Part shown: in pieces, positions 1 to 64,000 of the stretch
How positions within the stretch are numbered: position 1 is the first letter of the stretch
Layout of the letters: every line of letters begins with the position of its first letter
DNA from: a candidate division WWE3 bacterium
GTDB lineage: Bacteria; Patescibacteriota; 4484-211; GCA-002791395
DNA length: 64,000 nucleotides
Assembly (NCBI GenBank): GCA_013335095.1
Contig: JAAXWF010000001.1
Location: forward strand, 214,797-278,796
Reading direction: 5' to 3'
Position numbers and translations under genes: made by a program
The notes under the pieces: generated by a model
The model's database searches: none
The model's input: only the letters and a program-made list of their open reading frames with translations
What the model was told of the DNA's origin: nothing

Positions 1-885
<885 letters not shown>

Positions 886-1752
886 TTAAACTCCAATCAT
901 ACCTGCTGTTATTTCGGCAAGTTCGGTTGTAATGTGTGCCTGCCGAGATTTATTGTACTCCAGTGCTAAAGATTTTTTTATTTCTGATGCATTGTCGGTA
1001 GCATTTTGCATGGCAATCATACGAGCACTGTACTCTGACGCAACCGTCTCAAGCCTGGCCTGATAAACCATTGTTTCAAGATACAATGGCACCAGCTCTC
1101 CCAAAACCTCTCCAACAGTTGGCTCAAATGTAAATACACTGGAAGATTGATGAGCTGTTACCAAATCATTGTCGCTTATAGGCAACAATTGCTCGGCGAT
1201 TGGATGTTGAGTAAGCGCATTCTCAAAATCCGGATAAATCATAATCACACGATCAACCTGACGATGCATAAACATTTCTTCGATCAATCGAATAATTGGC
1301 CGAACATCTGCGGTTGTTAAGTTCTCCGGTATATCCGAAAAATCAGCATCAATTCGATAACCCCGACGAACCAATTGATCGCGGAGTTTTCTTCCGAGTG
1401 TAACTAAATAAGCCTTGCCATTTTTACGTTCAGTTTCAAAAATAAGATTACTCGCGAAACGGAGTAAATTTGCCGGTAAGCTCCCTGCCAGTCCACGCTG
1501 AGGTGAATACAGAATAAATAATGTGTCCACTCCATCTACACGTTGTTCAAGCAATGGATGAGGGGATGGACCGGCAGAGGATGCTACTTTGGCAAGCATC
1601 TCACGTAGTTTTAACATATACTCTCGCCCCTGTTTGGTGGTCTGCTCAGCTTTACGCATCCGCGAGGCCGCAACCAACTGCATTGCATACGTAACCTGAG
1701 CAATATTATTAACTGACTTAATCCGGCGCTTTATTTCGCGTAATTTACTCAC
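886..1752 (-). CDS. atpG: ATP synthase gamma subunit
   Basis: 288 aa, [37 protein letters not shown] is typical of gamma. Sits between atpA and atpD. Confidence 0.9.
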
Positions 1753-3230
1753 ACGCTCTCCTTTTCATAGTTGAAAGACTTTAAAAAATCAACAATAGCC
1801 TCTTCAAGATCTGGTTCTTTCACGGTCTCTAAGTAGGCAACAAATTGGGTCTTAAATTCGGCAATGGCCGAGACAGGAAGCGTATCTAAATGCCCATTAT
1901 TCACGGCGTATAATAACCCGACCTGAGCGTCAACCGAGATTGGCGAATATTGAGGTTGCTTAAGGATTTCACGAATTCTTAATCCTCGGTCAATACGTGA
2001 TTTAGTTCGCGCGTCAAGATCACTACTACCAAACTGAGCAAATGCCTCAAGCTCTCGAAACTGGGCCAAGTCTAGTCGCATTTTACTCGCGACTTTTTTC
2101 ATCGACTTTGTTTGTGCCGATGTACCAACACGTGAGACTGAATTTCCGACATCAATCGCAGGTCGCATACCAGAGTTAAACAGATCCGATTCAAGAAAAA
2201 TCTGGCCGTCGGTAATTGATATGACATTCGTCGGAATATAAGCACTCACATCTCCAAATTGAGTCTCAATTACAGGTAATGCGGTAATAGATCCTCCGCC
2301 TAGATCTTCGTTCAACCGACATGAACGCTCTAAAAGACGAGAATGTAGGTAGAAAATATCTCCCGGGAAAGCTTCTCGCCCAGCTGGACGACGCAAAATT
2401 AATGAAATTTGACGATATGCCCAAGCATGCTTCGTTAAGTCATCATAAATTATCAATACGTCGCGTCCTTTCTCTAAAAAGTATTCGGCTATAGATGTAC
2501 CTGAATAGGGTGCAATGTATTGCATTGCCACCGAATCGGATGCTGGTGCATCGACAATTATTGAATACTCGAGTGCGCCATAATCTTTGAGTAGTTGTGT
2601 GAGTTGGGCAATACGTGATTCCTTTTGTCCGATCGCTACATAAATACATATGACTGGGTTTTCAGCATTCTTTTGATTCAAGATCGTATCGATAGCAATC
2701 GCCGTTTTTCCCGTATTTCGATCACCAATAATCAATTCTCGTTGTCCTCTTCCAATAGGAACCATTGCATCAATAGCCATAATTCCCGTTTGTAATGGAA
2801 CATTCACAGGTTGCCGTTGGATTACACCAGGTGCAATCTTTTCGACAGGCATCATTTTTTCTACATGGATTTCGGAACTGAGTCCATCAATTGGCTGCCC
2901 TAATGCATTAACGACCCTACCAACGATTTGATCTGACACACCAATTGACATAATCTCTCCTGTAGATTCGAATTCGTCTCCCTCAGTAAGAAGTGTATAG
3001 TTCCCCAACACAATTGCGCCGACTTCATGATTAGTCAGATTCAATACCATAGCGTGGATATTTTTTTTCCGGCAATAAATGCGCTCCGACATCTTGGCGG
3101 TAGATAGGCCATCAAGAGTTGCAATTCCGTCACGAACACTTAGCACGTTACCAACGTTCCGAATACGACTAACATTACTGTCAGTTTTTAATGATGATTC
3201 AATTTCGTTTATTATTCCATTAATATCCAT
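1749..3230 (-). CDS. atpA: ATP synthase alpha subunit
   Basis: 493 aa with a P-loop ([19 protein letters not shown]) and conserved alpha C-terminus. Has a 4-nt overlap with atpG. Confidence 0.95.
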
Positions 3231-3233
3231 TAA

Positions 3234-3554
3234 TTATCTCCCCTTTAACTGTGATAGTCTGCCTAACACCGAATCGTCATAAACATAATCTTCAAATACA
3301 ATTCGAACGCCTCCGATTAGTGTCTCGTTTAGTACAAAAGAGACCTCATGCACCGTATCAAAACGCTGACGAATTGCATTCTCGATTTGATCTTTTTGCT
3401 GTACGGTTAATTCACCAGCGTATTGAACAGTGGCATTTTTTCTTTTTAGGTATTCCTGTAATTTTTCTAATGTTCGTTGTATTAATTTTGGCTGATTACT
3501 CTCAACCAAAGCTTTTACAATTTGATCACTTTTCTTCTCGATATCACGAACCAT
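3234..3554 (-). CDS. atpH: ATP synthase delta (OSCP) subunit, unusually short (106 aa)
   Basis: Position between atpF and atpA. The C-terminal ...IGGVRIVFEDYVYDDSVLGRLSQL resembles the delta C-terminal domain. The N-terminal alpha-binding domain appears to be missing. Confidence 0.6.
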   Translation of the reverse strand: MVRDIEKKSDQIVKALVESNQPKLIQRTLEKLQEYLKRKNATVQYAGELTVQQKDQIENAIRQRFDTVHEVSFVLNETLIGGVRIVFEDYVYDDSVLGRLSQLKGR

Positions 3555-4041
3555 ATTCCTTTAACCTCCTAACGGATTGGTCGGCAAGTTGCTTCTGTTG
3601 ATCTGGAGTAACTCCATCTTTTAGGACCTGCTCTGCAACCTCAATGGCGACTTGTTTAACTTCTTTCCGCATTTGATTCCACATTTCAGCCTCTCTTAAT
3701 GCCAAATCCTTCCTACCCTGTACAATTAAATTTTCAGCATGCTTTTGGGCATCTGTTTCAAGCTGCTTTGCTAGTTTTTCACCGCGTTGGCGCGCTTCAA
3801 TCACCATCTGTTCGGCTTGCTTACGCGTCTCCTTTACCATCTGCTCACGCTCCTTATGAAGGTTATCTCGTTCTTTATTAAGCTCTGATCGTAATTCTTC
3901 GGAAGCGGCTATCTGCTGTTGCCTTTTTTCTAGCACATCCATTAGCGGACGGTATAATAACCGTTTCATCACGTACAACAACACGATGAAGTTAAACATC
4001 TGAATACCAATTATTAGTGGGTTAATGCCTAATTGTTCCAT
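3544..4041 (-). CDS. atpF: ATP synthase subunit b
   Basis: 165 aa with an N-terminal TM helix followed by a long charged coiled coil (KQAEQMVIEARQRGEKLAKQLETDAQK). Operon position supports the call. Confidence 0.8.
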   Translation of the reverse strand: MEQLGINPLIIGIQMFNFIVLLYVMKRLLYRPLMDVLEKRQQQIAASEELRSELNKERDNLHKEREQMVKETRKQAEQMVIEARQRGEKLAKQLETDAQKHAENLIVQGRKDLALREAEMWNQMRKEVKQVAIEVAEQVLKDGVTPDQQKQLADQSVRRLKEYGS

Positions 4042-4047
4042 AATTCC

Positions 4048-4278
4048 TTACATTACAAATAATACGATTAAGGCAATAACAAGGCCAAAGATCGCTAAGG
4101 AGTCGACTAGCGCAATCGCCAAAATCATGTTTTGACGAATGTTATCCGAGACTTCTGGATTACGTCCCATGGACTCCAACGCACCTTTTCCTATTAGACC
4201 AGCTCCGATACCGGGACCGATCGTACCTAAACCGATTGCGAGTGCTGCGGCAATTAATTTTAATGCTCCTGCATCCAT
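4048..4278 (-). CDS. atpE: ATP synthase subunit c
   Basis: 76-aa two-TM hairpin protein with a GxGxGxG-rich helix and a conserved acidic residue in helix 2 (LAIALVDSLAIFGLV). Confidence 0.9.
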   Translation of the reverse strand: MDAGALKLIAAALAIGLGTIGPGIGAGLIGKGALESMGRNPEVSDNIRQNMILAIALVDSLAIFGLVIALIVLFVM

Positions 4279-4353
4279 AGAATAACACCTCCTTTATATG
4301 TCGCATCGAAACGACGCACTTCTACTTTATGCATTGTAACAGCCATGATCGTT

Positions 4354-5100
4354 TTATGCATGACTATATTCGACAGCTCCTCCCATATATACGAGTGCTA
4401 ACATGGCAAATACAATGGCTTGAATAAATCCGACAAAAAGCTCTAGAACAGTAAACGGCAGCGGTACTATGTACGGTAGTAAAAATGAAATCACTGTAAG
4501 AAGCACCTCGCCAGCAAATATATTACCAAACAAACGAAATGCGAGAGATATCGTTTTTGAAAATTCAGAAATTAATTCTAGGATGCCGACATAAAAATTG
4601 ATTGGAGAGCTAAACGTAATAAATCGCGAGATATAGCCCCGAAATCCAGCATTTCTAATTCCATAATATTGGACGGCAATAAAGACTAAGAGAGAAAGCG
4701 CAATCGTTGTGTTAATATCGGTAGTTGCTGCCCGAAACAAAGGGACAAACTCGGTAGAACCATGGTTCTGAATATTGATACCAATACCCGAGATACCAGG
4801 AAGTAAACCAAACCAATTGGAGAACAAAATAAACACAAATAACGTCATCGCAATCGGGAAAAACTCATCCACGTGACTTACGGATATACTTTTAGCGGTC
4901 TGATACATCCAACCGGTGATCATTTCGGTTACTAATTGAAATTTTGATGGCACGATTGACAGCGTTGATTTAAGTGAAAACGCCAAGATTATTATCAGTA
5001 ACGATACAACTCCGGTAGTAAGAAGCGAGTTAGTTATAGGGAAACCTAAAATTTCCGTTAATTTTTCTGCCGCAACAACAATGTGTGGTGTATGTTCCAT
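4354..5100 (-). CDS. atpB: ATP synthase subunit a
   Basis: 248-aa polytopic membrane protein with the conserved R-containing helix (LAFRLFGNIFAGEVLL) of Fo-a. First gene of the atp cluster. Confidence 0.85.
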   Translation of the reverse strand: MEHTPHIVVAAEKLTEILGFPITNSLLTTGVVSLLIIILAFSLKSTLSIVPSKFQLVTEMITGWMYQTAKSISVSHVDEFFPIAMTLFVFILFSNWFGLLPGISGIGINIQNHGSTEFVPLFRAATTDINTTIALSLLVFIAVQYYGIRNAGFRGYISRFITFSSPINFYVGILELISEFSKTISLAFRLFGNIFAGEVLLTVISFLLPYIVPLPFTVLELFVGFIQAIVFAMLALVYMGGAVEYSHA

Positions 5101-5102
5101 AA

Positions 5103-5615
5103 TTATTTATCGTCTTCAAGGAAAACAATTTGTGAGGAGTTCTTTATTGTATCATAATAGGCAAAGCTGGCCTTTCCAGGTTTCCCAAATTGAATCCCGC
5201 ACACTGCCCCTGGATTAAGAAGTAACGAACTACCGACATATTCGCTCTTGGCGATATGGTTATGCCCATGAAATACGGCATCATATTCCCCGGTTTTAGC
5301 CAGTAATTCAGCTAACCTTGGATAATGACAAAAAGCAACTGTCCGATTATCAAGTTCAGCAGTACCATATTCCTGAGATAAGTTGAACCAAGTAGCGTTT
5401 GAACCAAGCTTTGAATGAATACCAATCTGATCCTCATCATTATTCCCGAGACAAGCATATATTGGCCTTTCAACACGACCCAAGATCTCGGCTGAAAATG
5501 GCGCGCAAAAATCTCCACAATAAATTACAGCATCAACCTCGGTTTTTATCATTGCGAGGATTTTCTCAAGATTCCAAATATGGTCATGTATGTCAGAAAG
5601 TATTGCAACTATCAC
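5103..5615 (-). CDS. Calcineurin-like metallophosphoesterase (YfcE-like)
   Basis: Has the motifs LSDIHD, GDFCAPF, GNNDED and HGHNH of the MPP superfamily. Confidence 0.7.
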   Translation of the reverse strand: MIVAILSDIHDHIWNLEKILAMIKTEVDAVIYCGDFCAPFSAEILGRVERPIYACLGNNDEDQIGIHSKLGSNATWFNLSQEYGTAELDNRTVAFCHYPRLAELLAKTGEYDAVFHGHNHIAKSEYVGSSLLLNPGAVCGIQFGKPGKASFAYYDTIKNSSQIVFLEDDK

Positions 5616-5659
5616 AAGGATAGTGTAACAAATACCACTAAGAGTACAATATAAATAGT

Positions 5660-6154
5660 ATGTACATTAAGGCTATTGTTTTCACCATATTCGTAATTGC
5701 GCTCATCGTAGGTTCAATCTTATTTGTTAACCCATTTACTGACGTGAAGAGTGCCAAAATACAACACGAGACAATAGTAACAATCACCAACCCCCAAACA
5801 AATCGCCCACATACGTTCATTGTAGAAGTTGCTAATACTCCAATTAAGAGAGAAGAGGGGTTAATGAACAAAGAAAGGCTAGACTCTAATAAAGGTATGC
5901 TATTCACGTATGACCAACCACAATTAATGACATTCTGGATGAAAAACACTCTCATTCCGCTCGATTTAATCGTAATAAATAATAATAAAGTCGTCGATAT
6001 TATCGAATCAATGGAACCGTGCACAGATCAAACCTCATGTACGATATATAAAAGTAAGGTATCTGGTGATAAAGCAATGGAGATTAATGGTGGACTGGTT
6101 GAAAAGTTAAACATAGCAATTGGAGACACCATCTCGATCGAAAACAACCCATAG
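5660..6154 (+). CDS. DUF192 (COG1430) family protein, signal-anchored
   Basis: N-terminal TM, then EVANTPIKREEGLMNKERLDSNKGMLFTYD...TFWMKNTLIPLDLIVIN matches the DUF192 consensus. Confidence 0.6.
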   Translation: MYIKAIVFTIFVIALIVGSILFVNPFTDVKSAKIQHETIVTITNPQTNRPHTFIVEVANTPIKREEGLMNKERLDSNKGMLFTYDQPQLMTFWMKNTLIPLDLIVINNNKVVDIIESMEPCTDQTSCTIYKSKVSGDKAMEINGGLVEKLNIAIGDTISIENNP

Positions 6155-6233
6155 CATTGACTAATCTTTTCAAATTTGTCATAATACTTCACATGATGGG
6201 AAAGCGGCCGAAGCAATGCGAAAGGAGTCGCTA

Positions 6234-6452
6234 ATGGCGACAGATCTGCCCCAAAAAGCAACGCCAAACAAGGCGAATGCCTTGATGCGGTTTTTAACCG
6301 CCACTGATCAGCCCACCTGGTTACGGTGGGTTGTCGGAATCGCCTTTGTCATCAACATCCTCATCCCAGACCCATCTCCATTACTGGATGAAATTCTGAT
6401 GGCAGTGTGGCTATATGTGGCATGGAGGAACTCACAGCAGGCTCCAGAGTAA
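6234..6452 (+). CDS. Small membrane protein (possibly DUF1232-like)
   Basis: An AAAGGAG RBS lies 7 nt before the ATG at 6234. Has a hydrophobic helix and an IPDPSPLLDEILMAVWLY segment. A stem-loop followed by a T-rich tract sits downstream at 6467-6495. Confidence 0.3.
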   Translation: MATDLPQKATPNKANALMRFLTATDQPTWLRWVVGIAFVINILIPDPSPLLDEILMAVWLYVAWRNSQQAPE

Positions 6453-6557
6453 CGTCGTAACCTTAAAGTGCGGGGGTTTGTAATACAACCCCTGCTATTA
6501 ATTCTCAAATTCGTATAGTCAAATCAATTGAAGGAATAGCGTACAAAAAGCTTTATA

Positions 6558-6635
6558 TGGTCGGGGAGGTCGGACTCGAACCGACGGCCTCCAGCACCCC
6601 ATGCTGGCGCGCTAGCCAAACTGCGCCACACCCCG
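6558..6635 (-). tRNA. tRNA-Pro (anticodon GGG)
   Basis: The reverse complement folds as a cloverleaf: CGGGGTG-TG-GCGC..GCGC-G-CCAGC-AUGGGGU-GCUGG-AGGCC-GTCGG-TTCGAGT-CCGAC-CTCCCCG-A-CCA. CCA is encoded. There is one U-U mismatch in the acceptor stem. Confidence 0.85.
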
Positions 6636-6707
6636 ATGACTTGTTTATTATATCGCATTACATGTACATCCAATTACAACAAAATGATAACATTGTATGT
6701 ACTATAT

Positions 6708-7307
6708 ATGTCGGAAGATAGTAAAAAACTAGCAGAACGCCTCCCTAATAACCCGCACATCCAACATGCTATAAAGCTGATCAATCAAGAGTTTGGAGAT
6801 CGATTACGCAAAGACAAATCAGAACCAATGATTAATCACTCACTACGAGTAGGAAATATTATAGCTCCCTATGTAAAGGATAATGACGAGATAATAGCTG
6901 CTCTCCTTCATGATATTCTGGAGGATTCAAAAGTAAGCGCAGATCAAATAAACCAACACTATGGAACGAGAGTAATAAGCCTAGTGGAATCACTCACTGA
7001 GGACAACAGAAATGATAGTTGGGAGGAACGGAAGAAAATGGCTTTGATCAAGCTATCTTCTGCATCAGATGAGGCTTTATTAATCAAGACCGCCGACCAA
7101 ATTGATAATTTAGAAACATTTATCCGATTTGCTAAACAAAATCCTAAAGATATCGAAGTAGCTTGGTCAATATTCTCAAGAGGTCGGAATGCAAGACTGG
7201 CTCAATGGAAGGCCATGTTTAAGCTCATCTCTCAAAGATATATAAATATTCCAGAAGCTCTTCTAAAGCGTTATGTAACTGCGCTAGAAGAAGTTAATAA
7301 TCTGTAA
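6708..7307 (+). CDS. HD-domain phosphohydrolase ((p)ppGpp-hydrolase/Mesh1-like)
   Basis: H..R...LLHDILEDS HD motif. The start is ambiguous between ATG 6684 and ATG 6708. The upstream part of the ORF overlaps the tRNA and is unlikely to be coding. Confidence 0.6.
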   Translation: MSEDSKKLAERLPNNPHIQHAIKLINQEFGDRLRKDKSEPMINHSLRVGNIIAPYVKDNDEIIAALLHDILEDSKVSADQINQHYGTRVISLVESLTEDNRNDSWEERKKMALIKLSSASDEALLIKTADQIDNLETFIRFAKQNPKDIEVAWSIFSRGRNARLAQWKAMFKLISQRYINIPEALLKRYVTALEEVNNL

Positions 7308-7320
7308 ATAAAATTTATTA

Positions 7321-7734
7321 CTAACGCTTTGAGAATTGAGGTGCTTTACGTGCACGTTTGAGACCGTATTTTTTACGCTCTTTCATGCGGGGATCACGAG
7401 TCAATAAGCCGGCATCTTTAAGTAACGGGCGCAAATTAGCGTCAGTGAGTTCAATAGCCTTTGCAAGACCAAGAACAACTGCTCCTAACTGAGATTTTTT
7501 ACCACCACCAACAACTTTTACCGAAATATCATACCCCTTATGATCTCTACCAGTAACCTTAAATGGTTGTAGTAATCTCGATTGGTCTAATGTCGCTGGA
7601 AAGTACTCTTCCATGCGGTGCTCACCATTTATTATAAATTGACCGAATCCAGGAGCCATCTTTATCCGTGCGACAGCGGTTTTTCGACGACCTGAAATCC
7701 AAACTGTTTTATCTTTTCCTAATATTTTTGCCAT
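7321..7734 (-). CDS. rpsI: 30S ribosomal protein S9
   Basis: 137 aa with a C-terminal ...RKKYGLKRARKAPQFSKR. Confidence 0.95.
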   Translation of the reverse strand: MAKILGKDKTVWISGRRKTAVARIKMAPGFGQFIINGEHRMEEYFPATLDQSRLLQPFKVTGRDHKGYDISVKVVGGGKKSQLGAVVLGLAKAIELTDANLRPLLKDAGLLTRDPRMKERKKYGLKRARKAPQFSKR

Positions 7735-7735
7735 G

Positions 7736-8158
7736 TTATTTTATTTCCTCAGGTTGTTGTGCAAGATGAGGATGTTCGCTTCCAGTATACACGTATAGTT
7801 TTTTTATCATATCTTTAGCTAATCGATTTTTAGGCAGCATACCCTTCACTGCTTCTCTAATAAGATTGATTGGTTTCTCTTGACGTAATTTACCTGCGGT
7901 AGATTGCTTCAATCCTCCTGGATGGCCAGTATGTCGATAGTAGACTTTCTTTTCTTCTTTTCGCCCAGTTAAAACGACCTTTTCAGCATTAATAATAATG
8001 ACATTATCCCCCATATCCCATTGTGGTGAATAGTATGGATGGTTCTTACCCTGCAGTATTAATGCGACATCTGTAGTCATTCGACCTAATACTTTATCGC
8101 TTGCATCAATAACAAACCATTTGCGGGTTATTGTTTTAGGGGTAATATTAGTTTTCAT
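7736..8158 (-). CDS. rplM: 50S ribosomal protein L13
   Basis: 140 aa, KWFVIDASDKVLGRMTTDVALILQGK is typical of L13. Located upstream of rpsI. Confidence 0.95.
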   Translation of the reverse strand: MKTNITPKTITRKWFVIDASDKVLGRMTTDVALILQGKNHPYYSPQWDMGDNVIIINAEKVVLTGRKEEKKVYYRHTGHPGGLKQSTAGKLRQEKPINLIREAVKGMLPKNRLAKDMIKKLYVYTGSEHPHLAQQPEEIK

Positions 8159-8585
8159 TCTTTACTCGTCCTTTCTTTGTGCTTGATTTCCCTTTTGTTT
8201 CTTCATCTTTCGAACTTTCTGCTTTCGCTTCAACTAATAGTATAATAGCTTCTTCTGCACCATCACCTTGACGCTGTCCAAGTTTAATAATACGAGTATA
8301 ACCACCTTGGCGATTCTCACTAGTATAACGAGGGCCAACTTTTTCTATAAGGATTTTTACCACATCGCGGTCAAATAATACATTAGCTAACAACTGCTGT
8401 GAATGTGCTGAATCAGATTTAGCGCGGTTTATGATTGGCTCAACAAACGGCCTAAGCGCTTTTGCTTTTGCTAAGGTTGTTCTTATTTTGCCATGACGAA
8501 TTAGTTCTTGTGAAAGATTTTTTAATAACGCTTTACGATGTGAAGTTGTTCGACTAAGTTTTGTTTGAGCTTTCCTTTTACGCAT
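8148..8585 (-). CDS. rplQ: 50S ribosomal protein L17
   Basis: MRKRKAQTKLSRTTSHRKALLKNL... is an L17 signature. Follows rpoA. Confidence 0.9.
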   Translation of the reverse strand: MRKRKAQTKLSRTTSHRKALLKNLSQELIRHGKIRTTLAKAKALRPFVEPIINRAKSDSAHSQQLLANVLFDRDVVKILIEKVGPRYTSENRQGGYTRIIKLGQRQGDGAEEAIILLVEAKAESSKDEETKGKSSTKKGRVKNEN

Positions 8586-8631
8586 TGTTTTACCATCCTA
8601 ATTTAATAATGAGAAGTTATGAGCTTGAGGC

Positions 8632-9552
8632 TTATTTCGCTTCTTCTACTTTTTTGAGCAGCATCTTTACAGTTTTAGGACCAATGTTTTTTACACCTTT
8701 CAGTCCCTCTTCACCAGACTCACGAACATCTCGAGCTGTTTCAAATCCTGATTTTTTTAATGTATTAAGAACACGAGTAGGTAAATTCAATTCTTCTAAA
8801 TATGTTTCTTTTGTGGTTGATTTGGTCTCAACAACTTGTTCTGTCGATTCTTTTTCAACGGCTGCTTGGTATACAGATGTATCACCAGCTAAAAGTTGGA
8901 AATATTCTACTAGTATCGCTGATGCTTGTTGAATAGATTCTTTTGGTGTTATTGAACCATTAGTCGTAACATCCATAACTAATCTGTCCAAGTTGGTGAC
9001 GCGACCAACACGAGTATCTTCAACTGTGTAATCAGCAAGAACAACTGGTGAGAAATTTGCATCGATTGGAATAATTCCAACAGTCTTCTTTTCACGATCC
9101 TCTGGCAATCGATATCCCTTACCATATTCAACCGTAATTTCCATTTTCAAAGAACTTTTCTTATCTGATAATGTAGCTAAATGATGATCCTTATTAACGA
9201 CCTCAATACCTGTAGGGCACTTTAGATCTCCAGCGGTAATATCTCCCTCGCCAGAAGCATCAAGGGTGACTATTGTTGTTTTGATTTGCGACATCTTGAA
9301 ATTTACGCCCTTTAAATTCTGAACTAACGCAACTACATCTTCATGAACTCCTTTAATGGTAGCAAACTCATGTGTAGCACCATCAATTTTTACGCGAGTT
9401 ATTGATGCACCAGACAGTTGACCAAGAAGAACGCGTCGCAAAGCGTTTCCTAATGTGTGGCCAAATCCGCGCTCTAAAGGCTCAATTGAAAATACATCTC
9501 GATTTCCGCCTTTGTTCTCTAAAATGTTAAATTTAATCTCGTAGTTTGTCAT
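8632..9552 (-). CDS. rpoA: DNA-directed RNA polymerase alpha subunit
   Basis: 306 aa with an N-terminal dimerisation domain (GHTLGNALRRVLL) and a C-terminal alpha-CTD-like region. In the conserved S4-rpoA-L17 position. Confidence 0.95.
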   Translation of the reverse strand: MTNYEIKFNILENKGGNRDVFSIEPLERGFGHTLGNALRRVLLGQLSGASITRVKIDGATHEFATIKGVHEDVVALVQNLKGVNFKMSQIKTTIVTLDASGEGDITAGDLKCPTGIEVVNKDHHLATLSDKKSSLKMEITVEYGKGYRLPEDREKKTVGIIPIDANFSPVVLADYTVEDTRVGRVTNLDRLVMDVTTNGSITPKESIQQASAILVEYFQLLAGDTSVYQAAVEKESTEQVVETKSTTKETYLEELNLPTRVLNTLKKSGFETARDVRESGEEGLKGVKNIGPKTVKMLLKKVEEAK

Positions 9553-9581
9553 ATTTATTTCCTGGGGCTAACCCCACTCGA

Positions 9582-10160
9582 TCACCTTGAATAATACTCG
9601 ATAATCAGCTGTAAATCAACATTTACTTGCAGATCATCTTCACTCGGTACTGATTTTACCACACCGATGTGTCCTTTACGCTCTAACCAACTTGGTAATT
9701 CTTGAGCGCGAGCAGAAGACAAGGATTCTACCACTAGTGGATTGCTTACTAAAGAATCAACTAATGCAACTGTTTGCCCTGCTTTAACATTATACGATGG
9801 AATGTCAAGCCTTTTCCCATCGACAATTATGTTGCCATGAGTGACTAGCTGTCTAGCTGCCCGGATCGTTGAAGCTAATCCAAGGCGATAAACGACGTTG
9901 TCTAATCGTGACTCGAGTAATTGTAACAGAACTTGTCCAGTGTTTTTAGGGTTACGTTTTGCTTGCGCAAATAAACGACGGAATTGCTTTTCTTGCAGAC
10001 CATACATAAACTTCAATTTTTGTTTTTCATCAAGACGCACTCCATATTCAGACTTTCGGCGAGGACGCTTTGCTCCAGGAATATAAGTTGGTGTTGTTAC
10101 CGTAGGCAACAAACCATAACGTTTCTGTTTTTTTACCACCGGACCGGTGTATCGAGACAT
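9582..10160 (-). CDS. rpsD: 30S ribosomal protein S4
   Basis: True start MSRYTGPVVKK is internal to the listed ORF. S4 domain present. Confidence 0.9.
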   Translation of the reverse strand: MSRYTGPVVKKQKRYGLLPTVTTPTYIPGAKRPRRKSEYGVRLDEKQKLKFMYGLQEKQFRRLFAQAKRNPKNTGQVLLQLLESRLDNVVYRLGLASTIRAARQLVTHGNIIVDGKRLDIPSYNVKAGQTVALVDSLVSNPLVVESLSSARAQELPSWLERKGHIGVVKSVPSEDDLQVNVDLQLIIEYYSR

Positions 10161-10558
10161 TAGACTCTCCTCCTTTTCCGTGGTCGACATCCATTATGTG
10201 GGATAGGACTTATATCAGCTATTGAAGTAATTTCTAAACCAGCGGCTCTAAGTGCTCGAACAGCAGCATCTCTACCCATTCCAATACCTTTAATAAAAAC
10301 GTCAACTCTTTCCATACCTCTATTTTTAATGTCGTCAGCGACTCTCTGTACACTTGTCGTGGCTGCAAATGGAGTCGATTTTCGAGTTCCCTCAAACCCT
10401 GCAGTACCTGCACTACCCCAACCTACGACATTACCATTTGCATCGGAAACGGTAACAATTGTATTGTTAAACGTTGCGGTAACAAATACTTTACCTTCAG
10501 TTGATAAACGTGTTTTCTTTTTCGCTGTTGTTGTCTTATTTTTTACTGTTTTAGCCAT
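10160..10558 (-). CDS. rpsK: 30S ribosomal protein S11
   Basis: 132 aa with the GVVHIKSTFNNTIVTVTD-type motif (here TATFNNTIVTVSDANGN). Confidence 0.95.
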   Translation of the reverse strand: MAKTVKNKTTTAKKKTRLSTEGKVFVTATFNNTIVTVSDANGNVVGWGSAGTAGFEGTRKSTPFAATTSVQRVADDIKNRGMERVDVFIKGIGMGRDAAVRALRAAGLEITSIADISPIPHNGCRPRKRRRV

Positions 10559-10561
10559 ATA

Positions 10562-10951
10562 TTATGTCTTTGACACTGCCTTTCGAACACTAACGCCACC
10601 GACAGTACGCTTTGGACCTTTCCTCGTGCGACCATTTGAACGTGTTTTTTGACCTCGCAATGGGAGTCCTTTTTTATGACGTCCCCCTCGATATGATCCA
10701 ATATCTGCTAATCTTTTTATATTATCCTTGATTTGTCGATTTAATTCACCCTCGACGACCCATTCTTTATCAATTACCGATGTTAAACGACTAACATCAT
10801 CTTCGGTTAATGCAGAGGCGCGCATGTTAGGGTCCAATCCTAACTGAGCAATAATTTTTTCCGCAGCAGGACGGCCAATACCCTTTATATACGCGAGTGC
10901 GAAAGGTAATTTTTTATTTTCTGGTATATCAACTCCAACAATTCTTGGCAT
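10562..10951 (-). CDS. rpsM: 30S ribosomal protein S13
   Basis: True start MPRIVGVDIPENKK. Has a KRLADIGSYRGGRHKKGLPLRGQ core. Confidence 0.9.
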   Translation of the reverse strand: MPRIVGVDIPENKKLPFALAYIKGIGRPAAEKIIAQLGLDPNMRASALTEDDVSRLTSVIDKEWVVEGELNRQIKDNIKRLADIGSYRGGRHKKGLPLRGQKTRSNGRTRKGPKRTVGGVSVRKAVSKT

Positions 10952-10955
10952 ATTT

Positions 10956-11072
10956 TTATCCTTGACGCTGATTATGGCGTTTTTCACGACTGCATCGCAC
11001 AATAATAACGCCTTTGCGCTTAAATACTTTACAATAATTACATCGTGGTTTAACAGACGCTCGTACTTGCAT
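10956..11072 (-). CDS. rpmJ: 50S ribosomal protein L36 (Zn-ribbon)
   Basis: A 38-aa ORF I translated by hand: [38 protein letters not shown]. It is not in the supplied ORF track, which presumably has a length cutoff. It sits in the conserved infA-rpmJ-rpsM position. Confidence 0.85.
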
Positions 11073-11080
11073 TTTTTCTC

Positions 11081-11377
11081 CTATTTCGCTGGCTGCATTG
11101 TGTTTCGATCCTTGTGTCGATAGACAATCCTGCCTAAGGTTAAATCATAAGGTGTTAACTCAACATCTACAATATCTCCCGGAAGAATCCGAATGTAATT
11201 CTTTCGCATTCGACCAGCAATCATAGCTGTTATAATCTTTTCTTCAGCTTGCTCGCTCGTTTTAGGATTGCTTGCATTTGAGCGAGCAGGATCCATCAAC
11301 CGAACACGAAACATAGTATTTGGTAATGTTTCGGTAACTTCTCCTGTAGCAACAATTACATCATCCTTTTGAGCCAT
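11081..11377 (-). CDS. infA: Translation initiation factor IF-1
   Basis: S1-like OB fold, ...[44 protein letters not shown]. Start taken at MAQKDD. Confidence 0.9.
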
Positions 11378-11437
11378 ACTACGCGTGGATTTTAACCTAT
11401 CCACGCCATTTACGCAAGGCCGTAGCCCGACCTATTT

Positions 11438-12223
11438 TTATAAAGATCGTTTCAATCGTTCTTTTGGCCTTTCAGTCAAAATACGAGGGCCTGAAGATGT
11501 TATCGCAACGGTATGCTCAAACATACCTGATAGTGAACCGTCTGCAGTGACGGCAGTCCAGTCATCATCTAAGATTTCGACCTCATAATCCCCCATAGTG
11601 TACATTATCTCAATTGCTAAAACTAATCCTTCTTTTAACTGATATCCTCGCCCAGGAGTTCCATATCCTGGCACTTGAGGATCTTCCTGCAAATCCTTGC
11701 CGACTCCATGACCAACGAAAGCACGAACGACATTAAAGCCTGCCCCCTCAACGACCGATTGCATTGCATATCCAATATCACCCAGATGATTCCCCACGAC
11801 ACATTGATTGATACCTGCATGCATAGCTTGTTCTCCAGTTTTTAAAAAAGATTGAACAGAGTCATCAATCTCACCAACTTGAATGGTATATGCAGTGTCG
11901 GCATGAAACTCTCGATAAATACAACCGAAATCGATTGTTAATACATCACCTGAGGCTAATATTCGATTCGATGGCATACCGTGAACGACCTCATCATTTA
12001 AACAAATAACAAGATTATACGGAAAGCCTTGATATCCTTTAAATGAAGATGTTACCTGATGCTTTTTTAATAATTCGGCTGCAATAGCTTCCAATTCAAG
12101 TGTCTTCATTCCAACCTTAGCACTATCAATCAACGTTTCTAAGATCTGACCAGCGCGAATACCCGCCTCGGCCATAATCTCGATCTCGCCTTTACTTTTT
12201 ATAGTGATATGGTCTCGTGACAT
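11438..12223 (-). CDS. map: Methionine aminopeptidase type I
   Basis: 261 aa with pita-bread fold motifs (DFGCIYREFHADTAYT, FVGHGVGKDLQEDPQV). Confidence 0.9.
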   Translation of the reverse strand: MSRDHITIKSKGEIEIMAEAGIRAGQILETLIDSAKVGMKTLELEAIAAELLKKHQVTSSFKGYQGFPYNLVICLNDEVVHGMPSNRILASGDVLTIDFGCIYREFHADTAYTIQVGEIDDSVQSFLKTGEQAMHAGINQCVVGNHLGDIGYAMQSVVEGAGFNVVRAFVGHGVGKDLQEDPQVPGYGTPGRGYQLKEGLVLAIEIMYTMGDYEVEILDDDWTAVTADGSLSGMFEHTVAITSSGPRILTERPKERLKRSL

Positions 12224-12225
12224 GA

Positions 12226-12795
12226 TTAATTAGATAGATATGATTGAATGTGGTCCCAAATCTGTTGGTGGACGTTGTCAATGGGTTGAGTCCCGTCAAT
12301 CATAACGACCGGAATTCCGTCTTTTTCGAATTTCTTTAATAGCGGAAGAGTATGCTGTTCAAATGCATTTAAACGGCGTTCTATCGCCTCTTCGGTCTCA
12401 TCTTTTCGTTTCTCAATGACCTTGCGGCTTTCAATTCGTTGCATATAAACCTCTCGATCAACCGTAAGATCAATAACAGCGGCAACTGGTCTTTTAAATA
12501 TCTTCTCCAATTCAGTATACTGCCCCTCTTCGCGGGGGAACCCCTCAAGGACATATCCCTTAATATTTTTATGTTCAGCAATCTGTTCTAGGAGGATTTT
12601 ATGCATTAAGTCATTCGGGACGAGATGCCCCTCAGACCAGTATTCCTCAGCTTCGATTCCCATAGGCGTATTAGCGGCGTATAGGTCCCGTAAAATAGTT
12701 CCAGTGGAGATAAGATATAAACCGAGGCGTTGGGATAATAACTTAGCTTGCGTTGATTTTCCGGACCCTTGAGGCCCCATAATTACAAATACCAT
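12226..12795 (-). CDS. adk: Adenylate kinase (short form, no zinc lid cysteines)
   Basis: P-loop GPQGSGKSTQAKLL, in the conserved secY-adk-map order. Confidence 0.9.
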   Translation of the reverse strand: MVFVIMGPQGSGKSTQAKLLSQRLGLYLISTGTILRDLYAANTPMGIEAEEYWSEGHLVPNDLMHKILLEQIAEHKNIKGYVLEGFPREEGQYTELEKIFKRPVAAVIDLTVDREVYMQRIESRKVIEKRKDETEEAIERRLNAFEQHTLPLLKKFEKDGIPVVMIDGTQPIDNVHQQIWDHIQSYLSN

Positions 12796-12817
12796 GTTTG
12801 TTTTATTCTCTCATCTA

Positions 12818-14116
12818 TTAACTAATAAATCTATCATATCCTCTCATAACCATCATAGCTTCAAGAGAACGAACGGTCTCGACAGTTACTGAGACTACGA
12901 TTAACAAGCTCGTGCCACCAATTGTTACGATAGATCCCACTCCAGGGAACATAAACTGGATCAAAATAGGCATAATAGCAAGCAAACCCAAAAAGATAGA
13001 TCCAGGGACAGTAATTCGGGTTAACAGTCGATTGAGATACTCAGAGGTTGCTCGTCCAGGGCGAACTCCTGGAATGAATCCACCTTGCTTCTGCAAATTT
13101 TCAGCGATTCGATCAGGATTAAAAGACACCGCAGTATAGAAAAAAGTAAATGATACAACCAAAATAAAATACGTGATTGCATACGAAATCGATTGCGGAT
13201 TAAAAAAGTTGGCGACGCTTTGTGCAATATTGGCTACTTGACCACTCGTAACACCTACCAAAAACTGTGCAACTGTTCCAGGTATTAAGACCATAGAAAC
13301 CGCAAATATTATTGGCACAACGCCTGCCTGATTCAAGCGAAGTGGTAAATAGGTAGTTTGCCCGCCAATCTGCTGGGATCCTTTGATTCGTCGGGCATAC
13401 TGAACTGGAACTTGGCGAGTAGCTTCATTAACCAATACGATCCCTGCAATAACTAATATAGAGATGGTTGCAAATAATGCTAAATCTAGTAACGCACCGT
13501 TTTGTTGAGTGCTGAATAACTGACTTAGAGTTAACGGCAAGCCCGAGATAATTCCGACGCTAATTACAATAGATGTTCCATTACCTATTCCATATTCAGT
13601 AATTAATTCGCCAAGCCATACAAGAAACAAAGATCCAGCAGTCAAGCTAAATATCATGACCACTAATTGCACTGGGGTTAATTGAGTTATAAGAGATTGT
13701 TGCCGAAGAATAAAGTACACAGACAACGATTGAACTATCGCAAGTGGAACACTTAACAATCGAGTATATTGATTGATTTTTCGCTGTCCAGATTCCCCAT
13801 CTTTCTGCAGTTCTTCAAGGCGAGGGATTACCAGAGTCATGAGTTGGATAATAATTGACGCATTGATGTATGGATTAAGACCAAGTGCTAATAGTGAAAA
13901 GTTAGATAAAGCGCCACCTGAAAACATATTTAACAATCCCAAAAATTGAGATTGGGCAAATAGATTGCGAAGAGATGCAAGGTCAACACCCGGCAATGGA
14001 ACATGTGAAACGATACGGTAGATCAGTAAAAGAAATGCAGTCAATAAAATCTTTCTCCGCAGGTCTGGTGTTTCCCACGCATTTCGTAATATTTGTGTTA
14101 TACGCTCCATAGGCAA
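12818..14116 (-). CDS. secY: Preprotein translocase subunit SecY
   Basis: 432-aa 10-TM protein with a conserved SecY N-terminus and in the expected operon position. Unusually, it is not preceded by L15. Confidence 0.95.
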   Translation of the reverse strand: MPMERITQILRNAWETPDLRRKILLTAFLLLIYRIVSHVPLPGVDLASLRNLFAQSQFLGLLNMFSGGALSNFSLLALGLNPYINASIIIQLMTLVIPRLEELQKDGESGQRKINQYTRLLSVPLAIVQSLSVYFILRQQSLITQLTPVQLVVMIFSLTAGSLFLVWLGELITEYGIGNGTSIVISVGIISGLPLTLSQLFSTQQNGALLDLALFATISILVIAGIVLVNEATRQVPVQYARRIKGSQQIGGQTTYLPLRLNQAGVVPIIFAVSMVLIPGTVAQFLVGVTSGQVANIAQSVANFFNPQSISYAITYFILVVSFTFFYTAVSFNPDRIAENLQKQGGFIPGVRPGRATSEYLNRLLTRITVPGSIFLGLLAIMPILIQFMFPGVGSIVTIGGTSLLIVVSVTVETVRSLEAMMVMRGYDRFIS

Positions 14117-14131
14117 GGCTTATTGTACCAC

Positions 14132-14473
14132 TTACAACCAACCGAAAATCCGATTTAAAATATGCACGATAACAAAAAGGAGATACAGACTACTTAGTGA
14201 ACTAATTGACATGATTATGTTAACTAAGAACGGCTGTCGACGATATAACAATGCAGTAATGATAAGATCTGTGGATAAAATCCCAATGGATAATCCTGGC
14301 AATAACCAAATCCACTCGCGGGACGCTAACTGAGGTTCTCCCCAAGGCTGCAAAAACCATAGAGGTATCGCCGTTGGAATCCAACGATAGTTTAGAAACA
14401 CTAGCCAGAAAATACACTGACTAATAAATAACGCAAACAATGTATTGGTAAAAACACCGCGATTTTTAAACAT
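14132..14473 (-). CDS. Hypothetical small polytopic membrane protein
   Basis: 113 aa with about 3 hydrophobic helices. Occupies the slot upstream of secY where rplO normally sits. Confidence 0.35.
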   Translation of the reverse strand: MFKNRGVFTNTLFALFISQCIFWLVFLNYRWIPTAIPLWFLQPWGEPQLASREWIWLLPGLSIGILSTDLIITALLYRRQPFLVNIIMSISSLSSLYLLFVIVHILNRIFGWL

Positions 14474-14475
14474 AT

Positions 14476-15273
14476 TTATTGTATTGCGAACAAACTTAGA
14501 GCATTGGTATCGGTCTTTGATATAACATCAGCAGGACTTATTCCCCAGCACTCTCCGACAGTATTCGCCACTAATTCTACCATCCAGGACTCATTTCGCT
14601 GTCCTCGATATGATTGGGGAGCTAAAAACGGTGCATCGGTCTCAAGAACTAATCGATCATGCGGAATCTGCGTAATTGCTTCCCGCAACAATTTTGCTGA
14701 TGGATAAGTAGAAATGCCGTTTATACCTATGAATAGATTTGTATTCAGTACTTGTTGAGCAGCTACAGAGTCGCCTGTAAACGAGTGCCAAACGCCTTTA
14801 AGTGTCGTATTTGCGAAGTCGTTAAGTATTTCTAAAGTATCCGGAGTGGCCTCTCGAGAGTGGATTATAACCGGAAGATTATGTTCTAATGCAAGCTCAA
14901 GTTGAGAACGAAATAACTCTTTTTGTAACGCTACCGAAGATTCCAAGATAAGTTCAGAATGATAATCTAACCCGGCCTCGCCAATAGCTACAATTTTTGA
15001 AGTAGATGACGGGGTAATAAGTAATATAAGTTCATTTACTGCGGCTGAAATAGAGCCGAAATCCTTAATAATCGAATCGACTTCTTCAGGGTGAATACCT
15101 ATTGATGCAAACATAAAATCATTTTGTAAAGCCAAATCTAGGGCGGCTTGACTCGTTTTAATATCTATTCCGACATTAATTAGGGCACGCAACTTTTCGT
15201 GACATCGACCAATAACAGCACTCCGATCTAAGTCATATTGTTCAAAGTACAAATGAGCATGAGTATCAATCAT
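14476..15273 (-). CDS. TatD-family metal-dependent hydrolase (DNase)
   Basis: MIDTHAHLYFEQYD... and ..ETDAPFLAP.. motifs of the TatD/amidohydrolase fold. The start is trimmed to MIDTHAHL. Confidence 0.8.
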   Translation of the reverse strand: MIDTHAHLYFEQYDLDRSAVIGRCHEKLRALINVGIDIKTSQAALDLALQNDFMFASIGIHPEEVDSIIKDFGSISAAVNELILLITPSSTSKIVAIGEAGLDYHSELILESSVALQKELFRSQLELALEHNLPVIIHSREATPDTLEILNDFANTTLKGVWHSFTGDSVAAQQVLNTNLFIGINGISTYPSAKLLREAITQIPHDRLVLETDAPFLAPQSYRGQRNESWMVELVANTVGECWGISPADVISKTDTNALSLFAIQ

Positions 15274-15338
15274 GAGTTTAATTATACGTTGCAGTGCATA
15301 ATTCATCAGTTCTTAAACGATTTTGATATCATAAAAGG

Positions 15339-17159
15339 ATGATAAAAAAAATAACCTTAGTTGTATCGACTTTCTTTTTTATCTTCACAGTTCTATCGAC
15401 AAATACTGCCTTTGGTGATCAACTAGACGATCAATTAAGTGACACACAACAGAAACTGAACGCTGCGGTCGCTGAAAAAAATAAAACACAATCAGAGCTC
15501 AATAGACTGGAAAAGCTTAAACAACAATATACCGGATCACTAAGATCCTTACAAAATACGATTGCCATAACCAATCAACAAATAGACCTTACCAACGAAA
15601 CCATTAAAAACAAGGAGAACGAGATGAATCAAGTAAAAGATGATATTAAAAAATCTGAAGACGATATTAATCACCGTAAAGACCAACTCAAGAATACAAT
15701 ACGGGCTTTTTATATGATTGGACAACCGAACAAATTTGAATCCATCTTGAATCCCCTGGGAAATACAGCCGCAACACAAGGATTTGTGTATCGGATGAAT
15801 GTTATTGCGAACAGTAAAGTACAAATACTCGATCTCAATAATGATTTAGCTAAAATAAATGAGATCAAAAAATCTCTTGAGGAGCTGCAAGCTCAACTTC
15901 AGAAAGATAAAACTGATCTAGAACAAAAAAAGACCGACTTACAACGAAGTATTCAAGCGACACAAGGCAATCTTGCAACGACCTCGTCACAATCCCAAAA
16001 TGTTCAACAATCGTTATTAGGATTAGAAGGGCAAATATCTTCCCTTACTCAAAAACAAAGAGAGATTTTAGCCGCCAAAGCAGCCGCGGCACTAGCATCT
16101 ACAACCGTTGGAAATACGGAAATTAACAAAGCAGCAATCGAAAAGAATGCACCGAAAGACGGCAATGTTTACTTTTCTTTTTGGACATATGGATACCCAC
16201 ACCGTGTGGGACTTAGCCAGTACGGCGCATTAGGCAGGGCGTGGTCTGGACAATCCACGGAGCAAATATTAAAGGCATATTATCAGGGAGTGACCTTAAC
16301 AACATGGGAAGCACCAGCTTCAATAACCATTTCAACAGCGAACGGTAATCAAACCATCCCGTTTGAGGAAGATTACTTAATGGGGATTGGCGAAATGCCC
16401 TCTTGTTGGGGAGATTCCAGTCACAAGGGACTTGAAGCCCTAAAAGCCCAAGCCATAATAGCCCGCACGTATGCGCTCAATTATACAAATAATGGAACTC
16501 AACCCATTTGCACAACTCAATCGTGCCAAGTGTACATAGGTGCAAGCAAAATAAACGGGGCATGTGGAAATTATTGGAAACAAGCGGTTGAAGAAACCAG
16601 AGGACTAGTCCTAACTTCCGCAGGCCAGCTAATCTCTGCCGTGTATGCCTCCACGTCTGGTGGATTTACCTTAAACTCGGAGGATGCAAGTCCGCACTTT
16701 AACTCGTATCGAAGCTATTTGCGTGGTATTGCAGATTTTGATGCTAATGGTAAACCATATGAAGGACCAGATTACGGCGGATCCCCTTGGTATCACAAAG
16801 CCTGGGGTGATCAACCGTGGCTAAGTATATCTCAGGTAGCGGATATGTTTAATGCCGCACTTCTACCCGAAAGCTATAATAACCAACTCAGCACAATCTC
16901 TAAAGAGGACATCGTTAATCAGTTAACACAAAACGGCATTACTCCAATAACTAATTTTAAAGCTCTTGAGATTATCGATCAAAATGGAAACAAAGGAGCA
17001 AACACGGCGCAGGTTGCAAAGGTTCGGGCTTATTTTGGAGAGGGACAAATGGCTGAAGTTACAGGCGCTCGATTTAAATTTGTGTTTAACTTACGATCTC
17101 CTGGAACTGATGCTATTTGGACAACTCGCTTTGATGTGATAACTGCAGCTGAATTATAA
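15339..17159 (+). CDS. Secreted SpoIID/LytB-domain protein with N-terminal coiled coil
   Basis: Signal peptide, then ~250 aa of heptad-rich coiled coil. The SpoIID/LytB-like region covers GYPHRVGLSQYGALGRAW...EALKAQAIIARTYALNY...CTTQSCQVY. Confidence 0.65.
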   Translation: MIKKITLVVSTFFFIFTVLSTNTAFGDQLDDQLSDTQQKLNAAVAEKNKTQSELNRLEKLKQQYTGSLRSLQNTIAITNQQIDLTNETIKNKENEMNQVKDDIKKSEDDINHRKDQLKNTIRAFYMIGQPNKFESILNPLGNTAATQGFVYRMNVIANSKVQILDLNNDLAKINEIKKSLEELQAQLQKDKTDLEQKKTDLQRSIQATQGNLATTSSQSQNVQQSLLGLEGQISSLTQKQREILAAKAAAALASTTVGNTEINKAAIEKNAPKDGNVYFSFWTYGYPHRVGLSQYGALGRAWSGQSTEQILKAYYQGVTLTTWEAPASITISTANGNQTIPFEEDYLMGIGEMPSCWGDSSHKGLEALKAQAIIARTYALNYTNNGTQPICTTQSCQVYIGASKINGACGNYWKQAVEETRGLVLTSAGQLISAVYASTSGGFTLNSEDASPHFNSYRSYLRGIADFDANGKPYEGPDYGGSPWYHKAWGDQPWLSISQVADMFNAALLPESYNNQLSTISKEDIVNQLTQNGITPITNFKALEIIDQNGNKGANTAQVAKVRAYFGEGQMAEVTGARFKFVFNLRSPGTDAIWTTRFDVITAAEL

Positions 17160-17171
17160 ATCGTAGAATGT

Positions 17172-17927
17172 TTAGTGAAATCGAATTTCCAGAGGCAATG
17201 AGAATGTATCTTCCTGAGATAAAGATTGATCCGCTCCCCAAACTGAAACATCAATAGTCGCCTGTTCTCCCGGGGTCAGTTTAATAGTGCGGGTTTGTGC
17301 AGATATTATCGAGTTCGGCTCAACTACGATAGCACCGGTATATACTGTTTGACCTACATTATGACGCTGCATTAATGGAGTGACAACAAGACCATCTGTA
17401 GAGACGACAAGAACCTTTGTAGACTCATTCTCAATCCAAATAAGGTCACCTTCTTTAAATAGGGTCGGATCAGCTACTTGAACTAGGGTCGCTCCTTTTT
17501 CTATAGACTTCGTTAAAGTAGTACTATGATTTGAAGAACTAATGGTGATCAACAAACGATCGAATTTAGTAAACGATTCAGATGCCGGCAAACTAGGGGC
17601 GACAACCTCAACATCAAACGATTCGGTCGCACTTACATTATAGAGTGAATAGGCGCCGTAATACGTTGCCTTTTGGTTACGAAAAGAAGTCAGACTAATC
17701 GTATCAGTATATTTACCATTGGCAAGGGAGGTTGGAGAAAAAGCAACGTACCCGTTAAAGTCTTTTACATTAGGAATAACATTGATATTTTCTGGAGCAA
17801 CGACACGAGTTCCTGCAACAACTCCAATTTGCGCAGGTAAACGTAACATCCATTCCGATCCGACGAAAGGAAATCCCAGCAAGACGAATAACATTAATAG
17901 TAGTCCAATATTAAGCAGTGTTTTCAT
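17172..17927 (-). CDS. Hypothetical secreted protein
   Basis: 251 aa with an N-terminal signal/anchor and a beta-rich, Ser/Thr-rich body. No recognised motif. Confidence 0.4.
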   Translation of the reverse strand: MKTLLNIGLLLMLFVLLGFPFVGSEWMLRLPAQIGVVAGTRVVAPENINVIPNVKDFNGYVAFSPTSLANGKYTDTISLTSFRNQKATYYGAYSLYNVSATESFDVEVVAPSLPASESFTKFDRLLITISSSNHSTTLTKSIEKGATLVQVADPTLFKEGDLIWIENESTKVLVVSTDGLVVTPLMQRHNVGQTVYTGAIVVEPNSIISAQTRTIKLTPGEQATIDVSVWGADQSLSQEDTFSLPLEIRFH

Positions 17928-17929
17928 TA

Positions 17930-18454
17930 TTATAGTTTACTTGGCTCCATTTCTCTTTCAACATCAGCAACAACAAACCATGTAGAAAATATTGCGACCA
18001 TAAAAGAAACAAAGAGTAACCAGGATTGGCCCATATTTAGTAAGGTTTGAAATCCAATTAACATCGTCGTTAACCAAACTAATGCTAACCAAACAGTTGC
18101 TTGATGGTAAATATCTTCTGAACTGACAATAAGGGCCGTTAAATTTAATGATAATAAACGAAGCACAATCTTTGGCTCAATATGACTTTCATGCAAATGA
18201 TATGCTCGCAACAACACCCATACCAAACCGCACAAGGCCACAAATAGCATCACTAGATTGGAATAAGTGTTAATAAAACTTAGGCGGATAGGATCTTCAA
18301 TTATCAGTCGAGGAACAACTGTTTGGGGATCCAACCGCCACCCCACCGCACTTGTTTGAATCAAATATAAAACAGCAATTACTTTCGCTAGAAAAACAGA
18401 CAATGCAGGAATTATTGATTCGTCAATGAGTCGTAATAGAATGCGTGAAGACAT
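17930..18454 (-). CDS. Hypothetical polytopic membrane protein
   Basis: 174 aa with 4-5 predicted TM helices. Separated by 3 nt from the downstream secreted protein, so probably co-transcribed. Confidence 0.4.
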   Translation of the reverse strand: MSSRILLRLIDESIIPALSVFLAKVIAVLYLIQTSAVGWRLDPQTVVPRLIIEDPIRLSFINTYSNLVMLFVALCGLVWVLLRAYHLHESHIEPKIVLRLLSLNLTALIVSSEDIYHQATVWLALVWLTTMLIGFQTLLNMGQSWLLFVSFMVAIFSTWFVVADVEREMEPSKL

Positions 18455-18513
18455 GATGGCTTTAGTATAGGAACGGGTCTAAATCGATGTCAAGTAAGAA
18501 CATTAACAATTCA

Positions 18514-19533
18514 TTAAAAACCGATGACGTACACTTTTCCAAAATTCGTATTCGTAGCGACTGCCCATTTTCCGGTTTTATCAAGAGCAATATTATTCAA
18601 GCCCTCCGCAACATTAAATGCCGAAGTTAATTTAACAACCTGGGTCATTCGTCCCTGATCAAGATCAACAACACCAACCTCATTTGACGTAAAGCCCGTT
18701 ACATACATCTTTCTATGGGCGTTATCTAGTGTAAGGTCAAGAGGCGACTGAACAACATCTATAGTCTTTACAACTTTATTGGTTGTAGTATCGACCTTAA
18801 CTAATTTGTCTCCGTAAATATCAACGAGCCATAATGTATCGCTATCTAATTCAGCTAGTAATTCCCGTGGTCTTCCGACAGGATCGACAAGTCCGACAAC
18901 TAACCTGTTATCTACACCAATAACAGATAAAGTACCATCAACATCATTTGCTACATAAACGAAATCATTATTCCGATCAATTGCGATTCCCTGCGGAGCG
19001 TTGCCAACTCGAATAGTACTCACTACTTTGAACTCATATAAATTTACAACACTCACTGTATTATCAATCTCGTTTACGACAAATAAGGTGGAGCCATCAT
19101 TAGTCATCACCATATTTCCAGGTTTTGATCCAACTTTAATTTGTCCTAAAACCTGAAATGAATCTAATGATAGTTTATACAAAGTATCTGACGAAGAGGT
19201 AACGTACAAATAATTGTTTATTTTATCAACATATAACTTATTGGCACTTGGTACTGAAATTTGACCAATAATTTTTCGTGATTCAGCACTTAACGTATAA
19301 ATAATACCTTCATCATAGCTTGTAATTAAAAAGACATTGCGGCTTGATACATAAATAACATCATTTAGATCATCTCCAGCACTAACCCCTTGGACGTCAA
19401 CCAGTTCATTTGGCTCAATAATAGCGGGCTCCGATATAGAAGATGTATCTTTATGAGACCAGCTCCAATAGCCAAGTCCAATTAGTAAAAGAAGAATTAA
19501 TCCTAATATTATTTTAGTTACAATATGTTTCAT
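18514..19533 (-). CDS. Membrane-anchored YVTN-type beta-propeller repeat protein
   Basis: N-terminal TM, then ~40-residue repeats with the pattern (L)YV(T/A)N...T(L)SVID characteristic of the YVTN family (e.g. LYVTSSSDTLYKLSL, LFVVNEIDNTVSVVNL, VYVANDVDGTLSVIGV, MYVTGFTSNEVGVVDL). Confidence 0.55.
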   Translation of the reverse strand: MKHIVTKIILGLILLLLIGLGYWSWSHKDTSSISEPAIIEPNELVDVQGVSAGDDLNDVIYVSSRNVFLITSYDEGIIYTLSAESRKIIGQISVPSANKLYVDKINNYLYVTSSSDTLYKLSLDSFQVLGQIKVGSKPGNMVMTNDGSTLFVVNEIDNTVSVVNLYEFKVVSTIRVGNAPQGIAIDRNNDFVYVANDVDGTLSVIGVDNRLVVGLVDPVGRPRELLAELDSDTLWLVDIYGDKLVKVDTTTNKVVKTIDVVQSPLDLTLDNAHRKMYVTGFTSNEVGVVDLDQGRMTQVVKLTSAFNVAEGLNNIALDKTGKWAVATNTNFGKVYVIGF

Positions 19534-19535
19534 AT

Positions 19536-21269
19536 TTATTCTTGTAATGGACTAATCCATCGTATAAAGGACATAAACATATTACTTGATGCTTCAGTAG
19601 ATGAAGGTTGAATCGCTGCGATAGAAGAGCACGCAGCATTAGTATAATCCATATACGTTGCCGGACAGAGTGTACTACCACTTCTAATAATTTCATATTC
19701 CAAATGGTTGTGTGTAGTATTTCCCGTCAATCCGACAACACCAATATAATCTCCAGAATTAACGGCAAAACGTGTAACTTCGATATCACTTCCAAAGCAT
19801 GGTGAGTCAGAAGGATGAGTAGTAGCCACAGCATCCCCCGGCAATTGGGTCGCTAAATGAGAACTAATAGTACGATATACACCATCTATTCCGATAACGA
19901 TCACATATACACCACGAGATGCATAGGTCGTTGTAGATGTTTCATTAATACATCGATATGCGGTACCTCTTAGGGTGGCAAATATGGGGAAGACACCTTC
20001 TATGTCGACTTTTTGACCACTAGAAACACCGTTAGCACAGTACGTAGCATCAGCTGGACAATGTCCAGGATTATTGTTAGGTGACGAACATCCCGACGTT
20101 ACGGTACGGCTTGTAGATGAATCGTTTGGCCACCCACAAGGAACTGGTGGAAGTAGGGTTGGTGTAGGCGTTGGCGTGTCTGAAATATCAGGATTAATAG
20201 TAGGTTCAGGAATTACGATGGCATTGTATTGCCCCATTTTTCCAAAAGGCATGGGGGGGACTTCTACGTACTGCCCCGTATCGTAATCATAGTAACGGAA
20301 TGACCTAGCATCACCAGAATATGCAGTACCGTCTTTCTGTCCTTTATCTTGGTTGGTAGGTCGACGAGGATATAACGGACTAACCATCGCTGGGGGTACA
20401 ACTTTTGCACAAGTCTTACATTCAATATCTCCATCCGGAATTAACTCCTCACCACGCGGACACGTATTTGCATCAAACCTCACATTTGCATTGGTAACAA
20501 ACCACTCTGGTGGATAACACGTATTCTCCTCACCCACCGGTAATACATAATACTTGCGAGGTGTTGGACCTACATACCCCCAATTATTATTAGGAGTAGG
20601 GGTAACACTGAGTAACGGAGGATCATCATTAAATCCGGTACACGCGACTCGAGTCCAGTCTATTGTAGGAAACGCTGATTGCAGAGTACTCAATGGCCAG
20701 ACTTGTCTCATTGCTGTATACCAATCAACCCCACCAGGATGGTATTCATAGTGCCACCATTCTAGTACTCCATCAGTTGTGTGCTTGGGAATACGATTCC
20801 ATCCTTGAGCTTCAAATAACGCCGTGACATCAATACTCCCCAATGGACCATTTGCTACCACTCTAAACAGCTGCCCCTCAGGAGTAACTGTAAATGCTCC
20901 TGAAGTAGGTAGATTATATAAACTCGTTGTATATAAATCGACAGCACGACCAGTTTTATGCCAAGATCGATTAATAGAACCAGTACCAGCCGGAAGACTG
21001 GCTGGTCGCAACATATCCGAAGTTCTTCCTAGCGCATCAACACCAGTAGCGGCTAATACAGCTTGCCTGATATTTAAAAAACTATCATGCGCATTTGGAA
21101 TTAGCTTAGCCATTGATGCAACAGAATTCTGAACTCCATCGACGGTAACAAGTGGTAGATTGGGGCAACTATCCTGAGCATGGGCTTTAGATATATTATG
21201 TGGTAACTGTTTAGCCAGTACGACAAATAAAATAAATGCAGAAAGTGAGACTATTGTTAATCGTTTCAT
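19536..21269 (-). CDS. Secreted two-domain peptidoglycan hydrolase: N-terminal M15-like carboxypeptidase and C-terminal M23/LytM-like domain
   Basis: Signal peptide. SWHKTGRAVDL fits the M15 SxHxxGxAxD motif. A Pro/Thr linker (PTPTPTLLPPVP) follows. The C-terminus has HCPAD (HxxxD) and VGLTGNTTHNHLEYEI (M23 HxH motif). Confidence 0.55.
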   Translation of the reverse strand: MKRLTIVSLSAFILFVVLAKQLPHNISKAHAQDSCPNLPLVTVDGVQNSVASMAKLIPNAHDSFLNIRQAVLAATGVDALGRTSDMLRPASLPAGTGSINRSWHKTGRAVDLYTTSLYNLPTSGAFTVTPEGQLFRVVANGPLGSIDVTALFEAQGWNRIPKHTTDGVLEWWHYEYHPGGVDWYTAMRQVWPLSTLQSAFPTIDWTRVACTGFNDDPPLLSVTPTPNNNWGYVGPTPRKYYVLPVGEENTCYPPEWFVTNANVRFDANTCPRGEELIPDGDIECKTCAKVVPPAMVSPLYPRRPTNQDKGQKDGTAYSGDARSFRYYDYDTGQYVEVPPMPFGKMGQYNAIVIPEPTINPDISDTPTPTPTLLPPVPCGWPNDSSTSRTVTSGCSSPNNNPGHCPADATYCANGVSSGQKVDIEGVFPIFATLRGTAYRCINETSTTTYASRGVYVIVIGIDGVYRTISSHLATQLPGDAVATTHPSDSPCFGSDIEVTRFAVNSGDYIGVVGLTGNTTHNHLEYEIIRSGSTLCPATYMDYTNAACSSIAAIQPSSTEASSNMFMSFIRWISPLQE

Positions 21270-22237
21270 CTTTTATTTAATAAAATAACTTTACCTTCTG
21301 GACCAGAAAAAATATAGGCCGGCAATAATGTTCTTTTCTCGTTAATTGAGTGAAACAAATAATTATCGGCATAATACGCGGGTGTAATAGAATCCACATG
21401 AATATATCTATTTTCAGGATCTGTTAAATAAATGGCATCTGCAGCGCCATTTTCCATTTTACGACGAGCCTCCCCTATTGAAAGAACATTAGTAAATGAG
21501 TCCTCATTACGCACATTAGGTAAGAATAACGATAGGTTACGAATAGTACCCGTTGAATCTATCATAATAGACGTAGTAATGGGCAAGATTATTGATGCAC
21601 CATTCATTGAATAGGTAATATCACTAATTAATAATGGGCCAGATCCGGTAGCGGAAACCTGTATGTTTCCATCAGGATCTAAAAGCATATAACGAACATT
21701 TACTAAATCTACACTAATAAAGTCTTTTGGTAACTTTACTTTATCTAAAAATGTAGTCAATGCTTGTGATAGCTGTTCTGGAGACGGTTTACCTTCAGCT
21801 AAATTATTAGGACCAAGATTAAATGCTGTTGAAAAATTAATTACTCCCATCTTAGGATCAATTGATAAAACTTTATTATCCTGAGACCAGATGAACTGCT
21901 CACCCTGGTTCGATACTGTCGCTTTATCAGTAAGTCCCAAGGTAAAACCAATTAGCTGCATTGTACTGTTAGTAAACCAACGGCTCTCTGGTAAGGCTAA
22001 TTCAATATCTGCCATACGAGAAACATTCATTTCTTGCCGACCATCAACAAATTCAATATCAACTGGAGAATTACTTAATTCATCTACGAGGGTCGGGCTA
22101 CCGCCTAGTTTTATAACCGATTGAGTTGGTCTACGAGCGAAATATTCAAATAACAATGCGATCCCAAACAATAATACGATCGCAATTATGGACCCAACTA
22201 AAAGAGACAGTTTGTGTTTATTAATAAAATTCATCAT
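21266..22237 (-). CDS. Hypothetical signal-anchored extracellular protein
   Basis: 323 aa with an N-terminal TM anchor (LSLLVGSIIAIVLLFGIALLF). 4-nt overlap with the upstream hydrolase gene. Confidence 0.4.
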   Translation of the reverse strand: MMNFINKHKLSLLVGSIIAIVLLFGIALLFEYFARRPTQSVIKLGGSPTLVDELSNSPVDIEFVDGRQEMNVSRMADIELALPESRWFTNSTMQLIGFTLGLTDKATVSNQGEQFIWSQDNKVLSIDPKMGVINFSTAFNLGPNNLAEGKPSPEQLSQALTTFLDKVKLPKDFISVDLVNVRYMLLDPDGNIQVSATGSGPLLISDITYSMNGASIILPITTSIMIDSTGTIRNLSLFLPNVRNEDSFTNVLSIGEARRKMENGAADAIYLTDPENRYIHVDSITPAYYADNYLFHSINEKRTLLPAYIFSGPEGKVILLNKR

Positions 22238-22270
22238 TTATTATATTTTAACTATTTCTAAACTATATTC

Positions 22271-24007
22271 TCAATCACCAGTTGGTACCGCCGTCGGTCT
22301 TGGGGTACTCGTCGGAGCACCGGGAATTGGGGTCATGGTCGGAGTTGGCGGAGGTGTGATAAAGCCAGCATTTACATATACAGGCCCACGAACTTCATCA
22401 TTACGTTTTCGATTTAGTGAGAAGAAGTAACCTGGTAACGCGTTAGTAAAGTAGTCTTCACCTCGACATACTTCAATAAAAGGATTGTCGCGACAATCAA
22501 AATCATCTAGTCCGATACCTAATGTAGATAAGTATCTATTAGTAATAATTTCATACTGAATATGACGACGGCCAGGAGTCCCACTATCTCCCATTAAACC
22601 TAACTGCTGACCACGAGCAACATATGGTCCATAACCATAAGGGAGCTTAGTCATTCTCTCAGTTGAAGAACTTGAACCGCTGACTAAGTTAGACAATGAT
22701 ACAAAATAATCAGGTCCATAATAAGTACGCCTATAATGGACATCATTCAACATTAAGGTATATGGCATCAAATGTGTATACCGAGTAATCATGTCCGGAA
22801 CATTATCTCGGTTTAAATCAGATTCAATTTGAATCATCCATCCTTTTTCGCGAATGTACTGAGGTGCCGGTCCTGCATATGTTACAAAACCAGCATGCGT
22901 ACTATACACATGCATTGTATTTGCTAGGCTATTATTTGGCTTAACATCAATACCTGGATGAACCCAGCCTTCACGAATAGTCGGCAAGATTATTGTTGGC
23001 ACTCGATACGGAACATCAGTCGGACCTGCACCAATAGGTGTCGGAGATCCGCTAGCACTGGGTGTATAGTTTGGACAACTATTATGAGCATATAAAGCTG
23101 CGACGATATTAGCTAGAACTTGTTTGTGCCGCTGACAAATATATCCGTATGCACAATCTTGTGTTTTTAGAGCCCTAACTAAGTCGCCGGTGCTAACTGC
23201 CTGACTATTGAATGCTGATGCAATCGCCGGATCTTTACCAATTATCATGGTAAAGTATTGGCGTCGATCTGGATCAGCACCAGTACGAGAAATAGCCTCG
23301 CCTCCAGTATTTGCAATATCATCAAATGTAGCCGTATTAATTTGAGATCTATACGTACCTAACCCACCAGCTTGCCCAGAATTGAGATAGTTCCAGGCAT
23401 CCCGTTGAGCTCGTGGACTATTATTAACAATCTCATTCATCTTGGATCGCAACGTTGCAACACTTGAACCATAAAAACTTATGAATACATCTTTCCAGTG
23501 TTTACGATTCTCACCAGCCTGGTATCCACCAATTTGGTAATTTCGATAAGAACAGAATACTGATACTTGGCTTAAAGATCGATTATCATTACAGTTCACT
23601 AGATACGGATCAGGCCTCCCGCTTGTAGTATTTGAAAATGGATATCCATTCTCAAACCAAAGCCATGCGGTATTTAAATAGCGAATAATAGTAAATCCAT
23701 GACTTGCTGCATAGGCTTCACCTGATAACATTTGATTGACATCCCACTGGGTGTTTGCATCAGATTGGATTTTGGCACGAAAGGCTAAATAACCGGTGGA
23801 GCCCGTAGCTTCAGGTTGAGGCAAACCCATTGCTGCATAATCAGGTTCGGCAGGGCAGGCCTGTGCACTAACCGAAACAGGTTGGTGAAAATAAAAGGAC
23901 AGTATGAAGACAGATAAAGAACCGATGAAAACTCCGATACTAAGTCCAAGATAGTTCAAGCGAAATTTTCCGAGTTTTAAATTAGAATTAAGCATCTTTC
24001 TTAGCAT
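22271..24007 (-). CDS. Secreted LytM/M23-domain protein, possibly catalytically degenerate
   Basis: Signal peptide. GWVHPGIDV (HxGxD), then ...LGLMGDSGTPGRRHIQYEI, where the second His of the M23 HxH motif is Gln. C-terminal Pro/Thr-rich tail. Confidence 0.5.
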   Translation of the reverse strand: MLRKMLNSNLKLGKFRLNYLGLSIGVFIGSLSVFILSFYFHQPVSVSAQACPAEPDYAAMGLPQPEATGSTGYLAFRAKIQSDANTQWDVNQMLSGEAYAASHGFTIIRYLNTAWLWFENGYPFSNTTSGRPDPYLVNCNDNRSLSQVSVFCSYRNYQIGGYQAGENRKHWKDVFISFYGSSVATLRSKMNEIVNNSPRAQRDAWNYLNSGQAGGLGTYRSQINTATFDDIANTGGEAISRTGADPDRRQYFTMIIGKDPAIASAFNSQAVSTGDLVRALKTQDCAYGYICQRHKQVLANIVAALYAHNSCPNYTPSASGSPTPIGAGPTDVPYRVPTIILPTIREGWVHPGIDVKPNNSLANTMHVYSTHAGFVTYAGPAPQYIREKGWMIQIESDLNRDNVPDMITRYTHLMPYTLMLNDVHYRRTYYGPDYFVSLSNLVSGSSSSTERMTKLPYGYGPYVARGQQLGLMGDSGTPGRRHIQYEIITNRYLSTLGIGLDDFDCRDNPFIEVCRGEDYFTNALPGYFFSLNRKRNDEVRGPVYVNAGFITPPPTPTMTPIPGAPTSTPRPTAVPTGD

Positions 24008-24019
24008 ACGTTTAGTTGA

Positions 24020-26272
24020 CTAGTTTTTACAATAACGATATTCACCGTAATCTTGTGATGGGTTACCGCGATATGGACCTTGAGAATCAGCTTCGCCTGT
24101 GTATCCCCACTCCTGGCTAATTTGTCCGGACACGGGCCACCCATATGGCCTTGCTTGATCATCTGAAAGACGACCACCAATTGGTATCGATGCGAGGATT
24201 ACTGAACGCGATGCACGATCTTCCTCTAGCCCTCCAAATTCAGCCGATACTTCGATTGGCCCGATTACTGAATTATTTGAGGAAGCGTTATAACCGCAAC
24301 CACCAAATGCAGTAACATCTCGATACAGATAGAATAAAGGATTTGGTGTGGTGTCAGGCTTCTTCGGTAAAATTAAGACTCGTGGATCAGTACCTAAACA
24401 ACGTCCATCTTCAGTACGATTACCCGATAGCTGATCATATTTATCACACACAAAATTGTAGTCGCGAGGAACCAACCCACCTAATCCAGATATTGATGGT
24501 GGTGCGATATCGATACAAGGAGTAAAACAACCCATGGCGCTCGCAGCTGGTGGATTTACTGTTTGGAACAGTCGCTTTATAGGTGCTGGAATAATCATTC
24601 GATCTTCAAGCCAAGACATAATGTCTGAGTTTTTATCTTCAGGTGCCTTCACTTCGCAAGTCGGTCCAGAACAATCAGCATATGGAATTAAATCGCCTTC
24701 TCCATCACCATTTAAATCAGGACATTGGCTTAACGAACCACGTCCCTCACTCTGCGCTCTTTCATAGCACCATGGTGGAGGACAACCAGGTACAGTATAT
24801 CCGCCTTGGTCACAAGTAAATCCGCCCGCATGAGTCTGGTCAGCAATAGTAATTCCATAATACTGGGCACATTCTTGTATTGTGGGTTGGTGATCTGGTC
24901 GGTATTGACATCCCCATTCACCACCATGTAACTTAACCCCCTGACATTGACACGGAACCGCTGGTTGTGAAAGTTTATACTCCCCGAGTGTTTGTGAGGA
25001 TGTAATCGAATCTGTAGTATCCGGTAACACAGTAATCTCTGAAGAAGACGGCTGTAACGGCAACTCTTTTATCTCTCCAGCCTGTAAGGTGAATGGTCCA
25101 AACACAATTTGTGGACTGGTAACATCTGGACGTGTCTCTAAATACATAGGTACCCCATTTATCGTTCGTATCAGAATCGACGGCCAATCAGGGTTAGCAG
25201 AACCATATAATCCGATTTGTTCGGTTAAATATTCATCCAGGGAAGAACCATGTATATAATTCACTGGATTTAGAGGATTGTCTGTAGCACCTCCACGTGC
25301 AACCAAAAAATCAACGTTGTGCGCAAAGGCGTCTTCACCTCGTGCATCAAATGTTTTTGTATTAAGACGAACTAAAATATTATCGATTTCTAGATCACTT
25401 GTATTTTCAGCCTTGACGTATAACGAAATTGCATTAGATGCGTATACCTCTGTATGAAATTCAACGTATGCTTCGTCTTCACATGATCCAGTAAAACAAT
25501 CACGCACGCACTTATAAGAATATCCATCACGCCGAATAAACTTATTTGAGATAGAATTCGCCAAACCAAAGGTATTTGGACCTTGCGCCGCATGGCTAGT
25601 AACAGGAACAGCTCCCCAGTCAGCCATCACGGGAGATTGGCCACACCAACCAGCAATAACATGACGTATCCCCGAAACATGACAACCACTCTCAGGACAA
25701 ATCTCCCAATGCGGTGGTTCATCAGTTGGGGTCGGTACGGTAAAGGCATTAGCTGTTTCTCCAATCAGACCATTTAAACTAGTCGGAGTATTCAGCTCAG
25801 TACTCGCAAGAGGTGAATTTTGTTCTTGTATTCCACTACGGACTCGTCCTGGACCACATTGAGGACAAGAAATAAGACTTTCATGTAATTCTTTCAGCGG
25901 ATCTTCGACAGTTGGGACAAAGGCTTCACCACCAAGGGATACGGTATCCCACTCTAAAGATAACTTAACTTGTTTTATCATATTTGGAGCAGGAGGAACT
26001 CCCGGAGGAACCTCACCAGTAGGTACAGGAGCATCTGAGGGCACATTAGCAGGACCTTGAATTACAGCACCTCCAGGAAATGCACCAAAGAAGCCATCAA
26101 AGATAGAATCAAGACGATCTCGAAATCCACTGAAGATACCACTATTATTTCCGCTACCATCAAATATTCCACCCGCATGAGAAATACTAACGGGTCTAAC
26201 GATACAAAGTAAGGTAATCAAAAACAAAAACAGCAGTCGAGTAAGACTAGAAAAAACAGTTTGTTTATTCAT
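24020..26272 (-). CDS. Large secreted cysteine-rich protein (750 aa), function unknown
   Basis: Signal peptide, a Gly/Pro-rich N-region and many paired Cys (CPQCGPG, CQCQGVK...GCQYRP, PGCPPPWCY, CSGPTCEV). The extreme C-terminus carries YGWPVSGQISQEWGYTG, which resembles the opening strand of an M23 domain, but the protein ends before any HxGxD. Confidence 0.5.
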   Translation of the reverse strand: MNKQTVFSSLTRLLFLFLITLLCIVRPVSISHAGGIFDGSGNNSGIFSGFRDRLDSIFDGFFGAFPGGAVIQGPANVPSDAPVPTGEVPPGVPPAPNMIKQVKLSLEWDTVSLGGEAFVPTVEDPLKELHESLISCPQCGPGRVRSGIQEQNSPLASTELNTPTSLNGLIGETANAFTVPTPTDEPPHWEICPESGCHVSGIRHVIAGWCGQSPVMADWGAVPVTSHAAQGPNTFGLANSISNKFIRRDGYSYKCVRDCFTGSCEDEAYVEFHTEVYASNAISLYVKAENTSDLEIDNILVRLNTKTFDARGEDAFAHNVDFLVARGGATDNPLNPVNYIHGSSLDEYLTEQIGLYGSANPDWPSILIRTINGVPMYLETRPDVTSPQIVFGPFTLQAGEIKELPLQPSSSEITVLPDTTDSITSSQTLGEYKLSQPAVPCQCQGVKLHGGEWGCQYRPDHQPTIQECAQYYGITIADQTHAGGFTCDQGGYTVPGCPPPWCYERAQSEGRGSLSQCPDLNGDGEGDLIPYADCSGPTCEVKAPEDKNSDIMSWLEDRMIIPAPIKRLFQTVNPPAASAMGCFTPCIDIAPPSISGLGGLVPRDYNFVCDKYDQLSGNRTEDGRCLGTDPRVLILPKKPDTTPNPLFYLYRDVTAFGGCGYNASSNNSVIGPIEVSAEFGGLEEDRASRSVILASIPIGGRLSDDQARPYGWPVSGQISQEWGYTGEADSQGPYRGNPSQDYGEYRYCKN

Positions 26273-26347
26273 GCATTAATAGCAACAGTACCTAAGTTGT
26301 AACACCTATTTATTATCATTTCAAGTAATGTCACAGTCATTAACGAA

Positions 26348-26770
26348 CTAAGCATTATACTTTGCTTGATTAGAAAGGTAATCCCTTAATAATTCCTTTG
26401 CCGATTCAGAATGTCCCAGATTATGAGATAGAGATAAGCCATCATGTCGCATATTTTTCTCGGCCTGAAATGTTGTTAAGAATTCAGAAAATAATATAAT
26501 ATCTACTCCAAATTGTTTTTTAATTTTTGTAAAGACTTTTTGAAAATTATCAGGTAATTTTTTCTCACCCATATCTCCGACAAGAAATGCGGTAACATCA
26601 AATTCTTTCACGATGTTCGATAAATATTCAAAAAAGAGGAATTCATTCTTGTACTGATGCGATGATAAACTTTCAATCCCATACGCAGGACGATAAATAG
26701 CCAGGCCAATATATCGAAGACCCAAATCCACACCAATAATTACCTGTTCATTTTTATGTTTGACTGTCAT
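26348..26770 (-). CDS. YqgF/RuvX-like RNase H-fold nuclease (putative Holliday-junction resolvase-like)
   Basis: VIIGVDLGLRYIGLAIY plus downstream acidic residues fit YqgF. About 140 aa. Confidence 0.55.
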   Translation of the reverse strand: MTVKHKNEQVIIGVDLGLRYIGLAIYRPAYGIESLSSHQYKNEFLFFEYLSNIVKEFDVTAFLVGDMGEKKLPDNFQKVFTKIKKQFGVDIILFSEFLTTFQAEKNMRHDGLSLSHNLGHSESAKELLRDYLSNQAKYNA

Positions 26771-28274
26771 TTCCACTACGCACCTCAACCTTCACCTCAA
26801 GTCTATCTGAAATATGCGGCATAGATCGGAATGCATCGGGGATATATGGCCAGAGATTCATATCATAACCATCAACATGCTCCATCGACTTTAATATCGA
26901 CTCAGCTTGTGCAGGACGTATATTTAATAATTGGTCATGGATCTGATTTAGATTGAGATCAGGAACGACCATTGTTGCTAACTTTGCCTTTACGGTTATA
27001 GCCGAATTTACTTGACCTTCAATTTTTTCTAACGCAAGAGAATCTTCATTGTCTGTTACGACGAATCCATCTGGTATATTATCACGGGCGACTTTACTCA
27101 ACAGTTCTTTTACATCGCTTTCAGAAAATGCAACTACACTAGCAGAAATTTTTAACGTCAGAGCAAAATTTGAAGCCTCTGCTCCTACTGGATGATCATA
27201 GTCAGCAAATTTAGTATCAAATGAAATCATATCATCAGAAAATGTCTCACCTTCTTTTAATTCAGATTTTACTTTTGTCGGTGCATCAGCCTGTAATTTA
27301 CTCTTCAATTGCTTAAGAGCATTGGATTGATCGTCGGCCGATACAACAGTTACCTCACGAGTCAATCCTCCCGTTAATGCTTGTGGATTCGTCGCTCGAA
27401 CTGATCCAAGACCTTTTACCTTAAACTCGCCAACCGTAAAATCAGAATTAGCAGAAAGATTATATGTTTCACCAATATCAAGGGCTCCAATAGCAAGAGG
27501 CGAAGATTCACCCGGATCGAGGACCATTTGACCATCCTTCTCACTAATAGTCACCTCATCAACACGAACGGATTTATTTAGTACATATGACAAAGTCCCG
27601 CTTTTAAGAATAGTTCCAACAGGTAACTCAAGTGCAGAGTCACGGAAATTTTGGATAACAACCTGACCCGTCGCTTTTTCTCCAACCTGCTTTTTTCCAG
27701 AAGATGGGAATGTTTCACTTTGTTCAATTGTTGTTTCGACCTTTCGTCCTGGAATTTTCGAATTTGACTCATCAATTGTTTGAATATCTGGGTCAACCGT
27801 AACAATAGAACTTTTTTCAATAACTCGCTGATTAACGTAGAGCGTTACAACACCACGAGGTAGATAGTATAAGACAAATCCTGCCGTGGCTAATCCGGCT
27901 AGCAACAGAATAATCAAAAACGTAGCAATTAATCTTTTTGGAGTAAGGACTGATTGATGATGTTTATGTTTTTCATTCTTTGCAATCGGAGTATCAGCTT
28001 GTTTTAGCTCGTTCTTGTCATCGAGTACGCTCTCAGTAGATTCTTCGGAGGGCTCACTATTCTCCTGCACACTCATTGGTTGTCCACCTTCATGAACTAT
28101 ATGTATTTTTTTTCCTGTACGTTGGGCTACTTTCTCTAAAAGCGATAAATTTGAATGATACGACTTGAATACAGATCCCTCTGGCAAAAACAATTCGATA
28201 TCTTCACCAGAATACTGCTTCATCCCGTGAACTACTTCATATAATCTAATATGGTCATCTAATATTATTTTCAT
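26754..28274 (-). CDS. Bitopic membrane protein with a large extracytoplasmic domain (PilN/PilO-like partner?)
   Basis: 506 aa: a ~115-aa cytoplasmic N-region, one TM (LIATFLIILLLAGLATAGFVLYYL), then a ~370-aa outside domain. Translationally coupled to the actin-like ATPase upstream. Confidence 0.4.
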   Translation of the reverse strand: MKIILDDHIRLYEVVHGMKQYSGEDIELFLPEGSVFKSYHSNLSLLEKVAQRTGKKIHIVHEGGQPMSVQENSEPSEESTESVLDDKNELKQADTPIAKNEKHKHHQSVLTPKRLIATFLIILLLAGLATAGFVLYYLPRGVVTLYVNQRVIEKSSIVTVDPDIQTIDESNSKIPGRKVETTIEQSETFPSSGKKQVGEKATGQVVIQNFRDSALELPVGTILKSGTLSYVLNKSVRVDEVTISEKDGQMVLDPGESSPLAIGALDIGETYNLSANSDFTVGEFKVKGLGSVRATNPQALTGGLTREVTVVSADDQSNALKQLKSKLQADAPTKVKSELKEGETFSDDMISFDTKFADYDHPVGAEASNFALTLKISASVVAFSESDVKELLSKVARDNIPDGFVVTDNEDSLALEKIEGQVNSAITVKAKLATMVVPDLNLNQIHDQLLNIRPAQAESILKSMEHVDGYDMNLWPYIPDAFRSMPHISDRLEVKVEVRSGNDSQT

Positions 28275-28276
28275 AG

Positions 28277-29407
28277 TTATAATTCAACCCTGGTTAACGC
28301 TTCAATATTTGGTAACTTACCCGAGATTGTTTCTATCTTAGGGAAATTAACAAAATGTAAAAACTTAGTCCAAGGATACGCTGATAAACGCGATTTAATC
28401 TCACTTAGATGGCGCGATTCACCTGAAATAATAAGCCGCGGTGGGAGGTCATTTACTTTGAATTCTGAGAGCGCCGACGCGATGCCTTCTACCCAGATTT
28501 CGAGCGCAGTCTCTATCGAATGTTTTGTCATTCGTCCACGATCTTGGTCTAAATGTCCTTGGGCATATTCTAATTTCAAGTTCTCAGCATTATCATATGA
28601 GGTATTAAGATCTTGCTGTATTTGCCAGGTAATATCATTTCCTCCAATAAATAAGACTTCGTTTCCAACAACTTTCCCGCTCACAACAACAACGACCTCA
28701 GTCGAGTCGCCACCTACGTCTAAAAGAATAAAATCATTTCCGTCTTTTGACAAATCGACAGCGGCTTGCACCGATGTTTCAATAAGTGACACGATTTCAA
28801 GATTAAACTGATCAATAAGCGCATTGATCGTGTTTAGTTTAGTTTGGTCAATAAAATAATGTAGCACAGCTACCTCAATTTCGTTACCGGCTAGACCAAT
28901 GGGAGTCGAAACACGGGCCCCATCGACTTCAAAACCAGTAAAACTTGTTTCAACTCGAGTTAGTTCAGAACCACACTTTGCCTGAAGCTCTTGTAATGCT
29001 TTGTTCAATGTTTTTTCTTCTATTTTTTGGGCAATGACTTCAAACTCTTTCTCGGTTAATATCTCGGTCGGATGGCTCCGTTTGGTCCTGACTCGAAGGC
29101 CTCGAACATGAATCATCCCACCTGATAAACCTAATACAACCTGATTAGATTGCGAATCTGATTTTAGAGTTGCTTCATCTAATGCTAGCTTAAGGGAATC
29201 GGTTACGGCATCTAAATTTGTAATTTGCCCTGCATACATACTTTTTCGGCCCTGTATCTGGGATCCCATCCCAATAATCCTTGACTCGTGTTGTTCATCT
29301 GCAGGTTCAAATACAGCCACACGAATAGCAGAGCTACCTAAATCGATAGCGGTGTAGTATGGGGTCTTCTTTTGTTTAAAAATATTACCTAAAAGTTTTC
29401 CCTTCAT
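28277..29407 (-). CDS. Actin-like ATPase of the FtsA/PilM family
   Basis: YTAIDLGSSAIRVAVFEP (phosphate-1), ILLDVGGDSTEVVVV (phosphate-2) and a C-terminal adenosine motif. No ftsZ follows, so PilM-like is favoured. Confidence 0.6.
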   Translation of the reverse strand: MKGKLLGNIFKQKKTPYYTAIDLGSSAIRVAVFEPADEQHESRIIGMGSQIQGRKSMYAGQITNLDAVTDSLKLALDEATLKSDSQSNQVVLGLSGGMIHVRGLRVRTKRSHPTEILTEKEFEVIAQKIEEKTLNKALQELQAKCGSELTRVETSFTGFEVDGARVSTPIGLAGNEIEVAVLHYFIDQTKLNTINALIDQFNLEIVSLIETSVQAAVDLSKDGNDFILLDVGGDSTEVVVVVSGKVVGNEVLFIGGNDITWQIQQDLNTSYDNAENLKLEYAQGHLDQDRGRMTKHSIETALEIWVEGIASALSEFKVNDLPPRLIISGESRHLSEIKSRLSAYPWTKFLHFVNFPKIETISGKLPNIEALTRVEL

Positions 29408-29472
29408 ATTCCATTTACTGTACTGTTTTTATAATGAATTATCAACTTGACGTAAGCTTTTATAGATGAGAA

Positions 29473-29500
29473 AGCCCGGCACTTTCTCAAATGCCGGGCT
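29473..29500 (-). terminator. Intrinsic-terminator-like hairpin (AGCCCGGCA...UGCCGGGCU) with a weak U-tract on the minus strand
   Basis: 9-bp perfect stem seen directly. Lies between the GC-rich ORF and the pilM-like start. Confidence 0.3.
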
Positions 29501-29699
29501 CAAAATGAATCAACGTTTTCTGACTGGTACCTAGTCAACCGATAATTGATCGGTAACGATATTGACTAGGGTTATAACCATCAGTGATTATTGTGTCGCA
29601 CATCACCGTAGTGCGGGACTCAGTTCGTACTCAGAAGGTATTCGTTCGGGAATTTAATCCCACGCGACGTGCCTATCGCGCCTTCTGGATGCTTGCTAT

Positions 29700-30548
29700 T
29701 TACTCAAATGAGGTCGTCGATTCGAGTAAGTACGCGAGCACCGCCTCCCGAGTAATTCTACTCGGACGAAACCGTGCGATGACCGCACCCAGATGCTGGC
29801 TCCAGGCATCAACATCGGCTTGGGCTAGATCCCATCGCGACTCCATGTGGTTACGGAGTAGATACTGACCCTCCTGCGGCGCTAAAGCCCTAATTCGAAC
29901 CGCAATCGGACCGAGATGCCGCCGGATCAGCTCAGGTATGATCTCCAATTCCGGATACGAAGCCCCTTGATTAAAGAAGCTTGCAAATGCCGGATTGGGT
30001 CCGACCTCTGCAAACCACTCGAGCCACACTTCGATCAGATCAATGGATAGATCAGACATGTGCTTCCAGCTTGGCCGCAGTTGATCAAGCCCCATCAAAG
30101 ACAACGCCTTGTAAAAAGCCGACCAGACCAATATAGCCCGAACCTCATCTTCATGTCCTTCGCGGACGAGATGAAAATCATGTGTGTGCCGGGGACAATC
30201 GTCCCGAGATACAACATATCGAGTTTCGACTTCGATATGAGGTTCCAAAACTTTCTTCCACTCGAAGGCACAGATGACATCGGTATCATCCCGACGTACT
30301 TCGTTTCGAATCAACCAACGGCGAAAACCACCGTTGACATCATCGCTCTCCAGAACCATTCGGTTTTGAGGGATAACAATCCCTTCCACCGTTACAATCG
30401 CCCCTCGGCTTTCTGATGTTATGCCGATGACCGTCCCCACGGGAAAATGGCGAATCGAATCACCCGCCACATTTCGAGGAAAGCCTCGGTGGCTATACAT
30501 TTTCCCATCTGATCCAGTGATTATCCCAATACCAATGACCTCAGACAT
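29700..30548 (-). CDS. Hypothetical protein encoded in a GC-rich island
   Basis: 282-aa ORF with strikingly higher GC than its flanks (visible in runs such as gcgacgtgcctatcgcgccttctgg). No family recognised. Confidence 0.5.
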   Translation of the reverse strand: MSEVIGIGIITGSDGKMYSHRGFPRNVAGDSIRHFPVGTVIGITSESRGAIVTVEGIVIPQNRMVLESDDVNGGFRRWLIRNEVRRDDTDVICAFEWKKVLEPHIEVETRYVVSRDDCPRHTHDFHLVREGHEDEVRAILVWSAFYKALSLMGLDQLRPSWKHMSDLSIDLIEVWLEWFAEVGPNPAFASFFNQGASYPELEIIPELIRRHLGPIAVRIRALAPQEGQYLLRNHMESRWDLAQADVDAWSQHLGAVIARFRPSRITREAVLAYLLESTTSFE

Positions 30549-30727
30549 GGTCTGCTCCTTCGTTGCAGCAAAGCTGCGCTATAAATCGTACCCGGCAATT
30601 CGCCAGGCACCCATGTCGGTATTATCCGACAAGCCGTATTTAGGCCAAAAGATCAGTATTCTTAATACTAAGCTATTGTCCTAAACAAGTGTTATTTATT
30701 ATAGGATGTAAACACAAGAAATACAAC

Positions 30728-32539
30728 TTATGATTGAACCCGCACGTACACTCTCCGAACACCTTTGCCAACGGACTCTTGTTTGTATAATTCAAGCTTC
30801 CCAATTTGATCAGTATTTGAAACATGAGGCCCACCACAAAACTCTTTACTGAACGCAGACTCTAAGTCATCCCCAATATAGTACACCTTTACTTGATCAC
30901 CGTATTTTTCACCAAAAAAATGAAGAGCTCCCGATTCTTCAGCCTTGTCCTTAGGTAAGATAACATAATTAACAGGTATCTTATCAGTAATCTTTTGGTT
31001 AATAAGAAGCTCTATCTGCTTAATTTGTTCATCGGATAATTTATCGGAATAATTAAAATCAAATCGTAAGCGTTCACCAGTAATATTACTTCCACGTTGA
31101 GAAACATCCGTACCAAGAACTTCACGAAGTGCCCAGTGTAACAAATGAGTAGCTGTATGATATTTCACAACTTCATCACTTTGATCGGCCAAGCCTCCTT
31201 TAAACTTTTGCTCTGCACCTGCACGAGAGCCAGCCTGATGCTGTGACTGAGAACTGTGGTATTGATCTTCGATCTTATGACGATCAAAATTGATCCCTTT
31301 CTCTTCTAGTACTTCGATGAACATCTCAATGGGAAACCCAACAGACTGATATACCTCAAACGCCATTTCGGTTATATCATCACCACGCTCAAGTCGTTTT
31401 TCAACCTCGCGTAATCCTCGATCTAATGTTTTAGAAAACTTCTGCTCTTCTTCGCCAAATATCGAAGTAATCTGTGGCTGTCTTTCAATTAGTTCCGGAT
31501 ACATCCACTGTAACGTCTCTGCTACCGTACTAACTAAACGAACCGAAATATTCTCATACACACCCAACTTTCGACCAAAGCGGACAATTCTTCGCAAAAA
31601 TCGTCGTAACACATATCCTTGATCTTTATTTGAAGGAACCACACCATCCATCGCAAGAAAAGTCGCAGTACGAATATGATCAGCAAGGATCCGCATTGCT
31701 TTTGTGTCTTCGGACCCCTTTCCATATAACCTACCCGACAATTCCTCGACCTTATGAATAATTGGTTCAAACATATCGGTCTGATAAATATCGGATTTAT
31801 CATCAGACACTAACGTGATACGTTCTAAACCGCCACCAAAATCAACGTTTTTTTGAGGCAAGGTTTCCCAACCACCATCATGTGTTCGACGATACTGCAT
31901 AAACACTGAATTACCTATTTCTAAAAACTCAGAGTCATTCTCCGCTGGAGATTTCCCGAGTCCATTGCCATCTTTTCCAATATAATAAAAGACTTCGCTA
32001 TCAGGACCTCCAAGCTCTCCCGGAGCATCCCCGCGTTGCCACCAATTATCTTTTCGTCCACATGCAAAAATTCGTTCTCCAACCTTCGCGTCAACTCCAT
32101 ACTTAGCAAAAATATCTTGAAGAATAGCGATAGATTCATCATCACGAGGCGCATAATTATCACCTTCGAATACAGTCGCATATAAACGATTTACATCTAA
32201 ACCAATCTCTTCGACAAAAAACTGGTATACCCAAGGGAGTTGGTCTTTTTTGAAATAATCTCCCAGACTCCAATTTCCAATCATATGGAAACATGTTGTG
32301 TGGTTATAATCTCCGATCTCCTCTAGATCTTCAAATCTCAAAGCCCGCTGAACGTTGACTAAGCGTGATCCAGCAGGATGTTTTTCTCCACTTAAATAAG
32401 GAACGAGCGGAAACATTCCAGAGTTAACAAACAGTAGTGTCGAGTCACCTTCGGGCACCAAGGACATATTAGGGATCAACTTATGTTGTCTATTCTGATA
32501 AAAACTAATGTACTTCGATAGAATATCTTGACTACGCAT
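30728..32539 (-). CDS. alaS: Alanyl-tRNA synthetase, compact form lacking the C-Ala domain
   Basis: The N-terminus (SKYISFYQNRQHKLIPNMSLVPEGDSTLLFVNSGM) matches class II AlaRS. Editing-domain HTATHLLHWAL and CGGPHVSNTDQIG are present. 603 aa, with no C-terminal oligomerisation domain. Confidence 0.85.
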   Translation of the reverse strand: MRSQDILSKYISFYQNRQHKLIPNMSLVPEGDSTLLFVNSGMFPLVPYLSGEKHPAGSRLVNVQRALRFEDLEEIGDYNHTTCFHMIGNWSLGDYFKKDQLPWVYQFFVEEIGLDVNRLYATVFEGDNYAPRDDESIAILQDIFAKYGVDAKVGERIFACGRKDNWWQRGDAPGELGGPDSEVFYYIGKDGNGLGKSPAENDSEFLEIGNSVFMQYRRTHDGGWETLPQKNVDFGGGLERITLVSDDKSDIYQTDMFEPIIHKVEELSGRLYGKGSEDTKAMRILADHIRTATFLAMDGVVPSNKDQGYVLRRFLRRIVRFGRKLGVYENISVRLVSTVAETLQWMYPELIERQPQITSIFGEEEQKFSKTLDRGLREVEKRLERGDDITEMAFEVYQSVGFPIEMFIEVLEEKGINFDRHKIEDQYHSSQSQHQAGSRAGAEQKFKGGLADQSDEVVKYHTATHLLHWALREVLGTDVSQRGSNITGERLRFDFNYSDKLSDEQIKQIELLINQKITDKIPVNYVILPKDKAEESGALHFFGEKYGDQVKVYYIGDDLESAFSKEFCGGPHVSNTDQIGKLELYKQESVGKGVRRVYVRVQS

Positions 32540-32596
32540 ATTCGTGATTATAACAAACTAACTCTTGGGATTTTAATAGATAGAAACGAAGGAACG

Positions 32597-33640
32597 TTAC
32601 TGGATTAATTCTTTCTCAACAAAGTCTAGTGAAGGAGCAAGGTTCTCCGAAATGGTTTCCCAGTTTACCTGCATTGGTTTAATAGTACTCACATCAGGTA
32701 CATTTGCTGGACGGTCTACACCGGGTAATAACGGCATCTGCACCGATTTAGTCGCCGCTAATGCAGCCTCAGTTTTCTCGGAAATCAAGTAATCGAATAA
32801 TTTATGTGCTGCATCGACATTCTTAGCACCTTTAATCATCATCAGTGTGTTTGGTATTACCAAAGTTCCCATGCCGCCCTCACCTTGATCTGGATAGACT
32901 ACTTTGACTGGCTTACCATCAGATAAGGCTTCATTTGCATCATCAGTATCGGTAAAGCCAACCACCATCTCCCCATTTGAAACCTTCTCCATTGTTTGAC
33001 CGTTGCTCTGTGCAATGTTTAAACCATTTGCTTTTAGGTCTGATAAATATTGCTCGGCGTCAGCTTGCCCAAGCACTGTATATAAAGCAGCAACGTGTGA
33101 ACCAGTAGAACCCGCCCGAGGATCAGCGATCGTTACTTTATCTTTAAAACGAGCATTCGTTAGATCGTATAATGAATCTGGATATTGAGCTTCTGTAAGT
33201 AAGTCAGTGTTAACCAACACTACGCGAGCTCGGGCAGCAAATCCAGTCCAAAATCCATTTGCATCTTTATAAACGCTTGCTAATTTATCAAAATTAGGTG
33301 TTTTGTATGATTCAAGAACGCCTTCTTTCTTCAATTGGATGGTACGTGAGACTTCGTTATTCCAAAATATATCGGCCTGAGGATTGTCCTTCTCGGCAAT
33401 TAGCCTATTAACTAAACCTACAGACTTTGATGCCTCAGTATCATAAACCGCATTAACTTTGATCCCAGTTTCATCTTCAAAATCCTTTAAAATCGGCTCG
33501 GAGTAATCCTGATCGTGGGCGACATATATAGTTACTGCATCAGTTGAAGGTTTGATACTACGGAAAAAGAATATTCCGACAATAGACACGACTAAGACGA
33601 TGAGTAAAATTAATAATTCTCCAGAACCGCGTCTATTCAT
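32597..33640 (-). CDS. ABC-transporter substrate-binding protein (family 1 SBP, iron/thiamine/polyamine type), orphan
   Basis: N-terminal anchor, then VTIYVAHDQDYSEPILKDFEDETGIKVNAVYD typical of FbpA/PotD-like SBPs. No permease or ATPase genes adjacent. Confidence 0.55.
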   Translation of the reverse strand: MNRRGSGELLILLIVLVVSIVGIFFFRSIKPSTDAVTIYVAHDQDYSEPILKDFEDETGIKVNAVYDTEASKSVGLVNRLIAEKDNPQADIFWNNEVSRTIQLKKEGVLESYKTPNFDKLASVYKDANGFWTGFAARARVVLVNTDLLTEAQYPDSLYDLTNARFKDKVTIADPRAGSTGSHVAALYTVLGQADAEQYLSDLKANGLNIAQSNGQTMEKVSNGEMVVGFTDTDDANEALSDGKPVKVVYPDQGEGGMGTLVIPNTLMMIKGAKNVDAAHKLFDYLISEKTEAALAATKSVQMPLLPGVDRPANVPDVSTIKPMQVNWETISENLAPSLDFVEKELIQ

Positions 33641-33710
33641 ACTTAGAAAATATTAAAAAAAGAGGCTACCGATGTCAAGAAGTAAAACGCAACGGATGTG
33701 TTTCTCAAAT

Positions 33711-34019
33711 CTACATACGAACTTCGATGGATACACCAGCTGGAAGGTCCAAGTTAGATAATGCATCTAACGTTTTAGGGGTTGGATTAATAATATCTAT
33801 TAATCGTTTATGGGTACGTTGTTCAAACGCTTCTTGTGAGCGTTTATCAATATGTGGTCCTCGAATAACTGTATACCGCTCAATGTTGGTCGGGAGTGGC
33901 ACAGGTCCAATGACCCCAGCCCCAGACTGTAATGCGGCATCTAAGATTTCCTCAACCGTACGGTCGAGAACCTTGTAATCATAAGCTTTTAAACGAACTC
34001 GTATTCTTACTCCAGACAT
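33711..34019 (-). CDS. rpsJ: 30S ribosomal protein S10
   Basis: 102 aa, IRVRLKAYDYKVLDRTVEEI... Follows tuf but is not followed by rplC. Confidence 0.95.
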   Translation of the reverse strand: MSGVRIRVRLKAYDYKVLDRTVEEILDAALQSGAGVIGPVPLPTNIERYTVIRGPHIDKRSQEAFEQRTHKRLIDIINPTPKTLDALSNLDLPAGVSIEVRM

Positions 34020-34082
34020 AATTTTTTTGTGTAACTAATTGATCAGTAACAGCCAATTAGTTAATGTACATCTTCGCTATGT

Positions 34083-34088
34083 ATTATA
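34083..34088 (-). promoter_or_regulatory. Candidate -10 box (TATAAT, preceded by TG) upstream of rpsJ. A hairpin on the same strand at roughly 34100-34140 lies just 3' of tuf
   Basis: The minus strand reads CGAAAGGU...ACCUUUCG stem, then ACTGTATAAT about 60 nt before the rpsJ ATG. Confidence 0.25.
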
Positions 34089-34141
34089 CAGTACTCGCGA
34101 AAGGTGGTCCCCCAAATCATTGGAGAACCGACCTTTCGTGA

Positions 34142-35326
34142 CTACTTAGCAACTTTAGTCACAACACCAGCACCAACAGTACTACCGCCTTCACGAATAG
34201 CGAAACGCATTCCTTCTTCGATAGCGACTGGTTGGATTAACTTAACCTTAAATGTAACGTTATCGCCAGGCATTACCATTTCAACGCCATCGGCTAAAGT
34301 TACTTCACCCGTCACGTCTGTCGTGCGGATATAGAACTGTGGTCGATATCCACTAAAAAATGGAGTATGTCGGCCACCTTCATCCTTGGACAATACGTAT
34401 ACCTCAGCCTCAAATTCGGTATGAGGAGTTATTGATCCAGGTTTTGCTACAACCATACCACGTTGAACATCATCATTCTTGGTACCGCGGAGTAAAATAC
34501 CAACGTTATCGCCGGCCATACCCTCGGTTAACTCCTTGCGGAACATTTCAACACCAGTTACAACTGAGTTTTGTATATCAGGGCGAATACCTACAAGTTC
34601 AACAGGATCGTTGACTTTAATGATACCTCGGTCTATACGACCAGTAACAACGGTACCGCGACCTTCAATAGAGAACACGTCTTCAACTGGCATCAAGAAA
34701 GGCTTATCGGTGTCTCGTTCAGGAACTTCAAAGTAGCTATCCATTGTTTCTACCAACTTCCCGATTGAAGCAATCGCATCAGCATCACCTTCAAGAGCTT
34801 TAAGCGCAGAACCGCGTATAACAGGCGTATCTGAAGGATATTCATTCTTTTCCAACAGTTCACGGATTTCGACCTCAACGAGATCCGCTAACTCAGCATC
34901 GTCAACCATATCCATTTTGTTCATGAAAACAATTAGGCGAGGAACGTTAACCTGTCGTGCTAACAAGATATGTTCACGCGTCTGTGGCATCGGACCGTCA
35001 GCTGCAGAAACCACCAACACAGCACCGTCCATTTGGGCTGCACCTGTAATCATGTTTTTAATATAGTCACGGTGTCCAGGAGCATCGATGTGTGCATAGT
35101 GGCGAGCGTCAGTCTGATATTCGACGTGAGTAATATTGATGGTAATACCACGCGCACGTTCTTCTGGTGCATTATCAATATTTTCATACGCCTTAAATTC
35201 GGCCATACCTTTTTCAGAGAGGTACTTTGTGATCGCGGCAGTCAATGTAGTTTTGCCGTGGTCAACGTGCCCAATAGTTCCGACGTTTAAATGTGGTTTG
35301 GTTCGTTCAAAGACTTCTTTTGCCAT
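34142..35326 (-). CDS. tuf: Elongation factor Tu
   Basis: 394 aa with [15 protein letters not shown] and NKMD motifs. Confidence 0.97.
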
Positions 35327-35431
35327 ATTTGCTTCACCCCCTCTCGCAGTTACCCTCGTTAAACAACCCTGTTCCAGAGGGGTTTTTCCGTATTATATCA
35401 CTACTTTTCTTCAATGTAGCTGTTACTGCGA

Positions 35432-37540
35432 TCAAGCAGCATTAGCAACAATCTTTTCAGTAATATTCGTAGGTACAATTTGATAGTGACTTGGGACAAG
35501 CATAAAGCTCGCACGTCCTTGTGTCATCGAACGTAAATTAGTTGCATATCCAAACATTTCGGCTAGTGGAACTTGCGCAACAATAGATACCGCGTTTCCA
35601 CGTTGATTGGTTGTAACAATTTGACCACGTTTACCAGAGAGATCTCCTATAATATCCCCCATAAATTCTTGTGGAGTAACCACTTCCAGCTCCATTATTG
35701 GTTCGAGTAACACTGGTTTTGCTTGTTTTACACCTTCACGGGTAGCAATTGATCCTGCTAATTTAAAGGCGATTTCAGATGAGTCAACATCATGATAAGA
35801 ACCATCCACAAGAATGATACGAACATCCTGCACAGGATAACCGCCCAAGACACCACTATCCAACGCCTCCATCACACCTTTTTCAATAGGATTTATAAAT
35901 TCATTTGGAATTGCTCCCCCCTTGATCTTGTTAACAAACTCTCGCCCCATACCTCGATCTAAAGGTTCGACATCAATCATCACATCACCATATTGACCTC
36001 GACCGCCACTTTGACGAATATATTGCCCACGTACATTCTTAACAGGTTGAGTAATAGCTTCACGGAAAGCAACCTGAGGTCGTCCCACATTCGCTTCGAC
36101 CTTAAATTCACGTAATAAACGATCTACCATAATTTCTAAATGTAACTCGCCCATTCCTGAGATTAGCGATTGACCTGTGTCTGGATTTGTTTGCAACTTA
36201 AATGTTGGATCTTCTTCTTGTAACTTGCGGAGACCCTCACCAAGTCTCTCCTGGTCAGATTTTGATTTTGGTTCAATAGCGAGTGAAATGACCGGATCTG
36301 GAAATTGAATCGTTTCCAAAATAACTGGATTCGCTGGATCACACATTGTTTCTGATGTGACGGTATCTTTTAATCCTACTGCAGCACCAATATTTCCAGC
36401 AGTTAGCTCAGAAACTTCTTCACGTTCGTTGGCATGCATAAGAAGAATTCGTCCGATTCGTTCTTTAATATTTTTAGTCGGATTAAAGACAGTATCACCA
36501 GACTTAATTTTCCCAGAATAAACTCGGAAATACGTTAATCGTCCAACATAGGGATCTGTTTGTACTTTAAATGCTAATGCTGAAAATGGATCATTAATAT
36601 TGGGATGACGTTCAACCTCTTCATCTGTATTCGGATTGATACCCTTCGTATGTACAACTTCTGCTGGTGATGGCAGGTACTCTACGACCGCATCTAATAG
36701 AGGTTGCACACCTTTATTTCGTAGGGAAGTACCAGTTAATACAGGTACTAGCTTTAGAGCAACAACAGCCTTACGCATGCTTGCTTTCAGGCGATCAATT
36801 TCGATCTCATTACCCTCTAGATAATCATTTAATAATTCGTCATCTGTTTCAGCAATCTTCTCAATTAATTCTTGTCTAAGCTCTTCGGTCATTTTGCGAT
36901 GAGCTTCATCAACCAATTCGCATGAATCGACATCGAATGCTTCAAACTTGGCACCGAGCTCTTCACCATTCCAGATGAGGGCCTTACGAGTAAGCAAATC
37001 GATAACACCTTTGAAGTCTGATTCTGTACCAATTGGGATATTATATGCGACTGCCGGCAAGCCTAATCGATCTCGAACCTCTTTGAGGGTGTTTACGTAA
37101 TCAGCACCGACTTTATCGATTTTATTAACAAAAATTATTCGTGAAATATGATATTTATCAGCTTGACGAGAAACTTTCTCGGTTTGAGCTTGTACGCCTT
37201 CAGATGCATCCAGAACCATTACAACGCCATCAAGAACGCGAAGAGAGCGTTCTACCTCAGCCGTGAAATCAAGGTGACCAGGAGTATCGATAATGTTAAT
37301 TCGGTGATTTAACCAAAAAGTAGTTGTTGCAGCAGAAGTTATGGTGATACCACGTTCGCGCTCTTGCTCCATCCAATCCATGGTGGCAGCACCTTCGTGC
37401 ACTTCGCCGATTTTATAAGTACGCCCAGTGTAATACAGAATCCGTTCAGTAGTAGTTGTTTTCCCCGCGTCAATGTGTGCAATGATCCCGATGTTGCGAA
37501 TCTTTTCAATCGGTGTTTCGTTGATTTTTTTCTCCGCCAT
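35432..37540 (-). CDS. fusA: Elongation factor G
   Basis: 702 aa with AHIDAGKTTTTE, DTPGH and NKID motifs and five-domain length. Confidence 0.97.
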   Translation of the reverse strand: MAEKKINETPIEKIRNIGIIAHIDAGKTTTTERILYYTGRTYKIGEVHEGAATMDWMEQERERGITITSAATTTFWLNHRINIIDTPGHLDFTAEVERSLRVLDGVVMVLDASEGVQAQTEKVSRQADKYHISRIIFVNKIDKVGADYVNTLKEVRDRLGLPAVAYNIPIGTESDFKGVIDLLTRKALIWNGEELGAKFEAFDVDSCELVDEAHRKMTEELRQELIEKIAETDDELLNDYLEGNEIEIDRLKASMRKAVVALKLVPVLTGTSLRNKGVQPLLDAVVEYLPSPAEVVHTKGINPNTDEEVERHPNINDPFSALAFKVQTDPYVGRLTYFRVYSGKIKSGDTVFNPTKNIKERIGRILLMHANEREEVSELTAGNIGAAVGLKDTVTSETMCDPANPVILETIQFPDPVISLAIEPKSKSDQERLGEGLRKLQEEDPTFKLQTNPDTGQSLISGMGELHLEIMVDRLLREFKVEANVGRPQVAFREAITQPVKNVRGQYIRQSGGRGQYGDVMIDVEPLDRGMGREFVNKIKGGAIPNEFINPIEKGVMEALDSGVLGGYPVQDVRIILVDGSYHDVDSSEIAFKLAGSIATREGVKQAKPVLLEPIMELEVVTPQEFMGDIIGDLSGKRGQIVTTNQRGNAVSIVAQVPLAEMFGYATNLRSMTQGRASFMLVPSHYQIVPTNITEKIVANAA

Positions 37541-37665
37541 ACAGCGCCGATTATAACAGAGTGGGGAACAGTGTCAACAGAAATACAACACTAAAATAAA
37601 GCAAAAATATGTAATTTAAACTTTATACTTAATCTAAATAAATATGTATGAAAAAATAACAAAGA

Positions 37666-38136
37666 TTACCACTTAAAGTGAGCAAAGGCTCGATTTGCTT
37701 CGGCCATTTTATGCATGTTTTCGCGTTTCTTTATTGCATCACCTTCATTTTTGATTGCGTTGACGAGTTCTTCAGCGAGCTTCATTTCCATCGGGCGACC
37801 CGAGCGCTCATCTGCAGCTTGAATCATCCACCGCATCGCCATTGCCTCACCTCGTGATTTACTAACGGGAACAGGGATTTGATAGGTTGCGCCACCGACA
37901 CGCCGTGGGCGAACTTCTACTTCGGGACGAATAGTCATCAATGCTTTTTCAAATAACTCGGAGGGGGTCATGCCTGCTTTTTCAGCTGCGACATCTAGTG
38001 CACCATATACAATTGTTTTTGCTTTATCTTTTTTACCGTCGCGCATGACGTAATTTATAAATTTAGTAACACGAATATCTTGATAGCGCTCATCAGGTTG
38101 TAATACTTTTCGTCGAACTAATTTACTTCGTGGCAT
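37666..38136 (-). CDS. rpsG: 30S ribosomal protein S7
   Basis: 156 aa with the conserved C-terminus ...KMAEANRAFAHFKW. Confidence 0.95.
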   Translation of the reverse strand: MPRSKLVRRKVLQPDERYQDIRVTKFINYVMRDGKKDKAKTIVYGALDVAAEKAGMTPSELFEKALMTIRPEVEVRPRRVGGATYQIPVPVSKSRGEAMAMRWMIQAADERSGRPMEMKLAEELVNAIKNEGDAIKKRENMHKMAEANRAFAHFKW

Positions 38137-38139
38137 AGT

Positions 38140-38568
38140 TTATTTGGCTCCCTTCTTTTCATTTGGTTTTTTGGCACCATACTTGGATCGTGAAGTCATA
38201 CGACCTTGAACACCAGAGGTATCTAGAGTACCTCGAACAATATGATATTTAACACCTGGCAAATCCTTTACACGTCCGCCTCGAATCATTACGATACTAT
38301 GCTCTTGAAGATTATGTCCTTCACCTGGAATATACACGGTAACTTCTTTTTTATTTGAGAGACGAACACGAGCAACTTTTCGTAATGCTGAGTTTGGTTT
38401 CTTAGGGGCCATGGTTCGGACCAATAGAACGACTCCGCGCTTAAATGGATTAGATGCAGTTGTTAAACGACGCTTTGAATTATTCCACTGTCCATTCAAT
38501 GCAACTGACTTAGCTTTTTTATTTTTTGTTCCGCGTGGTTTGCGGATGAGTTGATTTATCGTTGGCAT
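38140..38568 (-). CDS. rpsL: 30S ribosomal protein S12
   Basis: [12 protein letters not shown]... and [11 protein letters not shown]. Confidence 0.95.
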
Positions 38569-38583
38569 GACGGGGCGATTCTA

Positions 38584-40236
38584 TCACAAATTGATCATAA
38601 CCGGCAAGATCATTGGTTCACGTTTCGTTTTTTTGTAGAAAAAGCGCTGTAGATCAGCCTCTATGACATCTCGAACTTTCGACCAATCGTTAGCAGTTTT
38701 ACCTTCAATATGGTTTGAGGCTATCTTCTGGGCTTGCTTAATCAAAGCATCTGATCCGGCCATATAAATAAAACCACGACTTACAACATCGACAGAGGAA
38801 ACCAAGTTGCCGTTATTTTGTTTTTTCACGATGACAACGAAGATACCTTCTTCAGCCATCTTTTGACGATCTTCTAGTACGACCCGACCAACATCACCAA
38901 CTACACTGCCATCAACGAAGACGTCTTTTGTAATAACATCATCCCCCACCCGAGCTTTACCTTTTATAAATTCGATTGTTTGGTTCTCTCGTAATTCAAA
39001 CACTGTTTGAGGATCAAATCCCATTCTCTCAACGAGGGCAGCATACCCCTTCTGATGCCGTGGTGTACCACCAATAGGTACAAAATATTTAGGTCTGGTA
39101 ATTGCAGCCATGATTGATAAGTCGCCCTGCGTACCATGTCCACTAACATGTAAATCGTCTTGAATCTCTGAATAGACAACTCGGGCGCCAGCAGTAGTTA
39201 GATTATCAATTACCGCACCGACCTGATCAAATATTCCTGGGATAGGATCGGCTGAGAAGATAACAACATCATCTTCTAATAATTGAACATTTCGATTCTC
39301 ACCTCGAGAGAGACGGTCTAACGCCGAACCCTTTTGACCAAAACTCCCCGCGATAATGTAGGTGATTTTTGATGGATGGATTTTATGAGCCTTTTCTAAT
39401 GGTACAAGAATGCCCTCAGGAACGTTTAAATAACCCAAATTAACTGCAATCTCGATATTTTGATCAATACTGCGACCGACTGGCACAATTTGCCTACCGT
39501 ACTTCACTGACGCATTAATAGCTTGCTGCATACGAGAGATGTTTGATGACATGGTGGTAATAAAAACTTGTCCTGGTGCGTTCTCCATTTCACGTTCAAA
39601 AGAGTGCTGTATTTTACGTTCAGATTCTGTGTATCCTTCGGCATTCGAACCTAAACAGTCAGAAAACAGGGCTAATACACCTTCCTCGACTAATCGAGCT
39701 AGTTTTCCGATTTGAAAAAACTTACCGTCAACAGGAGTCCAGTCGAATTTGAAGTCAGGTGAGTGAACCAAGTTTCCAAATGGGGTTCGAATAAAAAATC
39801 CTAACGTATCTGGTACAGAGTGATTTACACGATATGGAGTTATTTCAAATTCTCCAAGTCGAATCGGTGGACCGTCTGGATCAATTAAATTTAGCGTCTG
39901 ACCTTTTAATAAATTGAACTCTGACAATTTGTTTTGGATAAAACCACGCGGCAATTTTGCGGCATAAACGGGAGGACGCCCAAGGTCTTCTAGAACATAG
40001 GGTAAACCACCTATATGATCTTCATGAGCATGTGAAATCAGAATGGCACGGATACGATCTTTACGATCACGCAAATAACCAACATCTGGAATCACTACAT
40101 CAACGCCAAGTTGTTCAGTTTCAGGAAAACCAATACCAGCATCAATGACGATGATGTCTTTGTCGCTTTCCCAAACATGCATGTTCTTTGTGACTTCACC
40201 AACGCCACCTAATGGAATGTACCGTAATTTATTCAT
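38584..40236 (-). CDS. rnj: Ribonuclease J (metallo-beta-lactamase/beta-CASP)
   Basis: HAHEDHIGGLPYVL (HxHxDH) and beta-CASP region, 550 aa. Confidence 0.85.
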   Translation of the reverse strand: MNKLRYIPLGGVGEVTKNMHVWESDKDIIVIDAGIGFPETEQLGVDVVIPDVGYLRDRKDRIRAILISHAHEDHIGGLPYVLEDLGRPPVYAAKLPRGFIQNKLSEFNLLKGQTLNLIDPDGPPIRLGEFEITPYRVNHSVPDTLGFFIRTPFGNLVHSPDFKFDWTPVDGKFFQIGKLARLVEEGVLALFSDCLGSNAEGYTESERKIQHSFEREMENAPGQVFITTMSSNISRMQQAINASVKYGRQIVPVGRSIDQNIEIAVNLGYLNVPEGILVPLEKAHKIHPSKITYIIAGSFGQKGSALDRLSRGENRNVQLLEDDVVIFSADPIPGIFDQVGAVIDNLTTAGARVVYSEIQDDLHVSGHGTQGDLSIMAAITRPKYFVPIGGTPRHQKGYAALVERMGFDPQTVFELRENQTIEFIKGKARVGDDVITKDVFVDGSVVGDVGRVVLEDRQKMAEEGIFVVIVKKQNNGNLVSSVDVVSRGFIYMAGSDALIKQAQKIASNHIEGKTANDWSKVRDVIEADLQRFFYKKTKREPMILPVMINL

Positions 40237-40272
40237 ATTCTATTTTTCTTATCGCAGTTAATATTAACATAT

Positions 40273-40911
40273 TTAAAACAATGACGGTTGATCCGATTTA
40301 TTATCGGTCTGAACTGAATTATTTGATTCCTTTACAAACAACGAAAAACCATCGCCTAGGCTACTTTTCAGTAGCAATGATAATGTTTCTACATCTTTAT
40401 TAAAAGCGGCCAGAACCTCGGAAGCCCGTAAAGCAGCTGCGGGATGATACAGGGGAAATATGGTTATACCTAATGAAGTTTCCACTTTATTTCCGTGACA
40501 CCGTGAAATCTTTTCTTCTGGCAAAAACCAATTCATTGCAAAACGTCCCAAAGTAACAATCACCTTAGGTTCAATAATAGCTAACTCACGCTCTAAATAG
40601 GGACGATATATACCGATCTCTTCGGGTAAAGGATCTCGATTTTCAGGTGGACGAGCTTTAACAATGTTCGTTACCCAAAATGCATTACGATCCAATCCAT
40701 ACTTAGCTAGAGTGGAATTTAACAGTTTACCGGCTTGACCGACAAATGGTCTTTTCTCTTTGGCTTCAAAAAAACCGCCTGCCTCGCCAATGAATACGAC
40801 GTAGTTATTCGGATTACCATCGCCTGGTATAAGCGGTGATTGATCGGTTAAAGGGAGATTGGCACCTTCCATTTCGAAGAATAATTCGGCTAACGCCTTT
40901 TGTTTTTCCAT
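40273..40911 (-). CDS. Uracil-DNA glycosylase superfamily protein (family 4/5-like, without Fe-S cysteines)
   Basis: GEAGGFFEAKEKRPFVGQAGKLLN (motif A-like) and HPAAALR (motif B). Only one Cys in the protein. Confidence 0.7.
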   Translation of the reverse strand: MEKQKALAELFFEMEGANLPLTDQSPLIPGDGNPNNYVVFIGEAGGFFEAKEKRPFVGQAGKLLNSTLAKYGLDRNAFWVTNIVKARPPENRDPLPEEIGIYRPYLERELAIIEPKVIVTLGRFAMNWFLPEEKISRCHGNKVETSLGITIFPLYHPAAALRASEVLAAFNKDVETLSLLLKSSLGDGFSLFVKESNNSVQTDNKSDQPSLF

Positions 40912-40921
40912 CAGTAAGTTA

Positions 40922-42085
40922 TTACAAATAATCGGGCATGTATTCTTTGATGTTATCGAGGGTGATTACAAAATGGTCACCACGCCCTTCAGCCATACGC
41001 AATGCGACTTTACGAACTACTGAGTTTATCGTTCGCTCCATTGTACGAATACCTGCATCATACCCAAGCGGCCTAGTGATGCTTGTCCAAACATTTGGCT
41101 CGAATTCAACCGCGTCAGCGGGCATACCAGTTAGTTTTATTTGCCGAGGAAGAAGATAATCACGCGCAATAATAATTTTTTCCTCATCTGAATATCCTGG
41201 CATTTTAATCAGTTCCATACGATCAAGTACCGCATTGCTAATTCCTCCGGTATTGTTTGCCGACGCTAAGAACATTACCTGAGATAGGTTAAAGGGATAA
41301 TCGACATAATAATCTTCAAAAGCAAAGTTCTGCTGAGGATCAAGCAACTCTAGTAAAACGCCCATAATCTGCCCACGAGCCTGCTCAGCAGTTCGGTCGA
41401 CCTCATCCAGTAAGATTACCGGATTTCTCGTTTTCGCCCGTAATAGACCCTTTATAACCTGCCCTGGTTCGGCTTCGGCAGAGGTGCGTGCTTCACCTCG
41501 AAGCTGTAGGGCGCTGCCCATACCTCCACACGGTATACGAATAAATTCGCGATTCATCGCCTTAGCAATAGAGTAAGCGATTGATGTTTTACCGATTCCT
41601 GGTAAACCGACAAAGAATAAAACAGATTGCGCTGCATGTCCTTGATTCTGCTCATCTTCCAGAATGGCGGCACGAGCGGGATCTTCTTTAGCTATTTTTT
41701 GCAAACGGAGGATTGCTATGTACTCTAAAATACGTTGTTTAACACTTTCTAAACCATGATGGGACGAAGTGAGAATCTCGTGTGCCCGATCAATATCAAG
41801 ATTATCCTCGCTCGTATTAGTCCAAGGAAGTTTTGTAACAACATCAATATATTTTTCAATCTGGTCAAAGCTAGCATTAAATGCAGCTTCACCAAATTGT
41901 CGGTTTACACTGGTCAAAAGTCGTAGCAATTTATTAATAAGTTCACTAGGGAGCTCAATTTCAGAAACTTGAGTAGCGATGCGCCGAATATCTTCGACTT
42001 GGATATCGTCAGATGCTAACCATTTCTTCAAACGGTCAATCGGAGATTCTTCGGATAATATTTCAGGGGCGATAGCAACTTCCAT
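40922..42085 (-). CDS. Lon-derived AAA+ ATPase lacking both the N-terminal LAN domain and the C-terminal protease domain
   Basis: VGLPGIGKTSIAYSIAKAMNREFIRIPCGGM...ILLDEVDR...ASANN..LDRMELIKMPGYSDEEK aligns to the Lon AAA+ module. The ORF ends 10 nt before the next gene. Confidence 0.7.
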   Translation of the reverse strand: MEVAIAPEILSEESPIDRLKKWLASDDIQVEDIRRIATQVSEIELPSELINKLLRLLTSVNRQFGEAAFNASFDQIEKYIDVVTKLPWTNTSEDNLDIDRAHEILTSSHHGLESVKQRILEYIAILRLQKIAKEDPARAAILEDEQNQGHAAQSVLFFVGLPGIGKTSIAYSIAKAMNREFIRIPCGGMGSALQLRGEARTSAEAEPGQVIKGLLRAKTRNPVILLDEVDRTAEQARGQIMGVLLELLDPQQNFAFEDYYVDYPFNLSQVMFLASANNTGGISNAVLDRMELIKMPGYSDEEKIIIARDYLLPRQIKLTGMPADAVEFEPNVWTSITRPLGYDAGIRTMERTINSVVRKVALRMAEGRGDHFVITLDNIKEYMPDYL

Positions 42086-42130
42086 ACAGAATTAGTATAC
42101 GCAAACAGAAAAAAAAGACAAATACAACAA

Positions 42131-42622
42131 TTACTCTGAGTCAGTAGATTTAGGAGACTCGGCCTGCTCGCTGGGTGCAGATTCTTTAACAGACCCGCCG
42201 GCTTTTGTAATTTTTTCTAATGCCTTGCGAGAAAATTTAAATGGTCCATCAAATACAAAGGCTTTTGTAGTTAAACCGTAGCTTAACACTTTGACGACTT
42301 TTACTTTATTAGAGACTAAATTCTTTTCTTTTAGTCCATCAAGAGTAATAACCGCATTAGTGTCAAAGAATTTGTCTATCTGACTTATATTTAAACTGGT
42401 CGGTTTGACTCGAGAGCTTCTAAACTGTTTACCTCGTAAAAACGGCAACCGAATAACAAATTTAGTTTGTCCACCTTCAAAACCTCCAGCAACATGGTTG
42501 CGTGCTCGTTGACCTGTTTGTCCACGTCCGCTCGTCTTACCTTTTCCGGAAGAATATCCACGACCAACCCTCTTACCTCGTGGATGTACGACTTTAGTTA
42601 GTTTATGCAAAACAGTACTCAT
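42131..42622 (-). CDS. rplO: 50S ribosomal protein L15
   Basis: 163 aa with a Gly/Arg-rich N-terminus (GRGYSSGKGKTSGRGQTGQ). Confidence 0.9.
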   Translation of the reverse strand: MSTVLHKLTKVVHPRGKRVGRGYSSGKGKTSGRGQTGQRARNHVAGGFEGGQTKFVIRLPFLRGKQFRSSRVKPTSLNISQIDKFFDTNAVITLDGLKEKNLVSNKVKVVKVLSYGLTTKAFVFDGPFKFSRKALEKITKAGGSVKESAPSEQAESPKSTDSE

Positions 42623-43134
42623 TATTTTTTATCCTTTCCTTTGTTTTTCGAAATTCTCCTTGAAGCTTCGGATTTTAACATAGTTAATGCTTCAAGTGTT
42701 GTATCTACGTTACCCTTTTTACTATTAGACCCTAAAATTTTTGCAACAACATTTTGTAGTCCAGCTGCCTCCAAGACCGCTCTTACCGCACCGCCAGCAC
42801 GAATGCCTGTACCTGCTGGAGCTGGTTTTAGTAAAATTCTATTTGCACCCCGTGCCAATTCAATTTCATGCGGAATAGTTCGAGCTTCACCAACGATAGG
42901 AAATGTGATCATTTCTTTACGAGCTCGACGCATTGATTTCTTTACTGCTGGTAAAACTGAAGGAGCGTGCGATAACGCAGATCCGACTTTCCCATTGCGA
43001 TCTCCTACAACAGCTAAGCAGGTAAATCCTAACCGATTTCCACCTTTAGTCTTCTTTGATGTTCGTTTAATTTGAACAACAGTTTCAACAATCTCTTGTT
43101 TATTTTCGTCTCGTGTATTTGAAGTTTCATTCAT
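42622..43134 (-). CDS. rpsE: 30S ribosomal protein S5
   Basis: 170 aa with dsRBD and S5 C-terminal domain. Abuts rplO directly, so there is no L30 gene. Confidence 0.95.
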   Translation of the reverse strand: MNETSNTRDENKQEIVETVVQIKRTSKKTKGGNRLGFTCLAVVGDRNGKVGSALSHAPSVLPAVKKSMRRARKEMITFPIVGEARTIPHEIELARGANRILLKPAPAGTGIRAGGAVRAVLEAAGLQNVVAKILGSNSKKGNVDTTLEALTMLKSEASRRISKNKGKDKK

Positions 43135-43136
43135 AA

Positions 43137-43496
43137 TTAAAACTGTAAACCTCCTTCTCTTGCACCATCAGCAACGGCTTTAATTCGACCATGATAGCGA
43201 TAGCCGGCACGATCAAATACAACTGTTTTTATACCTTTTTCAGTAGCCTGTGCGGCGATTATTTTACCAATTTCAAATGATTTTTCTACTCCTCTTTTAG
43301 TCTTCATATCTACTTTCTTATCATTATCAAGGGATGAAGCACTGCATAATGTTTTCCCCGTTTCATCATTGATAAGTTGTACATAAATATGCTCATTAGA
43401 GCGATATACAACTAATCGTGGTTTATCACCACTACCATTTAGTTTTCGTCGCAATCTAAATTGTCTTTTCTTTCTTAATACTTCTCGTTGATACAT
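43137..43496 (-). CDS. rplR: 50S ribosomal protein L18
   Basis: 119 aa with ...RLVVYRSNEHIYVQLI... signature. Confidence 0.9.
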   Translation of the reverse strand: MYQREVLRKKRQFRLRRKLNGSGDKPRLVVYRSNEHIYVQLINDETGKTLCSASSLDNDKKVDMKTKRGVEKSFEIGKIIAAQATEKGIKTVVFDRAGYRYHGRIKAVADGAREGGLQF

Positions 43497-43497
43497 A

Positions 43498-44040
43498 TTA
43501 TCCTCCTGATGCCTTTGCTGCCTTTCCAGGCTTCAATGTAATCTGTTCACCAGCATAACGGATACCTTTTCCTTGATATGGTTCTGGTGGACGAACGCGT
43601 CGAATATTTGCAGCTGTTTGTCCTACTTTTTGTTTATCAATCCCAGTAACCTTTATTAAGCCATTTTCGATATTGAGCTCAACTCCTGCAGGTGGTAAGA
43701 AATCAACCTTATGTGAATATCCAACCGCTAATTCTAAACCCTCACCCTTTTTCTGAACACGATATCCCACGCCGACTAATTCTAACTCACGGGTAAAACC
43801 AGTTGTAACTCCATGAACTGCATTAGCTAATAAACTACGCCATAATCCCCATTGTGCACGAGCTTCTCGGCCTTCACTTACAGGCGTTACGATAAGCTTA
43901 CCTTCTTTGATTTCGATGGTTATGTGGTCTGGAATGTCGAGCGTGAGTTCTCCTTTAGCGCCTTTGACATTAACAACATGACCTTGGGTCTCGATTGTTG
44001 CTCCATTTAATTCAATTGGTTTTTTTCCTATTCTTGACAT
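43498..44040 (-). CDS. rplF: 50S ribosomal protein L6
   Basis: 180 aa, MSRIGKKPIEL... with two L6 repeats. Confidence 0.95.
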   Translation of the reverse strand: MSRIGKKPIELNGATIETQGHVVNVKGAKGELTLDIPDHITIEIKEGKLIVTPVSEGREARAQWGLWRSLLANAVHGVTTGFTRELELVGVGYRVQKKGEGLELAVGYSHKVDFLPPAGVELNIENGLIKVTGIDKQKVGQTAANIRRVRPPEPYQGKGIRYAGEQITLKPGKAAKASGG

Positions 44041-44052
44041 AAATTTATCCTC

Positions 44053-44448
44053 TTACCAAACGTACGCAATAACTTCTCCACCTAAATTTTTCTTCTGTGC
44101 ATCTTGTCCAGACATAACACCCTTACTCGTTGTTACTATGCTGATACCAAATCCACCACGGATTGCAGGAATAGCTTTAGACTTTGTATACTTTCGTAAA
44201 CCTGGCTTACTTACTCGACGAATACCTTCAATAACTGGTTTACCTTGAGCATCATATTTCAATGCAATCAATAAATGTTTTTCAATGCCTTCACCATCAA
44301 CAATAACACCATCAATGAATTCATATGATTCAAGGACTTGTGCAACACCTTCTTTTAATTTGGAATATGGAACCACAACATCGAGCTTGCGAGCGAGATA
44401 TGCGTTTCGGATTCTAGTTAATAAATCAGCAATTGGATCTGTATACAT
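44053..44448 (-). CDS. rpsH: 30S ribosomal protein S8
   Basis: 131 aa, MYTDPIADLLTRIRNA... Confidence 0.95.
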   Translation of the reverse strand: MYTDPIADLLTRIRNAYLARKLDVVVPYSKLKEGVAQVLESYEFIDGVIVDGEGIEKHLLIALKYDAQGKPVIEGIRRVSKPGLRKYTKSKAIPAIRGGFGISIVTTSKGVMSGQDAQKKNLGGEVIAYVW

Positions 44449-44454
44449 AATTTC

Positions 44455-44649
44455 TTACCAGCTTGATTTTACAACGCCTGGCAACTCTCCTTTCAAGGCT
44501 TTTTCACGAAAACAAATTCTGCATAAACCGAATTTTCGCATGTATCCATGTTTACGACCACAGCGCCAACAACGGTTTACGAGCCGTACACTTGGTTCAT
44601 TTCTTTTAATTCGTTGTATATTCCTATGTTCAGTTGATATCTTAGGCAT
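44455..44649 (-). CDS. rpsZ: 30S ribosomal protein S14 type Z (zinc-binding)
   Basis: [23 protein letters not shown] CxxC...CxxC. Start trimmed to MPKISTEH (~64 aa). Confidence 0.85.
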
Positions 44650-45202
44650 TTTGCTCCTTTTCAAACGGCGTTCCAAGCATAGTTAATAATTGACGTGCTT
44701 GTTCATCATTTGTAGCACTCGTAACCAATGTTATTTGTAAACCCCGAGAACGAGTAACTTTATTTGGATTGATCTCCAAAAACGTCATCTGCTCTTCAAA
44801 ACCAAATGAATAATTACCATTTCCATCAAATCCCTTTAATGACAATCCCTGAAAATCTCGCCCGCGTGGAAGGACAAAGTTAAAAACTTTATCTAGAAAA
44901 TGATACATTTTCTTTCCTCGAAGCGTAACTTTAGCACCAACGTCCATGCCTTCTCTTAATGAAAAGGCCGCAATTGATTTTCGAGCTTTCGTAACAACGG
45001 GAGCTTGACCGGTGATTGCTCGAAGCTCTTCAACAGCACTCTCGACTTCCTTAGCATTACCTTTTGCGGCACCCAGTCCCATGTTAATGACAACCTTCTT
45101 GAGAGCCGGAATGGCCATTTTACCACGATAATCACTACGTGCAACCCAGTATGGTACAACTTCTTCAGTATATTTTTGTTGAACAGATTTTATCTCTTTC
45201 AT
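44642..45202 (-). CDS. rplE: 50S ribosomal protein L5
   Basis: 186 aa in the conserved L24-L5-S14 order. Confidence 0.95.
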
Positions 45203-45507
45203 TATTTAATCTCCTTTTTACATTGTTTACAAAAACGGACCTTATTTTCACCTTCAACTCGATATCCGATACGGGTTTTCATCGAACAATGAGGACAGAC
45301 AACCATGACATTGCTCGCATCAATCGGAGCGGACATTTCGATTCGTCCAGCAGGTCGGTTACCTTGTGCCTTTCTATGCTTCTTTACTAGGTTTAGTCCG
45401 CCAACAACAATACGACCCTCTTGAGGTATTATTTTTTCTACAACGCCTTTACTTCCCCGTTGCTTACCCGTAATAATTTGTACAGTATCATTTATTCTTA
45501 TATTCAT
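45202..45507 (-). CDS. rplX: 50S ribosomal protein L24 (KOW), with a C-terminal CxxC...CxxC
   Basis: N-terminal KOW (VQIITGKQRGSKGVV). C-terminal ...VVCPHCSMKTRIGYRVEGENKVRFCKQCKKEIK. Confidence 0.85.
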   Translation of the reverse strand: MNIRINDTVQIITGKQRGSKGVVEKIIPQEGRIVVGGLNLVKKHRKAQGNRPAGRIEMSAPIDASNVMVVCPHCSMKTRIGYRVEGENKVRFCKQCKKEIK

Positions 45508-45509
45508 AA

Positions 45510-45878
45510 TTACCAGACCTCTTTCGCTAGGGATGCTACTTTTTTATATCCATTATCACGAACTTCGCGAGCAATAGGTCCCATTACCCGAGTTCCGATC
45601 GGCTCGCCATTTTTATCAATAAGTACCGCTGCATTATCATCAAAGCGTACATACGACCCGTCGTCTCGTTTCCTTTCTTTAGCGGTACGTACAATAACCG
45701 CTCGAGCCTTAGTCCCATCGACCATCGAGCTACTTGGATCAACTCCACGCACGACAACCGAGATTTCATCACCAACGTATGCATACTTTTTCTTACTTGT
45801 CCCTGGGATAGAAAGAACTTTCAAAAGTTTCGCACCGCTATTATCAGCTGGTCTTAAAGTTGCTTCGACCTGAATCAT
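45510..45878 (-). CDS. rplN: 50S ribosomal protein L14
   Basis: MIQVEATLRPADNSGAK... Confidence 0.95.
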   Translation of the reverse strand: MIQVEATLRPADNSGAKLLKVLSIPGTSKKKYAYVGDEISVVVRGVDPSSSMVDGTKARAVIVRTAKERKRDDGSYVRFDDNAAVLIDKNGEPIGTRVMGPIAREVRDNGYKKVASLAKEVW

Positions 45879-46114
45879 GCAACCTCCTTAATCGAAATTA
45901 CTTGCCAACTTTTAGTTTTAGAAATTGGACGACATTCTTCAAATTCGACAATGTTACCAATCACGGCTTTATTTTCTGCGTTATGGACATGATACTTCTT
46001 TCGTCGTAGCATTTTCTTTTTATACAAGGGATGCTCTTTTACGACTTCGACCTCCACCACGACGGTTTGATTCATTTTGTCTGATATAACTGTGCCAATT
46101 AATCTTCTTTTCAT
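45875..46114 (-). CDS. rpsQ: 30S ribosomal protein S17
   Basis: 79 aa OB-fold protein, GTVISDKMNQTVVVEV. Confidence 0.9.
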   Translation of the reverse strand: MKRRLIGTVISDKMNQTVVVEVEVVKEHPLYKKKMLRRKKYHVHNAENKAVIGNIVEFEECRPISKTKSWQVISIKEVA

Positions 46115-46116
46115 AA

Positions 46117-46353
46117 TTATTTAGATTCCTTTCCTACGCTACTATTACTCTCCTGCTTTTGATTTAACAAGGTCAATACCCGCGCTCGATCTCTCTTTAA
46201 AGATTTTAGCTCGTGAACATTATACTGGTTTTCTCCAAAATGTCTTGTGATATCTTTTTTTTCAATATCATGGCGCATTTCTTCGGACTGCTGAGTTAAC
46301 TCTCCTACAGTTTTTTCTTTTATCTTTTTAATAAATTCAGATCGTTTGCTCAT
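46117..46353 (-). CDS. rpmC: 50S ribosomal protein L29
   Basis: 78-aa helical protein between L16 and S17. Confidence 0.8.
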   Translation of the reverse strand: MSKRSEFIKKIKEKTVGELTQQSEEMRHDIEKKDITRHFGENQYNVHELKSLKRDRARVLTLLNQKQESNSSVGKESK

Positions 46354-46766
46354 TATGCATTCTCCTTTTTAACAAATCTTGTTTTAACACTCAATTTATG
46401 AAGTCCGCGTCGCATTGCTTCTTTACCGACTTCCTCGGTAACTCCGGTCATTTCAAATAATACATGGCCTGGTTTAATAACCGCAACATAGTGAGAAAAG
46501 GGACCTTTTCCTGAGCCCATTCGCACTTCTGGCGGTTTTTTAGTTATCGGTTTATCGGGGAAAATACGAACCCATAAACGCCCACCACGCTTAACGAAAC
46601 CACGAATAGCCTTACGAGCTGCTTCAATTTCTCGAGAACTAATCCAACCATGCTCAGTTGCCTGCAGACCGTATTCTCCGAATTCCAATGAATTACCTCG
46701 CAGTGCAAGGCCACGATTTTTACCACGATGTGTTCGTCGATATTTTAAGCGCTTTGGTTCTAACAT
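46353..46766 (-). CDS. rplP: 50S ribosomal protein L16
   Basis: [19 protein letters not shown]... Confidence 0.95.
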
Positions 46767-46769
46767 AGT

Positions 46770-47402
46770 TTAACGTTTCTCCTTTTTCTCTGGTTGCGTA
46801 ATCCACACTTTTACCCCAACAGTACCTTTTTTAGTCTTTGCAAATCGATATGCGTATTTTACATCAGCAGTCAACGTGGAAGTTGGTACCGATCCTTCAT
46901 AAAATTTCTCGGTACGAGCGATGGTATTACCATCAAGCCGCCCTGCGAGTACGATACGAACCCCTTTAGCTCCCGAATCCATTACTTTTTTAAGCGCACC
47001 ACTTACTGCTCGTTTGTAAGGATAGCGTCGTTCTAAAGCACCAGTAATGTTCTCGGCAACTAAAGCCGGAGACAAGTCAACATTTGGTACCTCAACAACG
47101 TTTAATCGTATCCGTCCTTCAATAATGGAGGCCAATTGTTTCTTCACCGCTTCAATCATTGCCCCACCACGTCCGATGACTAGCCCTGGTCTTGCGACCC
47201 TTAAGTCAATGCTGACATCATTATTTGAACGCGAGATAGTAATTTCATCAATACCAGCAGATCCGATCATTTGGTATAAAAGATTACGAATCTTTTCGTC
47301 TTGTTGAAGAAGTTTTGCATAATTTTTATCATCAAACCATACACTTCCCCAGTTCTTTTGAATAATTAACCTAAATCCAGTTGGATGCGTTTTCTGAGCC
47401 AT
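46770..47402 (-). CDS. rpsC: 30S ribosomal protein S3
   Basis: MAQKTHPTGFRL... with a KH domain. Confidence 0.95.
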   Translation of the reverse strand: MAQKTHPTGFRLIIQKNWGSVWFDDKNYAKLLQQDEKIRNLLYQMIGSAGIDEITISRSNNDVSIDLRVARPGLVIGRGGAMIEAVKKQLASIIEGRIRLNVVEVPNVDLSPALVAENITGALERRYPYKRAVSGALKKVMDSGAKGVRIVLAGRLDGNTIARTEKFYEGSVPTSTLTADVKYAYRFAKTKKGTVGVKVWITQPEKKEKR

Positions 47403-47849
47403 TTATTTATTTTCTCCTTTCGCTTGCTTCTTTTCTTTACTTGGGGCAACTTCCTTATCTTTTTCAACAACTGGTTTTGCTTTTACTTGTTTCTTTGGTG
47501 CTACCTTTGGTTCTTCAATAACATTCAAAACGACCCGTATATGACTATATCGTGAACGAATAGTATCGACTTGACCACGAGCCCGATAGTTCGGCTTACG
47601 AATTCGTCGACCTTCATTAATCTGAATTTCACCTAATACTAATCGATCTTCTTTTACGCCTAAATTGGACTTAGCGTTCGCGACTGCTGAATTTACTGCT
47701 TTCAATAAATACTGAGCTGACTTTTTGGGTGAAACACGTAGCAATTCACGAGCCTCATCCAATGGTTTATCTTTTACGAGAGTCGACATAACACGCATTT
47801 TAAATGGCGAATGGCGAATATTTCTTAAGTGTGATAGTACTGTTTGCAT
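47403..47849 (-). CDS. rplV: 50S ribosomal protein L22 with a Lys-rich C-terminal tail
   Basis: L22 core plus a KKQVKAKPVVEKDKEVAPSKEKKQAKGENK extension. Confidence 0.9.
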   Translation of the reverse strand: MQTVLSHLRNIRHSPFKMRVMSTLVKDKPLDEARELLRVSPKKSAQYLLKAVNSAVANAKSNLGVKEDRLVLGEIQINEGRRIRKPNYRARGQVDTIRSRYSHIRVVLNVIEEPKVAPKKQVKAKPVVEKDKEVAPSKEKKQAKGENK

Positions 47850-48136
47850 TATGATGCTCCTCCATCCTTCGGCATACCCTTCTTAGAATGTCCACCAAAT
47901 TTACGAGTCGGTGCGAATTCACCTAACTTATGGCCAACCATAGATTCAGTAACATACAGTTCTTTAAAATTCTTACCGTCATGTATCATAATGGTATAGC
48001 TAACCATTTTGGGGTGTATAACTGAGTCCCGAGCCCAAGTTTTAATTGGTTTACGCTGACCAGCAGCTTCGAGTGCTTCAATCTTTTTTAATAATTTAGG
48101 GTCTACAAATGGTCCTTTTTTTGCTGATCGTGACAT
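47849..48136 (-). CDS. rpsS: 30S ribosomal protein S19
   Basis: [12 protein letters not shown]... Confidence 0.95.
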
Positions 48137-48966
48137 TATTTCTTTCTCCTTGACTTAACTATATATTTATTCGAAATTTTATTTTTCTTGCGCGTGCGAA
48201 CACCATGCGCTAGTTTACCATATACGGTCCGAGCAACACGACCTGCACCTGTGCGACCTTCTCCACCACCATGTGGGTGGTCACCAGCGGCCATAGCAGT
48301 TCCGCGAACTTTTGGTCGTCGACCAATATGACGGCTAGCTCCAGCTTTTCCTAGCTTTTTTCGAGCATGTTCAAGATTCGATAACTGTCCAATAGTTGCA
48401 TAACATTCACGGTTAAACAACCGGATCTCACCCGAAGGTAATTTGACATGAACAAGAGCTCCCTCTTTTGCCATAACTCGTGCAACTTGCCCTGCAGAAC
48501 GAACTATTTTTCCACCCTGTCCCGGATTAAGTTCAAGATTATGGACTTCAGTTCCCACTGGGATATCCCGTAGTGGTAATGCATTACCGACACGCACTTT
48601 TGCGCCCTCGCCATTCATAACGGCATCATTAATCTGCAGTCCTTTAGGTGCTAAAATATACCGTTTTTCCCCATCATCATATACTACAAGAGCAATATGC
48701 GCGGAACGATTTGGATCATATTCTAAAGACGCAACGACACCAGAAATATTTACCTTATCATATCGCTTAAAATCGACAAGTCGATACATTCTTTTATTAC
48801 CGCCGCCCTGACCACGGACACTAATAGTACCACGTGATCGTCCCGCATTTTTCTTTAAAGGTACAATAAGACTCTTTTCTGGTCCTTTATTAGACAGGTG
48901 ACCATTTTTTAAGGAAACTCGATGTCTTCGTCCTGCTGAAGTTGGTTTAAATCGCTTAGTTGCCAT
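48136..48966 (-). CDS. rplB: 50S ribosomal protein L2
   Basis: 276 aa with ...GGGEGR... C-terminal motifs. Confidence 0.97.
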
Positions 48967-49285
48967 CTGCTACCTCCAATACTTTATCGAAACCATCTAT
49001 TCGTTGGCCATTTTTTAACTTTATTACGGCATGTTTTGTTGGAGATGTACGAGATACCTTACGACGCTTCAAATCCTTACGTACTTTACCGTGACGAATT
49101 ATCGTATGGATAGAAACAGCATCAACACCAAAGGTACGCTTCACTGCATCAGCAATTTCTTTCTTATTAGCATCTTTTGCAACAATGAACGAATATTGAC
49201 CCTCTGTTACAAGTCTCATCGTTTTTTCGGTAATCGCTGGTCGAATTAAAATTTGCTTACTTTGCACGATTAAATACCTCCTCAA
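48956..49285 (-). CDS. rplW: 50S ribosomal protein L23
   Basis: 109 aa between L4 and L2. Confidence 0.85.
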   Translation of the reverse strand: MRRYLIVQSKQILIRPAITEKTMRLVTEGQYSFIVAKDANKKEIADAVKRTFGVDAVSIHTIIRHGKVRKDLKRRKVSRTSPTKHAVIKLKNGQRIDGFDKVLEVADGN

Positions 49286-49892
49286 TTACTGGTAATACGT
49301 CATTCACCATTACTACTTTATCAGCATTCAGCAACACCACAGGATTTAATAAACGAGCTTCGGTTATCGCTACGTTTGGTAAATTACGAACTGACTTGAC
49401 TAACTGTTCATTTTTCTGCGGTACAACAAAAAGAACTTGTAAGTCTTGTATGGATAGTTTCTTTAATATGTCGACAACAACTTTTGTTTTAGGGTTATCT
49501 ATTTGTACATCATGCAAGCTAATAATTCGCTCGTCTTTTGCCAAGAGAGAGAGTGCACTTCGCAAAGCCTTTTGTCGCATTGGCTTACTAACGCGAATTC
49601 GAACATCAGAGGTTGGAGATATAGGATGAGCATGGCCACCACCGACCCATAGAGGGGAACGAATCGATCCATGTCGAGCTCGGCCAGTACCTTTTTGACG
49701 CCAAGGCTTATGGCCACCACCAGCAACTTCACCACGACTCTTGGTCTTTTTGGTTCCTAATGCTTTTCGCTGACGATGAACATGTATGTATTGAGCAATT
49801 AATTCAGGATTAAATTCTTGTTCAAATAGGACTGATGAGAGTTCGACGTGACCTATTTCTTTTCCATTAATATCGTATTGTTTAGCTTGCAT
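49257..49892 (-). CDS. rplD: 50S ribosomal protein L4
   Basis: 211 aa with an L4 fold signature and extended loop. Confidence 0.9.
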
Positions 49893-50337
49893 TTTCGACT
49901 CCTTCCTCGGCAGACTTTACATTGTATACAACTTTGACAATACTGTGACGAGCCCCCGGTACTGCACCGCGAAGTAAAATCTCATTTTCACGAACTTCAA
50001 TGACATCTAAGTTCTTTACGGTAACGCGAGCTCCGCCCATGCGTCCAGCCATGCGCTGACCTCGCCACACTTTACCAGGATCAGTACCGCCTCCAATAGA
50101 ACCAGGAGCACGATGACGATCTGATTGACCGTGAGTCTTAGGTCCACCAGCAAAGCTCCAGCGCTTTACAACACCGGCAAAGCCCTTACCCTTACTGGTT
50201 CCAATAACCGTAACTACGTCTCCAGATTGTAAGAGGGTGGTATCTTCGACCTTTAATACAGTAACAGGAACAACTGTTCCATCTTCACGGAATATTTGGG
50301 TCATTTCTACTTTTCGTGCGGTCAATTCATTTTTCAT
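49882..50337 (-). CDS. rplC: 50S ribosomal protein L3, compact form (151 aa)
   Basis: [18 protein letters not shown]...[15 protein letters not shown]...APGSIGGG aligns with L3, but about 60 residues are missing internally compared with E. coli L3. Confidence 0.8.
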
Positions 50338-50345
50338 AAAGCTAA

Positions 50346-50368
50346 TAAAAAGGAGCCTTCCTGGCTCC
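50346..50368 (-). promoter_or_regulatory. Hairpin (GGAGCC-AGGAA-GGCUCC) followed by U6, 14 nt upstream of the rplC start codon. Candidate attenuator or leader element
   Basis: The perfect 6-bp stem and T6 tract are read directly from the minus strand. Located between tRNA-Cys and rplC. Confidence 0.35.
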
Positions 50369-50437
50369 GCAGCAATTCACAATACCCTAGGATGTAATTA
50401 TCCAATAAGAATCAAAAGAAATTGCATGCGCGATGGT

Positions 50438-50466
50438 ATTCTAACAAAGGGAATTGACTTTGACAA
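50438..50466 (-). promoter_or_regulatory. Candidate sigma70-like promoter for the rplC operon (TTGTCA, 17 nt spacer, TAGAAT)
   Basis: Hexamers read directly on the minus strand. Position is about 100 nt upstream of the leader hairpin. Confidence 0.25.
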
Positions 50467-50571
50467 GGCAGAAAACATACAGTCCTCCTCCATGTACGAG
50501 ATGGAATCAACAAAGAGGGGCAGTTGAATAACCTTTTACATCAGCTTATCCATTTACCAAACCCTAGTAAA

Positions 50572-50645
50572 TGGAGGCCTGGAGGGGAATCGAACCCCTG
50601 GTGAGGGTTTTGCAGACCCTGGCCTTACCACTTGGCTACCAGGCC
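50572..50645 (-). tRNA. tRNA-Cys (anticodon GCA)
   Basis: The reverse complement reads GGCCTGG-TA-GCCAAGTGGTAAGGC-C-AGGGT-CUGCAAA-ACCCT-CACC-AGGGG-TTCGATT-CCCCT-CCAGGCC-T-CCA. Discriminator is U73 and CCA is encoded. Confidence 0.85.
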
Positions 50646-50864
50646 ATCCCGTAACTGAAAGGCTAATCAAACTTTATCAATCGGCAATGCCGTTTATTGG
50701 ATAAAATTTTGTTCGTTTTGATTATAACAGGTTATGTCGGGAAATCTGTCTTTTGTAGTCAACCGGCTCACGTATTAGGTAAATACAGAACCTTCTTGGA
50801 ATACAGCTGCTCTGATCTAAATAAATAATTTTGTTACCAGACTAAAGTATAGTAAAATTGCTTT

Positions 50865-51437
50865 ATGACAGCATTGCAGCCATTTGCCACATTTTTATAT
50901 GACGAAGATCAGATACGATCAATCCAGTTCGCTACGCAACAGAACGATGAAGTAATTAAGCTCTTTGTTCGAAGAGACGGCATAACAAACGTACCGTGGA
51001 TTGCCCTAACGGTACTGCTCCTATTACTACCTCAAATATTGACCTCAATATCCGGAGCAAACGATTTTGTTGGTTTACAGGGATTAATAGATTCGCTGTC
51101 ACCTGCCGAAATACTGTTCTCTTGTTTCTTATATTACTTAGTAGTCATGTACTATGCCTTCCTTCGATTTTTAGAATGGTATTTCACTGTATTAATTGCA
51201 ACGAACAAACGAATTCTCGATTTTGACTATAATCCTCCTTTTTTTAGGGAAACCACCCAAGCCCAATTGAGGGATATCCAAGACGTCAGCCATACCCAAT
51301 CTGGTATCTTTGCGATTATATTCAATTACGGCACGGTGCATCTGCAAACTGCAGGAACTCGGCAAAACATCTCATTGTCCCAGGTACCAAATCCACACCA
51401 AGTCCATAATATTCTTATTAATCTATTAAAAAAATGA
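50865..51437 (+). CDS. bPH_2 (DUF304/YdbS-like) membrane protein
   Basis: Two TM helices followed by a PH-like domain (YFTVLIATNKRILDFDY...GTVHLQTAG). Confidence 0.5.
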   Translation: MTALQPFATFLYDEDQIRSIQFATQQNDEVIKLFVRRDGITNVPWIALTVLLLLLPQILTSISGANDFVGLQGLIDSLSPAEILFSCFLYYLVVMYYAFLRFLEWYFTVLIATNKRILDFDYNPPFFRETTQAQLRDIQDVSHTQSGIFAIIFNYGTVHLQTAGTRQNISLSQVPNPHQVHNILINLLKK

Positions 51438-51688
51438 ACTCAATTAATGACCTAACCACAATTAGCCCGTTCGATATTATTAATGACACTTACATATTTT
51501 TTATTATCGTGGGAGTAATACTCTTAACACTATTCGCGGTTGTAAGCTATCGAAATGTATTGCTATTGAATCAAACGATTCGAACAAACATCTCCCCAAT
51601 TATTAACTTTATCGGGTTGTTGTTTTTACTGTCATCCATTGGTACACTTTTCCTAACACTCACCCAATGGATCAAACTGTCAGCTTAA
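51434..51688 (+). CDS. Small two-TM membrane protein
   Basis: 84 aa with two hydrophobic helices. Overlaps its neighbours by 4 and 22 nt, giving an operon-like arrangement. Confidence 0.3.
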   Translation: MNSINDLTTISPFDIINDTYIFFIIVGVILLTLFAVVSYRNVLLLNQTIRTNISPIINFIGLLFLLSSIGTLFLTLTQWIKLSA

Positions 51689-53397
51689 TACAAAAAAAAA
51701 TACTTCAATCTAGAGATAACTCCGATCAATTTGCTGATATCTACTATCATGCCCCACTTTCGGCTGAGGACCGGGATCATAAAGGTGCGATTATTGTGCA
51801 TATCAGCCTCCATAAGTTATTTCCTGTTGAAAACAAACCAGTTGATTTACCCAAGTTATGTCAGGAGTTATTTATCGTTATTCAAGAGGCGTACTACCAC
51901 AATAATGATACTGGGAGCCCCCTTGAGGCCTTAGAACATGCACTTCAGATGGCGCAAGAAAAAGCCATTCTTCAAACTGAAAAATCCGTACAAGGACTAT
52001 TTGGTGCATTGGCGGTTTGGGGTAAAACCATGATTTACGCGAATCCCGATAATACTTTTATTGGCATACGTCGCAACCATGAATTTATCGAATTAGATCA
52101 AGATCCCTATGGAAATGAGGTCTTAAAAGATGATGATCTAATAATTTTGGCTACTTCGGTTCTAAAAAATTACCATATCGAACCACTTTTACGGGATAAA
52201 CAGGAGCTAAATAATACCGATTTTGCCGAAGAAATGACTCATGTTAATTCTGAATCCTTAGCAGAAAAGGATGCCCCCGCGGTTGGGTACACCGTCCATA
52301 TTCAAATAGATCGAGTTCCGGGCGATGAAGAAATAATCGAAATTCAGCTCCCCCCTCGTGAAGATACTGTGTCTAATAAGAAATCCCCCGTAGATCTGAT
52401 GAAATTCTCTAAGAAAAATCAAACCGAAAAGCAAGATTCAAAGAAACACCTGGACGATCCGGCGATTTACCTAAGACCTTCAAAGCCCAAAAAGAAAAGG
52501 ACTATATTGTTTTTCTTGATCTTACTTATCTTGTTAATCGCGAGCATATATTTTTCCTACCGTTACAATCAACAACATGAGCAACAAAAGCAGCTTGAAC
52601 AAACATTAGAAAAGGGCCAGCAACAATTAGACAGAGCCCAGCAACTCGCATCCTTAAATCCCAAAGAATCCGAAGCATTGCTTGATGAAACGACCTCATT
52701 ATTAGGCCAAGTAAAAGGGGTAAAGCAGGATATTGATCAAAAGGCTAATGCACTTCAGGATCAAGCGGTGGAGATTCGCCGTTCAATATATAAAACCCAA
52801 GAAATAACTCCGCAATTAACCGACCTTTCTGAGGGAGCAGCAAAAAGAGCATACTCGATGAATAGCCGAACTGTAATTAATTCTCTCGGAACCGTAACCC
52901 TTCAAGACTCAAGTGAATGGCAAAATCCGATTGAAGTCGATACATATTCTGAAAACATTTATGTCTTAGACCCAGCGGCATCAGCACTGTGGAAGTATAT
53001 AAACGTCGGAGGACGCTATGCGGCCGCAAGTAATTACTTCCGTCAATCTCCGAATATCCAGGGAGCAATTGATGTGAGCATAGATGGCTCGGTTTACGTG
53101 CTTTATCCAGATAAATTAGAGCGATATACATTAGGAGTCCGCGATGACTTCAAGCTTAGCGGAATATATCCCGACTTGAGTTCCACCTCACGAATAGCGG
53201 TTGAACCAGATAGCAAGTCTTTGTTTATTAGCAGCAATAATAGAATCCTGGTTTTTGGCGAAGATGGTCGTTACCAACGACTCCTAGTAAGTGATTCGTT
53301 GGACGTCATTTCTGATCTTATTAGTACCGATAAAGGTACGGCACTGTGGATAAAAGATTCTCATGGGTGGTGGAAGGTTAACCCCTCGCAAAAGTAA
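51667..53397 (+). CDS. Hypothetical bitopic membrane protein (576 aa)
   Basis: Cytoplasmic N-domain, TM at ~aa 275 (ILFFLILLILLIASIYF), a coiled-coil stretch, then a beta-rich C-terminal domain. Confidence 0.4.
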   Translation: MDQTVSLIQKKILQSRDNSDQFADIYYHAPLSAEDRDHKGAIIVHISLHKLFPVENKPVDLPKLCQELFIVIQEAYYHNNDTGSPLEALEHALQMAQEKAILQTEKSVQGLFGALAVWGKTMIYANPDNTFIGIRRNHEFIELDQDPYGNEVLKDDDLIILATSVLKNYHIEPLLRDKQELNNTDFAEEMTHVNSESLAEKDAPAVGYTVHIQIDRVPGDEEIIEIQLPPREDTVSNKKSPVDLMKFSKKNQTEKQDSKKHLDDPAIYLRPSKPKKKRTILFFLILLILLIASIYFSYRYNQQHEQQKQLEQTLEKGQQQLDRAQQLASLNPKESEALLDETTSLLGQVKGVKQDIDQKANALQDQAVEIRRSIYKTQEITPQLTDLSEGAAKRAYSMNSRTVINSLGTVTLQDSSEWQNPIEVDTYSENIYVLDPAASALWKYINVGGRYAAASNYFRQSPNIQGAIDVSIDGSVYVLYPDKLERYTLGVRDDFKLSGIYPDLSSTSRIAVEPDSKSLFISSNNRILVFGEDGRYQRLLVSDSLDVISDLISTDKGTALWIKDSHGWWKVNPSQK

Positions 53398-54088
53398 ACG
53401 CATACACGTGAGTTACGTTCTTAGTCTGCTTTAATAGCCTGGCAGCCTCTCGTAAAGTGCTTCCGGTAGTAAAAACATCATCAACCAACAGCACTTTTGA
53501 TGGTAAATTCTTACGATAATGCGGATTTAGTCGAAATGCATTTTGTACATTCTGATGGCGGTCTTTTCGGGACATCTGGCTCTGAGGTTGACTGAATGAT
53601 GTCCTTTTTAGTAGGTTCGACTCCATAGGGATGTTGAAAATAGAAGAAATAATTCCCCCGATCTCTTCAGCCTGATTGAATCCACGCATTCGATAACGAA
53701 AAGGATGCAATGGAACCGGAATAACGACGCAGTCACTCCACCACGGGCACTCGATATCTATTGATGAAAAACGTGTTAGTTCTTCAATAACCTCTAACGC
53801 ACACCGTACTGCAGGATAAAACTTAATCTCACCAATCAGTGACGCAATTGGATCGTGATAATAACAAATGCTGTACAACTGATCGATTGGGCTTCGATAA
53901 CAACGTTCGTGGCGAAATCCCAGAACAGAATGCACGCCACATCGAGGACAATACTGTTCAGTAACGTAACCAACTTTTGACTTGCATTCATTACATAAAT
54001 AGCTTCCCCAATACCCGCATGCACTACACTGTTTTGGGAAAAGAATATTTAGAATGAAAAGGGCTATAGACCTGACCTTTTTTATCAT
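53378..54088 (-). CDS. comF: ComF-family protein (phosphoribosyltransferase domain with N-terminal zinc ribbon)
   Basis: CSACGYWGSYLCNEC...CPRCG, and the PRTase motif VLLVDDVFTTGSTL. Confidence 0.75.
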   Translation of the reverse strand: MIKKVRSIALFILNILFPKQCSACGYWGSYLCNECKSKVGYVTEQYCPRCGVHSVLGFRHERCYRSPIDQLYSICYYHDPIASLIGEIKFYPAVRCALEVIEELTRFSSIDIECPWWSDCVVIPVPLHPFRYRMRGFNQAEEIGGIISSIFNIPMESNLLKRTSFSQPQSQMSRKDRHQNVQNAFRLNPHYRKNLPSKVLLVDDVFTTGSTLREAARLLKQTKNVTHVYAFTFARG

Positions 54089-54147
54089 AATTGTTTACAT
54101 ATATTTTACTATATAAGCCAATATTTAAACATGCTACAATATTATGT

Positions 54148-54600
54148 ATGTCTACAATAGCGATAAACCGTAAAGCCCATCATGATTTTTTCATTCTAGA
54201 AAGCTGGGAAGCTGGAATCCAATTAACTGGGGCAGAAGCAAAATCAGCAAAAGCTGGGCACTTACAAATCTCTGATAGCTTTGCCAAGATTTCAAGTGCT
54301 GGTGAGATATATTTATACAATTGCTACATTGCTCCGTATAAACCTGCTGCCGATAAAGAATATCAACCGTATAGGGCTCGCAGATTACTCCTCCATAAGG
54401 ATCAAATATCACAATTAATCATTCGGATGCGGGGCGAACACATCACTGTTGTACCGATAAAAATATATACCAATGAACGTGGATTGATAAAGTTAGAGCT
54501 AGGCATCGCTCAAGGAAAAAAGAAATACGATAAACGACAAGCCGAAAAAGAGAAAGCGGTCGATCGAAATATCGCTCAGACGTTGAAAAAGTTCAAATAA
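54148..54600 (+). CDS. smpB: SsrA-binding protein SmpB
   Basis: NRKAHHDFFILESWEAGIQLTGAEAKS...RARRLLLHKDQI... and a C-terminal basic tail. Start trimmed to MSTIAIN. Confidence 0.85.
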   Translation: MSTIAINRKAHHDFFILESWEAGIQLTGAEAKSAKAGHLQISDSFAKISSAGEIYLYNCYIAPYKPAADKEYQPYRARRLLLHKDQISQLIIRMRGEHITVVPIKIYTNERGLIKLELGIAQGKKKYDKRQAEKEKAVDRNIAQTLKKFK

Positions 54601-54663
54601 TGTGGTAAATTTATGCACAAGTGATGTATAAACCGCATTATAGTGCATACATTCACCATTCAT

Positions 54664-54984
54664 GGGGATGCTCAGCATCGACAAAAGCATTTTTTACAAC
54701 TAGCAAGCCGAGTTTTGATTATCAACTCGCTAAACAAATAATCGCAAACAATAAATGGCGTTAATAATAGTTACGCTCCAGTCGCCTACGCTATTGCGTA
54801 AAGCCCTGGCATCGGCCTTTTCTTACTACTCCTGACAAGAGAGTTAACCGGTGTAATATTAGTCAGGAATCTTTATCATTGCACTTTTATCTTTATCCCG
54901 ATGGCTAAAATCGGGAAGAAAGCTTGTAAACTAGCTGTACACAAATCTTATTGGACGAGGGTGCAAATCCCTCCATCTCCACCA
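54664..54984 (+). ncRNA. ssrA: tmRNA (ssrA)
   Basis: The 5' GGGGAUGCUCAGCAUCGAC pairs with the 3' ...GGAC-GAGGG-UGCAAAU-CCCUC-CAUCUCC-A-CCA, which is collinear with E. coli tmRNA ends, including the G3-U70 Ala identity pair. It lies immediately downstream of smpB. An internal short ORF ends at TAA 54799-54801. Confidence 0.8.
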
Positions 54985-54990
54985 TGATCA

Positions 54991-55016
54991 GAGCCACCCT
55001 AAAGGTGGCTTTTTTC
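54991..55016 (+). terminator. Rho-independent terminator after ssrA (GAGCCACC-CUAAA-GGUGGCUC, then U6)
   Basis: Perfect stem and T-run read directly. Confidence 0.55.
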
Positions 55017-55030
55017 GTATAAATACCTTT

Positions 55031-56643
55031 TTAAGTGCGAGTTGTTTCGTTCATTAGATAAATAGCATTCTTGTATGACATTGCGGTAATCCAAATTCCA
55101 CCGTTCTCTCTGTTTTCCATATATGAATCAAGGATAGTCGATGAACCTGAATTTTTTCTTAGAATTTCTTCAAAGTACCCTCTTTTCCATCCCATGGAGA
55201 AAAAAATTACCCTATTGATTGGATGCTGGTTATTCAATTGTTCTAATTGCGGTAATAAGACTCGATAATCTCCCCACGAAGGACGAACCTCCCATATCAT
55301 TCTAAATAGTACTGGTTGGGACATAAATGATCCCATAGCTGTTTCGTGGGTAAACATATCATTTGTGAATGAATTTTCGGCGAATGCCAAAGTTAAGCCC
55401 CCCTGTTTATCGGAAAGAATAACGTCACCTGGTTTAAGTATTTGTTTTAAATGTTCCATTCCGTTCTGATAATTCTCTAAAGTGGTTGGAAATTCGGCTG
55501 TCGATACATAACCGTGATCACGAAAAAAGTTATTCGAAGCATAAACTCCTACCAAAACGGCATTAAATAAGATTGAAGATATAAGTATTCCAGCTCGAAT
55601 AAATGACCGATAAGAAGACTTATAATTCAAAATCCGATGCACGAGCGTTTCAAGACCAACAGAGACGATTAACACATATGGAATAAATAGATGCAAGATA
55701 TGACGAGTTCCCGAGTACGGATATAACGATAAAACACCCAACATAAGCGTAGCAAGTAATCCCCCATAGAACGAATATACGAAAACACGATTCGTAGATC
55801 TCCATAAAATCATACTTCCGTAGGCTAATCCGAGTGCTCCTACTACAAAAAACCCAATAGTTGGACCGGATAAATAACATAATATGGTGATTGAGTTACG
55901 GATAATTTCTATACATGAATGCGGAAAACCGTTAGCTAACCACCCTTGTGTAAAGCCGACATTAAAACTCGATCCATACAACCACTCATTATGACCGTTA
56001 TATAAAAATGCTATGACAATGACTGAAATGATTAGGATATAACCGGCTAAGGAGCCGTTGAGCCGGACCTTTTTTGCTGAACCGGATAAATGGTTCATCA
56101 TGAAAAAAAGTACCGGCAACACAATAGCATAGTGGGTTAAAACAGATAGAAAAGACAATGCGTAATACCCCCACAGCACAAGGAGTGATTTAGACTTCTG
56201 GTACTTCAAAAAGAGCCACCAACTTATAGATAAAAATACTAACGCCAAAGAATACTGCCGCAAAACTTGGGATTGCAATACGAGTCCAAGATTAAAGGTT
56301 GTCAGCCAGGCAGCGATTAATCCCACACGCTTGTTAAACCAATCACGACCCAACAAATACATCACCCAGATCAGCATAATTCCAGGAATTAATCCCAACA
56401 ACCTCAACCAGATGGGATGAGATCCGACCTTTAACAAAAAATGTAAAATGACGTACATCATTGGAGGATGAACCTCTAAGAAATTACGATTCAACACGTC
56501 AGAAAGAGTGTGTCCGCTTGAGATTCCGATACGTAATAAGTCGTCCGGAGAAAAGAAATAATAAGATAAATCAGATACCCGTATAAAGATACCTAAGATA
56601 CTTAGAAAACAGAGGTGTAAAAAAGACAAATTGATTGGTCGCC
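55031..56643 (-). CDS. GT-C-fold glycosyltransferase-like polytopic membrane protein (ArnT/PMT-like)
   Basis: About 12 TM helices with a DD motif in the first extracytoplasmic loop (FFSPDDLL). The start is reassigned to ATG 56643, which is preceded by AGGAG, because the longer ORF would overlap the lepA start. Confidence 0.45.
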
Positions 56644-56725
56644 TAAATTCCATTGAGACACTCCTATTGTACCCTGCATTGATGACTGCCCGACAATAGC
56701 CTATCTCTGATATCATCTTCATAGC

Positions 56726-58531
56726 ATGAATACCACACATATTCGCAATTTTTGTATTATCGCTCATATTGATCATGGAAAATCGACCTTGGCCGACCGC
56801 CTGCTTCAACGCACGGGCACTGTTTCTGACAGGGAGATGCAGGATCAATTCTTGGATAAGCTCGATTTAGAGAGGGAGAGGGGCATCACCATCAAGTTAC
56901 AAGCAGTGCGGATGGAGTGGAAAGACGCGATTAACGAGCAATACGTTTTAAACCTCATCGATACCCCAGGACATATCGATTTTTCGTATGAAGTAAACCG
57001 CGCCCTGGCTGCATGTGAAGGGGCACTGCTATTAGTCGATGCCAGCCAAGGAATACAAGCCCAAACGTTGGCGAACTACTTTAAAGCCGTTGAGGCAAAA
57101 CTTAAAATAATTCCCGTTGTAAACAAGATCGATTTACCTTCGGCAAGGCCAGAAGACGTTGCACTAGAGATTATTGAAACATTTGGTTTTGATCATGAGG
57201 ACATTATCTTTGCGAGCGGTAAAACGGGTGCTGGTGTCGATGAATTGCTCGAAGCAATAATTAAAAAGATACCCGCTCCCCTAGAATCGCAAAATAATAT
57301 ACCAAAAGCGTTAGTATTTGATAGTTATTATGATAGCCATCGCGGAGTGGTAGCAATGATTCGCGTAATTGAAGGAGAGTTGCATCATCAACCGATGTAT
57401 CTGGTTAATTCCCAACAAGATTTCAATCCAATAGAGATTGGTTATATGACGTCATCTCAGGTAAAAACAAAACAAATATTAACAGGAGAAGTTGGATATA
57501 TTGCGACCGGGTTAAAAGACATTGAGCGCGTACGTGTTGGTGCAACAATTACCCATGAAGAAAATTGGAATTCGGTGACACCTTTACCTGGATATCAAGA
57601 GCCAAAGCCGATGGTTTTTGCGAATCTGTTTCCAGTCGATGCCGATAAATTTAAGGAGCTACGGGAGTCGGTGCTTAAATATAAACTGACCGATGCTGCG
57701 TTCGTATATGAACCAATTCATTCCCAGGTATTAGGAGCTGGCTTTCGGTGTGGGTTTTTAGGGCTCTTACACTTAGAGGTTGTTCGGGAACGTATTGAGC
57801 AGGAATACAATATCGAAACGCAAGTAACGTCTCCTAATGTGTTGTATGAAATTGAGTTTCGCGATGGCAGAAAAGAAGCGCTCCAATCACCCGAAGATAT
57901 GCCCGATCCGAGTACGATCAGTAATATTTTCGAACCATGGTGTAAGGTAAAGATTTATACCCAAAAAGATTACATTGGTGATTTGATGAAGATATCCGAC
58001 CAACATCGTGGAGTGTTTATCGATATGAGCTACTTAGCCAGCGATAAAAGCGGATCTCGCGTTACCCTTGAGTATGATATGCCTCTTGCCGAAGTGATAA
58101 CGAACTTCTTTGATCAGGTTAAATCGGTTTCGGCTGGTTATGCATCGCTTGATTATGAGCTCACTGACTATCGTTTAGTCGATTTAGTACGCCTCGACTT
58201 GCTTTTAAACGGTGAAAGCCATGAAGCATTGGCACGATTGGTTGTCCGATCCCAGGCTCATGAGATCGGAAATAAATTGGTCAGTACACTCAAAGAGACG
58301 TTACCGCGACAACAGTTTGCCGTACCGATTCAGGCAGCCATAGGAGGAAAGATTATTGCCCGCGAAACATTATCGGCGGTCCGTAAAGATGTGACAGGAT
58401 ATTTATATGGTGGAGACCGAACCCGTAAAGATAAACTACTTAAAAAACAAGCCGAAGGTAAAAAACGTATGCAAGCTATGGGATCGGTTACGATTCCTCA
58501 CGATGTGTATAAACGTATAGTATCTCTTTAA
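56726..58531 (+). CDS. lepA: Elongation factor 4 (LepA)
   Basis: IIAHIDHGKSTLADRLL, DTPGH, NKID and the LepA-specific C-terminal domain. Confidence 0.95.
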   Translation: MNTTHIRNFCIIAHIDHGKSTLADRLLQRTGTVSDREMQDQFLDKLDLERERGITIKLQAVRMEWKDAINEQYVLNLIDTPGHIDFSYEVNRALAACEGALLLVDASQGIQAQTLANYFKAVEAKLKIIPVVNKIDLPSARPEDVALEIIETFGFDHEDIIFASGKTGAGVDELLEAIIKKIPAPLESQNNIPKALVFDSYYDSHRGVVAMIRVIEGELHHQPMYLVNSQQDFNPIEIGYMTSSQVKTKQILTGEVGYIATGLKDIERVRVGATITHEENWNSVTPLPGYQEPKPMVFANLFPVDADKFKELRESVLKYKLTDAAFVYEPIHSQVLGAGFRCGFLGLLHLEVVRERIEQEYNIETQVTSPNVLYEIEFRDGRKEALQSPEDMPDPSTISNIFEPWCKVKIYTQKDYIGDLMKISDQHRGVFIDMSYLASDKSGSRVTLEYDMPLAEVITNFFDQVKSVSAGYASLDYELTDYRLVDLVRLDLLLNGESHEALARLVVRSQAHEIGNKLVSTLKETLPRQQFAVPIQAAIGGKIIARETLSAVRKDVTGYLYGGDRTRKDKLLKKQAEGKKRMQAMGSVTIPHDVYKRIVSL

Positions 58532-58535
58532 AAAA

Positions 58536-58572
58536 TCCCGAAGCGATAAGTCGCCCCGGGATCCTTTCAGTT
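58536..58572. terminator. Nested-palindrome hairpin after lepA (UCCCG..GCGA-UAAG-UCGC..CGGGA), probably a bidirectional terminator
   Basis: Read directly. Lies between the convergent lepA and the GC-rich ORF. Confidence 0.4.
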
Positions 58573-58583
58573 TGCGAAATTTA

Positions 58584-59087
58584 CTATTCCTCTGGCGGAG
58601 AGGGTAGCATGTCGAGATCGGACCGCATCAGTCCGAGTACGATGTCTCGCTCCATCTGGCTGGCCCAACCGACCATGATAAGGAAGGCCAACCGCAGTCG
58701 GTAACGATCCAACGACTCAAGCGGATACAGATCAAGCAAGTGCTCGATCCGGTCGATCGGCCACTCTTCCCTGGAGGCAACCCCCTGAATTAGAAGTTGC
58801 ACCAGCAGGTACGAGACACCCAGTTGATCAGCGATCAACTGGCGGCGAAGACGACCGTGCGTAACCTCGAAGATATTGCGTACCCAAAGCGAGGCAGTGC
58901 GCCGTTCAGCATACTCAGGCGTACCCATCAGGGCCGCCCAACGCCGCACGACCTCGGTCATGCGGGATTCAAACTCCCGCTCCTCCTCGGTTTTCTCCGA
59001 AGCATTGATTTCGTCAATCTCTTGGTCGGTCAGACCGAGGTCTCGAAGTGCCTGCCGATCAGGGTCTTCCGCTGGTACCTGGGACAT
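58584..59087 (-). CDS. Hypothetical protein (GC-rich island)
   Basis: High-GC ORF. The start is uncertain (MSQVPAEDPDRQALRDLGL... is preferred). No family recognised. Confidence 0.4.
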   Translation of the reverse strand: MSQVPAEDPDRQALRDLGLTDQEIDEINASEKTEEEREFESRMTEVVRRWAALMGTPEYAERRTASLWVRNIFEVTHGRLRRQLIADQLGVSYLLVQLLIQGVASREEWPIDRIEHLLDLYPLESLDRYRLRLAFLIMVGWASQMERDIVLGLMRSDLDMLPSPPEE

Positions 59088-59200
59088 ACAGCCCCTCCTT
59101 TGCATAGATTCCACCAAACTTAGCCCTTATATTTTACCACACCACTATAGGATGGTATAATTTAAATACAGTGTCTAAGGGGACTATCAAGGAGGATGCA

Positions 59201-59638
59201 ATGCATCCAAAGGACCTGCTCGGGTTGCTGGCAATGATATCGGTGGTGGTCGTAGTTTCGTGGGGCCGTTTTTCTAGCATCCCAACCGAAACCAACGTTG
59301 CCACAATCGATTGTCCGTCCGCAATGGAGCTCCCTGTGGGGAGCATGTGTGAGTCGAAAGGCGTACAGGCGGGCTCTGGCAGCCTAATCCAACTCGGTGG
59401 CTGGAAGTACGCCCAAGCCACATTCTTCGGCGGTGCCGCGCTTCGTCAAGCCGACAACATCCAGATAAAGGATACGGCTGGCAAAGTTACCGGGTCCGAC
59501 CGGCTGCTGAATGGCGTCTATACCATTCAGATCGGCAAGGGTGAGGCCCGTTTGGGTATCGACGATCCGATCACAACGGATCCCAAAGAGGTGAGCGTAC
59601 AGCTTACCCTCTTCCGCCCAACCGCCCCGGCCCCGTGA
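59201..59638 (+). CDS. Small secreted or anchored hypothetical protein (GC-rich island)
   Basis: AGGAGG lies 5 nt before ATG 59201. The N-terminal hydrophobic segment is LLGLLAMISVVVVVSW. A strong terminator follows. Confidence 0.45.
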   Translation: MHPKDLLGLLAMISVVVVVSWGRFSSIPTETNVATIDCPSAMELPVGSMCESKGVQAGSGSLIQLGGWKYAQATFFGGAALRQADNIQIKDTAGKVTGSDRLLNGVYTIQIGKGEARLGIDDPITTDPKEVSVQLTLFRPTAPAP

Positions 59639-59644
59639 TAATGT

Positions 59645-59682
59645 CCCCTGGCGCGCACCACGCGCGTCAGGGGATTTTTTTT
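59645..59682 (+). terminator. Rho-independent terminator (CCCCUGGCGCGC-ACCA-CGCGCGUCAGGGG, then U8)
   Basis: Read directly, immediately after the stop at 59638. Confidence 0.65.
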
Positions 59683-59739
59683 CACCTCATATGATATGAT
59701 ACGACTATCGGCCGAATAGAGTTGCAAGGAGGTCACTTC

Positions 59740-60213
59740 ATGACCGAACCCCGGATACTTCCGTTTGAAGTAATTTTCTGCCCCCAATGTGGGCAAGAAA
59801 CCCCCAAAGTGGGGAATAAGTGCATGATGTGCGGGGCCGGGTTAGTAAAGTTCAAGTCAACCCCACCAACGCCTGAACTGGAATGGCTGACGGTCGCACC
59901 CGATGCCGATACCACCCTAATCTCATTGGAGTTATCCAAAAAGATTAGCCTAACCACGCCACCGATTCCAATCGAGCTAATCATCCAGGCCCTAGACCAG
60001 TTGGCAAAAATCAATCCCCAACACGTCCAGGTCCTCATTCGATGGTATGGACTGGATGGAAAACCACCCCGAACCTTGACCGAAATCGCCGCATCAGTTG
60101 GAAAAAAAATCGGCTATGCCAGCCGACTTCGGACACAAGGGACACGCAAAATTAGGCACCCAGAATATGGGCTGCAGCAGGCGATCAACGAGCTAGAAGG
60201 AGAAAAAGAATAA
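59740..60213 (+). CDS. Zinc-ribbon protein with a C-terminal sigma-70 region-4-like HTH (GC-rich island)
   Basis: AGGAGG lies 7 nt before the ATG. The Zn ribbon reads CPQCG...CMMCG. The C-terminal LTEIAASVGKKIGYASRLRTQGTRKIRH resembles sigma70 region 4.2. Confidence 0.45.
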   Translation: MTEPRILPFEVIFCPQCGQETPKVGNKCMMCGAGLVKFKSTPPTPELEWLTVAPDADTTLISLELSKKISLTTPPIPIELIIQALDQLAKINPQHVQVLIRWYGLDGKPPRTLTEIAASVGKKIGYASRLRTQGTRKIRHPEYGLQQAINELEGEKE

Positions 60214-60220
60214 CAATAAA

Positions 60221-60256
60221 AGCCACGTATTCACTATCCGAATACGTGGCTTATTT
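60221..60256. terminator. Perfect 12-bp hairpin (AGCCACGUAUUC...GAAUACGUGGCU) followed by a U-rich tract. Bidirectional terminator between convergent genes
   Basis: Read directly. Confidence 0.5.
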
Positions 60257-60273
60257 AATATTGGCACCACAAC

Positions 60274-60696
60274 TTATCGCCCGGTGTTCCCGGTAACTCT
60301 GATCAACAGGCCAATTCGATCCGCATAAAGTCGAGAAACAAATAATTCCAGGTCTTCAGGATAATTTCCCAAAACACCCAGAATAACTGTTTCCAACCAC
60401 GCGCGATCATCGGTATCGATACCGAGAACGATAGCGAGTTGTTTTACCTTATCCAAACCGAACACTTGGGGCTTAATTAAGCCGCACTCTAAAAGGGAAT
60501 ATACGGATGCATCGATCTGCAGAGTATCGACTATTTCGGTGATGCTCAAACCACACAATAGTCTCCGCAAAACGATATATTGGGCGCATAACCAGTGTAC
60601 AAGCTCTTCTCCAATTCCTGGTCTCTGAGAAAAGAGCCGATCAACAAACGGGTTTTCAAGCGACATAGAAGTCGCATCCGATAATGGTGATGGCAT
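60274..60696 (-). CDS. XRE-family helix-turn-helix transcriptional regulator
   Basis: AAAGGAG lies 8 nt before ATG 60696. The HTH-like segment is LSITEIVDTLQIDASVYSLLECGLIKP...LAIVLGIDTDD. Confidence 0.5.
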   Translation of the reverse strand: MPSPLSDATSMSLENPFVDRLFSQRPGIGEELVHWLCAQYIVLRRLLCGLSITEIVDTLQIDASVYSLLECGLIKPQVFGLDKVKQLAIVLGIDTDDRAWLETVILGVLGNYPEDLELFVSRLYADRIGLLIRVTGNTGR

Positions 60697-60796
60697 TACA
60701 GCGCTCCTTTTTACTACAATGGACAACCGTACAAAAGGCAGTATAACATATATAAAACCCGCAAAGAATGGATCACCGATACGATACAATACAGTG

Positions 60797-61840
60797 ATGA
60801 AAATACTTGGAATCGAAACGAGCTGCGATGAAACATCAGTAGCAATTGTCGAGGATGGAACGAAGATCATTAGTCATGTACTTGCGACAAGTTTAGAAAT
60901 CCAACAACAATATGGTGGGATCGTGCCTGAAGTAGCCTCACGTAAACAGGCCGAATATATGATCCCAGTATTACACGAAGCAATAAAAAAAAGAGGCCTC
61001 ACCATTGATGAGATTGATGCAATTGGAGTAACGGTTGGACCAGGATTAATGGGATCATTAATGGTTGGACTAGAGACCGCTAAAACACTCAGCTATATTT
61101 GGCAAAAACCACTCATACCGGTTAATCATTTAATTGGGCATATCTACTCGGGATGGTTGGATTCAAACGCAACAATACCACCTCAATTCCCATTAATGGC
61201 TGTGGTTGCATCGGGTGGGCATACCGATGTCGTATTAATGCACGATCATGGGCAAATTGAACTATTAGGAGCGACACGAGATGATGCGATTGGCGAAGCG
61301 TTTGATAAAGTGGCCAGGCTTCTAGATCTACCGTATCCAGGCGGTCCACAAATTGAAAAATTAGCTCAACAGGGTGATCCGCGTGCGTTCGACTTCCCTC
61401 GCCCATTACTCCATAGTCAAGACATCGAATTTTCGTATAGTGGATTAAAGACAGCGGTGTTATATGAGACTAAAAAGATAGATACGTTAACCGATCAAAT
61501 AAGAGCTGATCTAGCTGCATCTTTCCAACAAGCCGCCTTTGAAACGTTAGTTATTAAGACTATGCAGGCAGCAAAAAGGTTTGATATTACCTCACTTCTA
61601 CTTACCGGTGGTGTTGCTGCCAATCAATATCTTAAAAGTATGTTCATAAGCTATGCTCAAAAGGAAATACCACACGTACAACTGTATACTCCACCACTCT
61701 CCTTAGCGACCGATAATGCGACCTACATAGCGGCAGCGGCTTACTTTACTCAAAAAGCATCGTTAGATCCGAAAATTAACGAACAACAGCTGGCTGAATT
61801 AGAACCGAATCCATCATTACTGGTAACTGACCAACTATAG
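60797..61840 (+). CDS. tsaD: tRNA N6-adenosine threonylcarbamoyltransferase TsaD (Kae1/YgjD)
   Basis: MKILGIETSCDETSVAIV..., HxxGH-type metal site (VNHLIGHIY) and ASKHB fold. Confidence 0.9.
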   Translation: MKILGIETSCDETSVAIVEDGTKIISHVLATSLEIQQQYGGIVPEVASRKQAEYMIPVLHEAIKKRGLTIDEIDAIGVTVGPGLMGSLMVGLETAKTLSYIWQKPLIPVNHLIGHIYSGWLDSNATIPPQFPLMAVVASGGHTDVVLMHDHGQIELLGATRDDAIGEAFDKVARLLDLPYPGGPQIEKLAQQGDPRAFDFPRPLLHSQDIEFSYSGLKTAVLYETKKIDTLTDQIRADLAASFQQAAFETLVIKTMQAAKRFDITSLLLTGGVAANQYLKSMFISYAQKEIPHVQLYTPPLSLATDNATYIAAAAYFTQKASLDPKINEQQLAELEPNPSLLVTDQL

Positions 61841-61892
61841 CTCTGCGATTTTTTGGGCAATGCCCTTTTGACTAGAAGCCTATAATCACTTT

Positions 61893-62540
61893 ATGTATTT
61901 CTCATTAAAGCAAGATACTGATGAAAAGCTCGCCATAGCGGCCGTAGTAGAAACAATCAAGAAAGGAGGAGTCTGCCTACTCCCAACCGATACCTGCTAT
62001 ATTTTAGCGGTCGATGGACGAAACGAACATGCAATCGAAAAAGTGTTCAAAATCAAAGGTCGAGATTCTCAAAAACCAATTCATTTGAATATACCCGAGA
62101 CTTCGATGTTAAACACACTGGTTCATACTAACCCGAGGGCACAAACCATCGTTGAAACATACTTTCCAGGTCCACTTACGGTAGTTTTAAACAAAAAGTC
62201 CCACGTTTCAGATCTACTAACTGGTGGACTTCCAACGCTTGGCCTAAGAATGCCAGATCACTTTTTTATCCATCGGCTGAACACACAGATAACCACACCA
62301 TACACGACTACATCGGCTAATAAATCAGGTTGCCCAACCCCTTATTCTGTAGCAGAGGCACTCGCTCAACTCGATCAATCTCAAATAGATACTATTATTG
62401 ACGTCGGGGTACTTCCATTCAGGCCAACTTCTACAGTTGTAGACTTAACGACAAACAAGATAAAAATATTGCGTGAAGGGCCAATTTCAATTGAACAACT
62501 ACTACTGACACTGGGAATCCGGAACGATAAACGTGAGTGA
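61893..62540 (+). CDS. tsaC: L-threonylcarbamoyladenylate synthase (YrdC/Sua5 domain)
   Basis: YrdC fold (VCLLPTDTCYILAVDGRNEHAIEKVFKIKGRDSQKPIHL). Adjacent to tsaD. Confidence 0.8.
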   Translation: MYFSLKQDTDEKLAIAAVVETIKKGGVCLLPTDTCYILAVDGRNEHAIEKVFKIKGRDSQKPIHLNIPETSMLNTLVHTNPRAQTIVETYFPGPLTVVLNKKSHVSDLLTGGLPTLGLRMPDHFFIHRLNTQITTPYTTTSANKSGCPTPYSVAEALAQLDQSQIDTIIDVGVLPFRPTSTVVDLTTNKIKILREGPISIEQLLLTLGIRNDKRE

Positions 62541-64000
62541 ATACGGTTCAGTTCTTGATGGCAACTCTCGTTCCGACCATTGAATTGACTCAGAATTTGG
62601 TGCTCCGACTGATCCGAGTTTCATTTTAGTGCTTGGCAGAGGCAGGCTTAACGTTAAATATTCGGAAGCATCAACCGATAGAATTCCCACTTGGCGAACA
62701 TAACTATCATCGGAGCGTTCAGCAGAATAGGTGAATAAATCCGAAGTAATCGTAACGGTCTTGGCAGCATCCTTACCATCGACGATTCGATCTACTAACT
62801 CATACGTGCCTACTGGTTTTCGATGATTGGGACAAACAAGTCCAATCTCTAGATCCCACGATTTCGCACGAGTAGGCGTGGTAACAACCTGTACAGTGGC
62901 TTGGTTTGAACTCATTGAATTTAACGAAATGGTGAGGCCGTTTTTCTCGTCGGTAAATGATTGAGTTGTCGTAACGTTAGCATCACTCCAATTATTTTTA
63001 GTATCAGATGTAACATCAACCAGATAAGAATTGCCGCGGGCAGAATTAATTGAATCAGCTTTATAAATTAACAGTCCGGATAAGTCAGGCCGATATTCGA
63101 CATAATACCCACCTAATTCATCCGACGACGAAATTGGGATAATAATACCGCGGAATGTGTCTGCAGGAGTCGTTGAGTCAGAATCCGAAATAAGAGAGTA
63201 TTCTTTATCCACATCCCCAACATGATAGGCAATCGCCGAAGAAGATATCCATCCTAAACGGTATTTGTCGTATATCGAAAAAGTCATCCCGTTTTCAGAC
63301 ATGACACTATAGGGATCGCTAAACAATGAAATATCGCAATATTCGGACTCGTTACGTATTGGTTTAGTGCAAACCGTTGCATGAGCACTCCCTGCCCCAA
63401 TTGCATATCCGAGCGAAGACAGTACGCTCGACTGCTTAATATCGCCGTTAATCCAAATTTCACCAGAGGTTGAGGTCTTTATAGACCAGTCACAAGAAGA
63501 AGTGTGCGGCATTACAAAAATGGAGATGTCACCAAACAAAGCTGACGAGTCATCTTCCTTAATAACTTCACCTAATTGGTTCTTCCAAAGTGAAGGATCA
63601 CAATTTAGCGACGAACTATCAATGGTCTTTTTAAGATAGATGGTGGGTAGGTCGGTTGTGGTTCCAGCCAGCGTTAAATTATGCATAGATTGAGTTTCAA
63701 AAAGAGTTCGAGCGACCTCTAAATTCGATTTCAGTTTAGCAGGTCGATCATTTGGCCCGCTTAAATCCTGAAAATCAAATGGAATAGCCGTAACAGATCT
63801 TCTTCCAATGCTTAATGTATGAGGCAGTGCAGTTGCTTCAATAGCCGAATTATCATTTATGGCTAAATACTTATCTAATAAAAAACCACTGGCTTTAACC
63901 ATGCCGGGTAAAAGTAATATCGTGCCGTCGGACCCTATAAGATGGTATCGTTTCTCATCGTAAGTTCGAAGATAATAAGAGACTTCATCGGTTGTATTAT
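62502..64000 (-). CDS. Large hypothetical secreted/surface protein (N-terminal end lies outside the window)
   Basis: The reading frame stays open upstream of the listed Met through to the window end. Ser/Thr-rich and beta-rich. No motif recognised. Confidence 0.45.
   Translation of the reverse strand, partial: NTTDEVSYYLRTYDEKRYHLIGSDGTILLLPGMVKASGFLLDKYLAINDNSAIEATALPHTLSIGRRSVTAIPFDFQDLSGPNDRPAKLKSNLEVARTLFETQSMHNLTLAGTTTDLPTIYLKKTIDSSSLNCDPSLWKNQLGEVIKEDDSSALFGDISIFVMPHTSSCDWSIKTSTSGEIWINGDIKQSSVLSSLGYAIGAGSAHATVCTKPIRNESEYCDISLFSDPYSVMSENGMTFSIYDKYRLGWISSSAIAYHVGDVDKEYSLISDSDSTTPADTFRGIIIPISSSDELGGYYVEYRPDLSGLLIYKADSINSARGNSYLVDVTSDTKNNWSDANVTTTQSFTDEKNGLTISLNSMSSNQATVQVVTTPTRAKSWDLEIGLVCPNHRKPVGTYELVDRIVDGKDAAKTVTITSDLFTYSAERSDDSYVRQVGILSVDASEYLTLSLPLPSTKMKLGSVGAPNSESIQWSERELPSRTEPYSLTFIVPDSQCQ

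Follow-up and report, generated by a model that had tools for sequence, protein, structure and literature searches.

Several described systems that act on the bacterial cell wall resemble parts of the locus analyzed here. Coiled-coil hydrolases and activators under FtsEX control, such as EnvC (E. coli, V. cholerae, and P. aeruginosa), PcsB, CwlO, and RipC, combine a signal peptide, two long helical segments with a short nonhelical break, and a wall-hydrolase domain, which may be of the dLytM, CHAP, or NlpC/P60 type. Degenerate M23 folds serve as division hubs or activators, docking to other autolysins and activating them (PMC9662197). Degenerate LytM factors include EnvC, NlpD, DipM, Csd2, and SpoIIQ. 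The SpoIID-SpoIIM-SpoIIP engulfment machine brings together a SpoIID lytic transglycosylase, a peptide-cleaving enzyme, and small membrane proteins. Monoderm type IV secretion systems (T4SS) use multidomain VirB1-like hydrolases such as PrgK of pCF10 (LytM, SLT, and CHAP domains), TraG, and TrsG/CD419, and bacteriolytic enzymes of the M23 and LAS folds include lysostaphin, LytM, zoocin A, VanY/VanX/LdcB, and Ply500.

The window, the 64,000-nucleotide stretch of candidate division WWE3 DNA that was analyzed, carries eight long open reading frames, g1 to g8, at the same positions as in the initial annotation. Genes g2 to g8 are on the minus strand, where the genes are tightly packed with intergenic gaps of -4 to 76 bp, and g1 is transcribed convergently to them. 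The expectation that all eight encode exported or membrane proteins was borne out by a Kyte-Doolittle scan, which found a hydrophobic N-terminal segment in 8/8, including one anchor apiece in g2, g4, and g6; by-eye reading identified signal-peptide-like N termini with AXA-type sites in g1, g5, g7, and g8. Eight exported proteins in a row, in a conserved synteny, are far beyond chance. Promoter and terminator scans of the locus gave results at chance level. The cluster had been described as inserted, which does not hold: its composition is native, with a GC content (0.37 to 0.44) matching the remainder of the window, and its arrangement is conserved in relatives.

The convergent gene g1 (15339..17159, plus strand) encodes a secreted 606-aa SpoIID/LytB-type lytic transglycosylase with a coiled coil, as first proposed, and matches PF08486 (3.1e-16, 60.2 bits; cutoff, 23) and TIGR02669 (2.9e-41, 142.2 bits; cutoff, 83.3). 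Its catalytic domain (residues 273 to 606; 16155..17156, plus strand) is matched by SpoIID structures 4rwr, 5i1t, and 5txu, and the catalytic-Glu segment GEM of SpoIID corresponds to G-E352-M. Residues 281 to 323 of g1 align with the SpoIID C terminus (278 to 320) and residues 340 to 464 with SpoIID residues 66 to 193, an order in which the domain appears to be circularly permuted. The N-terminal coiled-coil domain (residues 27 to 250; 15417..16088, plus strand) is EnvC/RipC-like, with scores that are all weak: NCBIfam matches to EnvC (2.7e-5) and RipC (2.6e-4) lie far under the cutoff, and the best PDB match of a profile built from six WWE3 orthologues is EnvC of the FtsEX-EnvC complex (8i6o_E; E 0.0034; residues 37 to 256). 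Two more EnvC chains span the full coiled coil, and the remaining coiled-coil matches are short. Convergent orthologues with 48 to 63% identity are present in L003, L008, L010, L011, L014, L015, L017, L019, and L023.

Gene g5 (19536..21269, minus strand) encodes a secreted 577-aa protein with 14 Cys residues. The proposed fusion of M15 and M23 stands for both folds, on structure prediction and not on Pfam, with the amendment that the M23 site is also noncanonical. The LAS/M15-like head (residues 32 to 213; 20631..21176, minus strand) has the full H-x6-D ... E-x-x-H set (H104, D111, E170, and H173); its nearest relatives are Chloroflexota proteins and it occurs in only two WWE3 loci, which suggests that it was acquired. 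In the M23-fold domain (residues 378 to 535; 19665..20138, minus strand), the family alignment places G418-QKV-D422 at the first motif, which has lost its His, and H522-L-E524 at the second; the structures that match g5 best include DipM, EnvC, Csd1/Csd2, and SpoIIQ. After the g5-type gene, both in WWE3 loci and in a CPR1 locus (L022), lies g4 (18514..19533, minus strand), the membrane-anchored 339-aa YVTN-type beta-propeller recognized from the outset, which matches TIGR02276 (8.8e-15, 54.4 bits; cutoff, 27.85) and the Pfam families Lactonase and YNCE.

The secreted 578-aa protein g7 (22271..24007, minus strand) was divided by comparison of homologues into an N-terminal head (residues 55 to 314; 23066..23845, minus strand) and, through profile A2, a LytM-like domain (residues 343 to 560; 22328..22981, minus strand). 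The NCBI annotation starts this gene four codons further in (574 aa). The head has no credible PDB or Pfam match and is common only to P0028, P0038 (where a CHAP domain comes next), and P0039. The top PDB matches of profile A2 are all M23 proteins (ShyA, TagE, and lysostaphin). The domain keeps H350-PGI-D354 and H412, and the predicted His-to-Gln change in the HxH motif is real: the motif is replaced by H482-I-Q484, Q484 aligns to the second His of HLH in ShyA, and HxQ is found in 19/19 split-type homologues. Judged from these alignments, the altered zinc ligands are under conservation. In relatives, the g7-type LytM domain is fused to heads matching GH5 or CHAP and, more faintly, GH39 or GH_cc.

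Upstream of g7, g8 (24020..26272, minus strand) encodes the secreted, Cys-rich 750-aa protein of the initial annotation, with 25 Cys residues, 15 of them invariant in alignment A3. No family in Pfam or NCBIfam matches it, its structure model is unusable (pLDDT 44), and its orphan family comprises about 25 clusters (E <= 1e-30) among 1.84e9 representatives. The C-terminal tail (residues 709 to 750; 24023..24148, minus strand; G711-WPVSG... YGEYRYC) is nearly invariant in the family and looks like the strand that leads into M23 domains; a g7-type LytM domain comes next in the same polypeptide, no more than about 15 residues on, in at least 12 family members. The partner slot after g7 is filled by g6 (21266..22237, minus strand), a 323-aa protein of an orphan family whose single N-terminal anchor agrees with its description as signal anchored. 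This gene is conserved across WWE3 loci and has no PDB or Pfam relative, and its A6 profile retrieves a 313-aa protein from the equivalent slot of L022 (E 2e-17).

Two further genes had been called membrane proteins, which fits g3 (17930..18454, minus strand; 174 aa, about four transmembrane [TM] segments by TM scan) and has to be modified for g2 (17172..17927, minus strand; 251 aa), which has one N-terminal hydrophobic segment and is bitopic or secreted, not polytopic. Both belong to orphan families. Alignment A8 of g3 has a mean column identity of 59%; g3 matches no family in Pfam or NCBIfam and is not similar to the L022 PrgI-like protein. Gene g2 is kept after g3 in WWE3 loci and has no Pfam, NCBIfam, or PDB relative. 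The suggestion of three peptidoglycan-hydrolase folds at one locus does not fail on its domains, since SpoIID, M15/LAS, and M23 were all recovered.

Beyond g8 and on the same strand as g2 to g8 lie ruvX (26348..26788; Holliday-junction resolvase-like; PF03652, 1.1e-12), probably a passenger gene; g10 (26754..28274), a 506-aa bitopic protein; and an actin-like ATPase of the FtsA/PilM family (28277..29407; PF14450, 8.3e-14). The ATPase was initially called PilM-like, but its profile scores place it closer to FtsA: TIGR01174 (ftsA) gives 5.1e-29 and 101.5 bits, under the 175.85 cutoff, versus 4.9e-6 for TIGR01175 (pilM). By TM scan, g10, which is translationally coupled to the FtsA-like gene, has a cytoplasmic N-terminal domain, a TM segment at residues 108 to 139, and a large outer domain; it has no PDB relative, and the only family matches, to GlxA-barrel and Baseplate_J, are weak and come from 2/5 members. 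The ruvX position and the ATPase are both kept in L007, L008, L010, L011, and L023, and g10 is syntenic in five loci. Because flanking housekeeping genes (tatD, a 113-aa protein, secY, and adk; rpsJ-alaS) are syntenic too, synteny alone cannot link the FtsA-like gene, g10, and RuvX to the module.

The order FtsA-like/506-aa bitopic protein/RuvX/g8/g7/g6/g5/g4/g3/g2/convergent SpoIID/TatD/SecY is conserved, whole or in part, in 12 further loci, mostly from WWE3 (L002, L003, L005, L007, L008, L010, L011, L013, L014, L017, L019, and L023), with protein identities of 30 to 60%. Apart from the one CPR1 locus, all loci in which the gene set turned up are of the WWE3 type, which, with the rarity of g8, sets it apart from a ubiquitous housekeeping divisome cluster; phage, plasmid, and viral collections held no relatives. 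What stays constant is the altered-zinc M23 modules, the orphan membrane partners, and the apparently permuted SpoIID with its EnvC-like coiled coil. What varies by genome is the N-terminal enzyme heads, which match M15, S8, CHAP, more weakly GH5/GH39, and faintly GH_cc, with VanY present as an insert in g8 of relatives; syntenic proteins also carry CBM60 domains. In L022, the order g8/g7-g6-g5-g4 is kept between VirB2-like T4SS pilin genes and PrgI/TraC-like genes, with flanks entirely different from those in WWE3. This order, the g8-g7 fusions, and duplication of the module as a unit in L005 support functional coupling within the module.

Our preferred reading, which we hold tentatively, is a native, lineage-specific, regulated WWE3 envelope-hydrolase operon that opens the cell's own wall. 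Its core would be the secreted, Cys-rich M23/LytM-fold proteins with altered zinc sites (the g8 tail with g7, and g5), each with a membrane-anchored partner behind it (g6 and the propeller g4, respectively), extended in WWE3 by g3, g2, and the facing g1. We infer docking by g4 and g6, a hub role for LytM, FtsEX-type control, and self-wall targeting. The anchored partners would retain the secreted proteins on the external side of the membrane; the LytM folds may be docking or activating hubs, or weak endopeptidases, like EnvC, NlpD, DipM, and Csd2; and cutting would fall to the variable heads, here the LAS/M15 peptidase on stem peptides, and to SpoIID on glycan strands. The g1 coiled coil could impose conformational control of the FtsEX-EnvC/PcsB kind, and the wall would be locally opened or split at division, during turnover, or for passage of envelope-spanning machines. 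The fixed chromosomal position among core genes, the FtsA-like gene upstream, the EnvC-like coiled coil, and, by analogy with division regulators, the altered LytM zinc sites argue for a self-directed role; the lack of ftsZ, ftsEX, mur, and pbp among the window open reading frames scanned argues against it.

The evidence points both ways between this role and host attack, raised in the initial annotation, with self-directed use (division, turnover, or machine insertion) slightly favored. We consider it rather unlikely that the proteins form a wall-breaching apparatus by which WWE3, as a putative episymbiont, cuts the envelope of an attached host with interchangeable heads on M23 scaffolds, alone or with a T4SS/pilus machine, to gain access to host material. 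The swapping of heads between close relatives fits such use, as do the secreted, Cys-rich proteins and the apparently acquired LAS head. The S8 and GH5/GH39-like heads at the g5/g7 slots are not peptidoglycan directed and count against a self-directed role, because splitting a cell's own peptidoglycan has no obvious need of them. The CPR1 module inside a T4SS locus points the same way, given that epibiotic growth in Saccharibacteria requires the patescibacterial T4SS and hydrolases beside virB4 (PMC12102498, PMC10633639), as does the closed WWE3 genome RAAC2, reported without a complete identifiable peptidoglycan synthesis pathway (PMC3812714); this pathway is reported present in soda-lake CPR MAGs (PMC6146748). 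However, the T4SS association comes from one locus, with no T4SS genes in the window or any WWE3 locus examined, and the VirB1/PrgK-type hydrolases of monoderm T4SS work on the donor's own wall. The native composition and fixed place among core genes, the division-type control suggested by the coiled coil and FtsA-like neighbor, and the altered metal sites of both M23 folds also speak against attack on a host.

It is improbable that the locus encodes a surface-bound scavenging set whose cell-attached enzymes degrade environmental necromass (for example, peptidoglycan, glucans, and proteins) and thereby nourish a fermentative auxotroph. The glycosidase-like, CBM60, and S8 domains of syntenic proteins, the secretion or anchoring of every component, and the described dependence of CPR genomes on external building blocks (PMC3812714) would suit it, but all recognizable heads in the window (SpoIID and LAS) are peptidoglycan directed, the conserved parts are not catalytic glycosidases but metal-site-impaired M23 folds and orphan partners, conservation with the cluster does not extend to any uptake genes, and an EnvC-like regulatory coiled coil is unexpected on a digestive enzyme. 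Very improbable is the absence of any system, with unrelated exported proteins adjacent only through slow rearrangement of a WWE3 core region, since the syntenic housekeeping flanks and chance-level promoter and terminator scans that favor it are set against the g8-g7 fusions, the unit duplication, the order kept in CPR1, the operon-like or overlapping spacing, and the M23-type modules common to three of the genes. The self-wall-opening module we prefer is one whose enzyme heads differ between relatives and whose core is shared with a T4SS locus of a related lineage.

Compared with the described systems, g1 has the overall build of EnvC, PcsB, CwlO, and RipC but carries an apparently permuted SpoIID/LytB catalytic domain in place of theirs, an architecture that we did not find in the literature searched, and the window has no ftsEX. 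The catalytic Glu segment is conserved as in SpoIID of endospore formers, and the combination of enzymes and small membrane proteins recalls the engulfment machine; in contrast, this is a nonsporulating patescibacterium, the SpoIID domain of g1 is apparently permuted and is joined to a coiled coil, and Pfam and NCBIfam revealed no SpoIIP or SpoIIM homologues among the cluster proteins. Unlike the VirB1-like hydrolases, the window proteins have no SLT or CHAP domain, VirB4, VirB3, VirB6, and pilin genes are absent near the WWE3 cluster, and the module is spread over four to five separate genes, among them those for a propeller and for orphan partners. The folds and the full LAS set are those of bacteriolytic M23/LAS enzymes, but the canonical HxH is missing from both M23 domains (g5 and g7), known wall-binding domains such as SH3b and LysM are absent, and the proteins are embedded in a conserved multigene cluster. 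With the degenerate LytM factors they share an M23 fold with changed zinc ligands; g7 differs from those factors in retaining 2/3 zinc ligands and both auxiliary His residues, with a strictly conserved Gln, its domain type has a large insertion, and the M23 domains here are fused to catalytic heads and a Cys-rich body.

The eight genes that the initial annotation had grouped as a battery of exported wall-remodelling proteins were recovered as long open reading frames (ORFs), with g1 on the forward strand (15339-17159) and g2 to g8 on the reverse strand (17172-26272) at spacings of -4 to 59 bp. All eight products are exported or membrane proteins, as had been proposed, each starting with a hydrophobic segment. 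Among the two genes that had been described only as encoding membrane proteins, g3 does encode a polytopic product, with about four TM segments, whereas the product of g2 is bitopic. Cysteines number 25 in the 750-aa g8 product, in line with its description as Cys rich, 14 in g5, and 8 in g7. Proteins identical to g5, g7, and g8 are recorded at NCBI as HGA91_01260, HGA91_01270, and HGA91_01275, from a 536-kb contig of a WWE3 MAG. Upstream on the reverse strand lie, in order, ruvX, g10 (26754-28274, encoding a 506-aa bitopic protein), and the genes for an FtsA/PilM-family ATPase, a 282-aa protein, alaS, a solute-binding protein, and rpsJ-tuf-fusA-rpsG-rpsL; downstream are tatD, a gene for a 113-aa membrane protein, secY, adk, and map. 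The earlier view that the cluster is inserted between its flanks is contradicted by the GC content, which at 0.37 to 0.44 across the region is like that of the window, and by the gene order, which is kept in relatives. An origin from a prophage or mobile element was rejected, as the composition is native and no relatives were found in IMG/VR, the INPHARED phages, or the PLSDB plasmids; searches of PHROGs returned only weak M23-type matches.

Promoter and terminator scans of the region gave matches at chance level. The best sigma-70-like match (TTGACA-18-TATACT, 11/12) is located at 18464-18493 on the reverse strand, in the 59-bp gap before g3, and may be an internal promoter for g3-g2. The 113-aa protein between tatD and secY (14132-14473) has about three TM segments and no family match and is found in the same place in three relatives' loci (L003, L011, and L014). 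Across positions 33711-34019 to 12818-14116, the genes after rpsJ are those for the solute-binding protein, alaS, and the hydrolase operon, in place of rplC, with secY-adk-map about 20 kb further on; the rplC-to-rplO block seems, judged by ORF sizes only, to lie upstream at about 42 to 50 kb. The order rpsJ-alaS-FtsA-like is also seen in loci L007 and L023. Elsewhere in the window, a stretch of about 1.7 kb (58500-60200) stands out with a GC content of 0.50 to 0.60, the background being about 0.41. Pfam matches of its ORFs are absent or weak (one weak Sigma70_r4), and no credible match came from an Rfam E-value scan; the stretch may be of foreign origin or encode an RNA that has gone unrecognised. 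A tmRNA gene adjoins smpB at 54091-54984, which is an ordinary arrangement.

The flank that had been called ruvX/pilM-like does contain ruvX, but the scores of the actin-like neighbour favour FtsA over PilM, with a match to the pilM model TIGR01175 of 25.8 bits (cut-off, 133) and a match to TIGR01174 that is also below cut-off. A type IV pilus PilM assignment was rejected on the TIGR01175 score and for want of a PilN/PilO partner: the product of g10, which accompanies the actin-like gene, has no PilN/PilO match and a cytoplasmic domain of 108 residues. Membership in a dcw-type divisome cluster was also rejected, since the genes beside the ftsA-like gene are alaS, the 282-aa gene, g10, and ruvX, with no ftsZ, ftsW, mur, or pbp among them. 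No genes for FtsE or FtsX were found among the window ORFs scanned. The g10 family is next to the FtsA-like ATPase in every locus seen, and two of five g10 orthologues weakly match a GlxA beta-barrel (7.6e-6) and Baseplate_J (0.0016).

The SpoIID/LytB domain proposed for g1 was clearly recovered by both PF08486 (60.2 bits; cut-off, 23) and TIGR02669 (142.2 bits; cut-off, 83.3). The product is not an orthologue of the sporulation protein SpoIID, because the true SpoIID equivalog model, TIGR02870, scored 91 bits against a cut-off of 234.75. Its catalytic Glu segment, G-E352-M, aligns with the GEM of 5i1t, the form present in the SpoIID proteins of C. difficile and B. anthracis. In g1 (residues 273-606, 16155-17156), the catalytic-Glu segment comes after the GYPHRVGLSQYGA motif, whereas SpoIID structures have this motif at the C-terminal end, and the protein ends with the strand that normally comes before the motif. 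Because the segment carrying the GHGVGMSQ-type motif (residues 281-323) lies ahead of the normally N-terminal catalytic part (residues 340-464), the domain is apparently circularly permuted relative to SpoIID structures. Two helical stretches make up the N-terminal 250 residues. A six-orthologue profile of this coiled coil gave as its best PDB match the EnvC of FtsEX-EnvC complexes, full length at a weak E value of 0.0034, and NCBIfam gave weak matches to EnvC (2.7e-5, far below cut-off) and RipC, scores of a kind that coiled-coil composition inflates. An EnvC-like character of the arm is therefore suggested by these alignments, not conclusively. No description of a coiled-coil-SpoIID architecture was found in the literature searched.

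The C-terminal domain of g7 matched the M23 family PF01551 at 25.1 bits (gathering cut-off, 28.7), and a nine-homologue profile of it matched only M23 structures; it is a divergent M23 domain. Its first zinc motif, H350-PGI-D354, has the H(x)nD form. The second was correctly noted as altered from His to Gln, as H482-I-Q484 aligns with H-L-H, and HxQ is found in all 19 of the 19 split-type members, the fused LytM domains reading QxH, QxQ, or HxH. According to a review of M23, zinc is bound by the second His of HxH, and M23 folds that have degenerated serve as hubs or activators (PMC9662197). The g8 family shows almost no variation in the last 40 residues (G711-WPVSG...YGEYRYC), a tail that resembles the strand leading into M23 domains. 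This small family comprises about 25 clusters (E ≤ 1e-30) in a set of 1.84 billion representatives, and at least 12 of its members have a g7-type LytM domain within about 15 residues after the tail in the same protein; g8 and g7 are therefore a fission/fusion pair. A structure model of g8 (11 homologues; pLDDT, 44) was not used. Matches of the g7 head to designed helical repeats in PDB profile searches were spurious, Pfam found nothing on this head, and hhalign found no relation between it and the "WLEESG" accessory domain of g8 homologues.

The M15+M23 fusion proposed for g5 is real, on the evidence of Foldseek matches and invariant LAS residues, although Pfam alone misses the M15 part. On g5 itself the VanY match had an E value of 0.23, below cut-off, and Peptidase_M15_4 matched 10 of 13 homologues, at best with 4.3e-4 and in all cases below cut-off; PF01551 scored 18.6 bits against the gathering cut-off of 28.7. 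An hhalign comparison of the LAS domain with a single VanY segment gave 5% probability, and phmmer searches of g5 and g7 against the PDB gave nothing. The structure was predicted because M23 was subthreshold and M15 was not recovered by Pfam, and it was the fold search that settled the assignment of the LAS domain. The model, built with 26 homologues, had a pLDDT of about 90 for the N-terminal domain (residues 32-213) and 60 to 88 for the C-terminal domain (residues 425-535); the top 50 Foldseek matches in the PDB were all M23/LytM-fold structures, including the related LECT2, and both a LAS fold and an M23/LytM fold were assigned. H104, D111, E170, and H173, invariant in 13 homologues, correspond to the zinc ligands (H-x6-D plus the distal His) and to the catalytic Glu of E-x-x-H, so the head has a full zinc-ligand and catalytic set and is predicted to bind metal. 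It is closest to domains of Chloroflexota M23 proteins (40 to 53% identity), which suggests domain acquisition. The M23 domain, judging from its motifs, is also non-canonical, a correction to the initial annotation: the first zinc motif is G418-QKV-D422 with no nearby His, where relatives have a His 5 to 7 residues upstream, and the second reads H522-L-E524 in the family register instead of HxH (alternative register, H520-N-H522). The g5-type proteins end in a conserved tail, hydrophobic-L-x-x-I-N-P-F/L, with no TM segment after it (19536-19600 and homologues); through this INPF-type tail the proteins may dock to the propeller that the following gene encodes.

That propeller, the YVTN protein g4, was supported by TIGR02276 (54.4 bits versus 27.85) over two stretches and by matches to Lactonase and YNCE propellers. 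PDB profile searches with g10, g6, g2, and the g7 head yielded only noise, and g2, g3, g6, g8, and g10 had no known relatives in family or PDB searches and constitute five orphan families. Relatives' contigs were compared ORF by ORF, and the order FtsA-like/g10/RuvX/g8/g7/g6/g5/g4/g3/g2/convergent SpoIID/TatD/113-aa/SecY was found to recur, completely or partially, in another 12 loci (L002, L003, L005, L007, L008, L010, L011, L013, L014, L017, L019, and L023) at a protein identity of only about 30 to 60%. What stays constant is g6, g4 to g1, almost the whole of g8, and, from the two remaining proteins, the g7 LytM-like domain and 330 C-terminal residues of g5 (the "GQKDGTG" region and M23 fold). 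The heads are exchanged. In the g5 slot, the LAS/M15 head is present only in the window and L002, an S8 subtilase replaces it in L008 and L010, L007 has a weak, subthreshold GH5-like match, and some loci have no detected head; in L023, a separate S8 protein adjoins a short g5-type gene. In the g7 slot, the unknown-fold head of the window gives way to GH5 in L011 (with a weak GH_cc match), with fainter GH39-like (L007) and GH_cc (L008) matches elsewhere, and the g7 head is itself paired with CHAP in the homologous protein P0038, the context of which was uninformative. Homologues of g8 carry an extra CBM60, a VanY insert, or the "WLEESG" domain, and L005 has the module twice in tandem (1331-12621), as g8-g7-g6-g5-g4-g8'-g6'-g5'.

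Stand-alone genes for g7-type LytM proteins occur in housekeeping (L024), defence-island-like (L025), and plasmid-like (L026) settings, and because these contexts are mixed, the domain alone says little. In L025 (10001-16297), a g7-type LytM+PPC protein is encoded beside a Laminin_G protein of 2605 aa and a prokaryotic Argonaute (Piwi-domain) gene accompanied by a methylase and a helicase. On the 29.5-kb contig L026, a 796-aa g7-type LytM protein is encoded by an element that resembles a plasmid or ICE and also encodes ParA, a Replic_Relax relaxase, an AEP primase, a toxin-antitoxin pair, and a 1705-aa SNF2-like helicase. A distant g3 homologue in L021 lies among housekeeping genes and was uninformative.

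A single copy is linked to a T4SS. Locus L022, which encodes a protein assigned by NCBI to a CPR1 bacterium, has four consecutive genes that keep the order of the module: they encode a fused g8/g7, a g6 homologue (profile E value, 2e-17), an M23 protein of the g5 type, and a propeller of the g4 type, with three T4SS_pilin genes on one side and PrgI-/TraC-like genes on the other. Homologues of g3, g2, g10, the FtsA-like protein, and SpoIID are all absent from this locus. The linkage is confined to this CPR1 homologue of the module: VirB4, VirB3 (PrgI), VirB6, and pilin genes are absent from the window cluster and the WWE3 loci, and membership of the window in an MPF-FATA-type T4SS was rejected accordingly. 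No homology was detected between g3 and PrgI/VirB3 or between g2 and the T4SS proteins of L022; neither g3 nor g2 resembled the PrgI-like and TraC-like proteins encoded there. In Patescibacteria, T4SSs are encoded on the chromosome, mostly without a relaxase, and a Saccharibacterium requires its T4SS for epibiotic growth, along with the peptidase and lysozyme homologues next to it (PMC12102498; PMC10633639).

From these arrangements we infer that the cluster encodes a membrane-tethered wall-opening complex, in which the anchored g6 and g4, and in WWE3 also g3 and g2, would hold the secreted proteins, the LytM folds would dock or activate, and the heads and SpoIID would do the cutting. Action on the cell's own wall, at division, turnover, or machine insertion, is slightly favoured, at a little under an even chance, because the cluster keeps a fixed place in the core genome, has an FtsA-like neighbour, and encodes a possibly EnvC-like arm and LytM folds like those of division regulators. 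A host-directed role is a serious, if less probable, rival; in its favour are the heads in relatives that are not directed at PG, the T4SS surroundings of the module in CPR1, and the likely acquisition of the LAS head. It is also favoured by the closed WWE3 genome RAAC2, reported to lack a complete PG pathway (PMC3812714), but reports on WWE3 peptidoglycan are contradictory, since soda-lake CPR MAGs are reported to be able to make it (PMC6146748). A more specific proposal, which we regard as rather doubtful, is that the module is an unrecognised modular wall-breaching device: an M23 scaffold with interchangeable heads, docked on an anchored propeller and orphan protein, would open the host wall at the epibiotic interface with T4SS-type or other machines, and in WWE3 would have become fixed in the chromosome as an operon linked with an FtsA-like ATPase and with a permuted SpoIID under EnvC-style regulation. 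A scavenging role for the cluster is quite unlikely, and coincidental synteny is very improbable.

To our knowledge, almost nothing is known of division, wall remodelling, or host-envelope breaching in Patescibacteria, and we know of no cultured member of WWE3. The module is well defined, conserved, and undescribed, with a putative target and activity, and the locus offers a concrete candidate set for these processes: the LAS head, two conserved non-canonical M23 folds (HxQ and HxE), an apparently permuted SpoIID with a possibly EnvC-like regulatory arm, and five orphan families. Predictions of target specificity that can be tested follow from the exchange of heads and from the one T4SS-linked copy. 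If host directed, the module would provide the wall-opening function so far missing from the epibiotic machinery; if self-directed, it would be a lineage-specific autolysin control system in which SpoIID is added as a new catalytic payload to coiled-coil regulation of the FtsEX kind.

Several known systems are resembled in parts. The FtsEX-EnvC/PcsB-type regulated hydrolases are one such system, although no ftsEX was found in the window, and the dLytM regulators EnvC, NlpD, DipM, Csd2, and SpoIIQ are another, although the HxH motif of the window is non-canonical. In contrast to the SpoIID-based engulfment machine, which it also partly resembles, the locus gave no SpoIIP or SpoIIM match and its SpoIID is apparently permuted. 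Although the window is without T4SS genes, the locus likewise shares partial resemblance with the PrgK-type T4SS hydrolases.

Follow-up and report, generated by a model that had tools for sequence, protein, structure and literature searches.

A single LytM/M23 domain is probably cut in two across the products of two adjacent co-directional genes, G1 and G2, of a candidate division WWE3 bacterium, with the C-terminal tail of the G1 protein docking on the core that G2 encodes. The cut would fall between the first strand with its long loop and the HxxxD motif of the domain. Both genes lie in a window of 64,000 nucleotides (contig JAAXWF010000001.1, positions 214,797 to 278,796), and all coordinates below are counted from the first nucleotide of that window. 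It is rare in nature for a cut to fall inside one small fold and not between domains, and such cuts usually reveal an obligate protein-protein interaction; if the proposal is true, the cut makes an assembly device of a cell-wall peptidase fold that is very common. It would also offer a first clue to the function of a conserved four-gene envelope cluster by an ftsA-like gene in WWE3 (Katanobacteria), to our knowledge an uncultured lineage of the candidate phyla radiation (CPR) whose cell-wall biology is essentially unknown. Our literature search found neither the G1 family nor a split LytM domain described. Each half is short and clearly delimited, which makes the prediction directly testable with a tail peptide and the G2 core.

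Domain organization of the G1 protein

The G1 product is 100% identical over 750 aa to the hypothetical protein HGA91_01275 of a candidate division WWE3 bacterium in NCBI, a record that carries no annotation, function or domain. The open reading frame, its cysteine pairs and a tail with the WPVSGQISQEWGYTG motif were all found as quoted in the first-pass annotation of this DNA. The following parts were distinguished.

24020..26272, minus strand: G1 open reading frame, 750 aa, Cys-rich, secreted
26174..26272, minus strand: putative signal peptide, aa 1-33, with a positive n-region, a LLFLFLITLLCIV core and a site between SHA and GG
26048..26173, minus strand: Gly/Phe-rich segment with repeated IF-x-G, aa 34-75, family-conserved by alignment and predicted to be disordered
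25043..25975, minus strand: conserved beta-rich domain, aa ~100-410, from the alignment and the model of homologue P0011
24713..24955, minus strand: Cys-rich segment, aa ~440-520 (CQCQG, GCQY, GCPPPWCY), from the alignment
24209..24535, minus strand: conserved C-terminal block, aa ~580-688 (PRDYNFVCD ... RDVTxxGGCGYxASSNNSVIGP ... AEYGG)
24023..24208, minus strand: tail, aa 689-750, the LytM/M23 first strand and a long loop, ending at the invariant C748
24095..24139, minus strand: WPVSGQISQEWGYTG motif, aa 712-726, from the alignment and a pattern search

Judged by eye, the N-terminus (MNKQTVFSSLTRLLFLFLITLLCIVRPVSISHA followed by GG) resembles a Sec signal peptide, and helix 14-32 corresponds to it in the AlphaFold2 model of P0011, a homologue in which G1 and a LytM core form one natural chain. 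In the same model the equivalent of the IF-x-G segment has pLDDT <50, and the equivalent of the beta-rich domain, whose invariant motifs are GWCG, GPN, NKxIRRDGYxxC, YxEFQT and SN, has pLDDT 85-95. The G1 protein contains 25 cysteines, 22 of which are kept in at least 10 of 13 aligned homologues, and its Cys motifs include CPQCG (aa 136), CQCQG (441), GCQY (454), GCPPPWCY (496) and CSGPTCE (534). The disulfide-rich fold suggested earlier is plausible from this conserved pattern, although no fold could be assigned to it.

Searches of Pfam, NCBIfam, PHROG and PDB sequences with G1 gave no match, and Foldseek comparison of the P0011 model with PDB and BFVD returned only non-significant beta-sandwich look-alikes (arrestin, mu-homology, CBM2), so that no fold is given to the N-terminal module. 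The first ~690 residues thus match no known family or fold in these sequence and fold searches, in agreement with the initial impression that the rest of the protein has no recognizable family. G1 is mostly beta, and its family is limited to WWE3-like CPR bacteria. Among the modules that G1 proteins carry in various WWE3 species are CBM60, VanY, SLT-like and glycoside hydrolase ones, the glycoside hydrolase inserts standing in place of the Cys-rich segment. The ~690-residue Cys-rich module without detectable relatives is marked as a scaffold that tolerates hydrolase-domain insertions.

A LytM strand element at the C-terminus of G1

The N-terminal LytM strand and the loop that precedes HxxxD are present in G1, with WPVSGQISQEWG beginning at aa 712. 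Residues W712, P713, G716, I718, G723 and T725 of the motif are invariant in the 13-sequence alignment, and G711, A728 and C748 join them as invariant positions among the homologues. The tail is kept in all 12 homologues of the first search and in the family members found later, so the motif is not the orphan it had been taken for. Translated in all six frames, the window contains a single match to the pattern WP..G.[IVL]...[WFYH]G, at nt 24139 of the minus strand, against a chance expectation of ~0.005 and with 0 matches in 200 shuffles. Pairwise identity of the tail is 0.66 among split members and 0.63 among fused ones, versus 0.26-0.52 over most of G1; the tail thus ranks with the most strongly conserved regions of G1, and this alignment shows it to be under strong purifying selection. 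The domain-shuffling or docking idea of the first-pass annotation is the one favoured by the comparative data; a decaying remnant is at odds with the identity retained in split members.

As had been noted, the protein ends before any catalytic motif: the stop comes 22 residues past the tail motif and 2 residues past C748, neither an H.G.D (HxxxD) motif nor HxH is present in G1, and the protein has no Pfam M23 match. In approximately half of the family (P0011-13, P0016-19 and P0022-27), the chain does not stop after the tail motif but goes on to a divergent LytM/M23 core, with the motif order HPGID..THAGFVTFAG..QVESDV..TRYxHL..GDSGSPG..HxH. The same strand precedes the HxxxD position by ~45-60 aa in P0059 and P0066, whose N-termini are unrelated and of Amidase_2 type, as well as in the distant P0062 and P0073, which score above the Pfam M23 threshold. 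The strand residues D, P, W, P, G and G are invariant in all three protein groups compared. These alignments show the G1 tail to be homologous to the cis element of its fused relatives, and the proposed identity of the tail as an M23/LytM N-terminal strand element holds through those relatives and through the strand in other LytM proteins; homologues share the C-terminus and link it to M23 through the fused forms.

The homology was rested on the fused relatives because direct comparison of the tails alone with a three-sequence E. coli LytM profile by hhalign was non-significant (P 0.29), the profile being imperfect in its NlpD cut and MAFFT profile alignment. Likewise, the local hhalign alignment to E. 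coli LytM did not place the strand, and the global mode favoured the segment just before HPGID. The N-terminal LytM strand and the loop before HxxxD fall outside the Pfam/InterPro model (PMC9662197).

The loop on the N-terminal side of HxxxD lines the active groove, and M23 enzymes are commonly kept latent by N-terminal segments lying in that groove (PMC9662197), which lends some appeal to the idea that the tail acts as a peptide for regulation or targeting and not as a structural strand. Such a peptide would occupy or gate the G2 groove, leaving the LytM domain inactive until the proteins meet or part, or would serve as a processing tag. We consider this improbable, given that the motif is unlike an occluding propeptide and matches the canonical N-terminal strand of E. 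coli NlpD (WRWPTEGKVIETFG) and EnvC (FWPVRGPTLHRYG), and that in fused relatives it lies in cis, N-terminal to the core as is normal.

The adjacent gene encodes a LytM core that lacks its first strand

Downstream of G1 on the same strand, the following features were identified.

24008..24022, minus strand: TAG stop of G1 and 12-nt spacer to the G2 ATG, G1 and G2 being by chance in the same frame
22271..24007, minus strand: G2, 578 aa, with an N-terminal hydrophobic anchor/signal, ~290 unassigned aa and a C-terminal LytM core
22325..23002, minus strand: G2 LytM/M23 core, aa 336-561, without a first strand of its own
22946..22960, minus strand: HPGID (HxxxD motif, aa 350-354) in the G2 core, from a motif search and alignment
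22556..22564, minus strand: H-I-Q (aa 482-484) at the HxH position of G2, from the alignment
21266..22237, minus strand: G3, 323 aa, membrane-anchored, next in the cluster at both split and fused loci
19536..21269, minus strand: G4, 577 aa, secreted, with a second M23-like domain at the C-terminus (NHLEYEI)

The G1-G4 cluster adjoins an ftsA-like gene. A VanY/LAS identity considered for the N-terminus of G4 (SWHKTGRAVD ... EWWHYEY) was confirmed neither by Pfam nor by phmmer against PDB.

The G2 core is 55-59% identical to the G2 cores at other loci, and the G1-fused core of P0011 is 38% identical to G2 residues 348-546 (E 7e-36). Against E. coli NlpD, EnvC and MepM LytM domains, the core reaches an hhalign probability of 97% (E 1e-10). 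Its Pfam M23 match is partial, covering profile positions 57-90 of 96, and at 25.1 bits stays below the gathering cut-off of 28.7. The conserved His located ~30 residues before HxH is found in G2 within TRYTHL, and the second His of HxH is replaced by Gln in every G2 examined. In canonical M23 enzymes this His of HxH binds zinc. The neighbouring gene had been described as carrying a complete LytM domain; it does hold the matching LytM part but is not complete, with the first strand missing and H-I-Q at the HxH position. In P0082, P0083 and P0084 the mature G2 opens with QG[YW]LHPGIDI straight after the signal peptide, which leaves no residues for a first strand.

Split and fused loci

At seven independent loci of the split type (the window, L001, L002, L004, L011, L012 and L016), G1 precedes a G2 with a strand-less core, and five fused loci (L013, L014, L015, L021 and L022) have G1 and the core in one gene placed directly before a G3-like gene, with no G2. 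This comparison shows that split G1 and strand-less G2 always co-occur; one genome has in addition a second split-type G1 (P0005), which is followed by a G3-like gene and has no G2 alongside. The split and fused forms make up two clades, and the perfect co-occurrence perhaps reflects a single evolutionary event. A profile search of a word-indexed database with the strand-plus-core alignment returned 5 proteins only.

In the window, G1 and G2 share a frame with only the TAG and four codons between them, as might be expected if a frameshift or nonsense mutation, an assembly or sequencing error, or pseudogene formation had truncated a fused G1-LytM gene. This explanation is very improbable. The stop recurs 1-5 residues past the conserved Cys in independent assemblies (P0006, P0008, P0014, P0020 and P0021); at other loci the two genes are in different frames or overlap, pairs without overlap lying 2-10 nt apart; G2 has its own start, its own signal/anchor and ~290 extra aa ahead of the core; and both halves are highly conserved. 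Frameshift and readthrough were rejected on the recurring stop and the differing frames, and the C-terminal frameshift suspected in the first-pass annotation is not needed.

It is possible, if rather unlikely, that the tail is an integral part of a G1 C-terminal subdomain (aa ~580-750), with a C659-C748 disulfide holding it in place, and was kept for G1 folding after loss of the LytM core, and that G2 is independent and receives no complementing strand. C659 of the C-terminal block and C748 of the tail are invariant in 13 of 13 aligned sequences, which suggests that the tail may be pinned to the block, and residues 650-688 are conserved like the tail (pairwise identity 0.70 versus 0.66). The lone P0005 and the low confidence with which the strand of the natural fusion P0011 is modelled point in the same direction. 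However, P0059, P0066 and P0072, which lack the G1 block, carry the invariant strand motif, always upstream of a LytM core, and the motif therefore belongs to the LytM unit and not to the G1 module. Moreover, no G2 core has its own strand, some of them beginning at HPGID right after the signal peptide, and strand-less cores were seen only downstream of a split G1.

Structure models of the tail and core

An artificial single chain joining the G1 tail to the G2 core was modelled with AlphaFold2 to pTM 0.68, mean pLDDT 66 and strand pLDDT 67-79. Natural fusions are included in the alignment that guided this model, and a single chain cannot show docking between separate ones. Foldseek comparison of this model with PDB yielded 41 matches at E<=1e-3, all of them M23/LytM, with TM-scores on the PDB target of up to 0.66; with moderate confidence, the artificial fusion is predicted to fold as M23. 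Its alignments to M23 catalytic domains of 130-143 aa span 211-223 columns and must consequently begin at the strand, and from these lengths the modelled strand would overlay the canonical M23 first strand. Residues 616-699 of P0011, which make up its strand and loop region, have pLDDT <50 in the model of the whole protein.

Proposed mechanism and comparison with known systems

Under the split-domain reading, the last ~45 residues of G1 would constitute two elements of a special LytM subfamily, the strand (PYGWPxxGxIxxxWG) and the long loop, which the invariant Cys closes, and G2 would supply the remainder of the domain from HPGID to the HxH position. The two proteins would be exported separately by Sec, after which the G1 tail may insert into the G2 core as its missing strand, rebuilding the LytM fold and tying G1 to G2, along with the hydrolase or carbohydrate-binding modules that G1 bears elsewhere, in different species. 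As every G2 has Gln in place of the zinc-ligand His, a domain rebuilt in this way would more likely be a protein- or peptidoglycan-binding adaptor than an active endopeptidase, and the G1-G4 cluster would encode an extracellular cell-wall-remodelling assembly.

The signature WPxxGxIxxx[FW]G of the peptidase M23/LytM family (PF01551; LytM, lysostaphin, MepM, EnvC, NlpD) is also present in the G1 tail, the G2 core aligns to LytM domains and the tail-plus-core model matches M23/LytM structures only. The G1/G2 pair differs from this family in the predicted division of the fold between two polypeptides, in a loop of ~45-60 aa between strand and HxxxD versus ~10-20 in canonical M23 examples, and in H-I-Q in place of the canonical HxH. 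Lost or variable zinc-ligand positions are shared with the degenerate LytM factors EnvC, NlpD, DipM and Csd2 (which acts with Csd1), the HxH position of the G1/G2 family reading QLH, QTQ, QLD, KVR or HIQ; the genes likewise sit by cell-division and cell-wall genes, and the highest-ranking structural matches of the tail-plus-core model include EnvC, DipM and Csd1/Csd2. The LytM domains of EnvC, NlpD and Csd2 serve as protein- or peptidoglycan-binding adaptors. In EnvC, NlpD, DipM and Csd1-Csd2, in contrast to the arrangement proposed here, the whole LytM fold resides in one chain and pairing occurs by surfaces and grooves with no strand sharing. Degenerate M23 folds have been reviewed as protein-interaction hubs (PMC9662197). 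An Amidase_3 partner was not seen in the G1-G4 cluster.

By analogy, the proposed pairing resembles donor-strand complementation in the chaperone-usher system, where a strand from a partner completes an incomplete beta fold, and cohesin-dockerin pairs, where a short conserved C-terminal module tethers variable enzyme cargo to an anchor protein; pilins and cohesin-dockerin are unrelated in fold and lineage to the partners of the putative G1-G2 interaction. Since G1 carries differing modules across WWE3 species, we tentatively suggest that the strand-rebuilt split LytM could act as a dockerin/cohesin-like connector, with G1 tails plugging into a membrane-proximal G2 to form a modular extracellular hydrolase complex. 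In one genome (L020), two G1 paralogues share a single G2, an arrangement that would fit interchangeable cargo.

The G1 protein and its family

G1, the gene under study (window 24020..26272, minus strand), encodes a 750-residue cysteine-rich protein with 100% identity to a hypothetical protein from a candidate division WWE3 bacterium. The open reading frame, the cysteine motifs and the motif WPVSGQISQEWGYTG quoted in the first-pass annotation were each located in the translated sequence, at the following residues of G1:

136: CPQCG
441: CQCQG
454: GCQY
496: GCPPPWCY
534: CSGPTCE
712: WPVSGQISQEWGYTG

Of the 25 cysteines, 22 recur in 10 or more of the 13 homologues aligned. The N-terminus resembles, by eye only, a Sec signal peptide, and right after it lies a Gly/Phe-rich segment with 'IF-x-G' repeats (GGIFDG..GIFSGF..SIFDGFFGAFPGGAVI; residues 34-75, window 26048-26173, minus strand), which is predicted to be disordered and is kept across the G1 family, as well as in the distant proteins P0062 and P0067. 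The annotation's statement that G1 otherwise belongs to no recognisable family holds, as the 750 residues matched nothing in Pfam, NCBIfam, PHROGs or the PDB sequences. The G1 family is small: 12 homologues turned up among 5.8 billion proteins, and only 25 of 1.84 billion cluster representatives matched a family profile at E<1e-30. Seven loci came from 185,579 species genomes and five from JGI metagenomes, all labelled WWE3, 'Saccharibacteria' or unclassified, or lying on unlabelled metagenome contigs.

Extra modules are inserted into or appended to G1 orthologues: CBM60, VanY, glycoside hydrolase and, at the C-terminus, SLT-like domains. Whole-domain insertions occur at fixed points (P0002-P0004, P0009, P0010, P0020, P0021 and P0027), CBM60 after the Gly/Phe segment and VanY inside the beta domain. 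The Cys-rich part may be swapped for a glycoside hydrolase (Glyco_hydro_cc/GH5-like in P0010, the sole one scanned), and an SLT-like 'WLEESGAS' domain, common to many other proteins (P0030-P0081), may be appended past the tail.

Conservation of the C-terminal tail

All G1 members share the C-terminal stretch ARP[YF]GWPxxGxIxxxWGxTGxAxxxGxYRxxPxxxYxxYxxC, in which G711, W712, P713, G716, I718, G723, T725, A728 and C748 were invariant in the first alignment. We refer to residues 689-750 as the tail and to its WPxxGxI motif, from residue 712, as the strand. The pattern WP..G.[IVL]...[WFYH]G has a single match in the six-frame translation of the window (nt 24139, minus strand), with ~0.005 chance matches expected and none in 200 shuffles. 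G1 stops two residues past Cys748, and the independent sequences P0006, P0008, P0014, P0020 and P0021 end at the same point, so the stop is genuine and a frameshift, for which the annotation advised a check, is not required. Mean pairwise identity of residues 689-748 is 0.66 among 14 split-type sequences (G1 included), in which the tail lacks a LytM core in the same chain, and 0.63 among fused members, which carry both, compared with 0.26-0.52 for most other G1 segments. The tail is evidently under selection; since a remnant would decay, the earlier idea that it is one does not fit.

The tail as the first strand of a LytM domain

In about half of the representatives (P0011-13, P0016-19 and P0022-27), the tail is followed after 10-25 residues, in one chain, by a LytM core of the form HPGIDI ... 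YTTHAGFVTFAG ... VQVESDVxxDNxPD ... TRYxHL ... GDSGSPGxxxLxYEI. With 29.1 bits in P0011 and 34.2 bits in P0016, this core passes the Pfam M23 threshold; hhalign matches it to E. coli LytM domains, those of NlpD, EnvC and MepM (probability 97%, E 1e-10), and it shares 38% identity (E 7e-36) with residues 348-546 of G2, the next gene in the window. In two further groups, a single chain again holds this strand ahead of a core of this type: P0059, P0065, P0066 and P0072, with an Amidase_2 N-terminus and CBM60 repeats in P0059 and P0066 (the only ones scanned), and the distant relatives P0062, P0067 and P0073, of which the two scanned, P0062 and P0073, exceed the Pfam M23 cut-off. The first of these groups shows that further CPR cell-wall proteins use this LytM subfamily as a module. 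Its core is degenerate, with NPNIDI instead of HPGIDI.

In all three groups the strand has invariant D, P, W, P, G and G, matching the best conservation of the core. The motif, described earlier as an orphan, is not one: it is present in every G1 family member and also upstream of the cores of fused relatives. Canonical LytM domains have a similar motif at their N-terminal edge (NlpD WRWPTEGKVIETFG, EnvC FWPVRGPTLHRYG); the Pfam/InterPro M23 models begin at HxxxD, so the groove-lining preceding loop is missed (PMC9662197). Alternatively, the tail could be kept as part of G1's own C-terminal block, perhaps pinned by a C659-C748 disulfide; both cysteines are invariant, and one G1 paralogue has no adjoining G2. 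This explanation is weakened by the strand also occurring without the G1 block, then always with a LytM core. We conclude that the tail, whose start the first-pass annotation had likened to the first strand of M23, is a true N-terminal strand with its loop, from a LytM subfamily in which the strand-to-HxxxD connection is unusually long (45-60 aa).

One domain divided between two genes

The conserved gene order is AlaRS, FtsA-like, a ~505-aa membrane protein, RuvX, G1, G2, G3 (~325 aa), G4 and a beta-propeller gene; G4 combines a second M23-like domain with an S8 or other N-terminal part. At seven independent loci with a core-less G1 (the window, L001, L002, L004, L011, L012 and L016), the core lies in G2, with 51-59% identity to the window G2. 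None of the G2 proteins of split loci has a WPxxGxI strand of its own, so the neighbour's LytM domain is not the complete one that the annotation had described; in P0082, P0083 and P0084, QG[YW]LHPGIDI directly follows the signal peptide, leaving mature G2 without residues for a first strand. G2 is absent from five fused loci (L013, L014, L015, L021 and L022), where the gene after G1 is G3-sized (313-345 aa) and matches the window G3 by BLAST only in L015, weakly (E 7e-7).

The loci show what is, by sequence, one LytM domain divided between G1 and G2, with both halves strongly conserved. The split halves occur together and adjacent, the exception to adjacency being the paralogue P0005 in L020 (metagenome contig Ga0214472_10007367, 27-9385). 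This genome has two split-type G1 paralogues: P0020, followed by G2 (P0082), and P0005, which lies beyond the beta-propeller gene; the gene immediately after P0005 is G3-like, and there is no G2. Unlike its relative P0006, P0005 continues for an odd ~85 aa past the conserved Cys. Because unrelated proteins carry strand and core in one chain, the domain was probably fused in its ancestral state, and we infer that the split lineage arose when a stop, a start and a new N-terminal region were inserted between loop and HxxxD. In the literature searched, neither the G1 family nor any split LytM domain was described; here a familiar fold takes an unusual two-gene form, joined to a module without known relatives.

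In the window, G2 (22271..24007, minus strand; 578 aa) begins 12 nt after G1, compared with overlapping or 2-10 nt elsewhere. The genes are in the same frame, with only a TAG stop and the four codons S-T-K-R between them (window 24008-24022, minus strand), and readthrough would yield a 1333-aa fusion. This layout is probably due to chance, since at other loci the genes overlap or differ in frame. Its being unique to the window locus, together with G2 having a start and a signal or anchor of its own, also speaks against the arrangement being an artefact or a pseudogene.

Structure models

The AlphaFold2 model of full-length P0011, a natural fusion (35-row alignment), comprised the following regions:

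110-380: beta-rich domain, confident (pLDDT mostly 85-95)
400-490: Cys-rich part, moderately confident
616-699: strand and loop (pLDDT <50)
700-780: M23 core (pLDDT 75-85)

Foldseek of this model against PDB and BFVD gave nothing significant, and thus the N-terminal module has no assigned fold. An artificial chain of G1 686-750 and G2 323-562 (37-row alignment) was modelled with a mean pLDDT of 65.9 and pTM of 0.68; the strand segment reached pLDDT 67-79, and G2's own pre-core linker <50. All 41 PDB matches at E<=1e-3 were M23/LytM proteins, among them lysostaphin, Csd1/Csd2, StM23, DipM and the LytM domain of EnvC; TM-scores on the target were no higher than 0.66. Some alignments spanned ~144 columns, from HPGID to just past HxH; others had 211-223 columns on targets of only 130-143 residues, and from these counts would begin near the strand. 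As the chain is artificial and natural fusions were in the alignment, the model is no proof of two-chain docking.

Proposed mechanism and zinc site

G1 and G2 would be exported separately, and the G1 tail would complete the G2 core with the strand that this core lacks, giving a G1-G2 complex. The earlier proposal of a docking segment or domain-shuffling product was largely right; the docking itself is what we infer. A rival possibility is that the tail is a regulatory ligand of the LytM groove.

The second His of HxH is a zinc ligand in canonical M23 enzymes (PMC9662197). Every G2 has H-I-Q there, with Gln replacing this His, and fused members are highly variable (QLH, HLH, QTQ, QLD, KVR, HLQ and KLR); neither HxxxD nor the upstream His has been lost. 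Given this Gln and this variability, the split LytM domain may be a binding adaptor like EnvC, NlpD and Csd2 and not an active peptidase. The modules of G1 orthologues and the second M23-like domain of G4 suggest a modular extracellular cell-wall or polysaccharide-processing assembly.

Genomic neighbourhood

The window is ordinary chromosomal DNA of a CPR organism and encodes EF-G, EF-Tu, AlaRS, an FtsA-like protein, RuvX, a tmRNA and tRNAs. Other features are:

54664-54984, plus strand: tmRNA (88.7 bits)
50575-50645 and 6561-6635, minus strand: two tRNAs
26754-28274 and 28277-29407, minus strand: genes for a 506-aa membrane protein and an FtsA/PilM-like protein
19536-21269, minus strand: G4
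15339-17159, plus strand: SpoIID-domain protein (606 aa)

The 2-kb bin 58001-60000 has a G+C content of 0.52, against ~0.41 elsewhere in the window, and no Rfam match. The FtsA/PilM-like actin-fold protein and then the family-less membrane protein are encoded upstream of RuvX and G1, an order kept in split loci with captured upstream flank. The N-terminal part of G4 contains SWHKTGRAVD and EWWHYEY, reminiscent of LAS/VanY-type zinc peptidases, an identity to which Pfam and PDB phmmer lent no support; its M23-like domain, at the C-terminus, has N-H-L-E-Y-E-I at the position of the orthologues' H-L-H. The SpoIID-domain protein (E 3e-16), with an N-terminal coiled-coil-like region, is another cell-wall lytic protein near the G1 cluster, on the opposite strand.

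Follow-up and report, generated by a model that had tools for sequence, protein, structure and literature searches.

The window analysed here is a 64,000-nt stretch of DNA from a tiny, uncultured WWE3/CPR bacterium. It contains, between alaS and a pilM/ftsA-like gene (pilM below), both housekeeping genes, an island with a single open reading frame, ORF282. The neighbouring genes form the syntenic core set fusA-tuf-S10-alaS-pilM-506aa-ruvX. The non-coding DNA on both sides of ORF282 holds a series of promoter-like, hairpin and branched structures, which are listed with their coordinates in Table 1. Contigs of relatives are referred to by L numbers.

Table 1. Features of the alaS–pilM interval, in coordinates of the window
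Feature	Position	Strand	Description	Source
Promoter-like site of the island gene	30698–30726	-	-35 TTGTAT (30726–30721), 17-nt spacer, -10 TATAAT (30703–30698)	
Structured 5' leader	30549–30665	-	four hairpins	RNA fold
ORF282	29700–30548	-	gene of a 282-aa orphan protein; annotation HGA91_01295 (candidate division WWE3)	
Y element	29632–29687	-	56-nt three-way junction; P1 CAGAAGG/CCUUCUG enclosing hairpins P2 and P3	
Nested palindrome	29530–29570		outer arms CCTAGTCAA/TTGACTAGG (9 bp), inner hairpin predicted by fold	
Intrinsic-terminator-like hairpin	29463–29500	-	hairpin 29500–29473 (12–13 bp stem), then UUUCUCAUCU	
Promoter-like site of the pilM/ftsA-like gene	29417–29445	-	TTGATA-17-TACAGT	promoter consensus scan
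GC-rich DNA	29570–30600		GC ~0.50–0.55	100-nt GC scan

Base composition of the island

Measured in 300-nt windows, the GC content rises from 0.39–0.43 to 0.49–0.55 at about 29550–30600 and then returns to 0.37–0.44. ORF282 has a GC content of 0.512, against a mean of 0.411 (sd 0.032) for 849-nt windows over the 64 kb (z 3.2) and 0.410 ± 0.021 for 30 host genes (z 4.8). Its GC3 is 0.509, against 0.323 ± 0.041 for the host genes (z 4.6), and the Arg/(Arg+Lys) ratio of its product, 0.84, tops every one of the 30 host proteins. In tetranucleotide distance, the 1-kb windows covering the island take ranks 8–10 of 630 (z 3.5–3.8). The deviations in GC, GC3 and tetranucleotide usage are all significant, and a GC-rich single-gene island, as described in the original prediction, is indeed present. 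After normalisation for GC, the dinucleotide bias of the island is only z ~1.6, and the compositional deviation is therefore mostly a GC effect.

The flanks had been described as GC-rich too, which does not hold for them as a whole. The overall GC is 0.426 at 29409–29699 and 0.413 at 30549–30727; high GC is confined to ~130 nt beyond the stop codon and ~50 nt ahead of the start codon, and the outer flanks are host-like. The foreign segment probably spans ~29688–30615, with the GC-rich, conserved Y element making up the remainder of the GC-rich DNA.

A second island lies at 58.5–60.2 kb of the window and takes all the tetranucleotide ranks above those mentioned.

ORF282 and its product

When the GC-rich stretch was shuffled 5000 times, no run of at least 282 codons without a stop arose (longest, 273), a Shine-Dalgarno sequence, GAAGGAG, stands 6 nt upstream of the ATG (30561–30555), and the GC1/GC2/GC3 values of 0.61/0.42/0.51 follow the coding-type order GC1>GC3>GC2. 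On these three grounds, a chance origin of ORF282 is unlikely.

The deduced product has a pI of 5.7 and is devoid of hydrophobic segments. AlphaFold2 single-sequence models, of low confidence (pLDDT 40 for the full length and 46 for the C-terminal domain), place a β-rich part at the N-terminus (~1–115) and an all-helical part at the C-terminus (~118–276). The protein is accordingly described here as a predicted soluble, acidic, two-part protein, and the models themselves are unusable for assigning a function or a fold.

Homology searches returned ORF282 itself and nothing else of substance. The whole protein matched zero families in Pfam, PADLOC, PHROGs and NCBIfam at E ≤ 10, including the known anti-phage defence models of PADLOC-DB v2, and its two halves matched nothing in Pfam at E ≤ 1. 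The self-match was the only one among 5.8 billion proteins, and again when 1.84 billion representatives were searched exhaustively with phmmer. No match was obtained by tblastn against phages and plasmids, by blastn of the entire 1.3-kb interval against the same, or by scans of viral (IMG/VR) and metagenome contigs with the back-translated protein; no paralogue turned up when the window and all 25 loci were searched by tblastn, and an exact-protein look-up of genomic context returned no record. By sequence comparison, ORF282 thus ranks as a strict orphan, and the earlier description of its product as unrecognisable stands across family, protein-set, phage, plasmid and metagenome searches.

A phmmer search of the PDB gave weak matches to DARPins (double-DARPin, E 0.0075; single, 0.08–1.1; residues 127–213). 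We took as the criterion for ankyrin identity a significant match to Ank repeat profiles, with the 33-residue repeat and its TPLH and GH-x-E-x-V-x-x-LL motifs; the structure model is too poor for a fold test. DARPins are over-represented in the PDB. Given this bias, the absence of the TPLH motif from the aligned stretch, the single-DARPin E-values and the silence of Pfam Ank (full protein, E ≤ 10; C-terminal half, E ≤ 1), the matches were discounted.

The interval in related genomes

In five related WWE3-type contigs, alaS lies directly beside the pilM/ftsA-like gene, with gaps of 170 nt (L001), 24 nt (L020), 38 nt (L021), 25 nt (L023) and 10 nt (L024). L004 carries a 6-kb insertion in the interval. 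In L018, the nearest sister, which groups with the window in both the pilM tree and the alaS tree, the same slot is occupied in the same orientation by an unrelated GC-rich orphan of 159 aa, ORF159. Conservation of ORF282 at this position would have spoken against a horizontally acquired gene; it was found in 0 of the 7 related contigs. The relatives are distant (pilM, 40–75% aa identity), and timing is therefore coarse.

The window and L018 are themselves well separated. Their housekeeping proteins are already 22–27% different, the neighbouring genes share 68–80% nucleotide identity, and identity at four-fold degenerate sites is 0.32–0.34 against a chance expectation of 0.28: synonymous sites are saturated. 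Although ORF282 and ORF159 are unrelated, the non-coding flanks are homologous, comprising the alaS-side promoter-like site, the leader, the Y element, the terminator hairpin and the pilM promoter. A Shine-Dalgarno sequence and an ATG stand at the equivalent position in both. Homology is lost between the leader H1/H2 region and the Y element, and breaks off abruptly at the Y-stem base. This flanking frame is available in two distinct copies, the window and L018 (= L019), so that ancestral presence, replacement boundaries and RNA covariation are each read from one comparison.

The composition shifts abruptly at the island and the source is a metagenome-assembled genome, as would be expected if a foreign fragment had been mis-joined to a WWE3 contig during assembly or binning. 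The segment, however, measures only 1 kb, is internal to a 536-kb contig and is flanked by syntenic genes, while L018, from an independent assembly of another sample, and L019, from a third run, show the same architecture with homologous junctions on both sides. The runs behind L018 and L019 are SRR21121619 and SRR21121628. We regard such an artefact as extremely improbable.

A more serious alternative is a single ancient acquisition, with ORF282 and ORF159 as orthologues of one fast-evolving gene and no replacement. Slot, orientation and flanking frame are common to the two genes, their codon-position GC is similar (0.61/0.41/0.57 in ORF159), as is Arg/(Arg+Lys) (0.82 in ORF159), and at the divergence of the housekeeping proteins a gene with a several-fold higher rate could have changed beyond detection. 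Against this, the two genes differ in length by 123 codons and do not resemble each other in any frame (tblastx), either as proteins or as DNA; their global DNA alignment scores z -0.5, and homology ends abruptly at the Y-stem base. Composition also argues against orthology. The GC3 of ORF282 is 19 points above the host level. Since four-fold sites are near chance identity, any gene in place since the split ought to have drifted to the host level, with an expected GC3 of ~0.32–0.37, and the two genes stand at 0.51–0.57. The GC3 excess combined with synonymous saturation points instead to an acquisition younger than the split of the window organism from L018, and we consider ancient orthology unlikely.

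Searches for flanking direct or inverted repeats (target-site duplications, terminal repeats) yielded short, chance-level matches only. No tRNA lies within 20 kb of ORF282, the nearest being at positions 6.6 and 50.6 kb.

Promoter, leader and 3' tail

The putative promoter of the island gene begins 2 nt past the alaS stop codon. Its -35 hexamer agrees with 3 of 6 consensus positions and is too weak for the consensus scan to pick up, so the site is to be read as a consensus match only. A counterpart, TTGACA-18-CATAAT, occurs at the same place in L018, and the promoter/AT-rich segment aligns with z 3.6 against shuffles. In the predicted fold of the leader, UCUUUUG and the Shine-Dalgarno region form an outer stem. 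The fold has an energy of -45.7 kcal/mol (z -4.6), and 0 of 200 shuffles were as stable. The L018 leader also forms several hairpins with the Shine-Dalgarno region partly paired, at a z of only -1.5. The H1 block (30647–30618) is identical to L018 at 22 of 30 positions (z 7.6), while the GC-rich part of the leader down to the ATG aligns marginally (z 2.2). Rfam 15 gave no match to 28000–32000 at E ≤ 1; at E ≤ 10, the segment 29400–30740 drew four weak matches (15.8–18.2 bits, E 1.5–8.1), far under the gathering scores, and permissive thresholds applied to L018 gave nothing relevant.

The hairpin and nested palindrome noted earlier in the long untranslated tail are both real. The palindrome is unique within the window and absent from the aligned L018 tail. 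The terminator-like hairpin has 12-nt arms that are 92% complementary; a simple terminator scan does not list it, its U-run being interrupted. The hairpin persists in L018, where a C-G pair has become U-A, a compensatory change, and where the U-tract is better. The pilM promoter region is also kept, 16 consecutive identical nucleotides spanning the -35 hexamer. The original prediction had placed the whole tail within a foreign island. It is GC-rich in the part that holds the Y element, and is not foreign as regards the terminator hairpin and the pilM promoter, which are of native type and shared with L018.

Islands of high GC within AT-rich genomes are often RNA genes, and the kilobase could be imagined as one large structured non-coding RNA with conserved ends, a variable middle and an incidental long ORF. 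Its ends are structured (the 292-nt tail folds with z -3.9, alongside the leader value above) and conserved where the middle is not, and no protein homologue was found anywhere. The shuffling result, the equivalent placement of Shine-Dalgarno and ATG in both genomes, and the GC1>GC3>GC2 pattern in both ORFs speak for coding, however, the middle parts have no sequence in common, and Rfam offers no relevant match. A non-coding RNA of this size is a very improbable reading.

The Y element

The Y element starts 12 nt past the ORF282 stop codon, and 12–14 nt past each stop across the window and L018. In the 79-nt alignment with L018:4079–4157, identity is 87%; it reaches 93% in the 56-nt core, and an unbroken run of 36 nucleotides is invariant. 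The conserved block extends to ~29610. As synonymous sites are saturated, unconstrained DNA should be unalignable, and the comparison indicates that the Y element is under strong constraint. This GC-rich stretch of the tail is strongly conserved and structured, and not neutral cargo.

The fold is predicted alike in both genomes, with all 17 pairs kept. They carry a compensatory change, U-G to G-C, and an A-U to G-U change in P2; two sequences are too few for the shuffle control of covariation to be informative. Neither this fold nor that of the L018 leader is significantly more stable than shuffles (z -1.4 to -1.8). G-U pairing is possible on the sense (transcribed) strand alone, which fits an RNA function. 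The element may act as an RNA, either as a stabiliser of the mRNA 3' end or as a processed small RNA. A small conserved peptide was rejected, the block containing a 1-nt indel and the 36 invariant nucleotides lacking third-position variation; so was a tRNA-like structure, as ARAGORN finds no tRNA and the arm and loop sizes are unfit.

The element has no match in Rfam and no further copy in the window or the 25 loci. A covariance model (R1), run against the window and 15 loci, recovered the two known copies only; an 11.7-bit match in L002 was dismissed, as it falls inside an ORF for a membrane protein that runs on the other strand. Exact 21–25-mers were absent from viral contigs, and a 25-mer from metagenome contigs.

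Two unrelated GC-rich orphans that terminate 12–14 nt before one conserved structured element call to mind a platform for cassette capture, or a mobile cassette family, in which the Y element, with or without the leader, would be a recombination or recognition site, integron-like and with no adjacent integrase. The element is GC-rich like the cargo and more conserved than the DNA of any neighbouring gene. Long attC sites are branched, folded single-strand recombination sites, and the Y structure would be compatible with these. The lack of a second copy and of exact cores in viral or metagenome contigs tells against this proposal, as do the sense-strand G-U pairs and adjacent genes that are syntenic core and not recombinases. 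GTTRRRY/RYYYAAC core sites were not seen by eye in either tail, and two other GC-rich units, L018:1056–1484 and the second island of the window, carry no end motifs in common with the island. We rate a capture platform of this kind as improbable. The related idea that the alaS–pilM interval is a dedicated expression-and-capture slot, with promoter/leader and Y element as handles for swapping foreign ORFs at near-codon precision, seems to us a long shot of only slightly greater credit. The chances are about even that the Y element is no more than a lineage-specific structured RNA motif, new and under strong constraint, and this is likelier than the capture-slot reading.

Discussion

Taken as a whole, our analyses make it likely that ORF282 is a real orphan gene, acquired horizontally from a donor of clearly higher GC after the split from L018, into a turnover slot free of mobile-element genes. 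Composition and phylogenetic distribution are the two lines of evidence from which we infer transfer, and its direction and timing are to be read in the same light. The horizontal acquisition proposed in the original prediction is supported by composition, orphan status and absence in relatives; the "high-GC host" that went with it is not required, since a donor clearly above 41% suffices. Host-like GC is normal for bacterial orphans (PMC11293555). A GC3 excess of this size is thus atypical and favours an external origin.

The slot may be pictured as a self-contained transcription unit that would run from a promoter directly after alaS through the leader, the ORF and the Y element to a terminator, followed by the pilM promoter. 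If promoter, leader and terminator work as their sequences suggest, the outer stem of the hairpin-rich leader would occlude the Shine-Dalgarno sequence. The non-coding frame of this unit would already have existed before the window organism and L018 parted, and the coding segment, from about leader hairpin 2 to the Y base, would since have given way to another in one or both lineages. Uptake of foreign DNA, followed by recombination via the conserved flanks, is the most likely route, and no integrase, tRNA or flanking repeat would take part. Many transfer hotspots are without mobile elements and turn over by recombination at the core genes on either side, above all in transformable bacteria (PMC5635113). 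Natural competence is documented in Saccharibacteria, also members of the CPR (PMC10633639), and patescibacterial genomes contain numerous islands and individually transferred genes (PMC12455944).

Among known systems, the locus resembles the mobile-element-free HGT hotspots (Oliveira, Touchon, Cury & Rocha 2017, PMC5635113) in being a core-gene-flanked interval with content variable among relatives and cargo of atypical composition. Across the relatives, the interval is empty or holds a one-gene orphan, a different one-gene orphan or a 6-kb gene set. Both marks of an islet or hotspot, deviant composition and conserved core flanks with variable content, are present, and those of an integrase-mediated island (integrase or recombinase among the neighbouring genes, tRNA/tmRNA target, direct repeats) are absent. 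Hotspots were defined in species pan-genomes, whereas the genomes compared here are distant and saturated at synonymous sites, and the exchanged unit is bounded inside the interval by the promoter/leader and the 3' element, not by core genes.

Phage morons, a concept of Hendrix and colleagues, are reportedly autonomous promoter-gene-terminator units of deviant composition between two genes. The island is similarly a single gene of deviant GC with a promoter-like site and a terminator hairpin, between genes that are adjacent in relatives; hexamers and hairpin are conserved in L018, as consensus and structure matches only. It differs in lying in a cellular chromosome between housekeeping genes and not in a prophage, in having no PHROGs, phage or IMG/VR match, and in sharing promoter and terminator, but not the gene, with its sister, so that these belong to the slot.

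Integron cassettes carry unrelated, often orphan ORFs, each with a structured, imperfectly palindromic element after it. Unrelated orphan ORFs each followed by a conserved structured element are likewise what we observe; unlike such cassettes, the island is one unit and not an array, has its own promoter/leader and no adjacent integrase, and unlike attC the Y element occurs at this locus only and shows none of the core sites by eye. Small RNAs embedded in 3' UTRs and 3' stabilisers offer another parallel, as the Y element is on the sense strand directly after the stop codon and is followed by an intrinsic-terminator-like hairpin. In contrast to 3'-UTR sRNAs, which usually travel with their parent gene, the ORF upstream of the Y element is not conserved, and no Rfam family corresponds to it.

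As the slot turns over, one might guess at an accessory role in conflict or host interaction for the ORF282 protein, though this is a weak guess; with no relatives, the protein brings no gain yet in functional knowledge. The island itself is nothing out of the ordinary: an orphan gene, small and foreign in composition, that lies in a variable interval of a streamlined genome. Its unusual parts are the conserved Y element and the exact swap of the open reading frame.

To conclude, the alaS–pilM interval provides a clean, well-delimited case: genes turn over in a CPR bacterium with no mobile-element genes in the slot, and for the CPR the routes of gene gain are poorly documented. Should more genomes show the same frame with other ORFs, this would point to a reusable expression or capture site; if they do not, the Y element would still be a candidate for a new RNA motif.

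Results

Composition and coding potential

ORF282, the 282-aa ORF between alaS and the pilM/ftsA-like gene (pilM), stands out from its surroundings in base composition. In sliding windows, GC climbs from ~0.39-0.43 to 0.49-0.55 over about 29550-30600 and returns to 0.37-0.44. The GC of ORF282 itself, 0.512, exceeds the window mean of 0.411 (sd 0.032, z 3.2, 849-nt windows) and is 4.8 sd higher than that of 30 host genes of the window (0.410±0.021); its GC3, 0.509, is 4.6 sd higher than theirs (0.323±0.041). By tetranucleotide distance, 1-kb windows over the island rank 8-10 of 630 (z 3.5-3.8), the sole higher ranks belonging to a second island at 58.5-60.2 kb. Since the dinucleotide signature deviates only mildly after GC normalisation (z about 1.6), the signal is essentially the GC shift. 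This shift extends to protein composition: none of the 30 host proteins (mean 0.49, maximum 0.815) reaches the Arg/(Arg+Lys) of ORF282, 0.84. Windowed GC, GC3 and tetranucleotide deviation thus bear out the GC-rich ORF of the original prediction, and the hairpin and nested palindrome that it described in the tail are both real. Its GC-rich flanks hold only in part: high GC is limited to about 130 nt past the stop and about 50 nt ahead of the start, while the whole flanks measure 0.426 (29409-29699) and 0.413 (30549-30727).

ORF282 is the longest stop-free run within the GC-rich segment. We treat it as protein-coding because none of 5000 shuffles of this segment gave 282 codons (mean 105, maximum 273), GAAGGAG sits 6 nt 5′ of the ATG, and the codon-position GC is of the coding type (GC1 0.61 > GC3 0.51 > GC2 0.42). 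The same ORF statistics, SD sequence and codon-position pattern disfavour a large non-coding RNA in which ORF282 would be incidental.

The claim that the protein matches nothing survived family, protein, phage, plasmid, viral and metagenome searches. The whole protein has no Pfam, PADLOC, PHROGs or NCBIfam match at E≤10, nor do its two halves in Pfam at E≤1. In a word-indexed search of 5.8 billion proteins the sole hit was the identical entry (hypothetical protein HGA91_01295, 'candidate division WWE3 bacterium', 536-kb contig), an exhaustive phmmer search of 1.84 billion cluster representatives found only the protein itself, and no match occurred in phage and plasmid collections, at the protein or DNA level, or in IMG/VR and JGI metagenome contigs. 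Against PDB sequences, residues 127-213 weakly matched designed ankyrin-repeat proteins (DARPins; E 0.0075 to about 1); an ankyrin-repeat assignment was rejected, as the Pfam Ank models gave no match, the protein lacks the TPLH signature and DARPins are abundant in the PDB. Single-sequence AlphaFold2 models were unusable (pLDDT 40 and 46). They suggest no more than a β-rich N-terminal and an all-helical C-terminal region. The protein is acidic (pI 5.7) and has no transmembrane-like segment.

Turnover between alaS and pilM

Nine related contigs were collected by a genome-collection scan with alaS and by contig look-ups for the nearest pilM/ftsA-like homologues. Gene order is conserved (fusA-tuf-S10-alaS-pilM-(506 aa)-ruvX-(750 aa)), and seven of the nine cover the alaS-pilM interval. 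In line with the original prediction, none of the seven has ORF282 at this position. As ORF282 is not conserved and the content of the interval varies among relatives (Table), the interval is a turnover site. The ~6 kb of ORFs in L004, a WWE3 genome with alaS 64% identical, indicate that the slot takes larger insertions too. Read by eye, several of these six ORFs look surface or cell-wall type, with Thr/Pro-rich linkers and possible polysaccharide-deacetylase-like, sortase-like and glycosyltransferase-like membrane proteins; their composition is host-like.

The nearest relative is L018 (pilM 75% aa identity, alaS C-terminus 70%), the sister of the window in both the pilM and alaS trees. Its slot holds ORF159, likewise GC-rich (GC 0.531, GC3 0.569; contig 0.446) and likewise an orphan. 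No similarity between ORF282 and ORF159 was found by blastp, tblastx in any frame or global DNA alignment.

Table. Features of the ORF282 locus, its counterparts in related contigs, and other variable loci (window coordinates unless a contig is named)
Feature	Position	Description
alaS	30728-32539	
Promoter-like site right after alaS stop	30726-30698	TTGTAT-17-TATAAT; L018 TTGACA-18-CATAAT
First leader hairpin block	30647-30618	22/30 identical to L018, z 7.6
ORF282	29700-30548 (-)	282 aa
Y element	29632-29687 (-)	conserved block starts at 29687, 12 nt past stop; L018 4079, 14 nt past stop
Nested palindrome	29530-29570	41 nt; 9-bp outer arms; inner hairpin predicted in fold
Terminator-like hairpin	29500-29473	compensatory C-G to U-A change in L018
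pilM promoter region	29445-29417	window TTGATA-17-TACAGT; region shared with L018
alaS-pilM interval, L001		170 nt, gene-free
alaS-pilM interval, L020		24 nt
alaS-pilM interval, L021		38 nt
alaS-pilM interval, L023		25 nt
alaS-pilM interval, L024		10 nt
alaS-pilM interval, L004	L004:9837-15711	about 6 kb; six opposite-strand ORFs, several of putative surface or cell-wall type
alaS-pilM interval, L018		single 159-aa ORF, co-directional
S10-alaS content, window	32597-33640	host-GC solute-binding protein gene, SBP_bac_6 E 9e-27
S10-alaS content, L018	L018:1056-1484	GC-rich 142-aa orphan, own promoter-like site and terminator hairpin
S10-alaS content, L021	L021:1423-2055	210-aa protein; weak sub-threshold prepilin N-terminal methylation motif, E 0.027
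Upstream of alaS, L023	L023:251-1655	144-aa gene just 5′ of alaS; MNT/HepT-like pair nearby
tmRNA gene	54664-54984	Rfam 88.7 bits; unreported by ARAGORN
lepA	56726-58531	
Second GC-rich island	58500-60250	GC 0.53-0.55 vs 0.41
Second-island ORF, 177 aa	(-)	GC3 0.65
Second-island ORF, 155 aa	(+)	GC3 0.66; hydrophobic segment at N-terminus
Second-island ORF, 163 aa	(+)	zinc-ribbon and sigma-70 region-4-like HTH
tsaD	60719-61840	

A conserved non-coding frame

Alignment indicates that the flanks of these two non-homologous ORFs are themselves homologous. The promoter-like segment after alaS aligns at z 3.6, and the GC-rich leader hairpins past the first block align marginally (z 2.2). The predicted fold of the window leader, in which an outer stem pairs the SD region, is unusually stable (z -4.6); that of the L018 leader is comparable, with several hairpins, but its stability is not significant (z -1.5). 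An assembly chimera is ruled out, as independent assemblies carry homologous junctions. The nested palindrome is absent from the L018 tail and has no second copy within the window; on the plus strand, a promoter-like TTGACT-18-GATTAT overlaps it, and transcription from there would be antisense to the Y element and the end of ORF282.

The Y element, a predicted three-way junction, lies in a 79-nt block with 87% identity between the window and L018; in the 56-nt core identity reaches 93%, and 36 nt in a row are invariant. Even tuf/S10 DNA is only 80% identical between the two, and identity at the four-fold degenerate sites of alaS and pilM is 0.32-0.34 (0.28 by chance), so that neutral DNA should be unalignable between them. 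With a 1-nt indel near the 36-nt run, coding constraint on the region is impossible. The conservation therefore implies that the RNA or DNA itself is under selection, or that the element was transferred recently, and is a stronger argument for the element than covariation or fold stability. Both copies share the same predicted junction (P1, CAGAAGG/CCUUCUG, enclosing P2 and P3) and retain 17 of 17 modelled pairs, with one double (compensatory) and one A-U to G-U change in P2 and wobble pairs valid on the ORF-sense strand only; with two distinct sequences only, covariation statistics have no weight. Compared with shuffles, neither fold is significantly stabler (z -1.8 and -1.4). No family in Rfam matches the element, and it has no further copy in the window or 25 loci; exact scans found none in viral contigs (21-25-mers) or metagenome contigs (25-mer).

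Other variable loci

The second, larger GC-rich island, between lepA and tsaD and with the tmRNA gene about 3.5 kb away, shows the top tetranucleotide deviation in the window. Its three GC-rich ORFs, adjoined by a 198-aa ORF (-), have no significant family match; the 163-aa ORF gives sigma-type scores of E 3e-4 (Pfam) and E 3e-5 (PHROG sigma factor). The two islands share no sequence or end motifs.

The S10-alaS interval, which flanks alaS on its other side, is likewise variable (Table). S10 adjoins alaS directly in L001 and L004, and no S10 gene was seen on the L023 contig. AlaRS itself is short, at 603 aa in the window and 606-640 aa in L002, L004, L018, L021 and L023. E. coli AlaRS has roughly 875 aa, and the difference would mean that the C-terminal part has been lost.

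Discussion

In the AT-rich promoter and the terminator/pilM-promoter parts, composition is host-like and the sequences can be aligned. The window organism and L018 therefore probably inherited the transcription-unit frame from their common ancestor; the outgroups lack it. A gene that had stayed in place since that ancestor should by now show host GC3, because synonymous sites are saturated. The GC3 of ORF282 and ORF159 is 19-23 points above their hosts, and the ORFs are unrelated. The simplest reading of these sequences is that richer-GC donor DNA took the place of the coding segment once the two lineages had diverged, probably in both of them and at least in one. Horizontal acquisition, as originally proposed, is supported; a 'high-GC' donor is not required. 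That the two ORFs are ancient orthologues diverged past recognition is disfavoured by their non-ameliorated GC3, their different lengths and the sharp homology break. Species-specific bacterial orphans normally have the GC of their host (PMC11293555), which makes a native or de novo origin unlikely.

The end-precise swap makes it attractive to see the Y element as the site of a dedicated capture platform or mobile cassette, but no second copy turned up in the sequences scanned, the other GC-rich units compared share no ends with this one, and no recombinase is among the neighbouring genes. The slot matches the documented mobile-element-free transfer hotspots, in that no integrase, tRNA or repeat was found at the island; such hotspots change content through recombination at their conserved flanks and are over-represented among transformable bacteria (PMC5635113). 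CPR Saccharibacteria have been shown to be naturally competent (PMC10633639), and both islands and individually transferred genes are numerous in Patescibacterial genomes (PMC12455944).

Judged from sequence, the unit looks self-contained, with a putative promoter, a leader predicted to occlude the SD, the ORF, a Y-bearing 3′ UTR and a putative terminator. As an orphan islet in a turnover slot, the ORF282 island is of an ordinary kind; what is noteworthy is the conserved Y element, together with the swapping of unrelated ORFs inside a conserved non-coding frame.

Follow-up and report, generated by a model that had tools for sequence, protein, structure and literature searches.

In E. coli the leader of the S10 operon is an L4/NusA-dependent transcription attenuator. 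A link between tuf and the gene for S10 is found also in cyanobacteria and plastids. Context for the E. coli leader is given in PMC3616713. The bacterial ribosomal-protein supercluster is well known and is occasionally rearranged: 65% of reported rearrangements disconnect operons yet leave them intact, and secY lies outside the spc operon in only 1 of 204 genomes (PMC6735719). In archaea a str-type cluster, S12-S7-EF2-EF1alpha-S10, stands apart from an L3-L4-L23-L2 cluster (PMC10833476). What is new here is a variant arrangement of the supercluster, found in a candidate division WWE3 (Patescibacteria/CPR) bacterium, whose Lon-like, L3 and S10 proteins are 100% identical to ones listed by NCBI under that name on a 536-kb contig. 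With a probability of about 80%, this arrangement is the outcome of lineage-specific reshuffling of separately promoted blocks, which now form a chain of co-directional units and probably not one obligate operon.

The window, by which is meant the whole 64,000-nucleotide stretch analysed, carries all the features described below on its minus strand, and Pfam scans of the minus-strand ORFs from 50337 down to 33711 identified every gene named in the original prediction, in the order given there. From position 50337 to 33711 there follow one another an L3 to L15 block, a Lon-derived ATPase, a uracil-DNA glycosylase (UDG) and RNase J, and then S12-S7-fusA-tuf-S10; the span from L3 to S10 is 16.6 kb and all 27 of its genes are co-directional. 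The block opens with rplC (L3, 49882..50337; also NCBIfam), a short version of 151 aa carrying an internal deletion, and continues with rplD (L4, 49257..49892), rplW (L23, 48956..49285), rplB (L2, 48136..48966), rpsS (S19, 47849..48136), rplV (L22, 47403..47849), rpsC (S3, 46770..47402), rplP (L16, 46353..46766), rpmC (L29, 46117..46353), rpsQ (S17, 45875..46114), rplN (L14, 45510..45878), rplX (L24, 45202..45507) and rplE (L5, 44642..45202). These are followed by rpsN (S14, 44455..44649), of the zinc-ribbon type and 64 aa long from its ATG (the maximal ORF extends to 44676), then rpsH (S8, 44053..44448), rplF (L6, 43498..44040), rplR (L18, 43137..43496), rpsE (S5, 42622..43134) and, as the final gene, rplO (L15, 42131..42622; also NCBIfam). 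The canonical internal order is thus kept, with only L30 missing. The stop of S5 overlaps the start of L15 by 1 nt, which leaves no room for L30, and a tblastn search of the window with L30 gave a best E of 0.09 when an L36 control was detected at E = 9e-11; the original prediction was therefore right to leave the gene out. Absence of L30 is a known trait of the CPR, as stated in a passage of bioRxiv 10.1101/2022.01.07.475337 that cites Brown et al. 2015, and is a matter separate from the rearrangement.

The block boundaries are where the locus departs from the usual order. L3 is preceded by a 234-nt spacer and tRNA-Cys(GCA) (50572..50645; ARAGORN, Rfam), and S10 lies 15.9 kb downstream, where rpsL (S12, 38140..38568), rpsG (S7, 37666..38136), fusA (EF-G, 35432..37540), tuf (EF-Tu, 34142..35326) and rpsJ (S10, 33711..34019) remain contiguous (all Pfam). 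S10 has thus been kept with tuf and detached from L3, as predicted; 70 nt beyond it comes not L3 but a stretch encoding a solute-binding protein, AlaRS, hyp282, an FtsA-like protein, hyp506 and RuvX (26348..33640). The gene upstream of S12 is RNase J, at a distance of 15 nt, and the rpoC-S12 linkage is absent from the window. L15 is followed after 45 nt by the Lon-like ATPase, and secY (12818-14116) is 28 kb away, preceded now by TatD and a hydrophobic 113-aa membrane protein (14132..15306), which bears out the claim that L15 had been parted from secY. From secY onwards the distal spc and alpha clusters are intact (secY-adk-map-infA-L36-S13-S11-S4-rpoA-L17-L13-S9, 7321..14116), including the run from secY to L17.

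The three genes between L15 and S12 are as the original prediction had named them, by both Pfam and NCBIfam. The Lon-derived AAA+ ATPase (40922..42085) has Walker A and B motifs and the Lon lid, and its match to the Lon model TIGR00763 (E = 2e-97) is confined to positions 242-567 of 795, with a score below the equivalog cut-off of that model. It shares with Lon protease the helical linker, the AAA+ module and the lid; the LAN/PUA-like N-domain and the S16 Ser-Lys protease domain of Lon are both missing, and neither Pfam nor NCBIfam gave a Lon_C match. The UDG (40273..40911) is of family 4 and, like RNase J (38584..40236), scores above its curated NCBIfam cut-off. Elsewhere the Lon-(UDG)-RNase J genes occur without nearby ribosomal-protein genes in 79 of 80 genome loci. 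They are preceded by nusA-infB-S15-pnp in L169 and L170, with FtsK and a RodZ-like gene on the downstream side, and by infB-S15-pnp in L168. They are an old conserved module whose usual place is downstream of nusA-infB-rpsO-pnp. In many Microgenomates, AlaRS and hyp506 follow RNase J at a distance of 3-5 kb, and the stretch at 26348..33640 is therefore a remnant of the old neighbourhood of the module. The original prediction had the module inserted among ribosomal genes; the genes are there, but the direction was the reverse, with the ribosomal blocks moving in beside the module.

The gene order is real and is common to a whole subgroup of these uncultured CPR bacteria. At least six further assemblies, which come from different species, show the junctions of the window, and their loci have 65-71% nucleotide identity to the window and to one another. 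L001 (PCSU01000005) reads L3 to L15-Lon-UDG-RNase J-S12-S7, while L081 (GCA_040960375.1), L082 (GCA_054010915.1) and L083/L084 (Logan runs) have L3 to L15 and Lon, then RNase J-S12-S7 and fusA-tuf-S10 with further genes in places, followed by non-ribosomal genes. The L15/Lon junction is shared by L001, L081 (with one extra gene), L082 and L083/L084, the RNase J/S12 junction by L001, L081 and L083/L084, and the junction of S10 with a gene other than L3 by L081 and L083/L084; TatD and the 113-aa protein precede secY also in L088 and L089. By comparison, L15 is directly upstream of secY in 61 of 63 informative secY-anchored metagenome loci, the two exceptions being relatives of the window, so the predicted departure from the usual order holds.

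These conserved junctions might be taken to mean that L3 to S10 (16.6 kb) form a true super-operon, a single selected polycistronic unit by which the growth-rate control of ribosomal proteins would extend to RNase J, the Lon-derived ATPase and the UDG. In its favour, all 27 genes point the same way and the gaps between blocks measure 10-125 nt; their juxtaposition is conserved in at least five species; both RNase J and PNPase, which is usually found beside it, have RNA as their substrate, as would fit a translation-related regulon; and from L15 through S12 the gaps are tiny (45, 10, 36 and 15 nt). No terminator-like sites were found in the L15-Lon, Lon-UDG, UDG-RNase J or RNase J-S12 gaps, so that read-through between units is possible, and co-transcription from the L3 promoter as far as S7 may be substantial. 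Against a single unit stand, first, conserved promoter-like elements directly upstream of the genes for Lon, RNase J, S12, fusA, tuf, S10 and secY, whose -10 and -35 motifs are kept at orthologous positions across species. TTGTCT-16-TATACT (42094..42121) lies 8 nt before the Lon-like ATG, and its TATACT is conserved in five relatives, one of them in the ancestral pnp context. TTGCCG-18-TGaTAGAAT (38578..38607) lies 9 nt before the S12 ATG; members of the derived clade keep the TGnTAnAAT motif, which WWE3 with canonical rpoC-S12 lack. The fusA ATG is preceded, again by 9 nt, by a perfect match to the sigma-70 consensus promoter, TTGACA-16-TGtTATAAT (37550..37577), conserved in L081, L082 and L083. 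The secY start has TGgTACAAT 5 nt before it, and this extended -10 element is present even where secY still adjoins L15. With -10 elements 0-10 nt before the starts of Lon, RNase J, S12 and fusA, the resulting mRNAs would be leaderless or nearly so. Of the 36 genes in the window with a gap ahead of them, 11 carry a -10-like hexamer at a distance of 5-12 nt from the start, where the control bins average 2.8. Region-wide, promoter and terminator matches are not above shuffled sequence (41 found for 46 expected, and 19 for 15, respectively), so the case rests on positional conservation.

Second, an opposite-strand PEP-utilizer gene separates RNase J from S12 in L082, an opposite-strand gene and CysRS separate S7 from fusA in L083/L084, and extra genes are inserted between L15 and Lon in L081 and between Lon and UDG in L082; contiguity of transcription has therefore not been maintained across the clade. 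Together with the conserved promoter-like elements, the opposite-strand interruptions point to a string of co-directional units. The super-operon of the original prediction, understood as one transcription unit, is accordingly unlikely.

Other WWE3 lineages have the canonical rpoBC-S12-S7-fusA-tuf-S10-L3 to L15-secY order, so the order in the window is derived. L171-L173, which include S10 proteins named by NCBI as WWE3 CSP1-7 and RIFCSPLOWO2_01_FULL_53_14, run canonically from S12 through S10-L3 to secY, with the rpoC-S12 linkage seen in L171 and L173. L085 has no S10 ahead of L3 but retains L15-secY. In a neighbour-joining tree of 13 ribosomal proteins (100 bootstraps, built from tblastn-derived fragments of a handful of genomes per clade, with L087 partial), support is 100 for the derived five, 100 for these with L085, and 100 for L087 with L171-L173. 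This supports at least two rearrangement steps from a WWE3 ancestor that would have had the canonical order. In the first, S10 and L3 would have separated, leaving S10 as the last gene behind tuf; this split is placed first because the sister lineage still has L15-secY. In the second, L15 and secY would have parted, and the L3-L15 and S12-S10 blocks would have come to flank the Lon-derived ATPase-(UDG)-RNase J module. The S10/L3 split appears to have arisen independently elsewhere in WWE3 too. The break points fall together with conserved promoter-like elements; the cluster would have been broken where boundaries of transcription units already existed or could be supplied, and relocation could have been by transposition or by segmental duplication with asymmetric loss.

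A rival reading is the import of one or both ribosomal blocks from another lineage to a site beside the RNase J module, with replacement of the native copies; transfer from close relatives is one possible route of cluster alteration (Brandis 2021, PMC8046335). Such an acquisition is very improbable here: in the ribosomal-protein tree the window clusters with other WWE3 with a bootstrap of 100%, identities of fusA and tuf track the L3-L15 pattern (75-87% between members of the clade, 57-77% when compared with canonical WWE3), G+C is homogeneous and the WWE3-specific short L3 is retained. Refuted to all intents is a chimeric join at about 42100, 38570, 33700 or 14120, the first and third being junctions that the original prediction had placed correctly and offered as possible mis-assemblies: the organism is known from metagenome assembly only, but every one of these junctions is found again in separately made assemblies of other species, at 65-71% nucleotide identity, no repeats of at least 20 nt were found at the junctions, and G+C is flat across the region at 0.40-0.43.

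The L3 block has a predicted transcription start of its own. A promoter-like element, TTGTCA-17-TGtTAGAAT (50438..50466), is conserved in five related loci as TTGCGT-N17-TGnTAnAAT, and a terminator-like hairpin, GGAGCC-aggaa-GGCTCC with a T-run (50352..50368), lies 14 nt before the L3 ATG, where it might act as a leader attenuator. An equivalent hairpin precedes L3 in 10 of 10 related WWE3 loci, eight of them recognised under strict criteria and two by eye; the strict rate of 8 in 10 compares with a background rate of 0.045 per 80 nt. The candidate leader thus comprises the conserved promoter, a conserved 5' box (CGGCGTATGCAAT) and the hairpin just before the L3 start. The combination of promoter and 100-160-nt leader ending in the hairpin is found also in canonical-order WWE3; the gene upstream of L3 is divergent in L081, L085 and L087. 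When 33000-51000 was searched against Rfam in E-value mode, only the tRNA was returned, and the leader had no match to a described RNA family. A tentative and rather doubtful extension of these sequence comparisons is that the L3-L15 operon of WWE3 is governed by an undescribed ribosomal-protein leader, perhaps an L4-like feedback attenuator, and that this leader and the leaderless promoters made the supercluster modular, so that docking of the block onto the pnp/RNase J module would bring about co-expression of RNase J and a protease-less Lon ATPase with ribosomal proteins.

This leader would resemble that of the E. coli S10 operon in having a promoter, a structured leader of about 100-160 nt, and a GC-rich hairpin and U-run before the first cistron of an L4-encoding operon; it differs in that the hairpin precedes L3 and not S10, in the lack of a sequence or Rfam match, and in that its attenuator role is a candidate one. 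As in the archaeal str-type cluster, S10 in the window is terminal behind the EF-Tu homologue and apart from L3, but L15 and secY, split in the window, are still linked in archaea. Given the canonical S10-L3 order in L171-L173, the state of the window is derived within WWE3, and the archaeal likeness is therefore convergent and not a sign of common ancestry. With the known supercluster (PMC6735719) the window shares its gene content and the internal orders L3 to L15, S12-S7-fusA-tuf-S10 and secY to L17. Its breaks fall at block boundaries, matching the reported pattern of disconnected but intact operons, and the small insertions at junctions in its relatives match the reported pattern in which genes invade and then separate. 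Measured against the E. coli operons, both breaks are internal, one after the first gene of the S10 operon and the other between rplO and secY in spc. The window differs further from the known supercluster in that S12 no longer stands behind rpoC, and in that its blocks have been put together again in another order, with L3-L15 ahead of str and a non-ribosomal RNase J module between them.

The identities of the genes in the window were established from an ORF listing and Pfam scans, with NCBIfam models in addition for the three genes between L15 and S12, and the resulting map matched the original prediction gene for gene. On the minus strand a tRNA-Cys gene (50572-50645) precedes L3, L4, L23, L2, S19, L22, S3, L16, L29, S17, L14, L24, L5, S14, S8, L6, L18, S5 and L15 (50337 down to 42131); these are followed by an AAA+/Lon-lid ATPase (40922-42085), a family-4 UDG protein (40273-40911) and an RNase J family member (38584-40236), and then by S12, S7, EF-G, EF-Tu and S10 (38568 down to 33711). 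Downstream of S10 lie a solute-binding protein and AlaRS, then some 19 kb of genes that are mostly uncharacterised, and after these TatD, a hydrophobic 113-aa ORF (hyp113) and secY (12818-14116), which is succeeded by adk, map, infA, L36, S13, S11, S4, rpoA, L17, L13 and S9. The L36 gene rpmJ (10959-11072, minus strand), located inside the infA-S13 gap, is too short to pass the 50-aa cut-off for ORFs; since it is overlapped by the long S13 ORF with a TTG start, S13 probably begins further downstream than that ORF. Genes for the ATP synthase subunits a, b, delta, alpha and gamma form a cluster downstream of the alpha-operon region (886-5100, minus strand); the delta subunit is truncated, and its 106 aa match the OSCP model over the C-terminal part alone.

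Three proteins of the window, the Lon-like one, L3 and S10, have identical counterparts at NCBI under 'candidate division WWE3 bacterium' (536-kb contig), WWE3 being a member of the Candidate Phyla Radiation (CPR). The original prediction had named mis-assembly as the explanation that could undo it, and this can be dismissed, because the same junctions recur in independent loci from different species, meaningful repeats are lacking at the junctions and base composition is even. A scan of a genome collection with the Lon-like protein as anchor returned 80 loci, one of which, from a WWE3 MAG (L001, PCSU01000005), has the order L3...L15-Lon-UDG-RNaseJ-S12-S7. Contig look-ups with closer Lon homologues gave three further independent cases (L081, GCA_040960375.1; L082, GCA_054010915.1; and the Logan runs L083/L084), which read L3...L15-Lon-(UDG)-RNaseJ-S12-S7-fusA-tuf-S10 and then continue into non-ribosomal genes. 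Two loci from a metagenome scan anchored on secY, L088 and L089, share TatD-hyp113-secY with the window, and L088 retains five more upstream genes in the same order. Nucleotide identity among these loci and to the window is only 65–71%, so they represent different species. A search for repeats at the junctions, as a source of either mis-assembly or recombination, gave nothing meaningful, and G+C is uniform across the region. L086 and L083, both from one study, were tested as possible halves of one genome and do not overlap. Genomes of this clade are not expected to show S10-L3 or L15-secY adjacency, so a quality check that relies on synteny should not take this for mis-assembly.

In other WWE3 lineages (L171, L172 and L173), look-ups anchored on S10 revealed the canonical order rpoB-rpoC-S12-S7-fusA-tuf-S10-L3...S5-(L15)-secY; the S10 proteins of L171 and L172 are named by NCBI as WWE3 CSP1-7 and WWE3 RIFCSPLOWO2_01_FULL_53_14. 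An L3-anchored look-up yielded a sister-lineage locus, L085, in which S10 is absent upstream of L3 and L15-secY-map-infA is intact; S10 is likewise absent upstream of L3 in L087. In a neighbour-joining tree of 13 concatenated proteins (100 bootstraps), support was 100 for the group of the window, L001, L081, L082 and L086, for that group together with L085, for L087 with L171, L172 and L173, and for all ten WWE3 loci together with the window. Read on this tree, the locus orders indicate that WWE3 started from the canonical order and that the order in the window is derived, which agrees with the original prediction of a rearrangement; that the S10|L3 separation occurred at least twice; and that the L15|secY separation is confined to the window's clade. 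L087 (AlaRS-FtsA-hyp506...L3) was considered as an intermediate in a block swap and rejected, since it groups with the canonical WWE3 loci at 100% and its S10|L3 split is therefore independent. CSP1-7-type WWE3 possess only a mini-L15 of about 67–78 aa (L171, about 18390-18570; L172, 18528-18764), which is made up of the basic N-terminal extension (…RVGRGYGSGKGGHTTGRGAKGQK…FEGGQIPLARRLP…) without the globular PF00828 domain.

The absence of an L30 gene between S5 and L15, also noted at the outset, was borne out: in the window the S5 and L15 genes share one base, and tblastn gave no match to L30 while the same approach found the L36 control. According to a preprint that cites Brown et al. 2015 (bioRxiv 10.1101/2022.01.07.475337), L30 is absent from all CPR and S5 adjoins L15 in CPR genomes; because WWE3 lies within CPR, its absence here is a known phylum-level trait.

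The three genes between L15 and S12 had been described as inserted, a wording that the comparative data reverse. Of the 795 positions of the Lon model (NCBIfam), the ATPase covers 242-567, the middle third, and it lacks the N-domain and the protease domain. Such an ATPase lies next to RNase J, in many cases separated from it by a family-4 UDG, in the window (40922-42085, minus strand), in L002-L080 and in L168-L170, and this Lon-(UDG)-RNase J module is conserved throughout Microgenomates and WWE3. In 79 of the 80 loci no r-protein gene lies within 10 kb of it. In all three gene-called loci rpsO-pnp lies directly upstream of the module, as part of nusA-infB-...-rpsO-pnp in L169 and L170, where FtsK and a RodZ-like gene lie downstream, and of infB-...-rpsO-pnp in L168. 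Matches to 'tuf' upstream of Lon in 79 loci (tblastn; partial and only 28–36% identical) were initially read as str linkage, and gene calls identified them as infB of nusA-infB-rpsO-pnp. AlaRS and hyp506 commonly occur 3–5 kb downstream of RNase J, and in the window S10 and the solute-binding protein are followed by AlaRS-hyp282-FtsA-like-hyp506-RuvX. These gene orders indicate that the ribosomal blocks moved to flank the module, and that its former downstream neighbourhood survives in part. Relocation by two translocations would be one fit; segmental duplication with asymmetric loss, which can turn B-C-D into C-B-D, would also fit, and this SNAP model is discussed in PMC8046335.

The term super-operon, also applied to this string of genes, is unsupported. 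A promoter scan found a perfect TTGACA-16-TATAAT with TG upstream in the S7-fusA gap, and a scan of the window detected nothing resembling a terminator in the gaps L15-Lon, Lon-UDG, UDG-RNaseJ and RNaseJ-S12. When the 90-nt stretches before the start codons of orthologous genes were compared across species, conserved -10 elements were seen 0–10 nt before the ATG of four genes, Lon, RNase J, S12 and fusA: that of Lon (TATACT) is present also in L169, with its ancestral pnp context; that of S12 (TGnTAnAAT) is found only in the derived clade and is missing where rpoC abuts S12; and fusA has a full consensus promoter in four species. Upstream of secY the window has TGGTACAAT and L089 has TGTTACAAT; L085 also has TGGTACAAT, while its secY still adjoins L15. 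Opposite-strand genes lie between RNase J and S12 in L082 and between S7 and fusA in L083/L084, and extra genes occur at L15|Lon in L081 and at Lon|UDG in L082. The conserved motifs and these interruptions argue for a chain of separately promoted units, with read-through possible, rather than an obligate super-operon. More generally, a -10-like hexamer lies 5–12 nt before the start in 11 of 36 window genes with a gap of at least 10 nt, against an average of 2.8 for other offset bins, which suggests that leaderless transcripts may be frequent in this organism. These hexamers are often TG-extended (for example at 42094-42099, 38578-38583, 37550-37555 and 14122-14127), and SD motifs are scarce in the window. 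The break points coincide with predicted conserved promoter and leader elements, which would fit the idea that selection protects operon concatenation rather than gene adjacency itself.

The most promising lead is the region before L3 (window 50338-50466, minus strand, with equivalents in 10 loci), which comprises a promoter-like element, a 100–160-nt leader and a terminator-like hairpin, a layout that holds across WWE3 whatever lies upstream. A GC-rich hairpin with a T-run occurs within about 45 nt of the L3 ATG in every WWE3 locus (8/10 by strict criteria and 2/10 by eye; background 0.045 per 80 nt). Hairpins were detected per sequence and judged against this background rate, since a MAFFT alignment put the stems out of register and a covariation count was dropped; stem sequences vary between lineages. 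The gene upstream of L3 is divergent in L081, L085 and L087, so the hairpin is not its terminator. In the window's clade and L085 a conserved promoter-like element, TTGCGT-N17-TGnTAnAAT, lies 100–127 nt upstream of the L3 ATG, followed in most of these loci by a CGGCGTATGCAAT box. Canonical WWE3 loci carry the same hairpin in an S10-L3 spacer of 220–330 nt, which makes it probable that transcription units, the second with a leader, already met between S10 and L3 before the two genes separated. Rfam searches (whole window in gathering mode; 33–51 kb in E-value mode) returned only tRNAs and tmRNA, with no match to ribosomal leader families. The S10 leader of E. coli is an attenuator, and the putative WWE3 L3 leader resembles it in layout. 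The WWE3 element is a candidate for a new leader or attenuator of ribosomal-protein genes, and for an uncultured phylum it provides a concrete regulatory RNA candidate. The L3 protein itself is only 132–168 aa in all WWE3 loci examined (window 49882-50337, minus strand; L001, L081, L082, L085-L087 and L171-L173): about 60 internal residues, roughly residues 33-100 of E. coli L3, are missing, and the match to the NCBIfam L3 model falls into two stretches. Translation of the non-WWE3 locus L091 gives a full-length L3.

Elsewhere in the window, the tmRNA gene comes directly after smpB (54091-54984, plus strand; Rfam, 88.7 bits; not reported by ARAGORN). A 1.7-kb island at 58550-60250, with G+C of 0.50–0.60 against a background of 0.41, contains three small genes that have strong AAGGAGG ribosome-binding sites and terminators of their own, and one of these genes encodes a zinc ribbon and a sigma-70 region-4-like HTH; the island had no convincing matches in Pfam or Rfam and is probably foreign DNA.

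The claimed departure from the usual order is real: L15 lies directly upstream of secY in 61 of 63 secY-anchored loci with enough upstream sequence, and the two exceptions are relatives of the window. Among 204 Proteobacteria and Firmicutes, 163 alterations of the supercluster were recorded, with secY outside spc in only one species and spc-alpha never disconnected (Brandis, PMC8046335). We found no published description of r-protein gene order in WWE3 in the searchable literature. The ribosomal gene cluster serves as a model in the study of constraints on chromosome rearrangement, and the WWE3 case, which does not overturn current understanding, adds a clean example from within CPR in which phylogeny polarises three arrangements: the canonical order; S10 split from L3; and L15 split from secY, the blocks having docked anew next to the RNase J module. 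Cyanobacteria and plastids likewise have S10 linked to tuf and apart from L3. In archaea the tuf-S10 link, with S10 apart from L3, is the rule (PMC10833476). The window resembles the archaea in both respects, S10 being linked to tuf and separated from L3.
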